Below the pieces are notes generated by a model, which made no database searches, was not told where the DNA came from, and saw only the letters and a list, made by a program, of their open reading frames with translations. DNA of 64,000 nucleotides, taken from Tubulanus polymorphus. Its lineage: Eukaryota > Animalia > Nemertea. The stretch lies in assembly GCF_964204645.1 (NCBI RefSeq), contig NW_027437431.1, forward strand, positions 62,001 through 126,000, given 5' to 3'. Position 1 is the first letter of the stretch, and every line of letters begins with the position of its first letter. Below, piece by piece: positions 1 through 64,000 of the stretch. Both the position numbers and the translations under genes were made by a program.

Positions 1-59
1 GTTAATGAAACTAGGTCGGAAAGATAACAAATTATTATTCAATATATCCTAAAGCTTCT

Positions 60-109
60 ACGAGGTTGGTCACGCGCTCGCTACGCTCGCCAGCGTGACA
101 CAACCTCGT
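60..109. other. Hairpin: 16-bp stem with 1-nt bulge, loop GCTCGCTACGCTCGCCA; candidate origin/Rep-binding element (each copy)
   Basis: ACGAGGTTG(60-68)/CAACCTCGT(101-109) and GTCACGC(69-75)/GCGTGAC(93-99) are exact reverse complements. Confidence 0.75.
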
Positions 110-501
110 GGACGCTCCAAAGATAATGAGTATGTGCTTGATAATGAGTGAATTAATTGGGAACCCTATAGCGGGTAAAAGGTAAGAAGTAGAAATTATA
201 GGGTTAGGGGTTATCATTATACTCGGATGCCCACAGCCCGTGGTGGTCTGTGACAGTGGAGGTTAGTTAAAGTTCGAGGCGTGTGACTAGTCGGGGGGAA
301 TAACATAGGCGGCTACGCCGCGATAGTTAGTCGGCAAGGTCGGCTGCGCCTCCGGCGGTACAGATTACATCTGAGTGTATTAGTCTACCAACGGAAGCCC
401 AAACCCTAAATAATATTAGTCGGAAAAATCTGAGTTAGAGGGTCGCAACCGGTTCAAACAATTTAACATCTCATACAGGTGACTCGTACTTTTAGTATCA
501 A

Positions 502-1584
502 ATGCCATCGTTGAAACGGAGGCGAAACGGATTTACATTGCCCGGTTTACCACATTGCGGTCCATTCAACGATATATCCAGTTACAAAAGCGAAGGAATA
601 GACGAAGTGTGCCGTATTCACGACAAAGAGTACGGAGAACTGCAAGAGAAATACGGTAAATGGGCTCCGTACTTCCAGTACAATTCAGCGGATCAGACAT
701 TTTTGGACAGTGCTTCGGGTGTGAACGGTGTAGGTGCGAGACTAACGTCGAGTGTATTCAGAGCAAAACGGGCGTTATTTCCAACAATGGCGGAAGAACC
801 GGCATTAAAAAGATCAAAGAGAACGGCGGAAACGGGGAGCGAAGAAGGGAACGCCCAACAAATGATGACTCACATGACGGAAAAGCCGTCACTACACTAT
901 AAGAGCGTGTTAATACATAGAGGTTACCTAACGTTTACGAATTGGGATCCGGACCAGGCGTACGGAGCATTCGGAAGAAAAGCGAAGATTTACTGTTCGG
1001 GAATGAGAACGTTTAACTTCGGATTAAAAGAAAGAGAAGGATGGAGAAGATTTCCAGCCAGCATGGATACCATAGGGATGTGGGATCAATTCAAAGTGAC
1101 TTCGGGTAAAATAACGTTATACCCCATAGCGAGCGAAAGCGCGGTAAGCTCTGATTCGAACGCGTTCCAAGATCCGATAGTATGGTTAAAGACGGCAGCC
1201 GATTGGGACTTGAAAGTGAAAGACTCGGCCGCCAATACTCACCAGGGATCGCCGTACGCCGATATAAATTTATTAACTCAAAAGCAAAGCTACAGGCAAT
1301 ACGAATTAGGTCGGGGATGCGTTAGCATGGGATTACCCATGTCGACCATAAGAACCGAAATACAAGACACGAGTGACCCGACAGACGTTACCAGATCGGT
1401 GAATATCGGGGATAACTCGGCGTGGTTAGACGGAGCGTACCGCGATCATTGGCAATCAGCCGCGCTCATTATGCAAATGTTAGTGTACAACGATTCGATA
1501 CACGCGGATTTAAACACGCCCCATACAGAAATTATCGTTCCAGCGGAAGTGGAGTTTACGATGATTCATAGAAACAGAGTATAA
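502..1584 (+). CDS. cap: Capsid protein (VP1-like) with N-terminal parvovirus-type phospholipase A2 domain, copy 1
   Basis: LPGLPHCGPFN (Ca-binding loop), DEVCRIHDKEY (catalytic HD), PYFQYNSADQTF and VFRAKR follow the parvoviral VP1u PLA2 pattern. WDQFKVTSGKITLYP resembles a CRESS jelly-roll strand motif. Basic NLS-like KRRR and KRSKR. Confidence 0.88.
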   Translation: MPSLKRRRNGFTLPGLPHCGPFNDISSYKSEGIDEVCRIHDKEYGELQEKYGKWAPYFQYNSADQTFLDSASGVNGVGARLTSSVFRAKRALFPTMAEEPALKRSKRTAETGSEEGNAQQMMTHMTEKPSLHYKSVLIHRGYLTFTNWDPDQAYGAFGRKAKIYCSGMRTFNFGLKEREGWRRFPASMDTIGMWDQFKVTSGKITLYPIASESAVSSDSNAFQDPIVWLKTAADWDLKVKDSAANTHQGSPYADINLLTQKQSYRQYELGRGCVSMGLPMSTIRTEIQDTSDPTDVTRSVNIGDNSAWLDGAYRDHWQSAALIMQMLVYNDSIHADLNTPHTEIIVPAEVEFTMIHRNRV

Positions 1585-1585
1585 T

Positions 1586-1894
1586 ATGATAATAACTTTC
1601 CTATTCTTGGCATCCGGTTTCCTACACGAGTACAAGTGGCACGTATATACTAAACGTATCATGAGTAGAACGCAACGATTCATGAAAATAAGAGACGAAG
1701 TGGCGAACGAGTGGGTCATCAAACACGACGTCAACGAAAATCGGGTACTAAGGGAACAACACATTACAGAAGTAGCGAAAAGGATATTCTACTACCGGGA
1801 AAAACAATGGGAACTAAGTCGAGAAACTGGTCGTTCACAACCGACAATCGAGCAGAAGTCTGCCTCGAAAGTCAAATCGGAACGTCAACAGTAA
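1586..1894 (+). CDS. Small ORF overlapping the 5' end of rep in another frame (102 aa, or 77 aa from ATG 1661); hypothetical accessory protein, present in all 19 copies
   Basis: Starts 1 nt after the cap stop, fills the cap-rep gap and is charged with a helical-looking sequence. No homology recognised. Confidence 0.45.
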   Translation: MIITFLFLASGFLHEYKWHVYTKRIMSRTQRFMKIRDEVANEWVIKHDVNENRVLREQHITEVAKRIFYYREKQWELSRETGRSQPTIEQKSASKVKSERQQ

Positions 1895-3210
1895 CCGTAC
1901 ACATAGGTCCGCAAGAAGATCCGGACGGTTACGCGCACGGAGTAATAATAACGTTAGCCAAAGGTACGCAACGACCGTTGAAACAGAGCGAAAACGCGAT
2001 TAGACAACTGTTACACTCGCTAGGCATTAGATTAGTTAACGACTACATCAAACCGACGGAAAAATTAGGCGCCTACATTCAATACATGTACAAAGAAGCC
2101 GACAAAATACCGGAAGAATTACGAGGTCACTTGGAGGTGAAAAACTCGAAAACGAACGACGACTTTTTCGGCCAAAAGATAAACGCGTTATACGCGGAAT
2201 ACCAACAAAGACCGGGACTAGCCGATTGGACGGCGAGAATAGTGAAGGAGTTCGGTTACAACGTACCCGAACTGAAAGTGAAAAGATCGTTTAAAAATTG
2301 GCCGGTAAGGGTAAAAGATATTACGAGAAACGCGGGTGACTTTGCGTTGAAAATGACGGACATAACAGAGCCGAAATTGACGCCGGAAATGGGAGTAGAA
2401 ATTATAACGAAATGCCTGGATAACGTTCAATCGGCGATGTGGGATGGTAAACATATAAATAAACGTGACCTGCTGGTAATATTGGTGAACGCGGCGATCG
2501 AGGGAGGTACGAGTAAAATCAGAAACGCGCCTCATATAATATTTTACGGAGATGCCGGGTCTGGTAAATCGATGTTGGCTAAATTATTGTTCCCGGATTC
2601 GATTACGAGCCAAATGCCGACGGATTCGGAAGGCGTAGGAGCGTGCGAGATGGGAGGAGGACAACGTATATTCAAAGTCGACGACGCCAGCGACGCTTTT
2701 TGGCACAACTCGGGGTTGTTGTCGATGATACTCGCGATGTACCAGTCCACCTGGGAGGCAAAAGTACATTCTAGTAAACAAAGTAACCCGCCGTGTATGA
2801 CGGTAATTACGACGAATTGTAAGAATCCGTTAGAGAAGTTCGCCTCTACAGTAGCTTTGGAAGCTGTGGAAAGGAGATTCTTGTCGGTGTATTTCAAAGG
2901 TAAAGCAGATTTGGGAAACGTAGTTTACGACATTACGCCGGGCGTATGCGAAGAAATATTAGAAATAATAGTTAACGAAATTAGACAAGGTAGATATCTG
3001 GACAACCAAGTCCACTTGGACGACTGGGAAACGGATGATGACGTGGTGATACCGTTCGAAAAAGAAAGAAACTTCATCGAAGCGTACCACGTAGGTCACA
3101 TGTCGGACGCGATGCATCAGAATATGGAGGAAAGGTTAAAACGTAAACGTAAAGAAGAAGACGATACGAATGAAACTCTTAAGTTCGCTAAACGCGGGGA
3201 AATCCTGTAG
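1807..3210 (+). CDS. rep: Replication initiator Rep/NS1-like protein (HUH endonuclease + SF3 helicase), 467 aa from first ATG, copy 1
   Basis: Motif I SRNWSFTTDN, motif II-like GYAHGV, motif III YIQYMYKE, Walker A GDAGSGKS, Walker B IFKVDD, motif C VITTN, Arg finger RRF, C-terminal KRKRK. The ORF track starts at GTG 1711; the first ATG (1807, ACAATGG) lies just before motif I. Confidence 0.92.
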   Translation: MGTKSRNWSFTTDNRAEVCLESQIGTSTVTVHIGPQEDPDGYAHGVIITLAKGTQRPLKQSENAIRQLLHSLGIRLVNDYIKPTEKLGAYIQYMYKEADKIPEELRGHLEVKNSKTNDDFFGQKINALYAEYQQRPGLADWTARIVKEFGYNVPELKVKRSFKNWPVRVKDITRNAGDFALKMTDITEPKLTPEMGVEIITKCLDNVQSAMWDGKHINKRDLLVILVNAAIEGGTSKIRNAPHIIFYGDAGSGKSMLAKLLFPDSITSQMPTDSEGVGACEMGGGQRIFKVDDASDAFWHNSGLLSMILAMYQSTWEAKVHSSKQSNPPCMTVITTNCKNPLEKFASTVALEAVERRFLSVYFKGKADLGNVVYDITPGVCEEILEIIVNEIRQGRYLDNQVHLDDWETDDDVVIPFEKERNFIEAYHVGHMSDAMHQNMEERLKRKRKEEDDTNETLKFAKRGEIL

Positions 3211-3221
3211 TTGGCAATGTA

Positions 3222-3227
3222 AATAAA
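3222..3227 (+). terminator. Putative polyadenylation signal AATAAA downstream of rep (each copy)
   Basis: AATAAA begins 12 nt after the rep TAG; a T/GT-rich tract follows at 3301-3311. Confidence 0.55.
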
Positions 3228-3267
3228 TCTATAAATAGAATTCTATAAATTTCTCAATTCGTTACTA

Positions 3268-3400
3268 CCAGTGGACCCGCAGACCCGCGGACCCACTGGC
3301 TGTTCGTTTTTCATGGTCTACCCCCCCTTATATATATAATAAGGAAAGAGAAGGAGGGTCCGCGGGTCCGCGGGTCTGCGGTATTCTCTAAACCGAGAAT
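3268..3400. promoter_or_regulatory. Candidate replication origin/promoter: inverted 8-bp iteron triplets flanking a C7 + TATATATA palindrome (each copy)
   Basis: GGACCCGC-AGACCCGC-GGACCC (3273-3294) faces GGGTCCGC-GGGTCCGC-GGGTCTGC (3356-3379). Perfect 18-bp IR at 3277-3294/3364-3381. CCTTAT/ATAAGG at 3326-3344. Confidence 0.6.
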
Positions 3401-3907
3401 CGAAAAGTTAATGAAACTAGGTCGGAAAGATAACAAATTATTATTCAATATATCCTAAAGCTTCTACGAGGTTGGTCACGCGCTCGCTACGCTCGCCAGC
3501 GTGACACAACCTCGTGGACGCTCCAAAGATAATGAGTATGTGCTTGATAATGAGTGAATTAATTGGGAACCCTATAGCGGGTAAAAGGTAAGAAGTAGAA
3601 ATTATAGGGTTAGGGGTTATCATTATACTCGGATGCCCACAGCCCGTGGTGGTCTGTGACAGTGGAGGTTAGTTAAAGTTCGAGGCGTGTGACTAGTCGG
3701 GGGGAATAACATAGGCGGCTACGCCGCGATAGTTAGTCGGCAAGGTCGGCTGCGCCTCCGGCGGTACAGATTACATCTGAGTGTATTAGTCTACCAACGG
3801 AAGCCCAAACCCTAAATAATATTAGTCGGAAAAATCTGAGTTAGAGGGTCGCAACCGGTTCAAACAATTTAACATCTCATACAGGTGACTCGTACTTTTA
3901 GTATCAA

Positions 3908-4990
3908 ATGCCATCGTTGAAACGGAGGCGAAACGGATTTACATTGCCCGGTTTACCACATTGCGGTCCATTCAACGATATATCCAGTTACAAAAGCGAA
4001 GGAATAGACGAAGTGTGCCGTATTCACGACAAAGAGTACGGAGAACTGCAAGAGAAATACGGTAAATGGGCTCCGTACTTCCAGTACAATTCAGCGGATC
4101 AGACATTTTTGGACAGTGCTTCGGGTGTGAACGGTGTAGGTGCGAGACTAACGTCGAGTGTATTCAGAGCAAAACGGGCGTTATTTCCAACAATGGCGGA
4201 AGAACCGGCATTAAAAAGATCAAAGAGAACGGCGGAAACGGGGAGCGAAGAAGGGAACGCCCAACAAATGATGACTCACATGACGGAAAAGCCGTCACTA
4301 CACTATAAGAGCGTGTTAATACATAGAGGTTACCTAACGTTTACGAATTGGGATCCGGACCAGGCGTACGGAGCATTCGGAAGAAAAGCGAAGATTTACT
4401 GTTCGGGAATGAGAACGTTTAACTTCGGATTAAAAGAAAGAGAAGGATGGAGAAGATTTCCAGCCAGCATGGATACCATAGGGATGTGGGATCAATTCAA
4501 AGTGACTTCGGGTAAAATAACGTTATACCCCATAGCGAGCGAAAGCGCGGTAAGCTCTGATTCGAACGCGTTCCAAGATCCGATAGTATGGTTAAAGACG
4601 GCAGCCGATTGGGACTTGAAAGTGAAAGACTCGGCCGCCAATACTCACCAGGGATCGCCGTACGCCGATATAAATTTATTAACTCAAAAGCAAAGCTACA
4701 GGCAATACGAATTAGGTCGGGGATGCGTTAGCATGGGATTACCCATGTCGACCATAAGAACCGAAATACAAGACACGAGTGACCCGACAGACGTTACCAG
4801 ATCGGTGAATATCGGGGATAACTCGGCGTGGTTAGACGGAGCGTACCGCGATCATTGGCAATCAGCCGCGCTCATTATGCAAATGTTAGTGTACAACGAT
4901 TCGATACACGCGGATTTAAACACGCCCCATACAGAAATTATCGTTCCAGCGGAAGTGGAGTTTACGATGATTCATAGAAACAGAGTATAA
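3908..4990 (+). CDS. cap: PLA2-capsid protein, copy 2
   Basis: Same protein as copy 1. Confidence 0.88.
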   Translation: MPSLKRRRNGFTLPGLPHCGPFNDISSYKSEGIDEVCRIHDKEYGELQEKYGKWAPYFQYNSADQTFLDSASGVNGVGARLTSSVFRAKRALFPTMAEEPALKRSKRTAETGSEEGNAQQMMTHMTEKPSLHYKSVLIHRGYLTFTNWDPDQAYGAFGRKAKIYCSGMRTFNFGLKEREGWRRFPASMDTIGMWDQFKVTSGKITLYPIASESAVSSDSNAFQDPIVWLKTAADWDLKVKDSAANTHQGSPYADINLLTQKQSYRQYELGRGCVSMGLPMSTIRTEIQDTSDPTDVTRSVNIGDNSAWLDGAYRDHWQSAALIMQMLVYNDSIHADLNTPHTEIIVPAEVEFTMIHRNRV

Positions 4991-5212
4991 TATGATAATA
5001 ACTTTCCTATTCTTGGCATCCGGTTTCCTACACGAGTACAAGTGGCACGTATATACTAAACGTATCATGAGTAGAACGCAACGATTCATGAAAATAAGAG
5101 ACGAAGTGGCGAACGAGTGGGTCATCAAACACGACGTCAACGAAAATCGGGTACTAAGGGAACAACACATTACAGAAGTAGCGAAAAGGATATTCTACTA
5201 CCGGGAAAAACA

Positions 5213-6616
5213 ATGGGAACTAAGTCGAGAAACTGGTCGTTCACAACCGACAATCGAGCAGAAGTCTGCCTCGAAAGTCAAATCGGAACGTCAACAGTAA
5301 CCGTACACATAGGTCCGCAAGAAGATCCGGACGGTTACGCGCACGGAGTAATAATAACGTTAGCCAAAGGTACGCAACGACCGTTGAAACAGAGCGAAAA
5401 CGCGATTAGACAACTGTTACACTCGCTAGGCATTAGATTAGTTAACGACTACATCAAACCGACGGAAAAATTAGGCGCCTACATTCAATACATGTACAAA
5501 GAAGCCGACAAAATACCGGAAGAATTACGAGGTCACTTGGAGGTGAAAAACTCGAAAACGAACGACGACTTTTTCGGCCAAAAGATAAACGCGTTATACG
5601 CGGAATACCAACAAAGACCGGGACTAGCCGATTGGACGGCGAGAATAGTGAAGGAGTTCGGTTACAACGTACCCGAACTGAAAGTGAAAAGATCGTTTAA
5701 AAATTGGCCGGTAAGGGTAAAAGATATTACGAGAAACGCGGGTGACTTTGCGTTGAAAATGACGGACATAACAGAGCCGAAATTGACGCCGGAAATGGGA
5801 GTAGAAATTATAACGAAATGCCTGGATAACGTTCAATCGGCGATGTGGGATGGTAAACATATAAATAAACGTGACCTGCTGGTAATATTGGTGAACGCGG
5901 CGATCGAGGGAGGTACGAGTAAAATCAGAAACGCGCCTCATATAATATTTTACGGAGATGCCGGGTCTGGTAAATCGATGTTGGCTAAATTATTGTTCCC
6001 GGATTCGATTACGAGCCAAATGCCGACGGATTCGGAAGGCGTAGGAGCGTGCGAGATGGGAGGAGGACAACGTATATTCAAAGTCGACGACGCCAGCGAC
6101 GCTTTTTGGCACAACTCGGGGTTGTTGTCGATGATACTCGCGATGTACCAGTCCACCTGGGAGGCAAAAGTACATTCTAGTAAACAAAGTAACCCGCCGT
6201 GTATGACGGTAATTACGACGAATTGTAAGAATCCGTTAGAGAAGTTCGCCTCTACAGTAGCTTTGGAAGCTGTGGAAAGGAGATTCTTGTCGGTGTATTT
6301 CAAAGGTAAAGCAGATTTGGGAAACGTAGTTTACGACATTACGCCGGGCGTATGCGAAGAAATATTAGAAATAATAGTTAACGAAATTAGACAAGGTAGA
6401 TATCTGGACAACCAAGTCCACTTGGACGACTGGGAAACGGATGATGACGTGGTGATACCGTTCGAAAAAGAAAGAAACTTCATCGAAGCGTACCACGTAG
6501 GTCACATGTCGGACGCGATGCATCAGAATATGGAGGAAAGGTTAAAACGTAAACGTAAAGAAGAAGACGATACGAATGAAACTCTTAAGTTCGCTAAACG
6601 CGGGGAAATCCTGTAG
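5213..6616 (+). CDS. rep: Rep (HUH + SF3 helicase), copy 2
   Basis: Same protein as copy 1. Confidence 0.9.
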   Translation: MGTKSRNWSFTTDNRAEVCLESQIGTSTVTVHIGPQEDPDGYAHGVIITLAKGTQRPLKQSENAIRQLLHSLGIRLVNDYIKPTEKLGAYIQYMYKEADKIPEELRGHLEVKNSKTNDDFFGQKINALYAEYQQRPGLADWTARIVKEFGYNVPELKVKRSFKNWPVRVKDITRNAGDFALKMTDITEPKLTPEMGVEIITKCLDNVQSAMWDGKHINKRDLLVILVNAAIEGGTSKIRNAPHIIFYGDAGSGKSMLAKLLFPDSITSQMPTDSEGVGACEMGGGQRIFKVDDASDAFWHNSGLLSMILAMYQSTWEAKVHSSKQSNPPCMTVITTNCKNPLEKFASTVALEAVERRFLSVYFKGKADLGNVVYDITPGVCEEILEIIVNEIRQGRYLDNQVHLDDWETDDDVVIPFEKERNFIEAYHVGHMSDAMHQNMEERLKRKRKEEDDTNETLKFAKRGEIL

Positions 6617-7313
6617 TTGGCAATGTAAATAAATCTATAAATAGAATTCTATAAATTTCTCAATTCGTTACTACCAGTGGACCCGCAGACCCGCGGACCC
6701 ACTGGCTGTTCGTTTTTCATGGTCTACCCCCCCTTATATATATAATAAGGAAAGAGAAGGAGGGTCCGCGGGTCCGCGGGTCTGCGGTATTCTCTAAACC
6801 GAGAATCGAAAAGTTAATGAAACTAGGTCGGAAAGATAACAAATTATTATTCAATATATCCTAAAGCTTCTACGAGGTTGGTCACGCGCTCGCTACGCTC
6901 GCCAGCGTGACACAACCTCGTGGACGCTCCAAAGATAATGAGTATGTGCTTGATAATGAGTGAATTAATTGGGAACCCTATAGCGGGTAAAAGGTAAGAA
7001 GTAGAAATTATAGGGTTAGGGGTTATCATTATACTCGGATGCCCACAGCCCGTGGTGGTCTGTGACAGTGGAGGTTAGTTAAAGTTCGAGGCGTGTGACT
7101 AGTCGGGGGGAATAACATAGGCGGCTACGCCGCGATAGTTAGTCGGCAAGGTCGGCTGCGCCTCCGGCGGTACAGATTACATCTGAGTGTATTAGTCTAC
7201 CAACGGAAGCCCAAACCCTAAATAATATTAGTCGGAAAAATCTGAGTTAGAGGGTCGCAACCGGTTCAAACAATTTAACATCTCATACAGGTGACTCGTA
7301 CTTTTAGTATCAA

Positions 7314-8396
7314 ATGCCATCGTTGAAACGGAGGCGAAACGGATTTACATTGCCCGGTTTACCACATTGCGGTCCATTCAACGATATATCCAGTTACAAA
7401 AGCGAAGGAATAGACGAAGTGTGCCGTATTCACGACAAAGAGTACGGAGAACTGCAAGAGAAATACGGTAAATGGGCTCCGTACTTCCAGTACAATTCAG
7501 CGGATCAGACATTTTTGGACAGTGCTTCGGGTGTGAACGGTGTAGGTGCGAGACTAACGTCGAGTGTATTCAGAGCAAAACGGGCGTTATTTCCAACAAT
7601 GGCGGAAGAACCGGCATTAAAAAGATCAAAGAGAACGGCGGAAACGGGGAGCGAAGAAGGGAACGCCCAACAAATGATGACTCACATGACGGAAAAGCCG
7701 TCACTACACTATAAGAGCGTGTTAATACATAGAGGTTACCTAACGTTTACGAATTGGGATCCGGACCAGGCGTACGGAGCATTCGGAAGAAAAGCGAAGA
7801 TTTACTGTTCGGGAATGAGAACGTTTAACTTCGGATTAAAAGAAAGAGAAGGATGGAGAAGATTTCCAGCCAGCATGGATACCATAGGGATGTGGGATCA
7901 ATTCAAAGTGACTTCGGGTAAAATAACGTTATACCCCATAGCGAGCGAAAGCGCGGTAAGCTCTGATTCGAACGCGTTCCAAGATCCGATAGTATGGTTA
8001 AAGACGGCAGCCGATTGGGACTTGAAAGTGAAAGACTCGGCCGCCAATACTCACCAGGGATCGCCGTACGCCGATATAAATTTATTAACTCAAAAGCAAA
8101 GCTACAGGCAATACGAATTAGGTCGCGGATGCGTTAGCATGGGATTACCCATGTCGACCATAAGAACCGAAATACAAGACACGAGTGACCCGACAGACGT
8201 TACCAGATCGGTGAATATCGGGGATAACTCGGCGTGGTTAGACGGAGCGTACCGCGATCATTGGCAATCAGCCGCGCTCATTATGCAAATGTTAGTGTAC
8301 AACGATTCGATACACGCGGATTTAAACACGCCCCATACAGAAATTATCGTTCCAGCGGAAGTGGAGTTTACGATGATTCATAGAAACAGAGTATAA
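7314..8396 (+). CDS. cap: PLA2-capsid protein, copy 3
   Basis: Same protein; synonymous G>C at 8126. Confidence 0.88.
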   Translation: MPSLKRRRNGFTLPGLPHCGPFNDISSYKSEGIDEVCRIHDKEYGELQEKYGKWAPYFQYNSADQTFLDSASGVNGVGARLTSSVFRAKRALFPTMAEEPALKRSKRTAETGSEEGNAQQMMTHMTEKPSLHYKSVLIHRGYLTFTNWDPDQAYGAFGRKAKIYCSGMRTFNFGLKEREGWRRFPASMDTIGMWDQFKVTSGKITLYPIASESAVSSDSNAFQDPIVWLKTAADWDLKVKDSAANTHQGSPYADINLLTQKQSYRQYELGRGCVSMGLPMSTIRTEIQDTSDPTDVTRSVNIGDNSAWLDGAYRDHWQSAALIMQMLVYNDSIHADLNTPHTEIIVPAEVEFTMIHRNRV

Positions 8397-8618
8397 TATG
8401 ATAATAACTTTCCTATTCTTGGCATCCGGTTTCCTACACGAGTACAAGTGGCACGTATATACTAAACGTATCATGAGTAGAACGCAACGATTCATGAAAA
8501 TAAGAGACGAAGTGGCGAACGAGTGGGTCATCAAACACGACGTCAACGAAAATCGGGTACTAAGGGAACAACACATTACAGAAGTAGCGAAAAGGATATT
8601 CTACTACCGGGAAAAACA

Positions 8619-10022
8619 ATGGGAACTAAGTCGAGAAACTGGTCGTTCACAACCGACAATCGAGCAGAAGTCTGCCTCGAAAGTCAAATCGGAACGTCAA
8701 CAGTAACCGTACACATAGGTCCGCAAGAAGATCCGGACGGTTACGCGCACGGAGTAATAATAACGTTAGCCAAAGGTACGCAACGACCGTTGAAACAGAG
8801 CGAAAACGCGATTAGACAACTGTTACACTCGCTAGGCATTAGATTAGTTAACGACTACATCAAACCGACGGAAAAATTAGGCGCCTACATTCAATACATG
8901 TACAAAGAAGCCGACAAAATACCGGAAGAATTACGAGGTCACTTGGAGGTGAAAAACTCGAAAACGAACGACGACTTTTTCGGCCAAAAGATAAACGCGT
9001 TATACGCGGAATACCAACAAAGACCGGGACTAGCCGATTGGACGGCGAGAATAGTGAAGGAGTTCGGTTACAACGTACCCGAACTGAAAGTGAAAAGATC
9101 GTTTAAAAATTGGCCGGTAAGGGTAAAAGATATTACGAGAAACGCGGGTGACTTTGCGTTGAAAATGACGGACATAACAGAGCCGAAATTGACGCCGGAA
9201 ATGGGAGTAGAAATTATAACGAAATGCCTGGATAACGTTCAATCGGCGATGTGGGATGGTAAACATATAAATAAACGTGACCTGCTGGTAATATTGGTGA
9301 ACGCGGCGATCGAGGGAGGTACGAGTAAAATCAGAAACGCGCCTCATATAATATTTTACGGAGATGCCGGGTCTGGTAAATCGATGTTGGCTAAATTATT
9401 GTTCCCGGATTCGATTACGAGCCAAATGCCGACGGATTCGGAAGGCGTAGGAGCGTGCGAGATGGGAGGAGGACAACGTATATTCAAAGTCGACGACGCC
9501 AGCGACGCTTTTTGGCACAACTCGGGGTTGTTGTCGATGATACTCGCGATGTACCAGTCCACCTGGGAGGCAAAAGTACATTCTAGTAAACAAAGTAACC
9601 CGCCGTGTATGACGGTAATTACGACGAATTGTAAGAATCCGTTAGAGAAGTTCGCCTCTACAGTAGCTTTGGAAGCTGTGGAAAGGAGATTCTTGTCGGT
9701 GTATTTCAAAGGTAAAGCAGATTTGGGAAACGTAGTTTACGACATTACGCCGGGCGTATGCGAAGAAATATTAGAAATAATAGTTAACGAAATTAGACAA
9801 GGTAGATATCTGGACAACCAAGTCCACTTGGACGACTGGGAAACGGATGATGACGTGGTGATACCGTTCGAAAAAGAAAGAAACTTCATCGAAGCGTACC
9901 ACGTAGGTCACATGTCGGACGCGATGCATCAGAATATGGAGGAAAGGTTAAAACGTAAACGTAAAGAAGAAGACGATACGAATGAAACTCTTAAGTTCGC
10001 TAAACGCGGGGAAATCCTGTAG
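8619..10022 (+). CDS. rep: Rep, copy 3
   Basis: Same protein as copy 1. Confidence 0.9.
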   Translation: MGTKSRNWSFTTDNRAEVCLESQIGTSTVTVHIGPQEDPDGYAHGVIITLAKGTQRPLKQSENAIRQLLHSLGIRLVNDYIKPTEKLGAYIQYMYKEADKIPEELRGHLEVKNSKTNDDFFGQKINALYAEYQQRPGLADWTARIVKEFGYNVPELKVKRSFKNWPVRVKDITRNAGDFALKMTDITEPKLTPEMGVEIITKCLDNVQSAMWDGKHINKRDLLVILVNAAIEGGTSKIRNAPHIIFYGDAGSGKSMLAKLLFPDSITSQMPTDSEGVGACEMGGGQRIFKVDDASDAFWHNSGLLSMILAMYQSTWEAKVHSSKQSNPPCMTVITTNCKNPLEKFASTVALEAVERRFLSVYFKGKADLGNVVYDITPGVCEEILEIIVNEIRQGRYLDNQVHLDDWETDDDVVIPFEKERNFIEAYHVGHMSDAMHQNMEERLKRKRKEEDDTNETLKFAKRGEIL

Positions 10023-10719
10023 TTGGCAATGTAAATAAATCTATAAATAGAATTCTATAAATTTCTCAATTCGTTACTACCAGTGGACCCGCAGACCCGC
10101 GGACCCACTGGCTGTTCGTTTTTCATGGTCTACCCCCCCTTATATATATAATAAGGAAAGAGAAGGAGGGTCCGCGGGTCCGCGGGTCTGCGGTATTCTC
10201 TAAACCGAGAATCGAAAAGTTAATGAAACTAGGTCGGAAAGATAACAAATTATTATTCAATATATCCTAAAGCTTCTACGAGGTTGGTCACGCGCTCGCT
10301 ACGCTCGCCAGCGTGACACAACCTCGTGGACGCTCCAAAGATAATGAGTATGTGCTTGATAATGAGTGAATTAATTGGGAACCCTATAGCGGGTAAAAGG
10401 TAAGAAGTAGAAATTATAGGGTTAGGGGTTATCATTATACTCGGATGCCCACAGCCCGTGGTGGTCTGTGACAGTGGAGGTTAGTTAAAGTTCGAGGCGT
10501 GTGACTAGTCGGGGGGAATAACATAGGCGGCTACGCCGCGATAGTTAGTCGGCAAGGTCGGCTGCGCCTCCGGCGGTACAGATTACATCTGAGTGTATTA
10601 GTCTACCAACGGAAGCCCAAACCCTAAATAATATTAGTCGGAAAAATCTGAGTTAGAGGGTCGCAACCGGTTCAAACAATTTAACATCTCATACAGGTGA
10701 CTCGTACTTTTAGTATCAA

Positions 10720-11802
10720 ATGCCATCGTTGAAACGGAGGCGAAACGGATTTACATTGCCCGGTTTACCACATTGCGGTCCATTCAACGATATATCCAGT
10801 TACAAAAGCGAAGGAATAGACGAAGTGTGCCGTATTCACGACAAAGAGTACGGAGAACTGCAAGAGAAATACGGTAAATGGGCTCCGTACTTCCAGTACA
10901 ATTCAGCGGATCAGACATTTTTGGACAGTGCTTCGGGTGTGAACGGTGTAGGTGCGAGACTAACGTCGAGTGTATTCAGAGCAAAACGGGCGTTATTTCC
11001 AACAATGGCGGAAGAACCGGCATTAAAAAGATCAAAGAGAACGGCGGAAACGGGGAGCGAAGAAGGGAACGCCCAACAAATGATGACTCACATGACGGAA
11101 AAGCCGTCAATACACTATAAGAGCGTGTTAATACATAGAGGTTACCTAACGTTTACGAATTGGGATCCGGACCAGGCGTACGGAGCATTCGGAAGAAAAG
11201 CGAAGATTTACTGTTCGGGAATGAGAACGTTTAACTTCGGATTAAAAGAAAGAGAAGGATGGAGAAGATTTCCAGCCAGCATGGATACCATAGGGATGTG
11301 GGATCAATTCAAAGTGACTTCGGGTAAAATAACGTTATACCCCATAGCGAGCGAAAGCGCGGTAAGCTCTGATTCGAACGCGTTCCAAGATCCGATAGTA
11401 TGGTTAAAGACGGCAGCCGATTGGGACTTGAAAGTGAAAGACTCGGCCGCCAATACTCACCAGGGATCGCCGTACGCCGATATAAATTTATTAACTCAAA
11501 AGCAAAGCTACAGGCAATACGAATTAGGTCGGGGATGCGTTAGCATGGGATTACCCATGTCGACCATAAGAACCGAAATACAAGACACGAGTGACCCGAC
11601 AGACGTTACCAGATCGGTGAATATCGGGGATAACTCGGCGTGGTTAGACGGAGCGTACCGCGATCATTGGCAATCAGCCGCGCTCATTATGCAAATGTTA
11701 GTGTACAACGATTCGATACACGCGGATTTAAACACGCCCCATACAGAAATTATCGTTCCAGCGGAAGTGGAGTTTACGATGATTCATAGAAACAGAGTAT
11801 AA
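10720..11802 (+). CDS. cap: PLA2-capsid protein, copy 4 (L131I)
   Basis: C>A at 11110. Confidence 0.88.
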   Translation: MPSLKRRRNGFTLPGLPHCGPFNDISSYKSEGIDEVCRIHDKEYGELQEKYGKWAPYFQYNSADQTFLDSASGVNGVGARLTSSVFRAKRALFPTMAEEPALKRSKRTAETGSEEGNAQQMMTHMTEKPSIHYKSVLIHRGYLTFTNWDPDQAYGAFGRKAKIYCSGMRTFNFGLKEREGWRRFPASMDTIGMWDQFKVTSGKITLYPIASESAVSSDSNAFQDPIVWLKTAADWDLKVKDSAANTHQGSPYADINLLTQKQSYRQYELGRGCVSMGLPMSTIRTEIQDTSDPTDVTRSVNIGDNSAWLDGAYRDHWQSAALIMQMLVYNDSIHADLNTPHTEIIVPAEVEFTMIHRNRV

Positions 11803-12024
11803 TATGATAATAACTTTCCTATTCTTGGCATCCGGTTTCCTACACGAGTACAAGTGGCACGTATATACTAAACGTATCATGAGTAGAACGCAACGATTCA
11901 TGAAAATAAGAGACGAAGTGGCGAACGAGTGGGTCATCAAACACGACGTCAACGAAAATCGGGTACTAAGGGAACAACACATTACAGAAGTAGCGAAAAG
12001 GATATTCTACTACCGGGAAAAACA

Positions 12025-13428
12025 ATGGGAACTAAGTCGAGAAACTGGTCGTTCACAACCGACAATCGAGCAGAAGTCTGCCTCGAAAGTCAAATCGGAA
12101 CGTCAACAGTAACCGTACACATAGGTCCGCAAGAAGATCCGGACGGTTACGCGCACGGAGTAATAATAACGTTAGCCAAAGGTACGCAACGACCGTTGAA
12201 ACAGAGCGAAAACGCGATTAGACAACTGTTACACTCGCTAGGCATTAGATTAGTTAACGACTACATCAAACCGACGGAAAAATTAGGCGCCTACATTCAA
12301 TACATGTACAAAGAAGCCGACAAAATACCGGAAGAATTACGAGGTCACTTGGAGGTGAAAAACTCGAAAACGAACGACGACTTTTTCGGCCAAAAGATAA
12401 ACGCGTTATACGCGGAATACCAACAAAGACCGGGACTAGCCGATTGGACGGCGAGAATAGTGAAGGAGTTCGGTTACAACGTACCCGAACTGAAAGTGAA
12501 AAGATCGTTTAAAAATTGGCCGGTAAGGGTAAAAGATATTACGAGAAACGCGGGTGACTTTGCGTTGAAAATGACGGACATAACAGAGCCGAAATTGACG
12601 CCGGAAATGGGAGTAGAAATTATAACGAAATGCCTGGATAACGTTCAATCGGCGATGTGGGATGGTAAACATATAAATAAACGTGACCTGCTGGTAATAT
12701 TGGTGAACGCGGCGATCGAGGGAGGTACGAGTAAAATCAGAAACGCGCCTCATATAATATTTTACGGAGATGCCGGGTCTGGTAAATCGATGTTGGCTAA
12801 ATTATTGTTCCCGGATTCGATTACGAGCCAAATGCCGACGGATTCGGAAGGCGTAGGAGCGTGCGAGATGGGAGGAGGACAACGTATATTCAAAGTCGAC
12901 GACGCCAGCGACGCTTTTTGGCACAACTCGGGGTTGTTGTCGATGATACTCGCGATGTACCAGTCCACCTGGGAGGCAAAAGTACATTCTAGTAAACAAA
13001 GTAACCCGCCGTGTATGACGGTAATTACGACGAATTGTAAGAATCCGTTAGAGAAGTTCGCCTCTACAGTAGCTTTGGAAGCTGTGGAAAGGAGATTCTT
13101 GTCGGTGTATTTCAAAGGTAAAGCAGATTTGGGAAACGTAGTTTACGACATTACGCCGGGCGTATGCGAAGAAATATTAGAAATAATAGTTAACGAAATT
13201 AGACAAGGTAGATATCTGGACAACCAAGTCCACTTGGACGACTGGGAAACGGATGATGACGTGGTGATACCGTTCGAAAAAGAAAGAAACTTCATCGAAG
13301 CGTACCACGTAGGTCACATGTCGGACGCGATGCATCAGAATATGGAGGAAAGGTTAAAACGTAAACGTAAAGAAGAAGACGATACGAATGAAACTCTTAA
13401 GTTCGCTAAACGCGGGGAAATCCTGTAG
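12025..13428 (+). CDS. rep: Rep, copy 4
   Basis: Same protein as copy 1. Confidence 0.9.
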   Translation: MGTKSRNWSFTTDNRAEVCLESQIGTSTVTVHIGPQEDPDGYAHGVIITLAKGTQRPLKQSENAIRQLLHSLGIRLVNDYIKPTEKLGAYIQYMYKEADKIPEELRGHLEVKNSKTNDDFFGQKINALYAEYQQRPGLADWTARIVKEFGYNVPELKVKRSFKNWPVRVKDITRNAGDFALKMTDITEPKLTPEMGVEIITKCLDNVQSAMWDGKHINKRDLLVILVNAAIEGGTSKIRNAPHIIFYGDAGSGKSMLAKLLFPDSITSQMPTDSEGVGACEMGGGQRIFKVDDASDAFWHNSGLLSMILAMYQSTWEAKVHSSKQSNPPCMTVITTNCKNPLEKFASTVALEAVERRFLSVYFKGKADLGNVVYDITPGVCEEILEIIVNEIRQGRYLDNQVHLDDWETDDDVVIPFEKERNFIEAYHVGHMSDAMHQNMEERLKRKRKEEDDTNETLKFAKRGEIL

Positions 13429-14126
13429 TTGGCAATGTAAATAAATCTATAAATAGAATTCTATAAATTTCTCAATTCGTTACTACCAGTGGACCCGCAG
13501 ACCCGCGGACCCACTGGCTGTTCGTTTTTCATGGTCTACCCCCCCCTTATATACATAATAAGGAAAGAGAAGGAGGGTCCGCGGGTCCGCGGGTCTGCGG
13601 TATTCTCTAAACCGAGAATCGAAAAGTTAATGAAACTAGGTCGGAAAGATAACAAATTATTATTCAATATATCCTAAAGCTTCTACGAGGTTGGTCACGC
13701 GCTCGCTACGCTCGCCAGCGTGACACAACCTCGTGGACGCTCCAAAGATAATGAGTATGTGCTTGATAATGAGTGAATTAATTGGGAACCCTATAGCGGG
13801 TAAAAGGTAAGAAGTAGAAATTATAGGGTTAGGGGTTATCATTATACTCGGATGCCCACAGCCCGTGGTGGTCTGTGACAGTGGAGGTTAGTTAAAGTTC
13901 GAGGCGTGTGACTAGTCGGGGGGAATAACATAGGCGGCTACGCCGCGATAGTTAGTCGGCAAGGTCGGCTGCGCCTCCGGCGGTACAGATTACATCTGAG
14001 TGTATTAGTCTACCAACGGAAGCCCAAACCCTAAATAATATTAGTCGGAAAAATCTGAGTTAGAGGGTCGCAACCGGTTCAAACAATTTAACATCTCATA
14101 CAGGTGACTCGTACTTTTAGTATCAA

Positions 14127-15209
14127 ATGCCATCGTTGAAACGGAGGCGAAACGGATTTACATTGCCCGGTTTACCACATTGCGGTCCATTCAACGATAT
14201 ATCCAGTTACAAAAGCGAAGGAATAGACGAAGTGTGCCGTATTCACGACAAAGAGTACGGAGAACTGCAAGAGAAATACGGTAAATGGGCTCCGTACTTC
14301 CAGTACAATTCAGCGGATCAGACATTTTTGGACAGTGCTTCGGGTGTGAACGGTGTAGGTGCGAGACTAACGTCGAGTGTATTCAGAGCAAAACGGGCGT
14401 TATTTCCAACAATGGCGGAAGAACCGGCATTAAAAAGATCAAAGAGAACGGCGGAAACGGGGAGCGAAGAAGGGAACGCCCAACAAATGATGACTCACAT
14501 GACGGAAAAGCCGTCAATACACTATAAGAGCGTGTTAATACATAGAGGTTACCTAACGTTTACGAATTGGGATCCGGACCAGGCGTACGGAGCATTCGGA
14601 AGAAAAGCGAAGATTTACTGTTCGGGAATGAGAACGTTTAACTTCGGATTAAAAGAAAGAGAAGGATGGAGAAGATTTCCAGCCAGCATGGATACCATAG
14701 GGATGTGGGATCAATTCAAAGTGACTTCGGGTAAAATAACGTTATACCCCATAGCGAGCGAAAGCGCGGTAAGCTCTGATTCGAACGCGTTCCAAGATCC
14801 GATAGTATGGTTAAAGACGGCAGCCGATTGGGACTTGAAAGTGAAAGACTCGGCCGCCAATACTCACCAGGGATCGCCGTACGCCGATATAAATTTATTA
14901 ACTCAAAAGCAAAGCTACAGGCAATACGAATTAGGTCGGGGATGCGTTAGCATGGGATTACCCATGTCGACCATAAGAACCGAAATACAAGACACGAGTG
15001 ACCCGACAGACGTTACCAGATCGGTGAATATCGGGGATAACTCGGCGTGGTTAGACGGAGCGTACCGCGATCATTGGCAATCAGCCGCGCTCATTATGCA
15101 AATGTTAGTGTACAACGATTCGATACACGCGGATTTAAACACGCCCCATACAGAAATTATCGTTCCAGCGGAAGTGGAGTTTACGATGATTCATAGAAAC
15201 AGAGTATAA
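14127..15209 (+). CDS. cap: PLA2-capsid protein, copy 5 (L131I)
   Basis: C>A at 14517. Confidence 0.88.
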   Translation: MPSLKRRRNGFTLPGLPHCGPFNDISSYKSEGIDEVCRIHDKEYGELQEKYGKWAPYFQYNSADQTFLDSASGVNGVGARLTSSVFRAKRALFPTMAEEPALKRSKRTAETGSEEGNAQQMMTHMTEKPSIHYKSVLIHRGYLTFTNWDPDQAYGAFGRKAKIYCSGMRTFNFGLKEREGWRRFPASMDTIGMWDQFKVTSGKITLYPIASESAVSSDSNAFQDPIVWLKTAADWDLKVKDSAANTHQGSPYADINLLTQKQSYRQYELGRGCVSMGLPMSTIRTEIQDTSDPTDVTRSVNIGDNSAWLDGAYRDHWQSAALIMQMLVYNDSIHADLNTPHTEIIVPAEVEFTMIHRNRV

Positions 15210-15431
15210 TATGATAATAACTTTCCTATTCTTGGCATCCGGTTTCCTACACGAGTACAAGTGGCACGTATATACTAAACGTATCATGAGTAGAACGCAA
15301 CGATTCATGAAAATAAGAGACGAAGTGGCGAACGAGTGGGTCATCAAACACGACGTCAACGAAAATCGGGTACTAAGGGAACAACACATTACAGAAGTAG
15401 CGAAAAGGATATTCTACTACCGGGAAAAACA

Positions 15432-16835
15432 ATGGGAACTAAGTCGAGAAACTGGTCGTTCACAACCGACAATCGAGCAGAAGTCTGCCTCGAAAGTCAA
15501 ATCGGAACGTCAACAGTAACCGTACACATAGGTCCGCAAGAAGATCCGGACGGTTACGCGCACGGAGTAATAATAACGTTAGCCAAAGGTACGCAACGAC
15601 CGTTGAAACAGAGCGAAAACGCGATTAGACAACTGTTACACTCGCTAGGCATTAGATTAGTTAACGACTACATCAAACCGACGGAAAAATTAGGCGCCTA
15701 CATTCAATACATGTACAAAGAAGCCGACAAAATACCGGAAGAATTACGAGGTCACTTGGAGGTGAAAAACTCGAAAACGAACGACGACTTTTTCGGCCAA
15801 AAGATAAACGCGTTATACGCGGAATACCAACAAAGACCGGGACTAGCCGATTGGACGGCGAGAATAGTGAAGGAGTTCGGTTACAACGTACCCGAACTGA
15901 AAGTGAAAAGATCGTTTAAAAATTGGCCGGTAAGGGTAAAAGATATTACGAGAAACGCGGGTGACTTTGCGTTGAAAATGACGGACATAACAGAGCCGAA
16001 ATTGACGCCGGAAATGGGAGTAGAAATTATAACGAAATGCCTGGATAACGTTCAATCGGCGATGTGGGATGGTAAACATATAAATAAACGTGACCTGCTG
16101 GTAATATTGGTGAACGCGGCGATCGAGGGAGGTACGAGTAAAATCAGAAACGCGCCTCATATAATATTTTACGGAGATGCCGGGTCTGGTAAATCGATGT
16201 TGGCTAAATTATTGTTCCCGGATTCGATTACGAGCCAAATGCCGACGGATTCGGAAGGCGTAGGAGCGTGCGAGATGGGAGGAGGACAACGTATATTCAA
16301 AGTCGACGACGCCAGCGACGCTTTTTGGCACAACTCGGGGTTGTTGTCGATGATACTCGCGATGTACCAGTCCACCTGGGAGGCAAAAGTACATTCTAGT
16401 AAACAAAGTAACCCGCCGTGTATGACGGTAATTACGACGAATTGTAAGAATCCGTTAGAGAAGTTCGCCTCTACAGTAGCTTTGGAAGCTGTGGAAAGGA
16501 GATTCTTGTCGGTGTATTTCAAAGGTAAAGCAGATTTGGGAAACGTAGTTTACGACATTACGCCGGGCGTATGCGAAGAAATATTAGAAATAATAGTTAA
16601 CGAAATTAGACAAGGTAGATATCTGGACAACCAAGTCCACTTGGACGACTGGGAAACGGATGATGACGTGGTGATACCGTTCGAAAAAGAAAGAAATTTC
16701 ATCGAAGCGTACCACGTAGGTCACATGTCGGACGCGATGCATCAGAATATGGAGGAAAGGTTAAAACGTAAACGTAAAGAAGAAGACGATACGAATGAAA
16801 CTCTTAAGTTCGCTAAACGCGGGGAAATCCTGTAG
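15432..16835 (+). CDS. rep: Rep, copy 5
   Basis: Same protein; synonymous C>T at 16697. Confidence 0.9.
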   Translation: MGTKSRNWSFTTDNRAEVCLESQIGTSTVTVHIGPQEDPDGYAHGVIITLAKGTQRPLKQSENAIRQLLHSLGIRLVNDYIKPTEKLGAYIQYMYKEADKIPEELRGHLEVKNSKTNDDFFGQKINALYAEYQQRPGLADWTARIVKEFGYNVPELKVKRSFKNWPVRVKDITRNAGDFALKMTDITEPKLTPEMGVEIITKCLDNVQSAMWDGKHINKRDLLVILVNAAIEGGTSKIRNAPHIIFYGDAGSGKSMLAKLLFPDSITSQMPTDSEGVGACEMGGGQRIFKVDDASDAFWHNSGLLSMILAMYQSTWEAKVHSSKQSNPPCMTVITTNCKNPLEKFASTVALEAVERRFLSVYFKGKADLGNVVYDITPGVCEEILEIIVNEIRQGRYLDNQVHLDDWETDDDVVIPFEKERNFIEAYHVGHMSDAMHQNMEERLKRKRKEEDDTNETLKFAKRGEIL

Positions 16836-17532
16836 TTGGCAATGTAAATAAATCTATAAATAGAATTCTATAAATTTCTCAATTCGTTACTACCAGTGGA
16901 CCCGCAGACCCGCGGACCCACTGGCTGTTCGTTTTTCATGGTCTACCCCCCCTTATATATATAATAAGGAAAGAGAAGGAGGGTCCGCGGGTCCGCGGGT
17001 CTGCGGTATTCTCTAAACCGAGAATCGAAAAGTTAATGAAACTAGGTCGGAAAGATAACAAATTATTATTCAATATATCCTAAAGCTTCTACGAGGTTGG
17101 TCACGCGCTCGCTACGCTCGCCAGCGTGACACAACCTCGTGGACGCTCCAAAGATAATGAGTATGTGCTTGATAATGAGTGAATTAATTGGGAACCCTAT
17201 AGCGGGTAAAAGGTAAGAAGTAGAAATTATAGGGTTAGGGGTTATCATTATACTCGGATGCCCACAGCCCGTGGTGGTCTGTGACAGTGGAGGTTAGTTA
17301 AAGTTCGAGGCGTGTGACTAGTCGGGGGGAATAACATAGGCGGCTACGCCGCGATAGTTAGTCGGCAAGGTCGGCTGCGCCTCCGGCGGTACAGATTACA
17401 TCTGAGTGTATTAGTCTACCAACGGAAGCCCAAACCCTAAATAATATTAGTCGGAAAAATCTGAGTTAGAGGGTCGCAACCGGTTCAAACAATTTAACAT
17501 CTCATACAGGTGACTCGTACTTTTAGTATCAA

Positions 17533-18615
17533 ATGCCATCGTTGAAACGGAGGCGAAACGGATTTACATTGCCCGGTTTACCACATTGCGGTCCATTCAA
17601 CGATATATCCAGTTACAAAAGCGAAGGAATAGACGAAGTGTGCCGTATTCACGACAAAGAGTACGGAGAACTGCAAGAGAAATACGGTAAATGGGCTCCG
17701 TACTTCCAGTACAATTCAGCGGATCAGACATTTTTGGACAGTGCTTCGGGTGTGAACGGTGTAGGTGCGAGACTAACGTCGAGTGTATTCAGAGCAAAAC
17801 GGGCGTTATTTCCAACAATGGCGGAAGAACCGGCATTAAAAAGATCAAAGAGAACGGCGGAAACGGGGAGCGAAGAAGGGAACGCCCAACAAATGATGAC
17901 TCACATGACGGAAAAGCCGTCACTACACTATAAGAGCGTGTTAATACATAGAGGTTACCTAACGTTTACGAATTGGGATCCGGACCAGGCGTACGGAGCA
18001 TTCGGAAGAAAAGCGAAGATTTACTGTTCGGGAATGAGAACGTTTAACTTCGGATTAAAAGAAAGAGAAGGATGGAGAAGATTTCCAGCCAGCATGGATA
18101 CCATAGGGATGTGGGATCAATTCAAAGTGACTTCGGGTAAAATAACGTTATACCCCATAGCGAGCGAAAGCGCGGTAAGCTCTGATTCGAACGCGTTCCA
18201 AGATCCGATAGTATGGTTAAAGACGGCAGCCGATTGGGACTTGAAAGTGAAAGACTCGGCCGCCAATACTCACCAGGGATCGCCGTACGCCGATATAAAT
18301 TTATTAACTCAAAAGCAAAGCTACAGGCAATACGAATTAGGTCGGGGATGCGTTAGCATGGGATTACCCATGTCGACCATAAGAACCGAAATACAAGACA
18401 CGAGTGACCCGACAGACGTTACCAGATCGGTGAATATCGGGGATAACTCGGCGTGGTTAGACGGAGCGTACCGCGATCATTGGCAATCAGCCGCGCTCAT
18501 TATGCAAATGTTAGTGTACAACGATTCGATACACGCGGATTTAAACACGCCCCATACAGAAATTATCGTTCCAGCGGAAGTGGAGTTTACGATGATTCAT
18601 AGAAACAGAGTATAA
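17533..18615 (+). CDS. cap: PLA2-capsid protein, copy 6
   Basis: Same protein as copy 1. Confidence 0.88.
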   Translation: MPSLKRRRNGFTLPGLPHCGPFNDISSYKSEGIDEVCRIHDKEYGELQEKYGKWAPYFQYNSADQTFLDSASGVNGVGARLTSSVFRAKRALFPTMAEEPALKRSKRTAETGSEEGNAQQMMTHMTEKPSLHYKSVLIHRGYLTFTNWDPDQAYGAFGRKAKIYCSGMRTFNFGLKEREGWRRFPASMDTIGMWDQFKVTSGKITLYPIASESAVSSDSNAFQDPIVWLKTAADWDLKVKDSAANTHQGSPYADINLLTQKQSYRQYELGRGCVSMGLPMSTIRTEIQDTSDPTDVTRSVNIGDNSAWLDGAYRDHWQSAALIMQMLVYNDSIHADLNTPHTEIIVPAEVEFTMIHRNRV

Positions 18616-18837
18616 TATGATAATAACTTTCCTATTCTTGGCATCCGGTTTCCTACACGAGTACAAGTGGCACGTATATACTAAACGTATCATGAGTAGA
18701 ACGCAACGATTCATGAAAATAAGAGACGAAGTGGCGAACGAGTGGGTCATCAAACACGACGTCAACGAAAATCGGGTACTAAGGGAACAACACATTACAG
18801 AAGTAGCGAAAAGGATATTCTACTACCGGGAAAAACA

Positions 18838-20241
18838 ATGGGAACTAAGTCGAGAAACTGGTCGTTCACAACCGACAATCGAGCAGAAGTCTGCCTCGAA
18901 AGTCAAATCGGAACGTCAACAGTAACCGTACACATAGGTCCGCAAGAAGATCCGGACGGTTACGCGCACGGAGTAATAATAACGTTAGCCAAAGGTACGC
19001 AACGACCGTTGAAACAGAGCGAAAACGCGATTAGACAACTGTTACACTCGCTAGGCATTAGATTAGTTAACGACTACATCAAACCGACGGAAAAATTAGG
19101 CGCCTACATTCAATACATGTACAAAGAAGCCGACAAAATACCGGAAGAATTACGAGGTCACTTGGAGGTGAAAAACTCGAAAACGAACGACGACTTTTTC
19201 GGCCAAAAGATAAACGCGTTATACGCGGAATACCAACAAAGACCGGGACTAGCCGATTGGACGGCGAGAATAGTGAAGGAGTTCGGTTACAACGTACCCG
19301 AACTGAAAGTGAAAAGATCGTTTAAAAATTGGCCGGTAAGGGTAAAAGATATTACGAGAAACGCGGGTGACTTTGCGTTGAAAATGACGGACATAACAGA
19401 GCCGAAATTGACGCCGGAAATGGGAGTAGAAATTATAACGAAATGCCTGGATAACGTTCAATCGGCGATGTGGGATGGTAAACATATAAATAAACGTGAC
19501 CTGCTGGTAATATTGGTGAACGCGGCGATCGAGGGAGGTACGAGTAAAATCAGAAACGCGCCTCATATAATATTTTACGGAGATGCCGGGTCTGGTAAAT
19601 CGATGTTGGCTAAATTATTGTTCCCGGATTCGATTACGAGCCAAATGCCGACGGATTCGGAAGGCGTAGGAGCGTGCGAGATGGGAGGAGGACAACGTAT
19701 ATTCAAAGTCGACGACGCCAGCGACGCTTTTTGGCACAACTCGGGGTTGTTGTCGATGATACTCGCGATGTACCAGTCCACCTGGGAGGCAAAAGTACAT
19801 TCTAGTAAACAAAGTAACCCGCCGTGTATGACGGTAATTACGACGAATTGTAAGAATCCGTTAGAGAAGTTCGCCTCTACAGTAGCTTTGGAAGCTGTGG
19901 AAAGGAGATTCTTGTCGGTGTATTTCAAAGGTAAAGTAGATTTGGGAAACGTAGTTTACGACATTACGCCGGGCGTATGCGAAGAAATATTAGAAATAAT
20001 AGTTAACGAAATTAGACAAGGTAGATATCTGGACAACCAAGTCCACTTGGACGACTGGGAAACGGATGATGACGTGGTGATACCGTTCGAAAAAGAAAGA
20101 AACTTCATCGAAGCGTACCACGTAGGTCACATGTCGGACGCGATGCATCAGAATATGGAGGAAAGGTTAAAACGTAAACGTAAAGAAGAAGACGATACGA
20201 ATGAAACTCTTAAGTTCGCTAAACGCGGGGAAATCCTGTAG
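18838..20241 (+). CDS. rep: Rep, copy 6 (A>V, KGKVDL)
   Basis: C>T at 19937. Confidence 0.9.
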   Translation: MGTKSRNWSFTTDNRAEVCLESQIGTSTVTVHIGPQEDPDGYAHGVIITLAKGTQRPLKQSENAIRQLLHSLGIRLVNDYIKPTEKLGAYIQYMYKEADKIPEELRGHLEVKNSKTNDDFFGQKINALYAEYQQRPGLADWTARIVKEFGYNVPELKVKRSFKNWPVRVKDITRNAGDFALKMTDITEPKLTPEMGVEIITKCLDNVQSAMWDGKHINKRDLLVILVNAAIEGGTSKIRNAPHIIFYGDAGSGKSMLAKLLFPDSITSQMPTDSEGVGACEMGGGQRIFKVDDASDAFWHNSGLLSMILAMYQSTWEAKVHSSKQSNPPCMTVITTNCKNPLEKFASTVALEAVERRFLSVYFKGKVDLGNVVYDITPGVCEEILEIIVNEIRQGRYLDNQVHLDDWETDDDVVIPFEKERNFIEAYHVGHMSDAMHQNMEERLKRKRKEEDDTNETLKFAKRGEIL

Positions 20242-20938
20242 TTGGCAATGTAAATAAATCTATAAATAGAATTCTATAAATTTCTCAATTCGTTACTACC
20301 AGTGGACCCGCAGACCCGCGGACCCACTGGCTGTTCGTTTTTCATGGTCTACCCCCCCTTATATATATAATAAGGAAAGAGAAGGAGGGTCCGCGGGTCC
20401 GCGGGTCTGCGGTATTCTCTAAACCGAGAATCGAAAAGTTAATGAAACTAGGTCGGAAAGATAACAAATTATTATTCAATATATCCTAAAGCTTCTACGA
20501 GGTTGGTCACGCGCTCGCTACGCTCGCCAGCGTGACACAACCTCGTGGACGCTCCAAAGATAATGAGTATGTGCTTGATAATGAGTGAATTAATTGGGAA
20601 CCCTATAGCGGGTAAAAGGTAAGAAGTAGAAATTATAGGGTTAGGGGTTATCATTATACTCGGATGCCCACAGCCCGTGGTGGTCTGTGACAGTGGAGGT
20701 TAGTTAAAGTTCGAGGCGTGTGACTAGTCGGGGGGAATAACATAGGCGGCTACGCCGCGATAGTTAGTCGGCAAGGTCGGCTGCGCCTCCGGCGGTACAG
20801 ATTACATCTGAGTGTATTAGTCTACCAACGGAAGCCCAAACCCTAAATAATATTAGTCGGAAAAATCTGAGTTAGAGGGTCGCAACCGGTTCAAACAATT
20901 TAACATCTCATACAGGTGACTCGTACTTTTAGTATCAA

Positions 20939-22021
20939 ATGCCATCGTTGAAACGGAGGCGAAACGGATTTACATTGCCCGGTTTACCACATTGCGGTCC
21001 ATTCAACGATATATCCAGTTACAAAAGCGAAGGAATAGACGAAGTGTGCCGTATTCACGACAAAGAGTACGGAGAACTGCAAGAGAAATACGGTAAATGG
21101 GCTCCGTACTTCCAGTACAATTCAGCGGATCAGACATTTTTGGACAGTGCTTCGGGTGTGAACGGTGTAGGTGCGAGACTAACGTCGAGTGTATTCAGAG
21201 CAAAACGGGCGTTATTTCCAACAATGGCGGAAGAACCGGCATTAAAAAGATCAAAGAGAACGGCGGAAACGGGGAGCGAAGAAGGGAACGCCCAACAAAT
21301 GATGACTCACATGACGGAAAAGCCGTCACTACACTATAAGAGCGTGTTAATACATAGAGGTTACCTAACGTTTACGAATTGGGATCCGGACCAGGCGTAC
21401 GGAGCATTCGGAAGAAAAGCGAAGATTTACTGTTCGGGAATGAGAACGTTTAACTTCGGATTAAAAGAAAGAGAAGGATGGAGAAGATTTCCAGCCAGCA
21501 TGGATACCATAGGGATGTGGGATCAATTCAAAGTGACTTCGGGTAAAATAACGTTATACCCCATAGCGAGCGAAAGCGCGGTAAGCTCTGATTCGAACGC
21601 GTTCCAAGATCCGATAGTATGGTTAAAGACGGCAGCCGATTGGGACTTGAAAGTGAAAGACTCGGCCGCCAATACTCACCAGGGATCGCCGTACGCCGAT
21701 ATAAATTTATTAACTCAAAAGCAAAGCTACAGGCAATACGAATTAGGTCGGGGATGCGTTAGCATGGGATTACCCATGTCGACCATAAGAACCGAAATAC
21801 AAGACACGAGTGACCCGACAGACGTTACCAGATCGGTGAATATCGGGGATAACTCGGCGTGGTTAGACGGAGCGTACCGCGATCATTGGCAATCAGCCGC
21901 GCTCATTATGCAAATGTTAGTGTACAACGATTCGATACACGCGGATTTAAACACGCCCCATACAGAAATTATCGTTCCAGCGGAAGTGGAGTTTACGATG
22001 ATTCATAGAAACAGAGTATAA
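20939..22021 (+). CDS. cap: PLA2-capsid protein, copy 7
   Basis: Same protein as copy 1. Confidence 0.88.
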   Translation: MPSLKRRRNGFTLPGLPHCGPFNDISSYKSEGIDEVCRIHDKEYGELQEKYGKWAPYFQYNSADQTFLDSASGVNGVGARLTSSVFRAKRALFPTMAEEPALKRSKRTAETGSEEGNAQQMMTHMTEKPSLHYKSVLIHRGYLTFTNWDPDQAYGAFGRKAKIYCSGMRTFNFGLKEREGWRRFPASMDTIGMWDQFKVTSGKITLYPIASESAVSSDSNAFQDPIVWLKTAADWDLKVKDSAANTHQGSPYADINLLTQKQSYRQYELGRGCVSMGLPMSTIRTEIQDTSDPTDVTRSVNIGDNSAWLDGAYRDHWQSAALIMQMLVYNDSIHADLNTPHTEIIVPAEVEFTMIHRNRV

Positions 22022-22243
22022 TATGATAATAACTTTCCTATTCTTGGCATCCGGTTTCCTACACGAGTACAAGTGGCACGTATATACTAAACGTATCATG
22101 AGTAGAACGCAACGATTCATGAAAATAAGAGACGAAGTGGCGAACGAGTGGGTCATCAAACACGACGTCAACGAAAATCGGGTACTAAGGGAACAACACA
22201 TTACAGAAGTAGCGAAAAGGATATTCTACTACCGGGAAAAACA

Positions 22244-23647
22244 ATGGGAACTAAGTCGAGAAACTGGTCGTTCACAACCGACAATCGAGCAGAAGTCTGC
22301 CTCGAAAGTCAAATCGGAACGTCAACAGTAACCGTACACATAGGTCCGCAAGAAGATCCGGACGGTTACGCGCACGGAGTAATAATAACGTTAGCCAAAG
22401 GTACGCAACGACCGTTGAAACAGAGCGAAAACGCGATTAGACAACTGTTACACTCGCTAGGCATTAGATTAGTTAACGACTACATCAAACCGACGGAAAA
22501 ATTAGGCGCCTACATTCAATACATGTACAAAGAAGCCGACAAAATACCGGAAGAATTACGAGGTCACTTGGAGGTGAAAAACTCGAAAACGAACGACGAC
22601 TTTTTCGGCCAAAAGATAAACGCGTTATACGCGGAATACCAACAAAGACCGGGACTAGCCGATTGGACGGCGAGAATAGTGAAGGAGTTCGGTTACAACG
22701 TACCCGAACTGAAAGTGAAAAGATCGTTTAAAAATTGGCCGGTAAGGGTAAAAGATATTACGAGAAACGCGGGTGACTTTGCGTTGAAAATGACGGACAT
22801 AACAGAGCCGAAATTGACGCCGGAAATGGGAGTAGAAATTATAACGAAATGCCTGGATAACGTTCAATCGGCGATGTGGGATGGTAAACATATAAATAAA
22901 CGTGACCTGCTGGTAATATTGGTGAACGCGGCGATCGAGGGAGGTACGAGTAAAATCAGAAACGCGCCTCATATAATATTTTACGGAGATGCCGGGTCTG
23001 GTAAATCGATGTTGGCTAAATTATTGTTCCCGGATTCGATTACGAGCCAAATGCCGACGGATTCGGAAGGCGTAGGAGCGTGCGAGATGGGAGGAGGACA
23101 ACGTATATTCAAAGTCGACGACGCCAGCGACGCTTTTTGGCACAACTCGGGGTTGTTGTCGATGATACTCGCGATGTACCAGTCCACCTGGGAGGCAAAA
23201 GTACATTCTAGTAAACAAAGTAACCCGCCGTGTATGACGGTAATTACGACGAATTGTAAGAATCCGTTAGAGAAGTTCGCCTCTACAGTAGCTTTGGAAG
23301 CTGTGGAAAGGAGATTCTTGTCGGTGTATTTCAAAGGTAAAGTAGATTTGGGAAACGTAGTTTACGACATTACGCCGGGCGTATGCGAAGAAATATTAGA
23401 AATAATAGTTAACGAAATTAGACAAGGTAGATATCTGGACAACCAAGTCCACTTGGACGACTGGGAAACGGATGATGACGTGGTGATACCGTTCGAAAAA
23501 GAAAGAAACTTCATCGAAGCGTACCACGTAGGTCACATGTCGGACGCGATGCATCAGAATATGGAGGAAAGGTTAAAACGTAAACGTAAAGAAGAAGACG
23601 ATACGAATGAAACTCTTAAGTTCGCTAAACGCGGGGAAATCCTGTAG
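22244..23647 (+). CDS. rep: Rep, copy 7 (A>V, KGKVDL)
   Basis: C>T at 23343. Confidence 0.9.
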   Translation: MGTKSRNWSFTTDNRAEVCLESQIGTSTVTVHIGPQEDPDGYAHGVIITLAKGTQRPLKQSENAIRQLLHSLGIRLVNDYIKPTEKLGAYIQYMYKEADKIPEELRGHLEVKNSKTNDDFFGQKINALYAEYQQRPGLADWTARIVKEFGYNVPELKVKRSFKNWPVRVKDITRNAGDFALKMTDITEPKLTPEMGVEIITKCLDNVQSAMWDGKHINKRDLLVILVNAAIEGGTSKIRNAPHIIFYGDAGSGKSMLAKLLFPDSITSQMPTDSEGVGACEMGGGQRIFKVDDASDAFWHNSGLLSMILAMYQSTWEAKVHSSKQSNPPCMTVITTNCKNPLEKFASTVALEAVERRFLSVYFKGKVDLGNVVYDITPGVCEEILEIIVNEIRQGRYLDNQVHLDDWETDDDVVIPFEKERNFIEAYHVGHMSDAMHQNMEERLKRKRKEEDDTNETLKFAKRGEIL

Positions 23648-24344
23648 TTGGCAATGTAAATAAATCTATAAATAGAATTCTATAAATTTCTCAATTCGTT
23701 ACTACCAGTGGACCCGCAGACCCGCGGACCCACTGGCTGTTCGTTTTTCATGGTCTACCCCCCCTTATATATATAATAAGGAAAGAGAAGGAGGGTCCGC
23801 GGGTCCGCGGGTCTGCGGTATTCTCTAAACCGAGAATCGAAAAGTTAATGAAACTAGGTCGGAAAGATAACAAATTATTATTCAATATATCCTAAAGCTT
23901 CTACGAGGTTGGTCACGCGCTCGCTACGCTCGCCAGCGTGACACAACCTCGTGGACGCTCCAAAGATAATGAGTATGTGCTTGATAATGAGTGAATTAAT
24001 TGGGAACCCTATAGCGGGTAAAAGGTAAGAAGTAGAAATTATAGGGTTAGGGGTTATCATTATACTCGGATGCCCACAGCCCGTGGTGGTCTGTGACAGT
24101 GGAGGTTAGTTAAAGTTCGAGGCGTGTGACTAGTCGGGGGGAATAACATAGGCGGCTACGCCGCGATAGTTAGTCGGCAAGGTCGGCTGCGCCTCCGGCG
24201 GTACAGATTACATCTGAGTGTATTAGTCTACCAACGGAAGCCCAAACCCTAAATAATATTAGTCGGAAAAATCTGAGTTAGAGGGTCGCAACCGGTTCAA
24301 ACAATTTAACATCTCATACAGGTGACTCGTACTTTTAGTATCAA

Positions 24345-25427
24345 ATGCCATCGTTGAAACGGAGGCGAAACGGATTTACATTGCCCGGTTTACCACATTG
24401 CGGTCCATTCAACGATATATCCAGTTACAAAAGCGAAGGAATAGACGAAGTGTGCCGTATTCACGACAAAGAGTACGGAGAACTGCAAGAGAAATACGGT
24501 AAATGGGCTCCGTACTTCCAGTACAATTCAGCGGATCAGACATTTTTGGACAGTGCTTCGGGTGTGAACGGTGTAGGTGCGAGACTAACGTCGAGTGTAT
24601 TCAGAGCAAAACGGGCGTTATTTCCAACAATGGCGGAAGAACCGGCATTAAAAAGATCAAAGAGAACGGCGGAAACGGGGAGCGAAGAAGGGAACGCCCA
24701 ACAAATGATGACTCACATGACGGAAAAGCCGTCACTACACTATAAGAGCGTGTTAATACATAGAGGTTACCTAACGTTTACGAATTGGGATCCGGACCAG
24801 GCGTACGGAGCATTCGGAAGAAAAGCGAAGATTTACTGTTCGGGAATGAGAACGTTTAACTTCGGATTAAAAGAAAGAGAAGGATGGAGAAGATTTCCAG
24901 CCAGCATGGATACCATAGGGATGTGGGATCAATTCAAAGTGACTTCGGGTAAAATAACGTTATACCCCATAGCGAGCGAAAGCGCGGTAAGCTCTGATTC
25001 GAACGCGTTCCAAGATCCGATAGTATGGTTAAAGACGGCAGCCGATTGGGACTTGAAAGTGAAAGACTCGGCCGCCAATACTCACCAGGGATCGCCGTAC
25101 GCCGATATAAATTTATTAACTCAAAAGCAAAGCTACAGGCAATACGAATTAGGTCGGGGATGCGTTAGCATGGGATTACCCATGTCGACCATAAGAACCG
25201 AAATACAAGACACGAGTGACCCGACAGACGTTACCAGATCGGTGAATATCGGGGATAACTCGGCGTGGTTAGACGGAGCGTACCGCGATCATTGGCAATC
25301 AGCCGCGCTCATTATGCAAATGTTAGTGTACAACGATTCGATACACGCGGATTTAAACACGCCCCATACAGAAATTATCGTTCCAGCGGAAGTGGAGTTT
25401 ACGATGATTCATAGAAACAGAGTATAA
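24345..25427 (+). CDS. cap: PLA2-capsid protein, copy 8
   Basis: Same protein as copy 1. Confidence 0.88.
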   Translation: MPSLKRRRNGFTLPGLPHCGPFNDISSYKSEGIDEVCRIHDKEYGELQEKYGKWAPYFQYNSADQTFLDSASGVNGVGARLTSSVFRAKRALFPTMAEEPALKRSKRTAETGSEEGNAQQMMTHMTEKPSLHYKSVLIHRGYLTFTNWDPDQAYGAFGRKAKIYCSGMRTFNFGLKEREGWRRFPASMDTIGMWDQFKVTSGKITLYPIASESAVSSDSNAFQDPIVWLKTAADWDLKVKDSAANTHQGSPYADINLLTQKQSYRQYELGRGCVSMGLPMSTIRTEIQDTSDPTDVTRSVNIGDNSAWLDGAYRDHWQSAALIMQMLVYNDSIHADLNTPHTEIIVPAEVEFTMIHRNRV

Positions 25428-25649
25428 TATGATAATAACTTTCCTATTCTTGGCATCCGGTTTCCTACACGAGTACAAGTGGCACGTATATACTAAACGT
25501 ATCATGAGTAGAACGCAACGATTCATGAAAATAAGAGACGAAGTGGCGAACGAGTGGGTCATCAAACACGACGTCAACGAAAATCGGGTACTAAGGGAAC
25601 AACACATTACAGAAGTAGCGAAAAGGATATTCTACTACCGGGAAAAACA

Positions 25650-27053
25650 ATGGGAACTAAGTCGAGAAACTGGTCGTTCACAACCGACAATCGAGCAGAA
25701 GTCTGCCTCGAAAGTCAAATCGGAACGTCAACAGTAACCGTACACATAGGTCCGCAAGAAGATCCGGACGGTTACGCGCACGGAGTAATAATAACGTTAG
25801 CCAAAGGTACGCAACGACCGTTGAAACAGAGCGAAAACGCGATTAGACAACTGTTACACTCGCTAGGCATTAGATTAGTTAACGACTACATCAAACCGAC
25901 GGAAAAATTAGGCGCCTACATTCAATACATGTACAAAGAAGCCGACAAAATACCGGAAGAATTACGAGGTCACTTGGAGGTGAAAAACTCGAAAACGAAC
26001 GACGACTTTTTCGGCCAAAAGATAAACGCGTTATACGCGGAATACCAACAAAGACCGGGACTAGCCGATTGGACGGCGAGAATAGTGAAGGAGTTCGGTT
26101 ACAACGTACCCGAACTGAAAGTGAAAAGATCGTTTAAAAATTGGCCGGTAAGGGTAAAAGATATTACGAGAAACGCGGGTGACTTTGCGTTGAAAATGAC
26201 GGACATAACAGAGCCGAAATTGACGCCGGAAATGGGAGTAGAAATTATAACGAAATGCCTGGATAACGTTCAATCGGCGATGTGGGATGGTAAACATATA
26301 AATAAACGTGACCTGCTGGTAATATTGGTGAACGCGGCGATCGAGGGAGGTACGAGTAAAATCAGAAACGCGCCTCATATAATATTTTACGGAGATGCCG
26401 GGTCTGGTAAATCGATGTTGGCTAAATTATTGTTCCCGGATTCGATTACGAGCCAAATGCCGACGGATTCGGAAGGCGTAGGAGCGTGCGAGATGGGAGG
26501 AGGACAACGTATATTCAAAGTCGACGACGCCAGCGACGCTTTTTGGCACAACTCGGGGTTGTTGTCGATGATACTCGCGATGTACCAGTCCACCTGGGAG
26601 GCAAAAGTACATTCTAGTAAACAAAGTAACCCGCCGTGTATGACGGTAATTACGACGAATTGTAAGAATCCGTTAGAGAAGTTCGCCTCTACAGTAGCTT
26701 TGGAAGCTGTGGAAAGGAGATTCTTGTCGGTGTATTTCAAAGGTAAAGCAGATTTGGGAAACGTAGTTTACGACATTACGCCGGGCGTATGCGAAGAAAT
26801 ATTAGAAATAATAGTTAACGAAATTAGACAAGGTAGATATCTGGACAACCAAGTCCACTTGGACGACTGGGAAACGGATGATGACGTGGTGATACCGTTC
26901 GAAAAAGAAAGAAACTTCATCGAAGCGTACCACGTAGGTCACATGTCGGACGCGATGCATCAGAATATGGAGGAAAGGTTAAAACGTAAACGTAAAGAAG
27001 AAGACGATACGAATGAAACTCTTAAGTTCGCTAAACGCGGGGAAATCCTGTAG
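25650..27053 (+). CDS. rep: Rep, copy 8
   Basis: Same protein as copy 1. Confidence 0.9.
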   Translation: MGTKSRNWSFTTDNRAEVCLESQIGTSTVTVHIGPQEDPDGYAHGVIITLAKGTQRPLKQSENAIRQLLHSLGIRLVNDYIKPTEKLGAYIQYMYKEADKIPEELRGHLEVKNSKTNDDFFGQKINALYAEYQQRPGLADWTARIVKEFGYNVPELKVKRSFKNWPVRVKDITRNAGDFALKMTDITEPKLTPEMGVEIITKCLDNVQSAMWDGKHINKRDLLVILVNAAIEGGTSKIRNAPHIIFYGDAGSGKSMLAKLLFPDSITSQMPTDSEGVGACEMGGGQRIFKVDDASDAFWHNSGLLSMILAMYQSTWEAKVHSSKQSNPPCMTVITTNCKNPLEKFASTVALEAVERRFLSVYFKGKADLGNVVYDITPGVCEEILEIIVNEIRQGRYLDNQVHLDDWETDDDVVIPFEKERNFIEAYHVGHMSDAMHQNMEERLKRKRKEEDDTNETLKFAKRGEIL

Positions 27054-27750
27054 TTGGCAATGTAAATAAATCTATAAATAGAATTCTATAAATTTCTCAA
27101 TTCGTTACTACCAGTGGACCCGCAGACCCGCGGACCCACTGGCTGTTCGTTTTTCATGGTCTACCCCCCCTTATATATATAATAAGGAAAGAGAAGGAGG
27201 GTCCGCGGGTCCGCGGGTCTGCGGTATTCTCTAAACCGAGAATCGAAAAGTTAATGAAACTAGGTCGGAAAGATAACAAATTATTATTCAATATATCCTA
27301 AAGCTTCTACGAGGTTGGTCACGCGCTCGCTACGCTCGCCAGCGTGACACAACCTCGTGGACGCTCCAAAGATAATGAGTATGTGCTTGATAATGAGTGA
27401 ATTAATTGGGAACCCTATAGCGGGTAAAAGGTAAGAAGTAGAAATTATAGGGTTAGGGGTTATCATTATACTCGGATGCCCACAGCCCGTGGTGGTCTGT
27501 GACAGTGGAGGTTAGTTAAAGTTCGAGGCGTGTGACTAGTCGGGGGGAATAACATAGGCGGCTACGCCGCGATAGTTAGTCGGCAAGGTCGGCTGCGCCT
27601 CCGGCGGTACAGATTACATCTGAGTGTATTAGTCTACCAACGGAAGCCCAAACCCTAAATAATATTAGTCGGAAAAATCTGAGTTAGAGGGTCGCAACCG
27701 GTTCAAACAATTTAACATCTCATACAGGTGACTCGTACTTTTAGTATCAA

Positions 27751-28833
27751 ATGCCATCGTTGAAACGGAGGCGAAACGGATTTACATTGCCCGGTTTACC
27801 ACATTGCGGTCCATTCAACGATATATCCAGTTACAAAAGCGAAGGAATAGACGAAGTGTGCCGTATTCACGACAAAGAGTACGGAGAACTGCAAGAGAAA
27901 TACGGTAAATGGGCTCCGTACTTCCAGTACAATTCAGCGGATCAGACATTTTTGGACAGTGCTTCGGGTGTGAACGGTGTAGGTGCGAGACTAACGTCGA
28001 GTGTATTCAGAGCAAAACGGGCGTTATTTCCAACAATGGCGGAAGAACCGGCATTAAAAAGATCAAAGAGAACGGCGGAAACGGGGAGCGAAGAAGGGAA
28101 CGCCCAACAAATGATGACTCACATGACGGAAAAGCCGTCACTACACTATAAGAGCGTGTTAATACATAGAGGTTACCTAACGTTTACGAATTGGGATCCG
28201 GACCAGGCGTACGGAGCATTCGGAAGAAAAGCGAAGATTTACTGTTCGGGAATGAGAACGTTTAACTTCGGATTAAAAGAAAGAGAAGGATGGAGAAGAT
28301 TTCCAGCCAGCATGGATACCATAGGGATGTGGGATCAATTCAAAGTGACTTCGGGTAAAATAACGTTATACCCCATAGCGAGCGAAAGCGCGGTAAGCTC
28401 TGATTCGAACGCGTTCCAAGATCCGATAGTATGGTTAAAGACGGCAGCCGATTGGGACTTGAAAGTGAAAGACTCGGCCGCCAATACTCACCAGGGATCG
28501 CCGTACGCCGATATAAATTTATTAACTCAAAAGCAAAGCTACAGGCAATACGAATTAGGTCGGGGATGCGTTAGCATGGGATTACCCATGTCGACCATAA
28601 GAACCGAAATACAAGACACGAGTGACCCGACAGACGTTACCAGATCGGTGAATATCGGGGATAACTCGGCGTGGTTAGACGGAGCGTACCGCGATCATTG
28701 GCAATCAGCCGCGCTCATTATGCAAATGTTAGTGTACAACGATTCGATACACGCGGATTTAAACACGCCCCATACAGAAATTATCGTTCCAGCGGAAGTG
28801 GAGTTTACGATGATTCATAGAAACAGAGTATAA
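27751..28833 (+). CDS. cap: PLA2-capsid protein, copy 9
   Basis: Same protein as copy 1. Confidence 0.88.
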   Translation: MPSLKRRRNGFTLPGLPHCGPFNDISSYKSEGIDEVCRIHDKEYGELQEKYGKWAPYFQYNSADQTFLDSASGVNGVGARLTSSVFRAKRALFPTMAEEPALKRSKRTAETGSEEGNAQQMMTHMTEKPSLHYKSVLIHRGYLTFTNWDPDQAYGAFGRKAKIYCSGMRTFNFGLKEREGWRRFPASMDTIGMWDQFKVTSGKITLYPIASESAVSSDSNAFQDPIVWLKTAADWDLKVKDSAANTHQGSPYADINLLTQKQSYRQYELGRGCVSMGLPMSTIRTEIQDTSDPTDVTRSVNIGDNSAWLDGAYRDHWQSAALIMQMLVYNDSIHADLNTPHTEIIVPAEVEFTMIHRNRV

Positions 28834-29055
28834 TATGATAATAACTTTCCTATTCTTGGCATCCGGTTTCCTACACGAGTACAAGTGGCACGTATATACT
28901 AAACGTATCATGAGTAGAACGCAACGATTCATGAAAATAAGAGACGAAGTGGCGAACGAGTGGGTCATCAAACACGACGTCAACGAAAATCGGGTACTAA
29001 GGGAACAACACATTACAGAAGTAGCGAAAAGGATATTCTACTACCGGGAAAAACA

Positions 29056-30459
29056 ATGGGAACTAAGTCGAGAAACTGGTCGTTCACAACCGACAATCGA
29101 GCAGAAGTCTGCCTCGAAAGTCAAATCGGAACGTCAACAGTAACCGTACACATAGGTCCGCAAGAAGATCCGGACGGTTACGCGCACGGAGTAATAATAA
29201 CGTTAGCCAAAGGTACGCAACGACCGTTGAAACAGAGCGAAAACGCGATTAGACAACTGTTACACTCGCTAGGCATTAGATTAGTTAACGACTACATCAA
29301 ACCGACGGAAAAATTAGGCGCCTACATTCAATACATGTACAAAGAAGCCGACAAAATACCGGAAGAATTACGAGGTCACTTGGAGGTGAAAAACTCGAAA
29401 ACGAACGACGACTTTTTCGGCCAAAAGATAAACGCGTTATACGCGGAATACCAACAAAGACCGGGACTAGCCGATTGGACGGCGAGAATAGTGAAGGAGT
29501 TCGGTTACAACGTACCCGAACTGAAAGTGAAAAGATCGTTTAAAAATTGGCCGGTAAGGGTAAAAGATATTACGAGAAACGCGGGTGACTTTGCGTTGAA
29601 AATGACGGACATAACAGAGCCGAAATTGACGCCGGAAATGGGAGTAGAAATTATAACGAAATGCCTGGATAACGTTCAATCGGCGATGTGGGATGGTAAA
29701 CATATAAATAAACGTGACCTGCTGGTAATATTGGTGAACGCGGCGATCGAGGGAGGTACGAGTAAAATCAGAAACGCGCCTCATATAATATTTTACGGAG
29801 ATGCCGGGTCTGGTAAATCGATGTTGGCTAAATTATTGTTCCCGGATTCGATTACGAGCCAAATGCCGACGGATTCGGAAGGCGTAGGAGCGTGCGAGAT
29901 GGGAGGAGGACAACGTATATTCAAAGTCGACGACGCCAGCGACGCTTTTTGGCACAACTCGGGGTTGTTGTCGATGATACTCGCGATGTACCAGTCCACC
30001 TGGGAGGCAAAAGTACATTCTAGTAAACAAAGTAACCCGCCGTGTATGACGGTAATTACGACGAATTGTAAGAATCCGTTAGAGAAGTTCGCCTCTACAG
30101 TAGCTTTGGAAGCTGTGGAAAGGAGATTCTTGTCGGTGTATTTCAAAGGTAAAGCAGATTTGGGAAACGTAGTTTACGACATTACGCCGGGCGTATGCGA
30201 AGAAATATTAGAAATAATAGTTAACGAAATTAGACAAGGTAGATATCTGGACAACCAAGTCCACTTGGACGACTGGGAAACGGATGATGACGTGGTGATA
30301 CCGTTCGAAAAAGAAAGAAACTTCATCGAAGCGTACCACGTAGGTCACATGTCGGACGCGATGCATCAGAATATGGAGGAAAGGTTAAAACGTAAACGTA
30401 AAGAAGAAGACGATACGAATGAAACTCTTAAGTTCGCTAAACGCGGGGAAATCCTGTAG
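29056..30459 (+). CDS. rep: Rep, copy 9
   Basis: Same protein as copy 1. Confidence 0.9.
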   Translation: MGTKSRNWSFTTDNRAEVCLESQIGTSTVTVHIGPQEDPDGYAHGVIITLAKGTQRPLKQSENAIRQLLHSLGIRLVNDYIKPTEKLGAYIQYMYKEADKIPEELRGHLEVKNSKTNDDFFGQKINALYAEYQQRPGLADWTARIVKEFGYNVPELKVKRSFKNWPVRVKDITRNAGDFALKMTDITEPKLTPEMGVEIITKCLDNVQSAMWDGKHINKRDLLVILVNAAIEGGTSKIRNAPHIIFYGDAGSGKSMLAKLLFPDSITSQMPTDSEGVGACEMGGGQRIFKVDDASDAFWHNSGLLSMILAMYQSTWEAKVHSSKQSNPPCMTVITTNCKNPLEKFASTVALEAVERRFLSVYFKGKADLGNVVYDITPGVCEEILEIIVNEIRQGRYLDNQVHLDDWETDDDVVIPFEKERNFIEAYHVGHMSDAMHQNMEERLKRKRKEEDDTNETLKFAKRGEIL

Positions 30460-31156
30460 TTGGCAATGTAAATAAATCTATAAATAGAATTCTATAAATT
30501 TCTCAATTCGTTACTACCAGTGGACCCGCAGACCCGCGGACCCACTGGCTGTTCGTTTTTCATGGTCTACCCCCCCTTATATATATAATAAGGAAAGAGA
30601 AGGAGGGTCCGCGGGTCCGCGGGTCTGCGGTATTCTCTAAACCGAGAATCGAAAAGTTAATGAAACTAGGTCGGAAAGATAACAAATTATTATTCAATAT
30701 ATCCTAAAGCTTCTACGAGGTTGGTCACGCGCTCGCTACGCTCGCCAGCGTGACACAACCTCGTGGACGCTCCAAAGATAATGAGTATGTGCTTGATAAT
30801 GAGTGAATTAATTGGGAACCCTATAGCGGGTAAAAGGTAAGAAGTAGAAATTATAGGGTTAGGGGTTATCATTATACTCGGATGCCCACAGCCCGTGGTG
30901 GTCTGTGACAGTGGAGGTTAGTTAAAGTTCGAGGCGTGTGACTAGTCGGGGGGAATAACATAGGCGGCTACGCCGCGATAGTTAGTCGGCAAGGTCGGCT
31001 GCGCCTCCGGCGGTACAGATTACATCTGAGTGTATTAGTCTACCAACGGAAGCCCAAACCCTAAATAATATTAGTCGGAAAAATCTGAGTTAGAGGGTCG
31101 CAACCGGTTCAAACAATTTAACATCTCATACAGGTGACTCGTACTTTTAGTATCAA

Positions 31157-32239
31157 ATGCCATCGTTGAAACGGAGGCGAAACGGATTTACATTGCCCGG
31201 TTTACCACATTGCGGTCCATTCAACGATATATCCAGTTACAAAAGCGAAGGAATAGACGAAGTGTGCCGTATTCACGACAAAGAGTACGGAGAACTGCAA
31301 GAGAAATACGGTAAATGGGCTCCGTACTTCCAGTACAATTCAGCGGATCAGACATTTTTGGACAGTGCTTCGGGTGTGAACGGTGTAGGTGCGAGACTAA
31401 CGTCGAGTGTATTCAGAGCAAAACGGGCGTTATTTCCAACAATGGCGGAAGAACCGGCATTAAAAAGATCAAAGAGAACGGCGGAAACGGGGAGCGAAGA
31501 AGGGAACGCCCAACAAATGATGACTCACATGACGGAAAAGCCGTCACTACACTATAAGAGCGTGTTAATACATAGAGGTTACCTAACGTTTACGAATTGG
31601 GATCCGGACCAGGCGTACGGAGCATTCGGAAGAAAAGCGAAGATTTACTGTTCGGGAATGAGAACGTTTAACTTCGGATTAAAAGAAAGAGAAGGATGGA
31701 GAAGATTTCCAGCCAGCATGGATACCATAGGGATGTGGGATCAATTCAAAGTGACTTCGGGTAAAATAACGTTATACCCCATAGCGAGCGAAAGCGCGGT
31801 AAGCTCTGATTCGAACGCGTTCCAAGATCCGATAGTATGGTTAAAGACGGCAGCCGATTGGGACTTGAAAGTGAAAGACTCGGCCGCCAATACTCACCAG
31901 GGATCGCCGTACGCCGATATAAATTTATTAACTCAAAAGCAAAGCTACAGGCAATACGAATTAGGTCGGGGATGCGTTAGCATGGGATTACCCATGTCGA
32001 CCATAAGAACCGAAATACAAGACACGAGTGACCCGACAGACGTTACCAGATCGGTGAATATCGGGGATAACTCGGCGTGGTTAGACGGAGCGTACCGCGA
32101 TCATTGGCAATCAGCCGCGCTCATTATGCAAATGTTAGTGTACAACGATTCGATACACGCGGATTTAAACACGCCCCATACAGAAATTATCGTTCCAGCG
32201 GAAGTGGAGTTTACGATGATTCATAGAAACAGAGTATAA
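31157..32239 (+). CDS. cap: PLA2-capsid protein, copy 10
   Basis: Same protein as copy 1. Confidence 0.88.
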   Translation: MPSLKRRRNGFTLPGLPHCGPFNDISSYKSEGIDEVCRIHDKEYGELQEKYGKWAPYFQYNSADQTFLDSASGVNGVGARLTSSVFRAKRALFPTMAEEPALKRSKRTAETGSEEGNAQQMMTHMTEKPSLHYKSVLIHRGYLTFTNWDPDQAYGAFGRKAKIYCSGMRTFNFGLKEREGWRRFPASMDTIGMWDQFKVTSGKITLYPIASESAVSSDSNAFQDPIVWLKTAADWDLKVKDSAANTHQGSPYADINLLTQKQSYRQYELGRGCVSMGLPMSTIRTEIQDTSDPTDVTRSVNIGDNSAWLDGAYRDHWQSAALIMQMLVYNDSIHADLNTPHTEIIVPAEVEFTMIHRNRV

Positions 32240-32461
32240 TATGATAATAACTTTCCTATTCTTGGCATCCGGTTTCCTACACGAGTACAAGTGGCACGTA
32301 TATACTAAACGTATCATGAGTAGAACGCAACGATTCATGAAAATAAGAGACGAAGTGGCGAACGAGTGGGTCATCAAACACGACGTCAACGAAAATCGGG
32401 TACTAAGGGAACAACACATTACAGAAGTAGCGAAAAGGATATTCTACTACCGGGAAAAACA

Positions 32462-33865
32462 ATGGGAACTAAGTCGAGAAACTGGTCGTTCACAACCGAC
32501 AATCGAGCAGAAGTCTGCCTCGAAAGTCAAATCGGAACGTCAACAGTAACCGTACACATAGGTCCGCAAGAAGATCCGGACGGTTACGCGCACGGAGTAA
32601 TAATAACGTTAGCCAAAGGTACGCAACGACCGTTGAAACAGAGCGAAAACGCGATTAGACAACTGTTACACTCGCTAGGCATTAGATTAGTTAACGACTA
32701 CATCAAACCGACGGAAAAATTAGGCGCCTACATTCAATACATGTACAAAGAAGCCGACAAAATACCGGAAGAATTACGAGGTCACTTGGAGGTGAAAAAC
32801 TCGAAAACGAACGACGACTTTTTCGGCCAAAAGATAAACGCGTTATACGCGGAATACCAACAAAGACCGGGACTAGCCGATTGGACGGCGAGAATAGTGA
32901 AGGAGTTCGGTTACAACGTACCCGAACTGAAAGTGAAAAGATCGTTTAAAAATTGGCCGGTAAGGGTAAAAGATATTACGAGAAACGCGGGTGACTTTGC
33001 GTTGAAAATGACGGACATAACAGAGCCGAAATTGACGCCGGAAATGGGAGTAGAAATTATAACGAAATGCCTGGATAACGTTCAATCGGCGATGTGGGAT
33101 GGTAAACATATAAATAAACGTGACCTGCTGGTAATATTGGTGAACGCGGCGATCGAGGGAGGTACGAGTAAAATCAGAAACGCGCCTCATATAATATTTT
33201 ACGGAGATGCCGGGTCTGGTAAATCGATGTTGGCTAAATTATTGTTCCCGGATTCGATTACGAGCCAAATGCCGACGGATTCGGAAGGCGTAGGAGCGTG
33301 CGAGATGGGAGGAGGACAACGTATATTCAAAGTCGACGACGCCAGCGACGCTTTTTGGCACAACTCGGGGTTGTTGTCGATGATACTCGCGATGTACCAG
33401 TCCACCTGGGAGGCAAAAGTACATTCTAGTAAACAAAGTAACCCGCCGTGTATGACGGTAATTACGACGAATTGTAAGAATCCGTTAGAGAAGTTCGCCT
33501 CTACAGTAGCTTTGGAAGCTGTGGAAAGGAGATTCTTGTCGGTGTATTTCAAAGGTAAAGCAGATTTGGGAAACGTAGTTTACGACATTACGCCGGGCGT
33601 ATGCGAAGAAATATTAGAAATAATAGTTAACGAAATTAGACAAGGTAGATATCTGGACAACCAAGTCCACTTGGACGACTGGGAAACGGATGATGACGTG
33701 GTGATACCGTTCGAAAAAGAAAGAAACTTCATCGAAGCGTACCACGTAGGTCACATGTCGGACGCGATGCATCAGAATATGGAGGAAAGGTTAAAACGTA
33801 AACGTAAAGAAGAAGACGATACGAATGAAACTCTTAAGTTCGCTAAACGCGGGGAAATCCTGTAG
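32462..33865 (+). CDS. rep: Rep, copy 10
   Basis: Same protein as copy 1. Confidence 0.9.
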   Translation: MGTKSRNWSFTTDNRAEVCLESQIGTSTVTVHIGPQEDPDGYAHGVIITLAKGTQRPLKQSENAIRQLLHSLGIRLVNDYIKPTEKLGAYIQYMYKEADKIPEELRGHLEVKNSKTNDDFFGQKINALYAEYQQRPGLADWTARIVKEFGYNVPELKVKRSFKNWPVRVKDITRNAGDFALKMTDITEPKLTPEMGVEIITKCLDNVQSAMWDGKHINKRDLLVILVNAAIEGGTSKIRNAPHIIFYGDAGSGKSMLAKLLFPDSITSQMPTDSEGVGACEMGGGQRIFKVDDASDAFWHNSGLLSMILAMYQSTWEAKVHSSKQSNPPCMTVITTNCKNPLEKFASTVALEAVERRFLSVYFKGKADLGNVVYDITPGVCEEILEIIVNEIRQGRYLDNQVHLDDWETDDDVVIPFEKERNFIEAYHVGHMSDAMHQNMEERLKRKRKEEDDTNETLKFAKRGEIL

Positions 33866-34562
33866 TTGGCAATGTAAATAAATCTATAAATAGAATTCTA
33901 TAAATTTCTCAATTCGTTACTACCAGTGGACCCGCAGACCCGCGGACCCACTGGCTGTTCGTTTTTCATGGTCTACCCCCCCTTATATATATAATAAGGA
34001 AAGAGAAGGAGGGTCCGCGGGTCCGCGGGTCTGCGGTATTCTCTAAACCGAGAATCGAAAAGTTAATGAAACTAGGTCGGAAAGATAACAAATTATTATT
34101 CAATATATCCTAAAGCTTCTACGAGGTTGGTCACGCGCTCGCTACGCTCGCCAGCGTGACACAACCTCGTGGACGCTCCAAAGATAATGAGTATGTGCTT
34201 GATAATGAGTGAATTAATTGGGAACCCTATAGCGGGTAAAAGGTAAGAAGTAGAAATTATAGGGTTAGGGGTTATCATTATACTCGGATGCCCACAGCCC
34301 GTGGTGGTCTGTGACAGTGGAGGTTAGTTAAAGTTCGAGGCGTGTGACTAGTCGGGGGGAATAACATAGGCGGCTACGCCGCGATAGTTAGTCGGCAAGG
34401 TCGGCTGCGCCTCCGGCGGTACAGATTACATCTGAGTGTATTAGTCTACCAACGGAAGCCCAAACCCTAAATAATATTAGTCGGAAAAATCTGAGTTAGA
34501 GGGTCGCAACCGGTTCAAACAATTTAACATCTCATACAGGTGACTCGTACTTTTAGTATCAA

Positions 34563-35645
34563 ATGCCATCGTTGAAACGGAGGCGAAACGGATTTACATT
34601 GCCCGGTTTACCACATTGCGGTCCATTCAACGATATATCCAGTTACAAAAGCGAAGGAATAGACGAAGTGTGCCGTATTCACGACAAAGAGTACGGAGAA
34701 CTGCAAGAGAAATACGGTAAATGGGCTCCGTACTTCCAGTACAATTCAGCGGATCAGACATTTTTGGACAGTGCTTCGGGTGTGAACGGTGTAGGTGCGA
34801 GACTAACGTCGAGTGTATTCAGAGCAAAACGGGCGTTATTTCCAACAATGGCGGAAGAACCGGCATTAAAAAGATCAAAGAGAACGGCGGAAACGGGGAG
34901 CGAAGAAGGGAACGCCCAACAAATGATGACTCACATGACGGAAAAGCCGTCACTACACTATAAGAGCGTGTTAATACATAGAGGTTACCTAACGTTTACG
35001 AATTGGGATCCGGACCAGGCGTACGGAGCATTCGGAAGAAAAGCGAAGATTTACTGTTCGGGAATGAGAACGTTTAACTTCGGATTAAAAGAAAGAGAAG
35101 GATGGAGAAGATTTCCAGCCAGCATGGATACCATAGGGATGTGGGATCAATTCAAAGTGACTTCGGGTAAAATAACGTTATACCCCATAGCGAGCGAAAG
35201 CGCGGTAAGCTCTGATTCGAACGCGTTCCAAGATCCGATAGTATGGTTAAAGACGGCAGCCGATTGGGACTTGAAAGTGAAAGACTCGGCCGCCAATACT
35301 CACCAGGGATCGCCGTACGCCGATATAAATTTATTAACTCAAAAGCAAAGCTACAGGCAATACGAATTAGGTCGGGGATGCGTTAGCATGGGATTACCCA
35401 TGTCGACCATAAGAACCGAAATACAAGACACGAGTGACCCGACAGACGTTACCAGATCGGTGAATATCGGGGATAACTCGGCGTGGTTAGACGGAGCGTA
35501 CCGCGATCATTGGCAATCAGCCGCGCTCATTATGCAAATGTTAGTGTACAACGATTCGATACACGCGGATTTAAACACGCCCCATACAGAAATTATCGTT
35601 CCAGCGGAAGTGGAGTTTACGATGATTCATAGAAACAGAGTATAA
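34563..35645 (+). CDS. cap: PLA2-capsid protein, copy 11
   Basis: Same protein as copy 1. Confidence 0.88.
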   Translation: MPSLKRRRNGFTLPGLPHCGPFNDISSYKSEGIDEVCRIHDKEYGELQEKYGKWAPYFQYNSADQTFLDSASGVNGVGARLTSSVFRAKRALFPTMAEEPALKRSKRTAETGSEEGNAQQMMTHMTEKPSLHYKSVLIHRGYLTFTNWDPDQAYGAFGRKAKIYCSGMRTFNFGLKEREGWRRFPASMDTIGMWDQFKVTSGKITLYPIASESAVSSDSNAFQDPIVWLKTAADWDLKVKDSAANTHQGSPYADINLLTQKQSYRQYELGRGCVSMGLPMSTIRTEIQDTSDPTDVTRSVNIGDNSAWLDGAYRDHWQSAALIMQMLVYNDSIHADLNTPHTEIIVPAEVEFTMIHRNRV

Positions 35646-35867
35646 TATGATAATAACTTTCCTATTCTTGGCATCCGGTTTCCTACACGAGTACAAGTGG
35701 CACGTATATACTAAACGTATCATGAGTAGAACGCAACGATTCATGAAAATAAGAGACGAAGTGGCGAACGAGTGGGTCATCAAACACGACGTCAACGAAA
35801 ATCGGGTACTAAGGGAACAACACATTACAGAAGTAGCGAAAAGGATATTCTACTACCGGGAAAAACA

Positions 35868-37271
35868 ATGGGAACTAAGTCGAGAAACTGGTCGTTCACA
35901 ACCGACAATCGAGCAGAAGTCTGCCTCGAAAGTCAAATCGGAACGTCAACAGTAACCGTACACATAGGTCCGCAAGAAGATCCGGACGGTTACGCGCACG
36001 GAGTAATAATAACGTTAGCCAAAGGTACGCAACGACCGTTGAAACAGAGCGAAAACGCGATTAGACAACTGTTACACTCGCTAGGCATTAGATTAGTTAA
36101 CGACTACATCAAACCGACGGAAAAATTAGGCGCCTACATTCAATACATGTACAAAGAAGCCGACAAAATACCGGAAGAATTACGAGGTCACTTGGAGGTG
36201 AAAAACTCGAAAACGAACGACGACTTTTTCGGCCAAAAGATAAACGCGTTATACGCGGAATACCAACAAAGACCGGGACTAGCCGATTGGACGGCGAGAA
36301 TAGTGAAGGAGTTCGGTTACAACGTACCCGAACTGAAAGTGAAAAGATCGTTTAAAAATTGGCCGGTAAGGGTAAAAGATATTACGAGAAACGCGGGTGA
36401 CTTTGCGTTGAAAATGACGGACATAACAGAGCCGAAATTGACGCCGGAAATGGGAGTAGAAATTATAACGAAATGCCTGGATAACGTTCAATCGGCGATG
36501 TGGGATGGTAAACATATAAATAAACGTGACCTGCTGGTAATATTGGTGAACGCGGCGATCGAGGGAGGTACGAGTAAAATCAGAAACGCGCCTCATATAA
36601 TATTTTACGGAGATGCCGGGTCTGGTAAATCGATGTTGGCTAAATTATTGTTCCCGGATTCGATTACGAGCCAAATGCCGACGGATTCGGAAGGCGTAGG
36701 AGCGTGCGAGATGGGAGGAGGACAACGTATATTCAAAGTCGACGACGCCAGCGACGCTTTTTGGCACAACTCGGGGTTGTTGTCGATGATACTCGCGATG
36801 TACCAGTCCACCTGGGAGGCAAAAGTACATTCTAGTAAACAAAGTAACCCGCCGTGTATGACGGTAATTACGACGAATTGTAAGAATCCGTTAGAGAAGT
36901 TCGCCTCTACAGTAGCTTTGGAAGCTGTGGAAAGGAGATTCTTGTCGGTGTATTTCAAAGGTAAAGCAGATTTGGGAAACGTAGTTTACGACATTACGCC
37001 GGGCGTATGCGAAGAAATATTAGAAATAATAGTTAACGAAATTAGACAAGGTAGATATCTGGACAACCAAGTCCACTTGGACGACTGGGAAACGGATGAT
37101 GACGTGGTGATACCGTTCGAAAAAGAAAGAAACTTCATCGAAGCGTACCACGTAGGTCACATGTCGGACGCGATGCATCAGAATATGGAGGAAAGGTTAA
37201 AACGTAAACGTAAAGAAGAAGACGATACGAATGAAACTCTTAAGTTCGCTAAACGCGGGGAAATCCTGTAG
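35868..37271 (+). CDS. rep: Rep, copy 11
   Basis: Same protein as copy 1. Confidence 0.9.
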   Translation: MGTKSRNWSFTTDNRAEVCLESQIGTSTVTVHIGPQEDPDGYAHGVIITLAKGTQRPLKQSENAIRQLLHSLGIRLVNDYIKPTEKLGAYIQYMYKEADKIPEELRGHLEVKNSKTNDDFFGQKINALYAEYQQRPGLADWTARIVKEFGYNVPELKVKRSFKNWPVRVKDITRNAGDFALKMTDITEPKLTPEMGVEIITKCLDNVQSAMWDGKHINKRDLLVILVNAAIEGGTSKIRNAPHIIFYGDAGSGKSMLAKLLFPDSITSQMPTDSEGVGACEMGGGQRIFKVDDASDAFWHNSGLLSMILAMYQSTWEAKVHSSKQSNPPCMTVITTNCKNPLEKFASTVALEAVERRFLSVYFKGKADLGNVVYDITPGVCEEILEIIVNEIRQGRYLDNQVHLDDWETDDDVVIPFEKERNFIEAYHVGHMSDAMHQNMEERLKRKRKEEDDTNETLKFAKRGEIL

Positions 37272-37968
37272 TTGGCAATGTAAATAAATCTATAAATAGA
37301 ATTCTATAAATTTCTCAATTCGTTACTACCAGTGGACCCGCAGACCCGCGGACCCACTGGCTGTTCGTTTTTCATGGTCTACCCCCCCTTATATATATAA
37401 TAAGGAAAGAGAAGGAGGGTCCGCGGGTCCGCGGGTCTGCGGTATTCTCTAAACCGAGAATCGAAAAGTTAATGAAACTAGGTCGGAAAGATAACAAATT
37501 ATTATTCAATATATCCTAAAGCTTCTACGAGGTTGGTCACGCGCTCGCTACGCTCGCCAGCGTGACACAACCTCGTGGACGCTCCAAAGATAATGAGTAT
37601 GTGCTTGATAATGAGTGAATTAATTGGGAACCCTATAGCGGGTAAAAGGTAAGAAGTAGAAATTATAGGGTTAGGGGTTATCATTATACTCGGATGCCCA
37701 CAGCCCGTGGTGGTCTGTGACAGTGGAGGTTAGTTAAAGTTCGAGGCGTGTGACTAGTCGGGGGGAATAACATAGGCGGCTACGCCGCGATAGTTAGTCG
37801 GCAAGGTCGGCTGCGCCTCCGGCGGTACAGATTACATCTGAGTGTATTAGTCTACCAACGGAAGCCCAAACCCTAAATAATATTAGTCGGAAAAATCTGA
37901 GTTAGAGGGTCGCAACCGGTTCAAACAATTTAACATCTCATACAGGTGACTCGTACTTTTAGTATCAA

Positions 37969-39051
37969 ATGCCATCGTTGAAACGGAGGCGAAACGGATT
38001 TACATTGCCCGGTTTACCACATTGCGGTCCATTCAACGATATATCCAGTTACAAAAGCGAAGGAATAGACGAAGTGTGCCGTATTCACGACAAAGAGTAC
38101 GGAGAACTGCAAGAGAAATACGGTAAATGGGCTCCGTACTTCCAGTACAATTCAGCGGATCAGACATTTTTGGACAGTGCTTCGGGTGTGAACGGTGTAG
38201 GTGCGAGACTAACGTCGAGTGTATTCAGAGCAAAACGGGCGTTATTTCCAACAATGGCGGAAGAACCGGCATTAAAAAGATCAAAGAGAACGGCGGAAAC
38301 GGGGAGCGAAGAAGGGAACGCCCAACAAATGATGACTCACATGACGGAAAAGCCGTCACTACACTATAAGAGCGTGTTAATACATAGAGGTTACCTAACG
38401 TTTACGAATTGGGATCCGGACCAGGCGTACGGAGCATTCGGAAGAAAAGCGAAGATTTACTGTTCGGGAATGAGAACGTTTAACTTCGGATTAAAAGAAA
38501 GAGAAGGATGGAGAAGATTTCCAGCCAGCATGGATACCATAGGGATGTGGGATCAATTCAAAGTGACTTCGGGTAAAATAACGTTATACCCCATAGCGAG
38601 CGAAAGCGCGGTAAGCTCTGATTCGAACGCGTTCCAAGATCCGATAGTATGGTTAAAGACGGCAGCCGATTGGGACTTGAAAGTGAAAGACTCGGCCGCC
38701 AATACTCACCAGGGATCGCCGTACGCCGATATAAATTTATTAACTCAAAAGCAAAGCTACAGGCAATACGAATTAGGTCGGGGATGCGTTAGCATGGGAT
38801 TACCCATGTCGACCATAAGAACCGAAATACAAGACACGAGTGACCCGACAGACGTTACCAGATCGGTGAATATCGGGGATAACTCGGCGTGGTTAGACGG
38901 AGCGTACCGCGATCATTGGCAATCAGCCGCGCTCATTATGCAAATGTTAGTGTACAACGATTCGATACACGCGGATTTAAACACGCCCCATACAGAAATT
39001 ATCGTTCCAGCGGAAGTGGAGTTTACGATGATTCATAGAAACAGAGTATAA
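37969..39051 (+). CDS. cap: PLA2-capsid protein, copy 12
   Basis: Same protein as copy 1. Confidence 0.88.
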   Translation: MPSLKRRRNGFTLPGLPHCGPFNDISSYKSEGIDEVCRIHDKEYGELQEKYGKWAPYFQYNSADQTFLDSASGVNGVGARLTSSVFRAKRALFPTMAEEPALKRSKRTAETGSEEGNAQQMMTHMTEKPSLHYKSVLIHRGYLTFTNWDPDQAYGAFGRKAKIYCSGMRTFNFGLKEREGWRRFPASMDTIGMWDQFKVTSGKITLYPIASESAVSSDSNAFQDPIVWLKTAADWDLKVKDSAANTHQGSPYADINLLTQKQSYRQYELGRGCVSMGLPMSTIRTEIQDTSDPTDVTRSVNIGDNSAWLDGAYRDHWQSAALIMQMLVYNDSIHADLNTPHTEIIVPAEVEFTMIHRNRV

Positions 39052-39273
39052 TATGATAATAACTTTCCTATTCTTGGCATCCGGTTTCCTACACGAGTAC
39101 AAGTGGCACGTATATACTAAACGTATCATGAGTAGAACGCAACGATTCATGAAAATAAGAGACGAAGTGGCGAACGAGTGGGTCATCAAACACGACGTCA
39201 ACGAAAATCGGGTACTAAGGGAACAACACATTACAGAAGTAGCGAAAAGGATATTCTACTACCGGGAAAAACA

Positions 39274-40677
39274 ATGGGAACTAAGTCGAGAAACTGGTCG
39301 TTCACAACCGACAATCGAGCAGAAGTCTGCCTCGAAAGTCAAATCGGAACGTCAACAGTAACCGTACACATAGGTCCGCAAGAAGATCCGGACGGTTACG
39401 CGCACGGAGTAATAATAACGTTAGCCAAAGGTACGCAACGACCGTTGAAACAGAGCGAAAACGCGATTAGACAACTGTTACACTCGCTAGGCATTAGATT
39501 AGTTAACGACTACATCAAACCGACGGAAAAATTAGGCGCCTACATTCAATACATGTACAAAGAAGCCGACAAAATACCGGAAGAATTACGAGGTCACTTG
39601 GAGGTGAAAAACTCGAAAACGAACGACGACTTTTTCGGCCAAAAGATAAACGCGTTATACGCGGAATACCAACAAAGACCGGGACTAGCCGATTGGACGG
39701 CGAGAATAGTGAAGGAGTTCGGTTACAACGTACCCGAACTGAAAGTGAAAAGATCGTTTAAAAATTGGCCGGTAAGGGTAAAAGATATTACGAGAAACGC
39801 GGGTGACTTTGCGTTGAAAATGACGGACATAACAGAGCCGAAATTGACGCCGGAAATGGGAGTAGAAATTATAACGAAATGCCTGGATAACGTTCAATCG
39901 GCGATGTGGGATGGTAAACATATAAATAAACGTGACCTGCTGGTAATATTGGTGAACGCGGCGATCGAGGGAGGTACGAGTAAAATCAGAAACGCGCCTC
40001 ATATAATATTTTACGGAGATGCCGGGTCTGGTAAATCGATGTTGGCTAAATTATTGTTCCCGGATTCGATTACGAGCCAAATGCCGACGGATTCGGAAGG
40101 CGTAGGAGCGTGCGAGATGGGAGGAGGACAACGTATATTCAAAGTCGACGACGCCAGCGACGCTTTTTGGCACAACTCGGGGTTGTTGTCGATGATACTC
40201 GCGATGTACCAGTCCACCTGGGAGGCAAAAGTACATTCTAGTAAACAAAGTAACCCGCCGTGTATGACGGTAATTACGACGAATTGTAAGAATCCGTTAG
40301 AGAAGTTCGCCTCTACAGTAGCTTTGGAAGCTGTGGAAAGGAGATTCTTGTCGGTGTATTTCAAAGGTAAAGCAGATTTGGGAAACGTAGTTTACGACAT
40401 TACGCCGGGCGTATGCGAAGAAATATTAGAAATAATAGTTAACGAAATTAGACAAGGTAGATATCTGGACAACCAAGTCCACTTGGACGACTGGGAAACG
40501 GATGATGACGTGGTGATACCGTTCGAAAAAGAAAGAAACTTCATCGAAGCGTACCACGTAGGTCACATGTCGGACGCGATGCATCAGAATATGGAGGAAA
40601 GGTTAAAACGTAAACGTAAAGAAGAAGACGATACGAATGAAACTCTTAAGTTCGCTAAACGCGGGGAAATCCTGTAG
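39274..40677 (+). CDS. rep: Rep, copy 12
   Basis: Same protein as copy 1. Confidence 0.9.
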   Translation: MGTKSRNWSFTTDNRAEVCLESQIGTSTVTVHIGPQEDPDGYAHGVIITLAKGTQRPLKQSENAIRQLLHSLGIRLVNDYIKPTEKLGAYIQYMYKEADKIPEELRGHLEVKNSKTNDDFFGQKINALYAEYQQRPGLADWTARIVKEFGYNVPELKVKRSFKNWPVRVKDITRNAGDFALKMTDITEPKLTPEMGVEIITKCLDNVQSAMWDGKHINKRDLLVILVNAAIEGGTSKIRNAPHIIFYGDAGSGKSMLAKLLFPDSITSQMPTDSEGVGACEMGGGQRIFKVDDASDAFWHNSGLLSMILAMYQSTWEAKVHSSKQSNPPCMTVITTNCKNPLEKFASTVALEAVERRFLSVYFKGKADLGNVVYDITPGVCEEILEIIVNEIRQGRYLDNQVHLDDWETDDDVVIPFEKERNFIEAYHVGHMSDAMHQNMEERLKRKRKEEDDTNETLKFAKRGEIL

Positions 40678-41374
40678 TTGGCAATGTAAATAAATCTATA
40701 AATAGAATTCTATAAATTTCTCAATTCGTTACTACCAGTGGACCCGCAGACCCGCGGACCCACTGGCTGTTCGTTTTTCATGGTCTACCCCCCCTTATAT
40801 ATATAATAAGGAAAGAGAAGGAGGGTCCGCGGGTCCGCGGGTCTGCGGTATTCTCTAAACCGAGAATCGAAAAGTTAATGAAACTAGGTCGGAAAGATAA
40901 CAAATTATTATTCAATATATCCTAAAGCTTCTACGAGGTTGGTCACGCGCTCGCTACGCTCGCCAGCGTGACACAACCTCGTGGACGCTCCAAAGATAAT
41001 GAGTATGTGCTTGATAATGAGTGAATTAATTGGGAACCCTATAGCGGGTAAAAGGTAAGAAGTAGAAATTATAGGGTTAGGGGTTATCATTATACTCGGA
41101 TGCCCACAGCCCGTGGTGGTCCGTGACAGTGGAGGTTAGTTAAAGTTCGAGGCGTGTGACTAGTCGGGGGGAATAACATAGGCGGCTACGCCGCGATAGT
41201 TAGTCGGCAAGGTCGGCTGCGCCTCCGGCGGTACAGATTACATCTGAGTGTATTAGTCTACCAACGGAAGCCCAAACCCTAAATAATATTAGTCGGAAAA
41301 ATCTGAGTTAGAGGGTCGCAACCGGTTCAAACAATTTAACATCTCATACAGGTGACTCGTACTTTTAGTATCAA

Positions 41375-42457
41375 ATGCCATCGTTGAAACGGAGGCGAAA
41401 CGGATTTACATTGCCCGGTTTACCACATTGCGGTCCATTCAACGATATATCCAGTTACAAAAGCGAAGGAATAGACGAAGTGTGCCGTATTCACGACAAA
41501 GAGTACGGAGAACTGCAAGAGAAATACGGTAAATGGGCTCCGTACTTCCAGTACAATTCAGCGGATCAGACATTTTTGGACAGTGCTTCGGGTGTGAACG
41601 GTGTAGGTGCGAGACTAACGTCGAGTGTATTCAGAGCAAAACGGGCGTTATTTCCAACAATGGCGGAAGAACCGGCATTAAAAAGATCAAAGAGAACGGC
41701 GGAAACGGGGAGCGAAGAAGGGAACGCCCAACAAATGATGACTCACATGACGGAAAAGCCGTCACTACACTATAAGAGCGTGTTAATACATAGAGGTTAC
41801 CTAACGTTTACGAATTGGGATCCGGACCAGGCGTACGGAGCATTCGGAAGAAAAGCGAAGATTTACTGTTCGGGAATGAGAACGTTTAACTTCGGATTAA
41901 AAGAAAGAGAAGGATGGAGAAGATTTCCAGCCAGCATGGATACCATAGGGATGTGGGATCAATTCAAAGTGACTTCGGGTAAAATAACGTTATACCCCAT
42001 AGCGAGCGAAAGCGCGGTAAGCTCTGATTCGAACGCGTTCCAAGATCCGATAGTATGGTTAAAGACGGCAGCCGATTGGGACTTGAAAGTGAAAGACTCG
42101 GCCGCCAATACTCACCAGGGATCGCCGTACGCCGATATAAATTTATTAACTCAAAAGCAAAGCTACAGGCAATACGAATTAGGTCGGGGATGCGTTAGCA
42201 TGGGATTACCCATGTCGACCATAAGAACCGAAATACAAGACACGAGTGACCCGACAGACGTTACCAGATCGGTGAATATCGGGGATAACTCGGCGTGGTT
42301 AGACGGAGCGTACCGCGATCATTGGCAATCAGCCGCGCTCATTATGCAAATGTTAGTGTACAACGATTCGATACACGCGGATTTAAACACGCCCCATACA
42401 GAAATTATCGTTCCAGCGGAAGTGGAGTTTACGATGATTCATAGAAACAGAGTATAA
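41375..42457 (+). CDS. cap: PLA2-capsid protein, copy 13
   Basis: Same protein as copy 1. Confidence 0.88.
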   Translation: MPSLKRRRNGFTLPGLPHCGPFNDISSYKSEGIDEVCRIHDKEYGELQEKYGKWAPYFQYNSADQTFLDSASGVNGVGARLTSSVFRAKRALFPTMAEEPALKRSKRTAETGSEEGNAQQMMTHMTEKPSLHYKSVLIHRGYLTFTNWDPDQAYGAFGRKAKIYCSGMRTFNFGLKEREGWRRFPASMDTIGMWDQFKVTSGKITLYPIASESAVSSDSNAFQDPIVWLKTAADWDLKVKDSAANTHQGSPYADINLLTQKQSYRQYELGRGCVSMGLPMSTIRTEIQDTSDPTDVTRSVNIGDNSAWLDGAYRDHWQSAALIMQMLVYNDSIHADLNTPHTEIIVPAEVEFTMIHRNRV

Positions 42458-42679
42458 TATGATAATAACTTTCCTATTCTTGGCATCCGGTTTCCTACAC
42501 GAGTACAAGTGGCACGTATATACTAAACGTATCATGAGTAGAACGCAACGATTCATGAAAATAAGAGACGAAGTGGCGAACGAGTGGGTCATCAAACACG
42601 ACGTCAACGAAAATCGGGTACTAAGGGAACAACACATTACAGAAGTAGCGAAAAGGATATTCTACTACCGGGAAAAACA

Positions 42680-44083
42680 ATGGGAACTAAGTCGAGAAAC
42701 TGGTCGTTCACAACCGACAATCGAGCAGAAGTCTGCCTCGAAAGTCAAATCGGAACGTCAACAGTAACCGTACACATAGGTCCGCAAGAAGATCCGGACG
42801 GTTACGCGCACGGAGTAATAATAACGTTAGCCAAAGGTACGCAACGACCGTTGAAACAGAGCGAAAACGCGATTAGACAACTGTTACACTCGCTAGGCAT
42901 TAGATTAGTTAACGACTACATCAAACCGACGGAAAAATTAGGCGCCTACATTCAATACATGTACAAAGAAGCCGACAAAATACCGGAAGAATTACGAGGT
43001 CACTTGGAGGTGAAAAACTCGAAAACGAACGACGACTTTTTCGGCCAAAAGATAAACGCGTTATACGCGGAATACCAACAAAGACCGGGACTAGCCGATT
43101 GGACGGCGAGAATAGTGAAGGAGTTCGGTTACAACGTACCCGAACTGAAAGTGAAAAGATCGTTTAAAAATTGGCCGGTAAGGGTAAAAGATATTACGAG
43201 AAACGCGGGTGACTTTGCGTTGAAAATGACGGACATAACAGAGCCGAAATTGACGCCGGAAATGGGAGTAGAAATTATAACGAAATGCCTGGATAACGTT
43301 CAATCGGCGATGTGGGATGGTAAACATATAAATAAACGTGACCTGCTGGTAATATTGGTGAACGCGGCGATCGAGGGAGGTACGAGTAAAATCAGAAACG
43401 CGCCTCATATAATATTTTACGGAGATGCCGGGTCTGGTAAATCGATGTTGGCTAAATTATTGTTCCCGGATTCGATTACGAGCCAAATGCCGACGGATTC
43501 GGAAGGCGTAGGAGCGTGCGAGATGGGAGGAGGACAACGTATATTCAAAGTCGACGACGCCAGCGACGCTTTTTGGCACAACTCGGGGTTGTTGTCGATG
43601 ATACTCGCGATGTACCAGTCCACCTGGGAGGCAAAAGTACATTCTAGTAAACAAAGTAACCCGCCGTGTATGACGGTAATTACGACGAATTGTAAGAATC
43701 CGTTAGAGAAGTTCGCCTCTACAGTAGCTTTGGAAGCTGTGGAAAGGAGATTCTTGTCGGTGTATTTCAAAGGTAAAGCAGATTTGGGAAACGTAGTTTA
43801 CGACATTACGCCGGGCGTATGCGAAGAAATATTAGAAATAATAGTTAACGAAATTAGACAAGGTAGATATCTGGACAACCAAGTCCACTTGGACGACTGG
43901 GAAACGGATGATGACGTGGTGATACCGTTCGAAAAAGAAAGAAACTTCATCGAAGCGTACCACGTAGGTCACATGTCGGACGCGATGCATCAGAATATGG
44001 AGGAAAGGTTAAAACGTAAACGTAAAGAAGAAGACGATACGAATGAAACTCTTAAGTTCGCTAAACGCGGGGAAATCCTGTAG
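42680..44083 (+). CDS. rep: Rep, copy 13
   Basis: Same protein as copy 1. Confidence 0.9.
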   Translation: MGTKSRNWSFTTDNRAEVCLESQIGTSTVTVHIGPQEDPDGYAHGVIITLAKGTQRPLKQSENAIRQLLHSLGIRLVNDYIKPTEKLGAYIQYMYKEADKIPEELRGHLEVKNSKTNDDFFGQKINALYAEYQQRPGLADWTARIVKEFGYNVPELKVKRSFKNWPVRVKDITRNAGDFALKMTDITEPKLTPEMGVEIITKCLDNVQSAMWDGKHINKRDLLVILVNAAIEGGTSKIRNAPHIIFYGDAGSGKSMLAKLLFPDSITSQMPTDSEGVGACEMGGGQRIFKVDDASDAFWHNSGLLSMILAMYQSTWEAKVHSSKQSNPPCMTVITTNCKNPLEKFASTVALEAVERRFLSVYFKGKADLGNVVYDITPGVCEEILEIIVNEIRQGRYLDNQVHLDDWETDDDVVIPFEKERNFIEAYHVGHMSDAMHQNMEERLKRKRKEEDDTNETLKFAKRGEIL

Positions 44084-44780
44084 TTGGCAATGTAAATAAA
44101 TCTATAAATAGAATTCTATAAATTTCTCAATTCGTTACTACCAGTGGACCCGCAGACCCGCGGACCCACTGGCTGTTCGTTTTTCATGGTCTACCCCCCC
44201 TTATATATATAATAAGGAAAGAGAAGGAGGGTCCGCGGGTCCGCGGGTCTGCGGTATTCTCTAAACCGAGAATCGAAAAGTTAATGAAACTAGGTCGGAA
44301 AGATAACAAATTATTATTCAATATATCCTAAAGCTTCTACGAGGTTGGTCACGCGCTCGCTACGCTCGCCAGCGTGACACAACCTCGTGGACGCTCCAAA
44401 GATAATGAGTATGTGCTTGATAATGAGTGAATTAATTGGGAACCCTATAGCGGGTAAAAGGTAAGAAGTAGAAATTATAGGGTTAGGGGTTATCATTATA
44501 CTCGGATGCCCACAGCCCGTGGTGGTCTGTGACAGTGGAGGTTAGTTAAAGTTCGAGGCGTGTGACTAGTCGGGGGGAATAACATAGGCGGCTACGCCGC
44601 GATAGTTAGTCGGCAAGGTCGGCTGCGCCTCCGGCGGTACAGATTACATCTGAGTGTATTAGTCTACCAACGGAAGCCCAAACCCTAAATAATATTAGTA
44701 GGAAAAATCTGAGTTAGAGGGTCGCAACCGGTTCAAACAATTTAACATCTCATACAGGTGACTCGTACTTTTAGTATCAA

Positions 44781-45863
44781 ATGCCATCGTTGAAACGGAG
44801 GCGAAACGGATTTACATTGCCCGGTTTACCACATTGCGGTCCATTCAACGATATATCCAGTTACAAAAGCGAAGGAATAGACGAAGTGTGCCGTATTCAC
44901 GACAAAGAGTACGGAGAACTGCAAGAGAAATACGGTAAATGGGCTCCGTACTTCCAGTACAATTCAGCGGATCAGACATTTTTGGACAGTGCTTCGGGTG
45001 TGAACGGTGTAGGTGCGAGACTAACGTCGAGTGTATTCAGAGCAAAACGGGCGTTATTTCCAACAATGGCGGAAGAACCGGCATTAAAAAGATCAAAGAG
45101 AACGGCGGAAACGGGGAGCGAAGAAGGGAACGCCCAACAAATGATGACTCACATGACGGAAAAGCCGTCACTACACTATAAGAGCGTGTTAATACATAGA
45201 GGTTACCTAACGTTTACGAATTGGGATCCGGACCAGGCGTACGGAGCATTCGGAAGAAAAGCGAAGATTTACTGTTCGGGAATGAGAACGTTTAACTTCG
45301 GATTAAAAGAAAGAGAAGGATGGAGAAGATTTCCAGCCAGCATGGATACCATAGGGATGTGGGATCAATTCAAAGTGACTTCGGGTAAAATAACGTTATA
45401 CCCCATAGCGAGCGAAAGCGCGGTAAGCTCTGATTCGAACGCGTTCCAAGATCCGATAGTATGGTTAAAGACGGCAGCCGATTGGGACTTGAAAGTGAAA
45501 GACTCGGCCGCCAATACTCACCAGGGATCGCCGTACGCCGATATAAATTTATTAACTCAAAAGCAAAGCTACAGGCAATACGAATTAGGTCGGGGATGCG
45601 TTAGCATGGGATTACCCATGTCGACCATAAGAACCGAAATACAAGACACGAGTGACCCGACAGACGTTACCAGATCGGTGAATATCGGGGATAACTCGGC
45701 GTGGTTAGACGGAGCGTACCGCGATCATTGGCAATCAGCCGCGCTCATTATGCAAATGTTAGTGTACAACGATTCGATACACGCGGATTTAAACACGCCC
45801 CATACAGAAATTATCGTTCCAGCGGAAGTGGAGTTTACGATGATTCATAGAAACAGAGTATAA
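44781..45863 (+). CDS. cap: PLA2-capsid protein, copy 14
   Basis: Same protein as copy 1. Confidence 0.88.
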   Translation: MPSLKRRRNGFTLPGLPHCGPFNDISSYKSEGIDEVCRIHDKEYGELQEKYGKWAPYFQYNSADQTFLDSASGVNGVGARLTSSVFRAKRALFPTMAEEPALKRSKRTAETGSEEGNAQQMMTHMTEKPSLHYKSVLIHRGYLTFTNWDPDQAYGAFGRKAKIYCSGMRTFNFGLKEREGWRRFPASMDTIGMWDQFKVTSGKITLYPIASESAVSSDSNAFQDPIVWLKTAADWDLKVKDSAANTHQGSPYADINLLTQKQSYRQYELGRGCVSMGLPMSTIRTEIQDTSDPTDVTRSVNIGDNSAWLDGAYRDHWQSAALIMQMLVYNDSIHADLNTPHTEIIVPAEVEFTMIHRNRV

Positions 45864-46085
45864 TATGATAATAACTTTCCTATTCTTGGCATCCGGTTTC
45901 CTACACGAGTACAAGTGGCACGTATATACTAAACGTATCATGAGTAGAACGCAACGATTCATGAAAATAAGAGACGAAGTGGCGAACGAGTGGGTCATCA
46001 AACACGACGTCAACGAAAATCGGGTACTAAGGGAACAACACATTACAGAAGTAGCGAAAAGGATATTCTACTACCGGGAAAAACA

Positions 46086-47489
46086 ATGGGAACTAAGTCG
46101 AGAAACTGGTCGTTCACAACCGACAATCGAGCAGAAGTCTGCCTCGAAAGTCAAATCGGAACGTCAACAGTAACCGTACACATAGGTCCGCAAGAAGATC
46201 CGGACGGTTACGCGCACGGAGTAATAATAACGTTAGCCAAAGGTACGCAACGACCGTTGAAACAGAGCGAAAACGCGATTAGACAACTGTTACACTCGCT
46301 AGGCATTAGATTAGTTAACGACTACATCAAACCGACGGAAAAATTAGGCGCCTACATTCAATACATGTACAAAGAAGCCGACAAAATACCGGAAGAATTA
46401 CGAGGTCACTTGGAGGTGAAAAACTCGAAAACGAACGACGACTTTTTCGGCCAAAAGATAAACGCGTTATACGCGGAATACCAACAAAGACCGGGACTAG
46501 CCGATTGGACGGCGAGAATAGTGAAGGAGTTCGGTTACAACGTACCCGAACTGAAAGTGAAAAGATCGTTTAAAAATTGGCCGGTAAGGGTAAAAGATAT
46601 TACGAGAAACGCGGGTGACTTTGCGTTGAAAATGACGGACATAACAGAGCCGAAATTGACGCCGGAAATGGGAGTAGAAATTATAACGAAATGCCTGGAT
46701 AACGTTCAATCGGCGATGTGGGATGGTAAACATATAAATAAACGTGACCTGCTGGTAATATTGGTGAACGCGGCGATCGAGGGAGGTACGAGTAAAATCA
46801 GAAACGCGCCTCATATAATATTTTACGGAGATGCCGGGTCTGGTAAATCGATGTTGGCTAAATTATTGTTCCCGGATTCGATTACGAGCCAAATGCCGAC
46901 GGATTCGGAAGGCGTAGGAGCGTGCGAGATGGGAGGAGGACAACGTATATTCAAAGTCGACGACGCCAGCGACGCTTTTTGGCACAACTCGGGGTTGTTG
47001 TCGATGATACTCGCGATGTACCAGTCCACCTGGGAGGCAAAAGTACATTCTAGTAAACAAAGTAACCCGCCGTGTATGACGGTAATTACGACGAATTGTA
47101 AGAATCCGTTAGAGAAGTTCGCCTCTACAGTAGCTTTGGAAGCTGTGGAAAGGAGATTCTTGTCGGTGTATTTCAAAGGTAAAGCAGATTTGGGAAACGT
47201 AGTTTACGACATTACGCCGGGCGTATGCGAAGAAATATTAGAAATAATAGTTAACGAAATTAGACAAGGTAGATATCTGGACAACCAAGTCCACTTGGAC
47301 GACTGGGAAACGGATGATGACGTGGTGATACCGTTCGAAAAAGAAAGAAACTTCATCGAAGCGTACCACGTAGGTCACATGTCGGACGCGATGCATCAGA
47401 ATATGGAGGAAAGGTTAAAACGTAAACGTAAAGAAGAAGACGATACGAATGAAACTCTTAAGTTCGCTAAACGCGGGGAAATCCTGTAG
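46086..47489 (+). CDS. rep: Rep, copy 14
   Basis: Same protein as copy 1. Confidence 0.9.
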   Translation: MGTKSRNWSFTTDNRAEVCLESQIGTSTVTVHIGPQEDPDGYAHGVIITLAKGTQRPLKQSENAIRQLLHSLGIRLVNDYIKPTEKLGAYIQYMYKEADKIPEELRGHLEVKNSKTNDDFFGQKINALYAEYQQRPGLADWTARIVKEFGYNVPELKVKRSFKNWPVRVKDITRNAGDFALKMTDITEPKLTPEMGVEIITKCLDNVQSAMWDGKHINKRDLLVILVNAAIEGGTSKIRNAPHIIFYGDAGSGKSMLAKLLFPDSITSQMPTDSEGVGACEMGGGQRIFKVDDASDAFWHNSGLLSMILAMYQSTWEAKVHSSKQSNPPCMTVITTNCKNPLEKFASTVALEAVERRFLSVYFKGKADLGNVVYDITPGVCEEILEIIVNEIRQGRYLDNQVHLDDWETDDDVVIPFEKERNFIEAYHVGHMSDAMHQNMEERLKRKRKEEDDTNETLKFAKRGEIL

Positions 47490-48186
47490 TTGGCAATGTA
47501 AATAAATCTATAAATAGAATTCTATAAATTTCTCAATTCGTTACTACCAGTGGACCCGCAGACCCGCGGACCCACTGGCTGTTCGTTTTTCATGGTCTAC
47601 CCCCCCTTATATATATAATAAGGAAAGAGAAGGAGGGTCCGCGGGTCCGCGGGTCTGCGGTATTCTCTAAACCGAGAATCGAAAAGTTAATGAAACTAGG
47701 TCGGAAAGATAACAAATTATTATTCAATATATCCTAAAGCTTCTACGAGGTTGGTCACGCGCTCGCTACGCTCGCCAGCGTGACACAACCTCGTGGACGC
47801 TCCAAAGATAATGAGTATGTGCTTGATAATGAGTGAATTAATTGGGAACCCTATAGCGGGTAAAAGGTAAGAAGTAGAAATTATAGGGTTAGGGGTTATC
47901 ATTATACTCGGATGCCCACAGCCCGTGGTGGTCTGTGACAGTGGAGGTTAGTTAAAGTTCGAGGCGTGTGACTAGTCGGGGGGAATAACATAGGCGGCTA
48001 CGCCGCGATAGTTAGTCGGCAAGGTCGGCTGCGCCTCCGGCGGTACAGATTACATCTGAGTGTATTAGTCTACCAACGGAAGCCCAAACCCTAAATAATA
48101 TTAGTCGGAAAAATCTGAGTTAGAGGGTCGCAACCGGTTCAAACAATTTAACATCTCATACAGGTGACTCGTACTTTTAGTATCAA

Positions 48187-49269
48187 ATGCCATCGTTGAA
48201 ACGGAGGCGAAACGGATTTACATTGCCCGGTTTACCACATTGCGGTCCATTCAACGATATATCCAGTTACAAAAGCGAAGGAATAGACGAAGTGTGCCGT
48301 ATTCACGACAAAGAGTACGGAGAACTGCAAGAGAAATACGGTAAATGGGCTCCGTACTTCCAGTACAATTCAGCGGATCAGACATTTTTGGACAGTGCTT
48401 CGGGTGTGAACGGTGTAGGTGCGAGACTAACGTCGAGTGTATTCAGAGCAAAACGGGCGTTATTTCCAACAATGGCGGAAGAACCGGCATTAAAAAGATC
48501 AAAGAGAACGGCGGAAACGGGGAGCGAAGAAGGGAACGCCCAACAAATGATGACTCACATGACGGAAAAGCCGTCACTACACTATAAGAGCGTGTTAATA
48601 CATAGAGGTTACCTAACGTTTACGAATTGGGATCCGGACCAGGCGTACGGAGCATTCGGAAGAAAAGCGAAGATTTACTGTTCGGGAATGAGAACGTTTA
48701 ACTTCGGATTAAAAGAAAGAGAAGGATGGAGAAGATTTCCAGCCAGCATGGATACCATAGGGATGTGGGATCAATTCAAAGTGACTTCGGGTAAAATAAC
48801 GTTATACCCCATAGCGAGCGAAAGCGCGGTAAGCTCTGATTCGAACGCGTTCCAAGATCCGATAGTATGGTTAAAGACGGCAGCCGATTGGGACTTGAAA
48901 GTGAAAGACTCGGCCGCCAATACTCACCAGGGATCGCCGTACGCCGATATAAATTTATTAACTCAAAAGCAAAGCTACAGGCAATACGAATTAGGTCGGG
49001 GATGCGTTAGCATGGGATTACCCATGTCGACCATAAGAACCGAAATACAAGACACGAGTGACCCGACAGACGTTACCAGATCGGTGAATATCGGGGATAA
49101 CTCGGCGTGGTTAGACGGAGCGTACCGCGATCATTGGCAATCAGCCGCGCTCATTATGCAAATGTTAGTGTACAACGATTCGATACACGCGGATTTAAAC
49201 ACGCCCCATACAGAAATTATCGTTCCAGCGGAAGTGGAGTTTACGATGATTCATAGAAACAGAGTATAA
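48187..49269 (+). CDS. cap: PLA2-capsid protein, copy 15
   Basis: Same protein as copy 1. Confidence 0.88.
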   Translation: MPSLKRRRNGFTLPGLPHCGPFNDISSYKSEGIDEVCRIHDKEYGELQEKYGKWAPYFQYNSADQTFLDSASGVNGVGARLTSSVFRAKRALFPTMAEEPALKRSKRTAETGSEEGNAQQMMTHMTEKPSLHYKSVLIHRGYLTFTNWDPDQAYGAFGRKAKIYCSGMRTFNFGLKEREGWRRFPASMDTIGMWDQFKVTSGKITLYPIASESAVSSDSNAFQDPIVWLKTAADWDLKVKDSAANTHQGSPYADINLLTQKQSYRQYELGRGCVSMGLPMSTIRTEIQDTSDPTDVTRSVNIGDNSAWLDGAYRDHWQSAALIMQMLVYNDSIHADLNTPHTEIIVPAEVEFTMIHRNRV

Positions 49270-49491
49270 TATGATAATAACTTTCCTATTCTTGGCATCC
49301 GGTTTCCTACACGAGTACAAGTGGCACGTATATACTAAACGTATCATGAGTAGAACGCAACGATTCATGAAAATAAGAGACGAAGTGGCGAACGAGTGGG
49401 TCATCAAACACGACGTCAACGAAAATCGGGTACTAAGGGAACAACACATTACAGAAGTAGCGAAAAGGATATTCTACTACCGGGAAAAACA

Positions 49492-50895
49492 ATGGGAACT
49501 AAGTCGAGAAACTGGTCGTTCACAACCGACAATCGAGCAGAAGTCTGCCTCGAAAGTCAAATCGGAACGTCAACAGTAACCGTACACATAGGTCCGCAAG
49601 AAGATCCGGACGGTTACGCGCACGGAGTAATAATAACGTTAGCCAAAGGTACGCAACGACCGTTGAAACAGAGCGAAAACGCGATTAGACAACTGTTACA
49701 CTCGCTAGGCATTAGATTAGTTAACGACTACATCAAACCGACGGAAAAATTAGGCGCCTACATTCAATACATGTACAAAGAAGCCGACAAAATACCGGAA
49801 GAATTACGAGGTCACTTGGAGGTGAAAAACTCGAAAACGAACGACGACTTTTTCGGCCAAAAGATAAACGCGTTATACGCGGAATACCAACAAAGACCGG
49901 GACTAGCCGATTGGACGGCGAGAATAGTGAAGGAGTTCGGTTACAACGTACCCGAACTGAAAGTGAAAAGATCGTTTAAAAATTGGCCGGTAAGGGTAAA
50001 AGATATTACGAGAAACGCGGGTGACTTTGCGTTGAAAATGACGGACATAACAGAGCCGAAATTGACGCCGGAAATGGGAGTAGAAATTATAACGAAATGC
50101 CTGGATAACGTTCAATCGGCGATGTGGGATGGTAAACATATAAATAAACGTGACCTGCTGGTAATATTGGTGAACGCGGCGATCGAGGGAGGTACGAGTA
50201 AAATCAGAAACGCGCCTCATATAATATTTTACGGAGATGCCGGGTCTGGTAAATCGATGTTGGCTAAATTATTGTTCCCGGATTCGATTACGAGCCAAAT
50301 GCCGACGGATTCGGAAGGCGTAGGAGCGTGCGAGATGGGAGGAGGACAACGTATATTCAAAGTCGACGACGCCAGCGACGCTTTTTGGCACAACTCGGGG
50401 TTGTTGTCGATGATACTCGCGATGTACCAGTCCACCTGGGAGGCAAAAGTACATTCTAGTAAACAAAGTAACCCGCCGTGTATGACGGTAATTACGACGA
50501 ATTGTAAGAATCCGTTAGAGAAGTTCGCCTCTACAGTAGCTTTGGAAGCTGTGGAAAGGAGATTCTTGTCGGTGTATTTCAAAGGTAAAGCAGATTTGGG
50601 AAACGTAGTTTACGACATTACGCCGGGCGTATGCGAAGAAATATTAGAAATAATAGTTAACGAAATTAGACAAGGTAGATATCTGGACAACCAAGTCCAC
50701 TTGGACGACTGGGAAACGGATGATGACGTGGTGATACCGTTCGAAAAAGAAAGAAACTTCATCGAAGCGTACCACGTAGGTCACATGTCGGACGCGATGC
50801 ATCAGAATATGGAGGAAAGGTTAAAACGTAAACGTAAAGAAGAAGACGATACGAATGAAACTCTTAAGTTCGCTAAACGCGGGGAAATCCTGTAG
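49492..50895 (+). CDS. rep: Rep, copy 15
   Basis: Same protein as copy 1. Confidence 0.9.
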   Translation: MGTKSRNWSFTTDNRAEVCLESQIGTSTVTVHIGPQEDPDGYAHGVIITLAKGTQRPLKQSENAIRQLLHSLGIRLVNDYIKPTEKLGAYIQYMYKEADKIPEELRGHLEVKNSKTNDDFFGQKINALYAEYQQRPGLADWTARIVKEFGYNVPELKVKRSFKNWPVRVKDITRNAGDFALKMTDITEPKLTPEMGVEIITKCLDNVQSAMWDGKHINKRDLLVILVNAAIEGGTSKIRNAPHIIFYGDAGSGKSMLAKLLFPDSITSQMPTDSEGVGACEMGGGQRIFKVDDASDAFWHNSGLLSMILAMYQSTWEAKVHSSKQSNPPCMTVITTNCKNPLEKFASTVALEAVERRFLSVYFKGKADLGNVVYDITPGVCEEILEIIVNEIRQGRYLDNQVHLDDWETDDDVVIPFEKERNFIEAYHVGHMSDAMHQNMEERLKRKRKEEDDTNETLKFAKRGEIL

Positions 50896-51592
50896 TTGGC
50901 AATGTAAATAAATCTATAAATAGAATTCTATAAATTTCTCAATTCGTTACTACCAGTGGACCCGCAGACCCGCGGACCCACTGGCTGTTCGTTTTTCATG
51001 GTCTACCCCCCCTTATATATATAATAAGGAAAGAGAAGGAGGGTCCGCGGGTCCGCGGGTCTGCGGTATTCTCTAAACCGAGAATCGAAAAGTTAATGAA
51101 ACTAGGTCGGAAAGATAACAAATTATTATTCAATATATCCTAAAGCTTCTACGAGGTTGGTCACGCGCTCGCTACGCTCGCCAGCGTGACACAACCTCGT
51201 GGACGCTCCAAAGATAATGAGTATGTGCTTGATAATGAGTGAATTAATTGGGAACCCTATAGCGGGTAAAAGGTAAGAAGTAGAAATTATAGGGTTAGGG
51301 GTTATCATTATACTCGGATGCCCACAGCCCGTGGTGGTCTGTGACAGTGGAGGTTAGTTAAAGTTCGAGGCGTGTGACTAGTCGGGGGGAATAACATAGG
51401 CGGCTACGCCGCGATAGTTAGTCGGCAAGGTCGGCTGCGCCTCCGGCGGTACAGATTACATCTGAGTGTATTAGTCTACCAACGGAAGCCCAAACCCTAA
51501 ATAATATTAGTCGGAAAAATCTGAGTTAGAGGGTCGCAACCGGTTCAAACAATTTAACATCTCATACAGGTGACTCGTACTTTTAGTATCAA

Positions 51593-52675
51593 ATGCCATC
51601 GTTGAAACGGAGGCGAAACGGATTTACATTGCCCGGTTTACCACATTGCGGTCCATTCAACGATATATCCAGTTACAAAAGCGAAGGAATAGACGAAGTG
51701 TGCCGTATTCACGACAAAGAGTACGGAGAACTGCAAGAGAAATACGGTAAATGGGCTCCGTACTTCCAGTACAATTCAGCGGATCAGACATTTTTGGACA
51801 GTGCTTCGGGTGTGAACGGTGTAGGTGCGAGACTAACGTCGAGTGTATTCAGAGCAAAACGGGCGTTATTTCCAACAATGGCGGAAGAACCGGCATTAAA
51901 AAGATCAAAGAGAACGGCGGAAACGGGGAGCGAAGAAGGGAACGCCCAACAAATGATGACTCACATGACGGAAAAGCCGTCACTACACTATAAGAGCGTG
52001 TTAATACATAGAGGTTACCTAACGTTTACGAATTGGGATCCGGACCAGGCGTACGGAGCATTCGGAAGAAAAGCGAAGATTTACTGTTCGGGAATGAGAA
52101 CGTTTAACTTCGGATTAAAAGAAAGAGAAGGATGGAGAAGATTTCCAGCCAGCATGGATACCATAGGGATGTGGGATCAATTCAAAGTGACTTCGGGTAA
52201 AATAACGTTATACCCCATAGCGAGCGAAAGCGCGGTAAGCTCTGATTCGAACGCGTTCCAAGATCCGATAGTATGGTTAAAGACGGCAGCCGATTGGGAC
52301 TTGAAAGTGAAAGACTCGGCCGCCAATACTCACCAGGGATCGCCGTACGCCGATATAAATTTATTAACTCAAAAGCAAAGCTACAGGCAATACGAATTAG
52401 GTCGGGGATGCGTTAGCATGGGATTACCCATGTCGACCATAAGAACCGAAATACAAGACACGAGTGACCCGACAGACGTTACCAGATCGGTGAATATCGG
52501 GGATAACTCGGCGTGATTAGACGGAGCGTACCGCGATCATTGGCAATCAGCCGCGCTCATTATGCAAATGTTAGTGTACAACGATTCGATACACGCGGAT
52601 TTAAACACGCCCCATACAGAAATTATCGTTCCAGCGGAAGTGGAGTTTACGATGATTCATAGAAACAGAGTATAA
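51593..52675 (+). pseudogene. cap: Capsid gene copy 16 with premature stop (W308*; 307-aa product)
   Basis: TGG>TGA at 52514-52516; the rest of the gene is intact downstream. Confidence 0.8.
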
Positions 52676-52897
52676 TATGATAATAACTTTCCTATTCTTG
52701 GCATCCGGTTTCCTACACGAGTACAAGTGGCACGTATATACTAAACGTATCATGAGTAGAACGCAACGATTCATGAAAATAAGAGACGAAGTGGCGAACG
52801 AGTGGGTCATCAAACACGACGTCAACGAAAATCGGGTACTAAGGGAACAACACATTACAGAAGTAGCGAAAAGGATATTCTACTACCGGGAAAAACA

Positions 52898-54301
52898 ATG
52901 GGAACTAAGTCGAGAAACTGGTCGTTCACAACCGACAATCGAGCAGAAGTCTGCCTCGAAAGTCAAATCGGAACGTCAACAGTAACCGTACACATAGGTC
53001 CGCAAGAAGATCCGGACGGTTACGCGCACGGAGTAATAATAACGTTAGCCAAAGGTACGCAACGACCGTTGAAACAGAGCGAAAACGCGATTAGACAACT
53101 GTTACACTCGCTAGGCATTAGATTAGTTAACGACTACATCAAACCGACGGAAAAATTAGGCGCCTACATTCAATACATGTACAAAGAAGCCGACAAAATA
53201 CCGGAAGAATTACGAGGTCACTTGGAGGTGAAAAACTCGAAAACGAACGACGACTTTTTCGGCCAAAAGATAAACGCGTTATACGCGGAATACCAACAAA
53301 GACCGGGACTAGCCGATTGGACGGCGAGAATAGTGAAGGAGTTCGGTTACAACGTACCCGAACTGAAAGTGAAAAGATCGTTTAAAAATTGGCCGGTAAG
53401 GGTAAAAGATATTACGAGAAACGCGGGTGACTTTGCGTTGAAAATGACGGACATAACAGAGCCGAAATTGACGCCGGAAATGGGAGTAGAAATTATAACG
53501 AAATGCCTGGATAACGTTCAATCGGCGATGTGGGATGGTAAACATATAAATAAACGTGACCTGCTGGTAATATTGGTGAACGCGGCGATCGAGGGAGGTA
53601 CGAGTAAAATCAGAAACGCGCCTCATATAATATTTTACGGAGATGCCGGGTCTGGTAAATCGATGTTGGCTAAATTATTGTTCCCGGATTCGATTACGAG
53701 CCAAATGCCGACGGATTCGGAAGGCGTAGGAGCGTGCGAGATGGGAGGAGGACAACGTATATTCAAAGTCGACGACGCCAGCGACGCTTTTTGGCACAAC
53801 TCGGGGTTGTTGTCGATGATACTCGCGATGTACCAGTCCACCTGGGAGGCAAAAGTACATTCTAGTAAACAAAGTAACCCGCCGTGTATGACGGTAATTA
53901 CGACGAATTGTAAGAATCCGTTAGAGAAGTTCGCCTCTACAGTAGCTTTGGAAGCTGTGGAAAGGAGATTCTTGTCGGTGTATTTCAAAGGTAAAGCAGA
54001 TTTGGGAAACGTAGTTTACGACATTACGCCGGGCGTATGCGAAGAAATATTAGAAATAATAGTTAACGAAATTAGACAAGGTAGATATCTGGACAACCAA
54101 GTCCACTTGGACGACTGGGAAACGGATGATGACGTGGTGATACCGTTCGAAAAAGAAAGAAACTTCATCGAAGCGTACCACGTAGGTCACATGTCGGACG
54201 CGATGCATCAGAATATGGAGGAAAGGTTAAAACGTAAACGTAAAGAAGAAGACGATACGAATGAAACTCTTAAGTTCGCTAAACGCGGGGAAATCCTGTA
54301 G
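52898..54301 (+). CDS. rep: Rep, copy 16
   Basis: Same protein as copy 1. Confidence 0.9.
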   Translation: MGTKSRNWSFTTDNRAEVCLESQIGTSTVTVHIGPQEDPDGYAHGVIITLAKGTQRPLKQSENAIRQLLHSLGIRLVNDYIKPTEKLGAYIQYMYKEADKIPEELRGHLEVKNSKTNDDFFGQKINALYAEYQQRPGLADWTARIVKEFGYNVPELKVKRSFKNWPVRVKDITRNAGDFALKMTDITEPKLTPEMGVEIITKCLDNVQSAMWDGKHINKRDLLVILVNAAIEGGTSKIRNAPHIIFYGDAGSGKSMLAKLLFPDSITSQMPTDSEGVGACEMGGGQRIFKVDDASDAFWHNSGLLSMILAMYQSTWEAKVHSSKQSNPPCMTVITTNCKNPLEKFASTVALEAVERRFLSVYFKGKADLGNVVYDITPGVCEEILEIIVNEIRQGRYLDNQVHLDDWETDDDVVIPFEKERNFIEAYHVGHMSDAMHQNMEERLKRKRKEEDDTNETLKFAKRGEIL

Positions 54302-54998
54302 TTGGCAATGTAAATAAATCTATAAATAGAATTCTATAAATTTCTCAATTCGTTACTACCAGTGGACCCGCAGACCCGCGGACCCACTGGCTGTTCGTTT
54401 TTCATGGTCTACCCCCCCTTATATATATAATAAGGAAAGAGAAGGAGGGTCCGCGGGTCCGCGGGTCTGCGGTATTCTCTAAACCGAGAATCGAAAAGTT
54501 AATGAAACTAGGTCGGAAAGATAACAAATTATTATTCAATATATCCTAAAGCTTCTACGAGGTTGGTCACGCGCTCGCTACGCTCGCCAGCGTGACACAA
54601 CCTCGTGGACGCTCCAAAGATAATGAGTATGTGCTTGATAATGAGTGAATTAATTGGGAACCCTATAGCGGGTAAAAGGTAAGAAGTAGAAATTATAGGG
54701 TTAGGGGTTATCATTATACTCGGATGCCCACAGCCCGTGGTGGTCTGTGACAGTGGAGGTTAGTTAAAGTTCGAGGCGTGTGACTAGTCGGGGGGAATAA
54801 CATAGGCGGCTACGCCGCGATAGTTAGTCGGCAAGGTCGGCTGCGCCTCCGGCGGTACAGATTACATCTGAGTGTATTAGTCTACCAACGGAAGCCCAAA
54901 CCCTAAATAATATTAGTCGGAAAAATCTGAGTTAGAGGGTCGCAACCGGTTCAAACAATTTAACATCTCATACAGGTGACTCGTACTTTTAGTATCAA

Positions 54999-56081
54999 AT
55001 GCCATCGTTGAAACGGAGGCGAAACGGATTTACATTGCCCGGTTTACCACATTGCGGTCCATTCAACGATATATCCAGTTACAAAAGCGAAGGAATAGAC
55101 GAAGTGTGCCGTATTCACGACAAAGAGTACGGAGAACTGCAAGAGAAATACGGTAAATGGGCTCCGTACTTCCAGTACAATTCAGCGGATCAGACATTTT
55201 TGGACAGTGCTTCGGGTGTGAACGGTGTAGGTGCGAGACTAACGTCGAGTGTATTCAGAGCAAAACGGGCGTTATTTCCAACAATGGCGGAAGAACCGGC
55301 ATTAAAAAGATCAAAGAGAACGGCGGAAACGGGGAGCGAAGAAGGGAACGCCCAACAAATGATGACTCACATGACGGAAAAGCCGTCACTACACTATAAG
55401 AGCGTGTTAATACATAGAGGTTACCTAACGTTTACGAATTGGGATCCGGACCAGGCGTACGGAGCATTCGGAAGAAAAGCGAAGATTTACTGTTCGGGAA
55501 TGAGAACGTTTAACTTCGGATTAAAAGAAAGAGAAGGATGGAGAAGATTTCCAGCCAGCATGGATACCATAGGGATGTGGGATCAATTCAAAGTGACTTC
55601 GGGTAAAATAACGTTATACCCCATAGCGAGCGAAAGCGCGGTAAGCTCTGATTCGAACGCGTTCCAAGATCCGATAGTATGGTTAAAGACGGCAGCCGAT
55701 TGGGACTTGAAAGTGAAAGACTCGGCCGCCAATACTCACCAGGGATCGCCGTACGCCGATATAAATTTATTAACTCAAAAGCAAAGCTACAGGCAATACG
55801 AATTAGGTCGGGGATGCGTTAGCATGGGATTACCCATGTCGACCATAAGAACCGAAATACAAGACACGAGTGACCCGACAGACGTTACCAGATCGGTGAA
55901 TATCGGGGATAACTCGGCGTGGTTAGACGGAGCGTACCGCGATCATTGGCAATCAGCCGCGCTCATTATGCAAATGTTAGTGTACAACGATTCGATACAC
56001 GCGGATTTAAACACGCCCCATACAGAAATTATCGTTCCAGCGGAAGTGGAGTTTACGATGATTCATAGAAACAGAGTATAA
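54999..56081 (+). CDS. cap: PLA2-capsid protein, copy 17
   Basis: Same protein as copy 1. Confidence 0.88.
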   Translation: MPSLKRRRNGFTLPGLPHCGPFNDISSYKSEGIDEVCRIHDKEYGELQEKYGKWAPYFQYNSADQTFLDSASGVNGVGARLTSSVFRAKRALFPTMAEEPALKRSKRTAETGSEEGNAQQMMTHMTEKPSLHYKSVLIHRGYLTFTNWDPDQAYGAFGRKAKIYCSGMRTFNFGLKEREGWRRFPASMDTIGMWDQFKVTSGKITLYPIASESAVSSDSNAFQDPIVWLKTAADWDLKVKDSAANTHQGSPYADINLLTQKQSYRQYELGRGCVSMGLPMSTIRTEIQDTSDPTDVTRSVNIGDNSAWLDGAYRDHWQSAALIMQMLVYNDSIHADLNTPHTEIIVPAEVEFTMIHRNRV

Positions 56082-56303
56082 TATGATAATAACTTTCCTA
56101 TTCTTGGCATCCGGTTTCCTACACGAGTACAAGTGGCACGTATATACTAAACGTATCATGAGTAGAACGCAACGATTCATGAAAATAAGAGACGAAGTGG
56201 CGAACGAGTGGGTCATCAAACACGACGTCAACGAAAATCGGGTACTAAGGGAACAACACATTACAGAAGTAGCGAAAAGGATATTCTACTACCGGGAAAA
56301 ACA

Positions 56304-57707
56304 ATGGGAACTAAGTCGAGAAACTGGTCGTTCACAACCGACAATCGAGCAGAAGTCTGCCTCGAAAGTCAAATCGGAACGTCAACAGTAACCGTACACA
56401 TAGGTCCGCAAGAAGATCCGGACGGTTACGCGCACGGAGTAATAATAACGTTAGCCAAAGGTACGCAACGACCGTTGAAACAGAGCGAAAACGCGATTAG
56501 ACAACTGTTACACTCGCTAGGCATTAGATTAGTTAACGACTACATCAAACCGACGGAAAAATTAGGCGCCTACATTCAATACATGTACAAAGAAGCCGAC
56601 AAAATACCGGAAGAATTACGAGGTCACTTGGAGGTGAAAAACTCGAAAACGAACGACGACTTTTTCGGCCAAAAGATAAACGCGTTATACGCGGAATACC
56701 AACAAAGACCGGGACTAGCCGATTGGACGGCGAGAATAGTGAAGGAGTTCGGTTACAACGTACCCGAACTGAAAGTGAAAAGATCGTTTAAAAATTGGCC
56801 GGTAAGGGTAAAAGATATTACGAGAAACGCGGGTGACTTTGCGTTGAAAATGACGGACATAACAGAGCCGAAATTGACGCCGGAAATGGGAGTAGAAATT
56901 ATAACGAAATGCCTGGATAACGTTCAATCGGCGATGTGGGATGGTAAACATATAAATAAACGTGACCTGCTGGTAATATTGGTGAACGCGGCGATCGAGG
57001 GAGGTACGAGTAAAATCAGAAACGCGCCTCATATAATATTTTACGGAGATGCCGGGTCTGGTAAATCGATGTTGGCTAAATTATTGTTCCCGGATTCGAT
57101 TACGAGCCAAATGCCGACGGATTCGGAAGGCGTAGGAGCGTGCGAGATGGGAGGAGGACAACGTATATTCAAAGTCGACGACGCCAGCGACGCTTTTTGG
57201 CACAACTCGGGGTTGTTGTCGATGATACTCGCGATGTACCAGTCCACCTGGGAGGCAAAAGTACATTCTAGTAAACAAAGTAACCCGCCGTGTATGACGG
57301 TAATTACGACGAATTGTAAGAATCCGTTAGAGAAGTTCGCCTCTACAGTAGCTTTGGAAGCTGTGGAAAGGAGATTCTTGTCGGTGTATTTCAAAGGTAA
57401 AGCAGATTTGGGAAACGTAGTTTACGACATTACGCCGGGCGTATGCGAAGAAATATTAGAAATAATAGTTAACGAAATTAGACAAGGTAGATATCTGGAC
57501 AACCAAGTCCACTTGGACGACTGGGAAACGGATGATGACGTGGTGATACCGTTCGAAAAAGAAAGAAACTTCATCGAAGCGTACCACGTAGGTCACATGT
57601 CGGACGCGATGCATCAGAATATGGAGGAAAGGTTAAAACGTAAACGTAAAGAAGAAGACGATACGAATGAAACTCTTAAGTTCGCTAAACGCGGGGAAAT
57701 CCTGTAG
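56304..57707 (+). CDS. rep: Rep, copy 17
   Basis: Same protein as copy 1. Confidence 0.9.
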   Translation: MGTKSRNWSFTTDNRAEVCLESQIGTSTVTVHIGPQEDPDGYAHGVIITLAKGTQRPLKQSENAIRQLLHSLGIRLVNDYIKPTEKLGAYIQYMYKEADKIPEELRGHLEVKNSKTNDDFFGQKINALYAEYQQRPGLADWTARIVKEFGYNVPELKVKRSFKNWPVRVKDITRNAGDFALKMTDITEPKLTPEMGVEIITKCLDNVQSAMWDGKHINKRDLLVILVNAAIEGGTSKIRNAPHIIFYGDAGSGKSMLAKLLFPDSITSQMPTDSEGVGACEMGGGQRIFKVDDASDAFWHNSGLLSMILAMYQSTWEAKVHSSKQSNPPCMTVITTNCKNPLEKFASTVALEAVERRFLSVYFKGKADLGNVVYDITPGVCEEILEIIVNEIRQGRYLDNQVHLDDWETDDDVVIPFEKERNFIEAYHVGHMSDAMHQNMEERLKRKRKEEDDTNETLKFAKRGEIL

Positions 57708-58404
57708 TTGGCAATGTAAATAAATCTATAAATAGAATTCTATAAATTTCTCAATTCGTTACTACCAGTGGACCCGCAGACCCGCGGACCCACTGGCTGT
57801 TCGTTTTTCATGGTCTACCCCCCCTTATATATATAATAAGGAAAGAGAAGGAGGGTCCGCGGGTCCGCGGGTCTGCGGTATTCTCTAAACCGAGAATCGA
57901 AAAGTTAATGAAACTAGGTCGGAAAGATAACAAATTATTATTCAATATATCCTAAAGCTTCTACGAGGTTGGTCACGCGCTCGCTACGCTCGCCAGCGTG
58001 ACACAACCTCGTGGACGCTCCAAAGATAATGAGTATGTGCTTGATAATGAGTGAATTAATTGGGAACCCTATAGCGGGTAAAAGGTAAGAAGTAGAAATT
58101 ATAGGGTTAGGGGTTATCATTATACTCGGATGCCCACAGCCCGTGGTGGTCTGTGACAGTGGAGGTTAGTTAAAGTTCGAGGCGTGTGACTAGTCGGGGG
58201 GAATAACATAGGCGGCTACGCCGCGATAGTTAGTCGGCAAGGTCGGCTGCGCCTCCGGCGGTACAGATTACATCTGAGTGTATTAGTCTACCAACGGAAG
58301 CCCAAACCCTAAATAATATTAGTCGGAAAAATCTGAGTTAGAGGGTCGCAACCGGTTCAAACAATTTAACATCTCATACAGGTGACTCGTACTTTTAGTA
58401 TCAA

Positions 58405-59487
58405 ATGCCATCGTTGAAACGGAGGCGAAACGGATTTACATTGCCCGGTTTACCACATTGCGGTCCATTCAACGATATATCCAGTTACAAAAGCGAAGGA
58501 ATAGACGAAGTGTGCCGTATTCACGACAAAGAGTACGGAGAACTGCAAGAGAAATACGGTAAATGGGCTCCGTACTTCCAGTACAATTCAGCGGATCAGA
58601 CATTTTTGGACAGTGCTTCGGGTGTGAACGGTGTAGGTGCGAGACTAACGTCGAGTGTATTCAGAGCAAAACGGGCGTTATTTCCAACAATGGCGGAAGA
58701 ACCGGCATTAAAAAGATCAAAGAGAACGGCGGAAACGGGGAGCGAAGAAGGGAACGCCCAACAAATGATGACTCACATGACGGAAAAGCCGTCACTACAC
58801 TATAAGAGCGTGTTAATACATAGAGGTTACCTAACGTTTACGAATTGGGATCCGGACCAGGCGTACGGAGCATTCGGAAGAAAAGCGAAGATTTACTGTT
58901 CGGGAATGAGAACGTTTAACTTCGGATTAAAAGAAAGAGAAGGATGGAGAAGATTTCCAGCCAGCATGGATACCATAGGGATGTGGGATCAATTCAAAGT
59001 GACTTCGGGTAAAATAACGTTATACCCCATAGCGAGCGAAAGCGCGGTAAGCTCTGATTCGAACGCGTTCCAAGATCCGATAGTATGGTTAAAGACGGCA
59101 GCCGATTGGGACTTGAAAGTGAAAGACTCGGCCGCCAATACTCACCAGGGATCGCCGTACGCCGATATAAATTTATTAACTCAAAAGCAAAGCTACAGGC
59201 AATACGAATTAGGTCGGGGATGCGTTAGCATGGGATTACCCATGTCGACCATAAGAACCGAAATACAAGACACGAGTGACCCGACAGACGTTACCAGATC
59301 GGTGAATATCGGGGATAACTCGGCGTGGTTAGACGGAGCGTACCGCGATCATTGGCAATCAGCCGCGCTCATTATGCAAATGTTAGTGTACAACGATTCG
59401 ATACACGCGGATTTAAACACGCCCCATACAGAAATTATCGTTCCAGCGGAAGTGGAGTTTACGATGATTCATAGAAACAGAGTATAA
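58405..59487 (+). CDS. cap: PLA2-capsid protein, copy 18
   Basis: Same protein as copy 1. Confidence 0.88.
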   Translation: MPSLKRRRNGFTLPGLPHCGPFNDISSYKSEGIDEVCRIHDKEYGELQEKYGKWAPYFQYNSADQTFLDSASGVNGVGARLTSSVFRAKRALFPTMAEEPALKRSKRTAETGSEEGNAQQMMTHMTEKPSLHYKSVLIHRGYLTFTNWDPDQAYGAFGRKAKIYCSGMRTFNFGLKEREGWRRFPASMDTIGMWDQFKVTSGKITLYPIASESAVSSDSNAFQDPIVWLKTAADWDLKVKDSAANTHQGSPYADINLLTQKQSYRQYELGRGCVSMGLPMSTIRTEIQDTSDPTDVTRSVNIGDNSAWLDGAYRDHWQSAALIMQMLVYNDSIHADLNTPHTEIIVPAEVEFTMIHRNRV

Positions 59488-59709
59488 TATGATAATAACT
59501 TTCCTATTCTTGGCATCCGGTTTCCTACACGAGTACAAGTGGCACGTATATACTAAACGTATCATGAGTAGAACGCAACGATTCATGAAAATAAGAGACG
59601 AAGTGGCGAACGAGTGGGTCATCAAACACGACGTCAACGAAAATCGGGTACTAAGGGAACAACACATTACAGAAGTAGCGAAAAGGATATTCTACTACCG
59701 GGAAAAACA

Positions 59710-61113
59710 ATGGGAACTAAGTCGAGAAACTGGTCGTTCACAACCGACAATCGAGCAGAAGTCTGCCTCGAAAGTCAAATCGGAACGTCAACAGTAACCG
59801 TACACATAGGTCCGCAAGAAGATCCGGACGGTTACGCGCACGGAGTAATAATAACGTTAGCCAAAGGTACGCAACGACCGTTGAAACAGAGCGAAAACGC
59901 GATTAGACAACTGTTACACTCGCTAGGCATTAGATTAGTTAACGACTACATCAAACCGACGGAAAAATTAGGCGCCTACATTCAATACATGTACAAAGAA
60001 GCCGACAAAATACCGGAAGAATTACGAGGTCACTTGGAGGTGAAAAACTCGAAAACGAACGACGACTTTTTCGGCCAAAAGATAAACGCGTTATACGCGG
60101 AATACCAACAAAGACCGGGACTAGCCGATTGGACGGCGAGAATAGTGAAGGAGTTCGGTTACAACGTACCCGAACTGAAAGTGAAAAGATCGTTTAAAAA
60201 TTGGCCGGTAAGGGTAAAAGATATTACGAGAAACGCGGGTGACTTTGCGTTGAAAATGACGGACATAACAGAGCCGAAATTGACGCCGGAAATGGGAGTA
60301 GAAATTATAACGAAATGCCTGGATAACGTTCAATCGGCGATGTGGGATGGTAAACATATAAATAAACGTGACCTGCTGGTAATATTGGTGAACGCGGCGA
60401 TCGAGGGAGGTACGAGTAAAATCAGAAACGCGCCTCATATAATATTTTACGGAGATGCCGGGTCTGGTAAATCGATGTTGGCTAAATTATTGTTCCCGGA
60501 TTCGATTACGAGCCAAATGCCGACGGATTCGGAAGGCGTAGGAGCGTGCGAGATGGGAGGAGGACAACGTATATTCAAAGTCGACGACGCCAGCGACGCT
60601 TTTTGGCACAACTCGGGGTTGTTGTCGATGATACTCGCGATGTACCAGTCCACCTGGGAGGCAAAAGTACATTCTAGTAAACAAAGTAACCCGCCGTGTA
60701 TGACGGTAATTACGACGAATTGTAAGAATCCGTTAGAGAAGTTCGCCTCTACAGTAGCTTTGGAAGCTGTGGAAAGGAGATTCTTGTCGGTGTATTTCAA
60801 AGGTAAAGCAGATTTGGGAAACGTAGTTTACGACATTACGCCGGGCGTATGCGAAGAAATATTAGAAATAATAGTTAACGAAATTAGACAAGGTAGATAT
60901 CTGGACAACCAAGTCCACTTGGACGACTGGGAAACGGATGATGACGTGGTGATACCGTTCGAAAAAGAAAGAAACTTCATCGAAGCGTACCACGTAGGTC
61001 ACATGTCGGACGCGATGCATCAGAATATGGAGGAAAGGTTAAAACGTAAACGTAAAGAAGAAGACGATACGAATGAAACTCTTAAGTTCGCTAAACGCGG
61101 GGAAATCCTGTAG
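59710..61113 (+). CDS. rep: Rep, copy 18
   Basis: Same protein as copy 1. Confidence 0.9.
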   Translation: MGTKSRNWSFTTDNRAEVCLESQIGTSTVTVHIGPQEDPDGYAHGVIITLAKGTQRPLKQSENAIRQLLHSLGIRLVNDYIKPTEKLGAYIQYMYKEADKIPEELRGHLEVKNSKTNDDFFGQKINALYAEYQQRPGLADWTARIVKEFGYNVPELKVKRSFKNWPVRVKDITRNAGDFALKMTDITEPKLTPEMGVEIITKCLDNVQSAMWDGKHINKRDLLVILVNAAIEGGTSKIRNAPHIIFYGDAGSGKSMLAKLLFPDSITSQMPTDSEGVGACEMGGGQRIFKVDDASDAFWHNSGLLSMILAMYQSTWEAKVHSSKQSNPPCMTVITTNCKNPLEKFASTVALEAVERRFLSVYFKGKADLGNVVYDITPGVCEEILEIIVNEIRQGRYLDNQVHLDDWETDDDVVIPFEKERNFIEAYHVGHMSDAMHQNMEERLKRKRKEEDDTNETLKFAKRGEIL

Positions 61114-61810
61114 TTGGCAATGTAAATAAATCTATAAATAGAATTCTATAAATTTCTCAATTCGTTACTACCAGTGGACCCGCAGACCCGCGGACCCACT
61201 GGCTGTTCGTTTTTCATGGTCTACCCCCCCTTATATATATAATAAGGAAAGAGAAGGAGGGTCCGCGGGTCCGCGGGTCTGCGGTATTCTCTAAACCGAG
61301 AATCGAAAAGTTAATGAAACTAGGTCGGAAAGATAACAAATTATTATTCAATATATCCTAAAGCTTCTACGAGGTTGGTCACGCGCTCGCTACGCTCGCC
61401 AGCGTGACACAACCTCGTGGACGCTCCAAAGATAATGAGTATGTGCTTGATAATGAGTGAATTAATTGGGAACCCTATAGCGGGTAAAAGGTAAGAAGTA
61501 GAAATTATAGGGTTAGGGGTTATCATTATACTCGGATGCCCACAGCCCGTGGTGGTCTGTGACAGTGGAGGTTAGTTAAAGTTCGAGGCGTGTGACTAGT
61601 CGGGGGGAATAACATAGGCGGCTACGCCGCGATAGTTAGTCGGCAAGGTCGGCTGCGCCTCCGGCGGTACAGATTACATCTGAGTGTATTAGTCTACCAA
61701 CGGAAGCCCAAACCCTAAATAATATTAGTCGGAAAAATCTGAGTTAGAGGGTCGCAACCGGTTCAAACAATTTAACATCTCATACAGGTGACTCGTACTT
61801 TTAGTATCAA

Positions 61811-62893
61811 ATGCCATCGTTGAAACGGAGGCGAAACGGATTTACATTGCCCGGTTTACCACATTGCGGTCCATTCAACGATATATCCAGTTACAAAAGC
61901 GAAGGAATAGACGAAGTGTGCCGTATTCACGACAAAGAGTACGGAGAACTGCAAGAGAAATACGGTAAATGGGCTCCGTACTTCCAGTACAATTCAGCGG
62001 ATCAGACATTTTTGGACAGTGCTTCGGGTGTGAACGGTGTAGGTGCGAGACTAACGTCGAGTGTATTCAGAGCAAAACGGGCGTTATTTCCAACAATGGC
62101 GGAAGAACCGGCATTAAAAAGATCAAAGAGAACGGCGGAAACGGGGAGCGAAGAAGGGAACGCCCAACAAATGATGACTCACATGACGGAAAAGCCGTCA
62201 CTACACTATAAGAGCGTGTTAATACATAGAGGTTACCTAACGTTTACGAATTGGGATCCGGACCAGGCGTACGGAGCATTCGGAAGAAAAGCGAAGATTT
62301 ACTGTTCGGGAATGAGAACGTTTAACTTCGGATTAAAAGAAAGAGAAGGATGGAGAAGATTTCCAGCCAGCATGGATACCATAGGGATGTGGGATCAATT
62401 CAAAGTGACTTCGGGTAAAATAACGTTATACCCCATAGCGAGCGAAAGCGCGGTAAGCTCTGATTCGAACGCGTTCCAAGATCCGATAGTATGGTTAAAG
62501 ACGGCAGCCGATTGGGACTTGAAAGTGAAAGACTCGGCCGCCAATACTCACCAGGGATCGCCGTACGCCGATATAAATTTATTAACTCAAAAGCAAAGCT
62601 ACAGGCAATACGAATTAGGTCGGGGATGCGTTAGCATGGGATTACCCATGTCGACCATAAGAACCGAAATACAAGACACGAGTGACCCGACAGACGTTAC
62701 CAGATCGGTGAATATCGGGGATAACTCGGCGTGGTTAGACGGAGCGTACCGCGATCATTGGCAATCAGCCGCGCTCATTATGCAAATGTTAGTGTACAAC
62801 GATTCGATACACGCGGATTTAAACACGCCCCATACAGAAATTATCGTTCCAGCGGAAGTGGAGTTTACGATGATTCATAGAAACAGAGTATAA
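61811..62893 (+). CDS. cap: PLA2-capsid protein, copy 19
   Basis: Same protein as copy 1. Confidence 0.88.
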   Translation: MPSLKRRRNGFTLPGLPHCGPFNDISSYKSEGIDEVCRIHDKEYGELQEKYGKWAPYFQYNSADQTFLDSASGVNGVGARLTSSVFRAKRALFPTMAEEPALKRSKRTAETGSEEGNAQQMMTHMTEKPSLHYKSVLIHRGYLTFTNWDPDQAYGAFGRKAKIYCSGMRTFNFGLKEREGWRRFPASMDTIGMWDQFKVTSGKITLYPIASESAVSSDSNAFQDPIVWLKTAADWDLKVKDSAANTHQGSPYADINLLTQKQSYRQYELGRGCVSMGLPMSTIRTEIQDTSDPTDVTRSVNIGDNSAWLDGAYRDHWQSAALIMQMLVYNDSIHADLNTPHTEIIVPAEVEFTMIHRNRV

Positions 62894-63115
62894 TATGATA
62901 ATAACTTTCCTATTCTTGGCATCCGGTTTCCTACACGAGTACAAGTGGCACGTATATACTAAACGTATCATGAGTAGAACGCAACGATTCATGAAAATAA
63001 GAGACGAAGTGGCGAACGAGTGGGTCATCAAACACGACGTCAACGAAAATCGGGTACTAAGGGAACAACACATTACAGAAGTAGCGAAAAGGATATTCTA
63101 CTACCGGGAAAAACA

Positions 63116-64000
63116 ATGGGAACTAAGTCGAGAAACTGGTCGTTCACAACCGACAATCGAGCAGAAGTCTGCCTCGAAAGTCAAATCGGAACGTCAACAG
63201 TAACCGTACACATAGGTCCGCAAGAAGATCCGGACGGTTACGCGCACGGAGTAATAATAACGTTAGCCAAAGGTACGCAACGACCGTTGAAACAGAGCGA
63301 AAACGCGATTAGACAACTGTTACACTCGCTAGGCATTAGATTAGTTAACGACTACATCAAACCGACGGAAAAATTAGGCGCCTACATTCAATACATGTAC
63401 AAAGAAGCCGACAAAATACCGGAAGAATTACGAGGTCACTTGGAGGTGAAAAACTCGAAAACGAACGACGACTTTTTCGGCCAAAAGATAAACGCGTTAT
63501 ACGCGGAATACCAACAAAGACCGGGACTAGCCGATTGGACGGCGAGAATAGTGAAGGAGTTCGGTTACAACGTACCCGAACTGAAAGTGAAAAGATCGTT
63601 TAAAAATTGGCCGGTAAGGGTAAAAGATATTACGAGAAACGCGGGTGACTTTGCGTTGAAAATGACGGACATAACAGAGCCGAAATTGACGCCGGAAATG
63701 GGAGTAGAAATTATAACGAAATGCCTGGATAACGTTCAATCGGCGATGTGGGATGGTAAACATATAAATAAACGTGACCTGCTGGTAATATTGGTGAACG
63801 CGGCGATCGAGGGAGGTACGAGTAAAATCAGAAACGCGCCTCATATAATATTTTACGGAGATGCCGGGTCTGGTAAATCGATGTTGGCTAAATTATTGTT
63901 CCCGGATTCGATTACGAGCCAAATGCCGACGGATTCGGAAGGCGTAGGAGCGTGCGAGATGGGAGGAGGACAACGTATATTCAAAGTCGACGACGCCAGC
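63116..64000 (+). CDS. rep: Rep, copy 19 (cut by window end just after Walker B)
   Basis: Matches copy 1 positions 1807-2691; open to the window edge. Confidence 0.85.
   Translation, partial: MGTKSRNWSFTTDNRAEVCLESQIGTSTVTVHIGPQEDPDGYAHGVIITLAKGTQRPLKQSENAIRQLLHSLGIRLVNDYIKPTEKLGAYIQYMYKEADKIPEELRGHLEVKNSKTNDDFFGQKINALYAEYQQRPGLADWTARIVKEFGYNVPELKVKRSFKNWPVRVKDITRNAGDFALKMTDITEPKLTPEMGVEIITKCLDNVQSAMWDGKHINKRDLLVILVNAAIEGGTSKIRNAPHIIFYGDAGSGKSMLAKLLFPDSITSQMPTDSEGVGACEMGGGQRIFKVDDAS

Follow-up and report, generated by a model that had tools for sequence, protein, structure and literature searches.

The window, the whole 64,000-nucleotide stretch analysed here (1..64000, plus strand), consists of near-identical copies of a viral genome and probably, if by a modest margin, belongs to a chromosomal array that was amplified recently in an animal host. 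It contains 18.79 direct head-to-tail copies of a 3,406-bp unit, with unit starts at 1, 3407, 6813, 10219, 13626 and so on to 61310, and the array overruns both window ends. Seventeen of the 18 complete units have 3,406 bp and one has 3,407 bp; the partial 19th copy comprises 2,691 bp. All repeated 20-mers of the window recur at multiples of the unit length. No inverted 20-mer was detected in the 64 kb, and thus neither a head-to-head junction nor a spacer. The rep gene is open in every one of the 18 complete copies, the 19th being truncated where the window stops, and the cap gene in 18 of 19. These repeat and ORF counts bear out a preceding sequence-only reading, which had described at least 18.8 direct copies free of inversions and spacers, with intact rep genes and 18 of 19 cap genes intact. 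A search of positions 1-4000 against Rfam gave no match.

The copies are 99.98% uniform. Relative to copy 1 there are 11 differences at nine sites, comprising eight substitutions and a single-base homopolymer insertion. Seven of the nine sites are confined to one copy, with unchanged copies on either side. The other two are each shared by adjacent copies, namely copies 4 and 5 (11110..14517, unit position 892) and copies 6 and 7 (19937..23343, unit position 2906); the chance of both being so placed is 0.011. Such a pattern of single-copy and neighbour-shared variants, eight of nine being substitutions, would fit a stable array in which sites mutate and stretches are duplicated locally.

The capsid-like gene (copy 1 at 502..1584, plus strand, 360 aa) recurs every 3,406 bp. 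The interrupted copy is number 16 (51593..52675, plus strand), with a premature stop at codon 308 (window position 52516). Residues ~1-114 form a PLA2 domain of the parvovirus VP1u type (Pfam PF08398, E 2.4e-11); parvovirus VP1 chains match residues 1-114 with an E value of 1.3e-12, and the HD and YN..D motifs align. The similarity to VP1 is restricted to this PLA2 region, and the core of ~240 aa has no parvovirus coat match. With the capsids of its relatives (see below) the core shares weak homology (hhalign probability 51%, E 1.6e-4, 38 columns). The best match of the capsid protein in the Atlas is a PLA2-bearing capsid cluster made up mostly of Cressdnaviricota records. A single-sequence model reached a pLDDT of 32.9, too low to be used for a jelly-roll fold. 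A small ORF of 102 codons (1586..1894, plus strand), missing from the sequence-only reading, overlaps the start of rep in a different frame and is open in 19 of 19 copies. It has no Pfam match above the cut-off, and the relatives carry a small ORF in the equivalent position.

The Rep/NS gene (copy 1 at 1807..3210, plus strand, 467 aa) encodes a nickase-like N-terminal domain and an SF3 helicase. In the alignment columns of the nickase-like motifs the window Rep reads WSFT, HGVI, in which the first His of HUH is replaced, and YMYK. Motif I, H44 and Y93-x-x-K96 are conserved in the family alignment; the first His is found in 8 of 23 rows and is absent from the window Rep. The helicase contains Walker A (residues 248-255), Walker B (292-293), motif C (337) and RRF (356-358). 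Motifs I-III, SF3 and the RRF arginine finger are all present in Rep, motif II in degenerate form. In structural comparisons of the Rep model (pLDDT 80.8) the helicase matched papillomavirus E1 (Z 13.1) and AAV Rep (Z 12.8) in a tie. E1, AAV Rep and B19 NS1 superimpose with Z values of 12-13 (B19 NS1 11.9) over ~180 residues and an rmsd of 3.2-3.5, and PCV2 Rep gives a weaker and shorter match (Z 8.5, residues 236-369). Structural matches of Rep have sequence identities of 10-15%. The SF3 helicase is common to other families besides Parvoviridae. The Atlas neighbours of Rep are Rep_OBD, Viral_Rep and Parvo_NS1 clusters, CRESS Reps included. None of the 23 aligned family members matched Pfam Parvo_NS1, nor did any Pfam Rep family rise above noise. 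A profile of the Rep family against the PDB returned AAA-type noise only (best E 0.015), with E1 missing among the best 60 matches. Rep appears to be about equally distant from parvovirus NS1, papillomavirus E1 and CRESS Reps.

An inverted repeat of 8-bp iterons is located at 3266..3383. Its perfect 18-bp arms (3277-3381) enclose a spacer of ~62 nt with a TATA-rich mini stem-loop, and its fold is unusually stable (z -5.7 and -6.1; 0 of 200 shuffles equally stable). This element is likely to be an origin or end-to-end junction. A second intergenic hairpin lies at 57..112 (in copy 2 at 3463-3518; z -4.6, a stability reached by 0 of 200 shuffles). Positions 531 and 3213 show an inverted match of 12 bp, which was discounted as chance. 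The longest perfect arm in the unit is 18 bp, and there is no long hairpin. The CRESS nonanucleotide (NANTATTAC-type) is absent from the intergenic region, its pattern occurring only at two minus-strand sites inside rep; a non-canonical origin is possible. Since the arms measure only 18 bp and the nonanucleotide is missing, the unit may be an end-joined form and not a complete circle capable of infection. Hence, it is unproven that every interval amounts to a full infectious genome, as had been proposed. Of the claim of an intact ssDNA-virus genome, the ssDNA-virus type of the unit and its open genes stand, whereas its completeness is a matter of interpretation.

An exhaustive HMMER search yielded 48 relatives of Rep with identities of 22-42%. 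Neither Rep nor cap had a match in word-indexed protein searches, a query with the alignment returned one match that was already known, and scans of viral_contigs and a first metagenome scan revealed no relative. Among the 30 representatives looked up none is named as a virus, and the contigs of four measure between 126 kb and 1.9 Mb. A gene model of the sea squirt Styela clava is one of the Rep relatives. Relatives fetched with their DNA share the gene order cap-small ORF-rep. Of 25 relative loci, 8 have a PLA2-cap match upstream of rep, and the hairpin lies 3' of rep. Fetched loci adjoin animal transposon domains, which from their Pfam assignments we take to be of BEL/Pao and piggyBac type. 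Together with the Styela clava gene model and the long contigs, these transposons show that the lineage enters animal genomes.

The palindromes that follow rep in the relatives measure 118-274 nt with arms of 24-85 bp and are present in both flip and flop forms. Consequently, at least one branch of the lineage should be linear and parvovirus-like. The hairpin-ended relatives belong to a branch other than that of the window (Rep identity 25-27%), so that the window's own branch could still be circular; the loci examined all lie off that branch. In a quick Rep tree of the unnamed relatives only, the window falls into no well-supported set. One relative (L003) has a head-to-tail join from which the hairpin is missing. 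The sequence-only reading had taken head-to-tail order as a sign of a circular, rolling-circle virus and not of a parvovirus-type one. This argument is not supported, because relatives with the same gene order are hairpin-ended, and because AAV, a linear parvovirus, forms head-to-tail concatemers with HSV-1, up to 13 copies per read according to PMC8195378. The literature searched, which included few subscription papers, contained no description of the lineage or of such an array. It appears to be an unnamed lineage of parvovirus-like small DNA viruses with the capsid gene ahead of the replicase gene.

With Parvoviridae the window unit shares the VP1u-type PLA2 at the capsid N-terminus, which is common but not universal in that family, the SF3 helicase with an N-terminal helical part as in AAV Rep40 (Z 12.8) and B19 NS1 (11.9), and the iteron-bearing inverted repeat, to which the relatives add flip/flop terminal hairpins. 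In contrast to monosense parvoviruses, in which NS is upstream of VP, the window has the order cap, small ORF and rep from a single large intergenic region; the ~240-aa capsid core, the lack of a long hairpin and the missing Pfam Parvo_NS1 match are further differences. Cressdnaviricota are resembled in Rep motifs I-III, SF3 and RRF, in the Atlas neighbours and in the loop formed by the unit in contig graphs, whereas the absent intergenic nonanucleotide stem-loop, the weaker PCV2 Rep match and the hairpin ends of the relatives set the lineage apart. E1 is among the top structural matches of the window Rep, which recalls the RepE1 cressviruses and apparently circular parvoviruses of Buck et al. 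RepE1 proteins, however, have a BLAST-detectable similarity to E1 (PMC11071296), in contrast to the family profile analysed here, and the capsids differ. Six motifs of our family were not found in six supplements of that paper, which does report high-copy integration in marine invertebrate datasets.

Multicopy ssDNA-virus DNA in eukaryote genomes has precedents. The geminivirus-related DNA (GRD) of Nicotiana contains rep only. Both GRD and the IHHNV EVE of shrimp, as portrayed in PMC3187698 and PMC8982415, are old or fragmented, whereas the window array is made of whole, open units of 99.98% uniformity. Release of viral genomes from tandem copies is known (PMC3187698).

In contigs of the sequencing runs X1, X2, X3 and X4, which come from two samples of one study, the end of the unit always joins its start; no difference from the unit is listed for X1-X3, and one is listed for X4. 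Such a loop results equally from a tandem array and from a monomeric circle. One X1 contig spans 3,381 of the 3,406 bp. X4 covers the unit patchily at ~10x, and X5 (two 151-bp contigs, depth ~4) was left out. None of the nine X1 records with at least 95% identity continues into other DNA; because contigs drop rare forms, the absent host junction is moderate evidence against a chromosomal array. The variants of the window do not occur in the X1 contigs and are thus unconfirmed as multi-read variants. In run X6, from another study with the same species label, 0 of 2,049 aligned reads match the unit at 99% or more. The unit is therefore not fixed in the species, and infection is possible. The unit is thus present in two samples of one study and absent from X6.

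A sister element, mostly less than 90% identical to the unit, is present in both X1 and X6. In 12% of run X6 it is 140-250 reads deep with about equal strands, and, of 40 listed sites above low depth that were read in one or both of X1 and X6, 36 have the same variant letters. These observations point to a standing dsDNA family of high copy number in the host. The depths of the unit and of the sister rep contig are 1980 and 81 in X1, and 153-706 and 24.5 in X2, contig depth not being equal to copy number. The ratios are of the same order in two samples, which weakly supports an array.

Low-depth branches survived in the X2 and X3 contigs. Their loose ends were not accepted as array-host junctions, since they may be library chimeras or, equally possibly, small fragments inserted in that sample. 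In X2 and X3 depth falls with distance from GATC (rho -0.77 and -0.63; 30 non-independent bins). The nine distinct loose ends listed have a median distance of 33 nt from GATC, versus 123 by chance (p 0.026). Both features hint at a proximity-ligation library. However, only one of the nine is exactly at GATC, and three of six X2 ends recur in X3 with the same partner, which leaves small inserted fragments equally possible. For X4 a rho of -0.46 was also obtained, which weakens the GATC argument.

The most serious alternative, to which we give a substantial but clearly minority weight, is an extrachromosomal one, in which long head-to-tail dsDNA concatemers were assembled into one contig. They could arise by rolling-circle or recombination-dependent replication in infected animals or, the library types being unrecorded, by phi29 amplification in the tube. 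The closed loop and lack of a junction in the X1 contigs, the absence of the unit from X6, CpG that is not depleted (observed/expected 1.54 in the unit) and the many relatives on virus-sized contigs of 2.7-5.3 kb all agree with concatemers. AAV (PMC8195378, as above) and geminiviruses, with long, over-length linear dsDNA multimers (PMC10653810), offer precedents. A variant of a single template would, however, be expected in all copies, and most variants of the window occur in one or two. An identical junction in two samples would be expected only if the virus is truly circular. Products of phi29 often contain fold-back junctions, and none exists in the 64 kb.

Looping of the assembler round monomeric 3.4-kb circles, with no multimer at all, would explain the simple circular form of the X1-X4 contig graph. 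It is improbable, since identical copies or homopolymer errors would then be expected, not eight scattered substitutions with two sites shared by neighbours. Furthermore, size-selected long-read libraries seldom contain 3.4-kb monomers, and one-base gap bubbles suggest that X1 is such a library. Least probable of all is a chromosomal array in a co-sequenced parasite, symbiont or prey instead of the labelled species, which would agree with the missing flank of the window and the absence of the unit from X6 but not with the high depth of the sister element in X6, whose study is a different one under that species label.

A recently amplified array in a host chromosome, as claimed by the sequence-only reading, accordingly remains the likeliest state, with a little more than even confidence, although no junction was found and no X1 record leads into other DNA. 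We propose that one viral genome was closed end to end, or was circular from the outset, and that either rolling-circle synthesis or its joining into the chromosome came next. The chromosomal copies would subsequently have been expanded and homogenised by unequal crossing-over. This route would account for a single, uniform junction, for rare mutations confined to one copy and for mutations that neighbours have in common. Should the window's branch be linear, as its relatives are, the units, which lack full terminal hairpins, would fall short of complete virion genomes.

The virus lineage appears to be unnamed regardless of the form in which the array exists. It combines a PLA2 of parvovirus type with a small capsid core, a gene order that is reversed, a remote Rep and, in the relatives, hairpin ends, and thereby bears on the relationships between linear and circular ssDNA viruses. 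If the array is a concatemer, it still represents a new virus and in addition calls for caution with assemblies. A chromosomal array would be a rare instance of an ssDNA virus genome shortly after it entered the germline and was amplified there; its genes are open, and samples differ in whether they carry it. How a virus gives rise to satellite DNA, and how such DNA is silenced, would then be directly testable. More speculatively, and in our view rather doubtfully, an undescribed family-level capsid-first lineage may repeatedly colonise invertebrate germlines; in the present host its Rep would have expanded whole genomes with open genes into inherited macrosatellites that differ between individuals, with parallel amplification of the sister element. 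If so, the array would stand as a living intermediate linking virus and satellite DNA, and a linear virus would become a head-to-tail repeat by losing its terminal hairpins.

The window consists of a single repeat. In a 20-mer comparison every repeated 20-mer returned at 3,406 or 3,407 bp or multiples thereof, and no inverted 20-mers were found in the 64-kb window, which holds 18 whole units plus 2,691 bp of a 19th and no flanking DNA. Rep is open in 18/18 complete copies and the small ORF in 19/19, while cap is open in 18/19, copy 16 carrying a premature stop at codon 308. The sequence-only reading, which had described an uninverted direct repeat with these same rep and cap counts, was accurate in this respect. 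Comparison with copy 1 gives 11 differences at nine sites, eight of them substitutions and one a one-base insertion. Seven sites are single-copy and two are common to neighbours, namely unit position 892 (copies 4 and 5) and 2906 (copies 6 and 7); the chance of both pairs being adjacent is 0.011. Two of the nine sites, at 13539 and 13554 in copy 4, lie 15 bp apart in the spacer between the iteron arms and perhaps reflect one repair event at an origin or junction.

The unit is present in four runs of one study covering two samples (X1–X4), whose contigs all close from unit end to unit start; the junction shows no listed difference in X1–X3 and one in X4. A single X1 contig covers 3,381 of the 3,406 bp at a depth of 1,980. 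Since none of nine X1 records at ≥95% identity runs on into other DNA, a simple array with unique flanks is disfavoured, bearing in mind that contigs drop rare forms. Nor do the X1 contigs show any of the window's variants. X2 and X3, from one sample, show loose ends, three of the six in X2 recurring in X3; at window 2433, 2681 and 4319 both runs have the same non-viral partner sequence. Since depth in these runs follows GATC sites, the loose ends may have arisen by ligation, as library chimeras, or may mark small pieces of viral DNA inserted in the host genome; we did not accept them as the ends of the array.

In X6, a run from another study under the same species label, none of 2,049 reads placed on window 1700–5100 matched the unit at ≥99%. 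These reads belong largely to a sister element, mostly <90% identical to the unit (1,777 reads at <90%, 268 at 90–95%), whose depth is 140–250 reads in 12% of the run with both strands alike. The sister is also found in X1, with the same letters as in X6 at most sites among those listed. Its contig depth there is 430–453 over cap and the small ORF and 81 over rep; the roughly fivefold deeper cap half suggests many copies without rep or with a different rep. Since the sister occurs in X1 and X6 and the unit is missing from X6, high-depth double-stranded DNA of this lineage apparently recurs in the host, the window's element being patchy.

On this evidence we lean towards an array in a chromosome of the labelled host. 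Free or phi29-generated concatemers are a lesser but serious possibility, and over-length linear dsDNA is described in geminivirus replication (PMC10653810). A concatemer copied from one template would be expected to repeat the template's variants in all copies, whereas those seen here are single-copy or common to exactly two neighbours; by inference, this favours a stable array. Assembler looping, to be read beside the closing contigs on one side and the copy-specific variants on the other, is improbable. An array in a co-sequenced organism, set beside the unit's absence from X6 and the sister's presence in both studies, is still less probable.

Within the unit, cap (502–1584), a small ORF (1586–1894) and rep (1807–3210) lie in this order on the + strand, followed by 697 non-coding bases. 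In the intergenic region 8-bp iterons make up an inverted repeat that flanks a spacer of ~62 nt (3266–3383, fold z −5.7), and a second hairpin lies at 57–112 (fold z −4.6). The replicon works like that of a parvovirus or a CRESS virus and is filed under neither: its gene order departs from the one that defines parvoviruses, and a pattern search of the intergenic region found no NANTATTAC-type nonanucleotide, the origin that defines CRESS viruses. Published descriptions of the lineage, or of an array like this one, were not found in a literature search. Passages of two surveys that deal with divergent parvoviruses give other layouts (PMC13426907, PMC9896142), and six family motifs are absent from six supplements of PMC11071296; three further, large files of that paper may hold these proteins.

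In its nickase-like part Rep carries motif I (WSFT) and motif III (Y93-x-x-K96), motif II being degenerate; the helicase part has Walker A and B, motif C and an RRF arginine finger. Its model (pLDDT 80.8) matches the SF3 helicases papillomavirus E1 (Z 13.1), AAV Rep (Z 12.8) and B19 NS1 (Z 11.9), and over a shorter range PCV2 Rep (Z 8.5). A search of viral structures gave interleaved E1, parvovirus NS1, CRESS Rep and adomavirus matches at 10–15% identity. The first His of the HUH site (residues 42–44, window 1930–1938) is replaced, and only 8 of the 23 aligned Reps have it; the motif III Tyr is conserved in the alignment, as is a GPxE motif immediately upstream of the site. Judged from sequence, the nickase-like domain possibly has a different metal-binding arrangement. 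Residues 273–278, between Walker A and Walker B, form a DxxGVG motif that is found in 22/23 rows and makes a handy lineage signature.

Residues 1–114 of cap correspond to a PLA2 domain of the parvovirus VP1u type, with E 2.4e-11 in Pfam and E 1.3e-12 against parvovirus VP1 chains, and the first-listed Atlas match of cap is a PLA2-bearing capsid cluster (0.93). The residual ~240 residues match nothing among solved structures and align weakly with the capsid cores of relatives. Since this core has no solved counterpart and the single-sequence model of cap is unusable, the capsid label is based on indirect signs and gene position. An internal Met at residue 96 precedes a basic stretch (window 787–825) and, by analogy with parvovirus VP2, could start a shorter, PLA2-less capsid protein.

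An exhaustive search of 1.84 billion representatives returned 48 Rep relatives with E values no higher than 0.001 (22–42% identical). None of 30 representatives looked up has a virus name; apart from an uncharacterized gene model of Styela clava and a single 'hypothetical protein', all are unnamed. Their contigs range from virus size (2.7–5.3 kb) up to 126 kb–1.9 Mb (4/30). A metagenome scan, in which 26 of 81 pattern matches were confirmed, gave 25 loci (L001–L025), 17 of them distinct; the two Rep clusters represented, P0012-like and P0014-like, both lie outside the window's own branch. In eight loci rep is preceded by a PLA2-cap match and an overlapping small ORF sits between the two, as in the window, and most others are truncated or rearranged, several with broken frames. 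The capsid-like gene of a P0014-like element (L025, 5239–6840) has no PLA2 match, so PLA2 varies within the lineage. Relatives (L004 2720–3418 and equivalents) have a ~230-aa ORF that overlaps rep's 3' half in a different frame; none of such size occurs in the window unit.

Downstream (3') of rep, P0012-like loci have a 180–274-nt palindrome with an asymmetric bubble and P0014-like loci one of 118 nt, with perfect arms of 24–85 bp in seven loci measured versus 18 bp in the window unit. A hairpin motif scored in eight loci has one orientation in three (L005, L013, L021) and is the reverse complement in five (L004, L007, L008, L009, L010; L009 and L010 are one locus). Assembler inversion is an unlikely cause, since L007 and L021 end at the hairpin tip. 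Flip and flop ends are a mark of parvovirus rolling-hairpin replication. A 27-bp motif is also inverted at the left end (L012, L014), and from their sequences these relatives look linear. In L003 the hairpin is absent and the right inner end is joined head-to-tail to sequence of the left end, which matches L002 at 90% over 99 bp. AAV, too, forms head-to-tail concatemers, of as many as 13 copies, when its circularised genome is copied by rolling circle (PMC8195378). The earlier step from head-to-tail copies to a circular virus is thus undercut. The hairpin-ended relatives share 25–27% Rep identity with the window and fall within a seven-row clade that excludes it in a quick Rep tree (support 99); this clade keeps the first His of motif II, unlike the window Rep. 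Since they are another clade, and since parts of PMC11071296 report some parvovirus-like groups as apparently circular, the window's own branch may be circular.

For the array, one genome closed end to end, or already circular, would have supplied the single iteron-flanked junction, and rolling-circle copying, with its own Rep and a host polymerase as the probable enzymes, would have multiplied it; integration followed by unequal crossing-over is an alternative route. Amplification was presumably recent, judging from the still-open genes and the lack of CpG depletion (observed/expected 1.54). Circular ssDNA viruses are known to release unit-length genomes from tandem copies (PMC3187698). Here such release needs an active nickase and a complete origin. 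Because motif II is degenerate and completeness of the origin is uncertain if hairpins were lost, reactivation has no more than an even chance, even given a real array.

Flanks of three relatives' loci (L017, L019, L020) encode integrase-zinc-finger/DUF5641 and DDE_Tnp_1_7 domains, which we take to be BEL/Pao and piggyBac elements of animals, and identical flanks are seen again across runs. Consequently, the lineage has become endogenous repeatedly. One set of related metagenome runs (L001–L022) contains at least 16 distinct P0012-like copies, 70–90% alike, some with an open rep and some broken, rearranged or host-flanked. These elements constitute a large endogenous family that merits separate study.

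What the first reader, a model, noticed from the sequence alone, without database searches (positions are those of the whole stretch)
502..3210. Chimeric virus architecture: parvovirus-type PLA2 on a CRESS-sized capsid with a CRESS-like Rep in a circular 3.4-kb unisense genome
Seen: cap then rep on the same strand. The capsid N-terminus matches the parvoviral VP1u PLA2 pattern, but the remainder is only ~265 aa and contains WDQFKVTSGKITLYP (1081-1125). Rep begins with SRNWSFTTDN. Known: parvoviral major capsid proteins are usually much longer and their genomes are linear with terminal hairpins; circovirus-type capsids are ~230-270 aa with an (F/Y)xxY(R/K)IxxVKVxFxP strand; CRESS Rep motif I is typically WxFTxNN. 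Inference: a lineage bridging Parvoviridae and Cressdnaviricota, possibly an undescribed family. Parvo/circo hybrids have been reported from metagenomes, so novelty needs a search.
Basis: partly seen in the sequence, partly recalled or inferred. Interest (0 to 1): 0.88.

Follow-up and report, generated by a model that had tools for sequence, protein, structure and literature searches.

The report
New parvo-circo mosaic DNA virus lineage
The window is 19 head-to-tail copies of a 3.4-kb, likely circular virus genome whose capsid gene starts with a phospholipase domain and whose replication protein belongs to an unnamed family that groups with none of the sampled parvo-, papilloma- or circovirus-like proteins, so it likely marks an undescribed, probably animal-infecting branch of small DNA viruses.

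Summary
The window is 18 full copies and one partial copy of a 3,406-nt unit: cap (360 aa, PLA2 domain E 2e-11), a small overlapping ORF and Rep, all on one strand. Rep has 48 distant relatives (best 37%). None of the 26 looked up is named as viral, and one is a tunicate gene. Metagenomic relatives keep the cap-then-Rep order (18 of 22 loci), so the layout is a lineage trait, not a mis-join. Rep is a mosaic: nuclease and helicase core are closest in sequence to circovirus-like Reps, but the predicted helicase has the extra helical part of papillomavirus E1 and parvovirus NS1. Trees isolate the family and leave its sister unresolved. Relatives end in long hairpins seen in two inverted forms, as in parvoviruses. 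The jelly-roll is only weakly supported (model pLDDT 31). 'Bridge' is not shown: the PLA2 is of a Cys type also found in adintoviruses, relatives have 530-aa capsids, and Oomyviridae already pair PLA2 with a circovirus-like Rep. Verdict: likely an undescribed family-level lineage.

The parts
1..3406 (+). One genome unit (3,406 nt), repeated head-to-tail 18 times plus a partial copy across the window; read as a circular genome
   Evidence: junction bridged by contigs of two samples
502..1584 (+). Capsid gene, long form (VP1-like, 360 aa): basic N-terminus, PLA2, predicted jelly-roll core
   Evidence: core related to the capsids of relatives, pairwise E 6e-5 and 0.002
529..768 (+). PLA2 domain (aa 10-89); His40-Asp41 at 619-624, Tyr44, Asp64 and a Cys-bearing calcium loop are present
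   Evidence: PF08398 E 2.4e-11; alignment to parvoviral VP1; residues read
787..1584 (+). Predicted short capsid form (VP2-like, 265 aa) from an ATG in strong context, followed by a short basic patch
   Evidence: ATG contexts, (weak at 502, strong at 787; Kozak rule recalled); inference
1081..1125 (+). Strand resembling beta-D of circovirus-type capsids
   Evidence: profile match to an 8-sequence circovirus-type capsid set, prob 16, E 1.6e-3, 0 of 20 shuffles; not significant against a 29-sequence set
1661..1894 (+). Small ORF (77 aa) overlapping the Rep start in another frame; possible accessory protein
   Evidence: similarly placed ORFs in L008, L011, L014, but in a different relative frame and without sequence similarity
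1807..3210 (+). Rep (467 aa): HUH-type nuclease, four-helix linker, SF3 helicase with an extra helical subdomain, acidic/basic tail
   Evidence: (pLDDT 81.8)
1825..2094 (+). Nuclease motifs: I at 1825-1842, II His at 1936-1938, III Tyr-x-x-Lys at 2083-2094
   Evidence: conserved in 18-22 of 24 family members; in register with circovirus-like Reps
2548..2877 (+). SF3 motifs: Walker A 2548-2571, Walker B Asp-Asp 2680-2685, motif C 2809-2817, arginine finger 2872-2877
   Evidence: conserved in 20-24 of 24 members
3222..3227 (+). AATAAA just after the Rep stop; likely polyadenylation signal
   Evidence: inference
3268..3381 (.). Hairpin A: inverted arrays of 8-nt GC-rich repeats around a 61-nt A/T-rich core; candidate origin
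   Evidence: -30.3 kcal/mol against -15.7 +/- 2.8 for shuffles, 0 of 200, and the strongest 110-nt fold in the unit
3459..3522 (.). Hairpin B, second stem-loop in the non-coding region
   Evidence: -21.5 against -10.8 +/- 2.1, 0 of 200 shuffles

Best explanation
This is likely the genome of a small single-stranded DNA virus of an undescribed, probably invertebrate-infecting lineage, captured as a rolling-circle concatemer of a likely circular 3,406-nt molecule. Rep is predicted to bind the 8-nt repeats on hairpin A, nick with its motif III tyrosine and unwind with a ring-forming SF3 helicase, while host polymerase copies the template. The capsid gene would give, by leaky scanning, a major 265-aa jelly-roll protein and a minor 360-aa form whose PLA2 would breach the endosome membrane during entry, as parvoviral VP1 does. 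Shown: ORFs, PLA2 domain, Rep motifs, hairpins, conserved gene order, a distinct Rep family. Inferred: single-strandedness, virion, host, nick site, leaky scanning, jelly-roll fold. In relatives the hairpin after Rep occurs in two inverted forms, so the family likely also resolves hairpin ends in the parvoviral manner.
For: Tandem unit with only sporadic differences, including one nonsense change in 1 of 19 cap copies. Junction bridged in two samples; depths about 1,980, 330 and 10, the last two from one sample. PLA2 with catalytic residues. 48 Rep relatives that keep all HUH and SF3 motifs. Rep model matches HUH-SF3 replicases. Cap lies upstream of Rep on the same strand in 18 of 22 related loci, with PLA2 in 7 of 22. 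Animal link: a Styela clava RefSeq gene is a full-length relative, E 3e-51; degenerate copies, one near a DDE-transposase zinc finger, look endogenous. Hairpin right after Rep in the window, in L014 and in the L005 type.
Against: The capsid model failed (pLDDT 31.5) and its fold searches gave nothing significant (best E 0.04, best Z 3.9), so the jelly-roll rests on weak profile and language-model leads. No NANTATTAC-like nonamer sits at a hairpin apex (motif recalled), so the nick site is unknown. The first His of motif II is Tyr in the window and His in only 9 of 24 members. The 22 loci come from five related data sets and amount to two lineages. The host of the window is not known. Head-to-tail concatemers can also come from circular forms of a linear parvovirus (PMC11575299, passages).
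Confidence: 0.7

Rival explanations
1. It is a very divergent linear, hairpin-ended virus that replicates like a parvovirus, and what was amplified is a circular episome or joined form in which hairpins A and B are the two ends.
For: Relatives carry a hairpin of about 270 nt after Rep whose mismatch bubble is in one orientation in L003/L004, L005, L009 and inverted in L010, L015, plus a 29-36-nt inverted repeat before cap in 5 loci. AAV2 forms circles and head-to-tail concatemers with a single ITR orientation (PMC11575299, passages). The helicase fold matches AAV2 Rep40 (Z 12.8, rmsd 3.3, 175 aligned) and B19V NS1 (Z 11.0). The VP1/VP2 layout with PLA2 is parvoviral.
Against: No inversion of hairpin A in 18 copies, and no strand-switch joint in 4 runs laid, though contigs drop rare forms. 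The same junction is present in two samples. No long inverted terminal repeat in the window. No Parvo_NS1 or Rep_N match in 24 members, where a control NS1 scores E 9e-124. The nuclease has motif I and a Tyr-x-x-Lys motif III. L005 pairs the first bubble orientation with the loop of the second, which a simple two-state model does not give.
Confidence: 0.15
2. It is an endogenous tandem array or a selfish element in an animal chromosome, amplified by Rep-driven rolling circle, rather than a free virus.
For: Relatives occur as many degenerate copies with flanking non-viral DNA; one relative is annotated as a tunicate gene; two variants are shared by adjacent copies (4+5 and 6+7).
Against: About a 30-fold depth difference between two runs of one sample, no flank junction among the listed loose ends (2 not shown), and several related but different sequences in the same runs. 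Five other contig sets under the same species label hold next to none of it. The copies are 99.98% alike.
Confidence: 0.08
3. It is a member of a group already described, such as Oomyviridae (parvo-like hybrid viruses) or the circular 'parvoviruses' and RepE1 cressviruses of Buck et al. 2024.
For: Oomyviridae pair a PLA2 capsid with a circovirus-like Rep (PMC13426907, PMC12451638, passages). Buck et al. report circular parvovirus-like genomes and cressviruses with E1-like Reps (sections 12 and 13); E1 is the top fold hit here.
Against: Best identity among the top 50 fold hits to viral proteins is 16%. None of 26 Rep hits looked up carries a viral name. Family motifs were not found in the readable Buck supplements (two files cut, three unreadable, not every hit viewed). 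Oomyviridae are linear and predicted to infect stramenopiles. No oomyvirid sequence was in hand for a direct comparison.
Confidence: 0.06
4. The cap-Rep pairing is an amplification or assembly chimera of two unrelated molecules.
For: Multiple-displacement amplification makes chimeras (general knowledge).
Against: One contig spans nearly the whole unit in X1 and a 1,215-nt contig spans the cap-Rep boundary in X2; distant relatives have the same order with homologous capsid cores.
Confidence: 0.01

Closest known systems
Oomyviridae (parvo-like hybrid viruses; Cressdnaviricota, Lineavirales)
   Same: PLA2-bearing capsid paired with a Rep related to circovirus-like Reps (PMC13426907, PMC12451638; passages seen).
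   Different: They are linear and predicted to infect stramenopiles; this unit reads as circular, has animal-linked relatives, and its Rep family returns no named viral protein. Not compared sequence to sequence.
Parvoviridae (Parvovirinae, Densovirinae; small-capsid hamaparvoviruses)
   Same: VP1-type N-terminal PLA2 with a downstream second start, one-strand gene layout, small ORF overlapping the replicase start, helicase fold with helical subdomain, flip/flop-like hairpins in relatives.
   Different: No Parvo_NS1, Rep_N or Parvo_coat match; capsid gene precedes Rep; motif I present, Walker B Asp-Asp rather than Glu-Glu (PMC9896142 passage); head-to-tail unit. Densovirus and hamaparvovirus sequences were not in my reference set.
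Circoviridae and other circovirus-like CRESS viruses
   Same: Small circular genome; nuclease motifs I-III and helicase motifs with arginine finger align in register (prob 34 and 96); small capsid core with a similar beta-D strand.
   Different: PLA2; no long arginine-rich capsid arm; no apex nonamer; Rep 467 aa with an extra helical helicase part (PCV2 Rep aligns over only about 123 residues against 175-183 for E1 and Rep40); the family scores lower to them (61) than the three reference groups score to each other (75-97).
Papillomavirus E1 / polyomavirus large T; RepE1 cressviruses of Buck et al. 2024
   Same: Top fold match of the helicase (E1 Z 13.3, rmsd 4.2, 183 aligned; SV40 LT Z 10.4); inverted repeats around an A/T-rich core recall their origins (recalled).
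   Different: Catalytic nuclease residues are kept here; sequence profile similarity to E1 is lower than to CRESS Reps; Z differences under 1 between E1 and Rep40 are ties.
Adintovirus PLA2X
   Same: Same PLA2 family with Cys in the calcium loop and before the His-Asp pair (Buck supplement rows; PMC8502044 passage).
   Different: Adintoviruses are midsize linear dsDNA viruses with a separate PLA2X gene; here the domain is fused to the capsid gene.

Membership tests
Parvoviridae | Linear ssDNA genome with terminal hairpins | tested here: inconclusive
   Unit is head-to-tail with no inversion, but AAV2 also yields such concatemers and relatives show hairpins in two orientations
Parvoviridae | NS1 recognisable by family profiles (Parvo_NS1, Rep_N) | tested here: not met
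   0 of 24 members at E<=0.1; control L269 E 9e-124 and 3e-78; nuclease profile against Parvovirinae prob 0.4
Parvoviridae | PLA2 in a VP1-unique N-terminus (most Parvovirinae and Densovirinae) | tested here: met
Parvoviridae | Replicase gene upstream of the capsid gene in one-strand genomes (recalled) | tested here: not met
   cap directly precedes Rep in the window and in 18 of 22 related loci
Parvoviridae | Parvoviral jelly-roll capsid with long loops | tested here: inconclusive
   No Parvo_coat match; model unusable; only partial VP references
Cressdnaviricota (circovirus-like) | Circular genome | tested here: met
   Head-to-tail array and bridged junction in two samples; circularity of the packaged form not shown
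Cressdnaviricota (circovirus-like) | Single-stranded packaged DNA | not testable with these tools
   Assemblies do not show strandedness
Cressdnaviricota (circovirus-like) | Rep with HUH motifs I-III, Walker A, B, motif C and arginine finger (PMC5923481 passage) | tested here: met
   motif II has only one His in the window
Cressdnaviricota (circovirus-like) | Nonamer at the apex of an origin stem-loop (recalled NANTATTAC) | tested here: not met
   16 matches with at most 1 mismatch on both strands, none at the apex of hairpin A or B
Cressdnaviricota (circovirus-like) | Rep nests among classified CRESS Reps in phylogeny | tested here: inconclusive
   Family lies outside the 25 circovirus-like Reps sampled; other CRESS orders not sampled; sister unresolved
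Oomyviridae | PLA2-containing capsid plus circovirus-related Rep | tested here: met
Oomyviridae | Linear genome | tested here: inconclusive
   Window reads as circular; relatives may be linear
Oomyviridae | Rep groups with oomyvirid Reps in Arfiviricetes | not tested
   No oomyvirid sequence was obtained; indirect only: no viral name among 26 of 48 hits

The most novel reading that the evidence does not exclude
The family is a living intermediate between CRESS viruses and the parvovirus/papillomavirus line: an active circovirus-type nuclease on an E1/NS1-type helicase, a parvovirus-style PLA2 capsid pair on a minimal jelly-roll, and genomes that exist both as circles and as hairpin-ended linear DNA across invertebrate hosts. 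It would merit its own order or class.
Probability: 0.2. Interest if true: 0.92.

Novelty: new variant of a known kind. Interest (0 to 1): 0.7.

Why it matters
The Rep family is further from parvovirus, papillomavirus and circovirus-like replicases than these are from each other, is missed by Pfam and by word-based searches, and has endogenous-looking copies in animal-linked DNA. It would add a deep branch to the small DNA viruses of animals. It offers a test case for how hairpin-ended linear genomes and PLA2-assisted entry arose among circular Rep-encoding viruses, and a search profile for viruses and endogenous elements that are now annotated as hypothetical proteins.

Tried and rejected
Word-based protein searches with cap and Rep found nothing; the full HMMER search did. 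IMG/VR scans with Rep, cap, the Rep alignment and the hairpin A pattern found no relative. Plasmid tblastn: no match. No whole genome is held for the window. The capsid alignment search returned only the family already seen, 7 proteins. The capsid model was unusable; its searches listed mostly small jelly-roll capsids but nothing significant, which I count as a hint only. The Rep structural searches were filled by the helicase, so the nuclease fold was barely tested against solved structures. The stretch before Walker A shows no sequence-profile match to any reference group, so the E1/NS1-like subdomain rests on the predicted fold. Trees: 77 rows quick (family opposite papilloma+parvo, SH-aLRT 89) and 29 rows careful (family with Parvovirinae, 64/12; family+E1 not rejected, p-AU 0.26) disagree. 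Rows left out: P0004 and L286 (Walker A pattern not found), fragments, references above the identity cut-offs. A pattern meant for further helicases returned mostly giant-virus loci and was not used. The small ORF shows no similarity to the like-placed ORFs of relatives. No RNA holder is listed. Run X5 holds only two 151-nt pieces and is not used. Four look-ups in earlier findings returned nothing.
Full report
1. What is in the window. The window is one 3,406-nt unit repeated head-to-tail, 18 full copies and a 2,691-nt partial copy. Copies differ by at least 9 substitutions and one inserted base; the changes are scattered and include one nonsense change in 1 of 19 cap copies, which fits amplification or sequencing error. 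Two variants are shared by neighbouring copies. The unit is held almost whole by runs of two samples from one study. A 3,381-nt contig of X1 crosses the whole non-coding region, and contigs of the second sample bridge it too. X1 may be the window's own source. The array therefore most likely comes from a circular template; whether the circle is the packaged form is not shown.

2. Genes. All lie on the + strand: cap 502-1584 (360 aa), a 77-aa ORF 1661-1894, and Rep 1807-3210 (467 aa from the first ATG). Cap aa 10-89 match the PLA2 family PF08398 (E 2.4e-11) and parvoviral VP1 N-termini (best E 1.3e-12), with His40-Asp41, Tyr44 and Asp64 in place. The ATG at 502 has a weak context and the in-frame ATG at 787 a strong one (rule recalled), which suggests a VP1/VP2 pair by leaky scanning. 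AATAAA follows the Rep stop.

3. The Rep family. Word-based searches failed, but HMMER over 1.84 billion representatives found 48 relatives, best 37% identity. I looked up 26 of the 48: none has a viral name, two clusters carry 'hypothetical protein', and one is a Styela clava RefSeq gene. In 24 aligned members the nuclease motifs (W-x-F-T, His of motif II, Tyr-x-x-Lys) are kept in 18-22 rows and the helicase motifs in 20-24. No member matches Parvo_NS1, Rep_N or Viral_Rep in Pfam at E<=0.1, while a control NS1 does at E 9e-124.

4. What Rep resembles. The model (pLDDT 81.8) shows a nuclease domain, a four-helix linker and an SF3 helicase. Among BFVD viral models, E1, parvoviral NS1 and CRESS Reps rank together at 10-16% identity. 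Against solved structures the helicase aligns over residues of about 192-401 with papillomavirus E1 (Z 13.3, 183 aligned), AAV2 Rep40 (12.8, 175), B19V NS1 (11.0), SV40 large T (10.4) and D5-type helicases, but only over 241-373 with PCV2 Rep (Z 9.3, 123 aligned). It thus has the helical subdomain that circovirus Rep lacks. Sequence profiles point the other way. I fetched reference sets by short recalled motifs; their labels rest on motif and genome size, and only one parvovirus row was confirmed by Pfam. The nuclease aligns end to end with circovirus-like Reps (prob 34, E 4e-4, 0 of 20 shuffles) and not with Parvovirinae or E1; the helicase core scores prob 96 to CRESS, 70 to E1 and 47 to NS1. 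The CRESS set is the most diverse of the three, which favours it. The reference groups score 75-97 with each other and the family core at best 61. Both trees give the family as one group on a very long stem (20 of 20 rows, SH-aLRT 99; 9 of 9 rows, 100/100) and disagree on its sister. Densoviruses, hamaparvoviruses, polyomaviruses and most CRESS orders were not sampled.

5. The capsid. The ESM Atlas places aa 120-360 nearest to Cressdnaviricota capsid clusters (0.95), with circo-, smaco-, gyro- and IHHNV-capsid families as minority labels. The named strand aligns with one of two circovirus-type capsid sets (prob 16, E 1.6e-3, 0 of 20 shuffles) and not significantly with the other or with partial parvoviral VPs. 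The predicted structure failed (pLDDT 31.5) and its searches gave no significant match. A single jelly-roll is likely but unproven.

6. Relatives show that the layout is inherited. A metagenome scan returned 22 loci at 26-35% Rep identity. They come from five related data sets and form two lineages. A capsid core lies upstream of Rep on the same strand in 18 of 22 (three start inside Rep, one is rearranged), and PLA2 is found in 7 of 22. Their capsids are 533-537 aa, one lineage lacks PLA2, and the cores are weakly homologous to the window's (E 6e-5, 0.002). Frameshifted copies, non-viral flanks and a transposase-type zinc finger suggest endogenous elements in a eukaryote.

7. Origin and mechanism. 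No nonamer of the common CRESS type sits on a hairpin. Hairpin A (3268-3381) has inverted 8-nt repeats around an A/T-rich core and is the strongest fold in the unit; hairpin B follows (0 of 200 shuffles each). A hairpin just after Rep is also present in both related lineages. In one of them it is about 270 nt long and occurs in two inverted forms (4 loci against 2, among the 6 in which the apex was found), with a 29-36-nt inverted repeat before cap in 5 loci. Two hairpin orientations are the classic sign of rolling-hairpin replication, and AAV2 can also make circles and head-to-tail concatemers (PMC11575299, passages). One locus does not fit a simple two-state model. The window shows no inversion. 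I conclude that Rep most likely binds and nicks at hairpin A and drives rolling-circle copying here, and that the family may move between circular and hairpin-ended forms.

8. Comparison with print. Oomyviridae already combine a PLA2 capsid with a circovirus-related Rep but are linear and linked to stramenopiles (PMC13426907, PMC12451638, 10.64898/2026.04.22.720165; passages). Buck et al. describe circular parvovirus-like genomes over 5 kb and cressviruses with E1-like Reps (10.1101/2024.03.25.586562; passages and sections 12-13). Family motifs were not found in their supplements as held (PMC11071296; six files searched, two cut, three more unreadable, not all hits viewed), so an unseen match is possible. 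Adintovirus PLA2X shares the Cys-bearing loop (PMC8502044 passage; supplement rows), so the donor of the PLA2 need not be a parvovirus. Small parvoviral capsids exist (PMC11945456, PMC12115719; passages). The current realm framework was read in part (PMC13595969), and motif definitions in passages (PMC5923481, PMC9896142). Nine literature searches listed no paper describing this family; subscription journals and ICTV proposal files are not covered.

9. Verdict. A real virus-like genome of an undescribed family-level lineage, probably of invertebrates. It works like a HUH-SF3 single-stranded DNA virus with parvovirus-style entry. It fails key membership tests for Parvoviridae and is not placed in any CRESS family by the tests I could run. 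The bridging claim is open rather than shown. Novelty: new variant of a known kind; interest 0.7.

Noticed in passing
window 1-6812, runs X1, X2, X4: Contigs that match only short stretches (8 differences in 62 nt, 13 in 80 nt, 11 in 96 nt) and then diverge show related viruses in the same samples, at depths of 17 to 430.
   Followed up: no
L005 2602-2875; L009 3656-3836; L010 2517-2870; L015 3111-3321: Long hairpin after Rep with its bubble in two inverted orientations; in L005 it is followed directly by a 5'-truncated PLA2 capsid gene.
   Followed up: yes
L014 4178-5779 (also L007, L013): A second lineage has a 533-aa capsid with a long low-complexity N-terminus and no PLA2, so the domain was gained or lost within the family.
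   Followed up: partly
L014 7683-7800: 44-bp-arm hairpin with 20-nt tandem repeats just after Rep, the same design as hairpin A of the window.
   Followed up: partly
L001, L006, L010, L016: Rearranged copies: duplicated Rep pieces and capsid fragments behind the hairpin, as in integration junctions.
   Followed up: no
L020 8255-8671: Flank encodes a DDE-transposase-type zinc finger (PF13842, E 2e-7), pointing to eukaryotic host DNA.
   Followed up: partly
window 3418-3831: A TAGTCGG-like word occurs 3 times exactly and twice more with a change in the non-coding region and not in the coding part; possible second set of binding sites.
   Followed up: partly
window 1-3406: CpG observed/expected is 1.54, i.e. 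no CpG depletion; a weak hint against a vertebrate host.
   Followed up: no
P0012, P0014, P0015 clusters: Family members lie on contigs of 17 to 175 kb, likely further endogenous copies.
   Followed up: no
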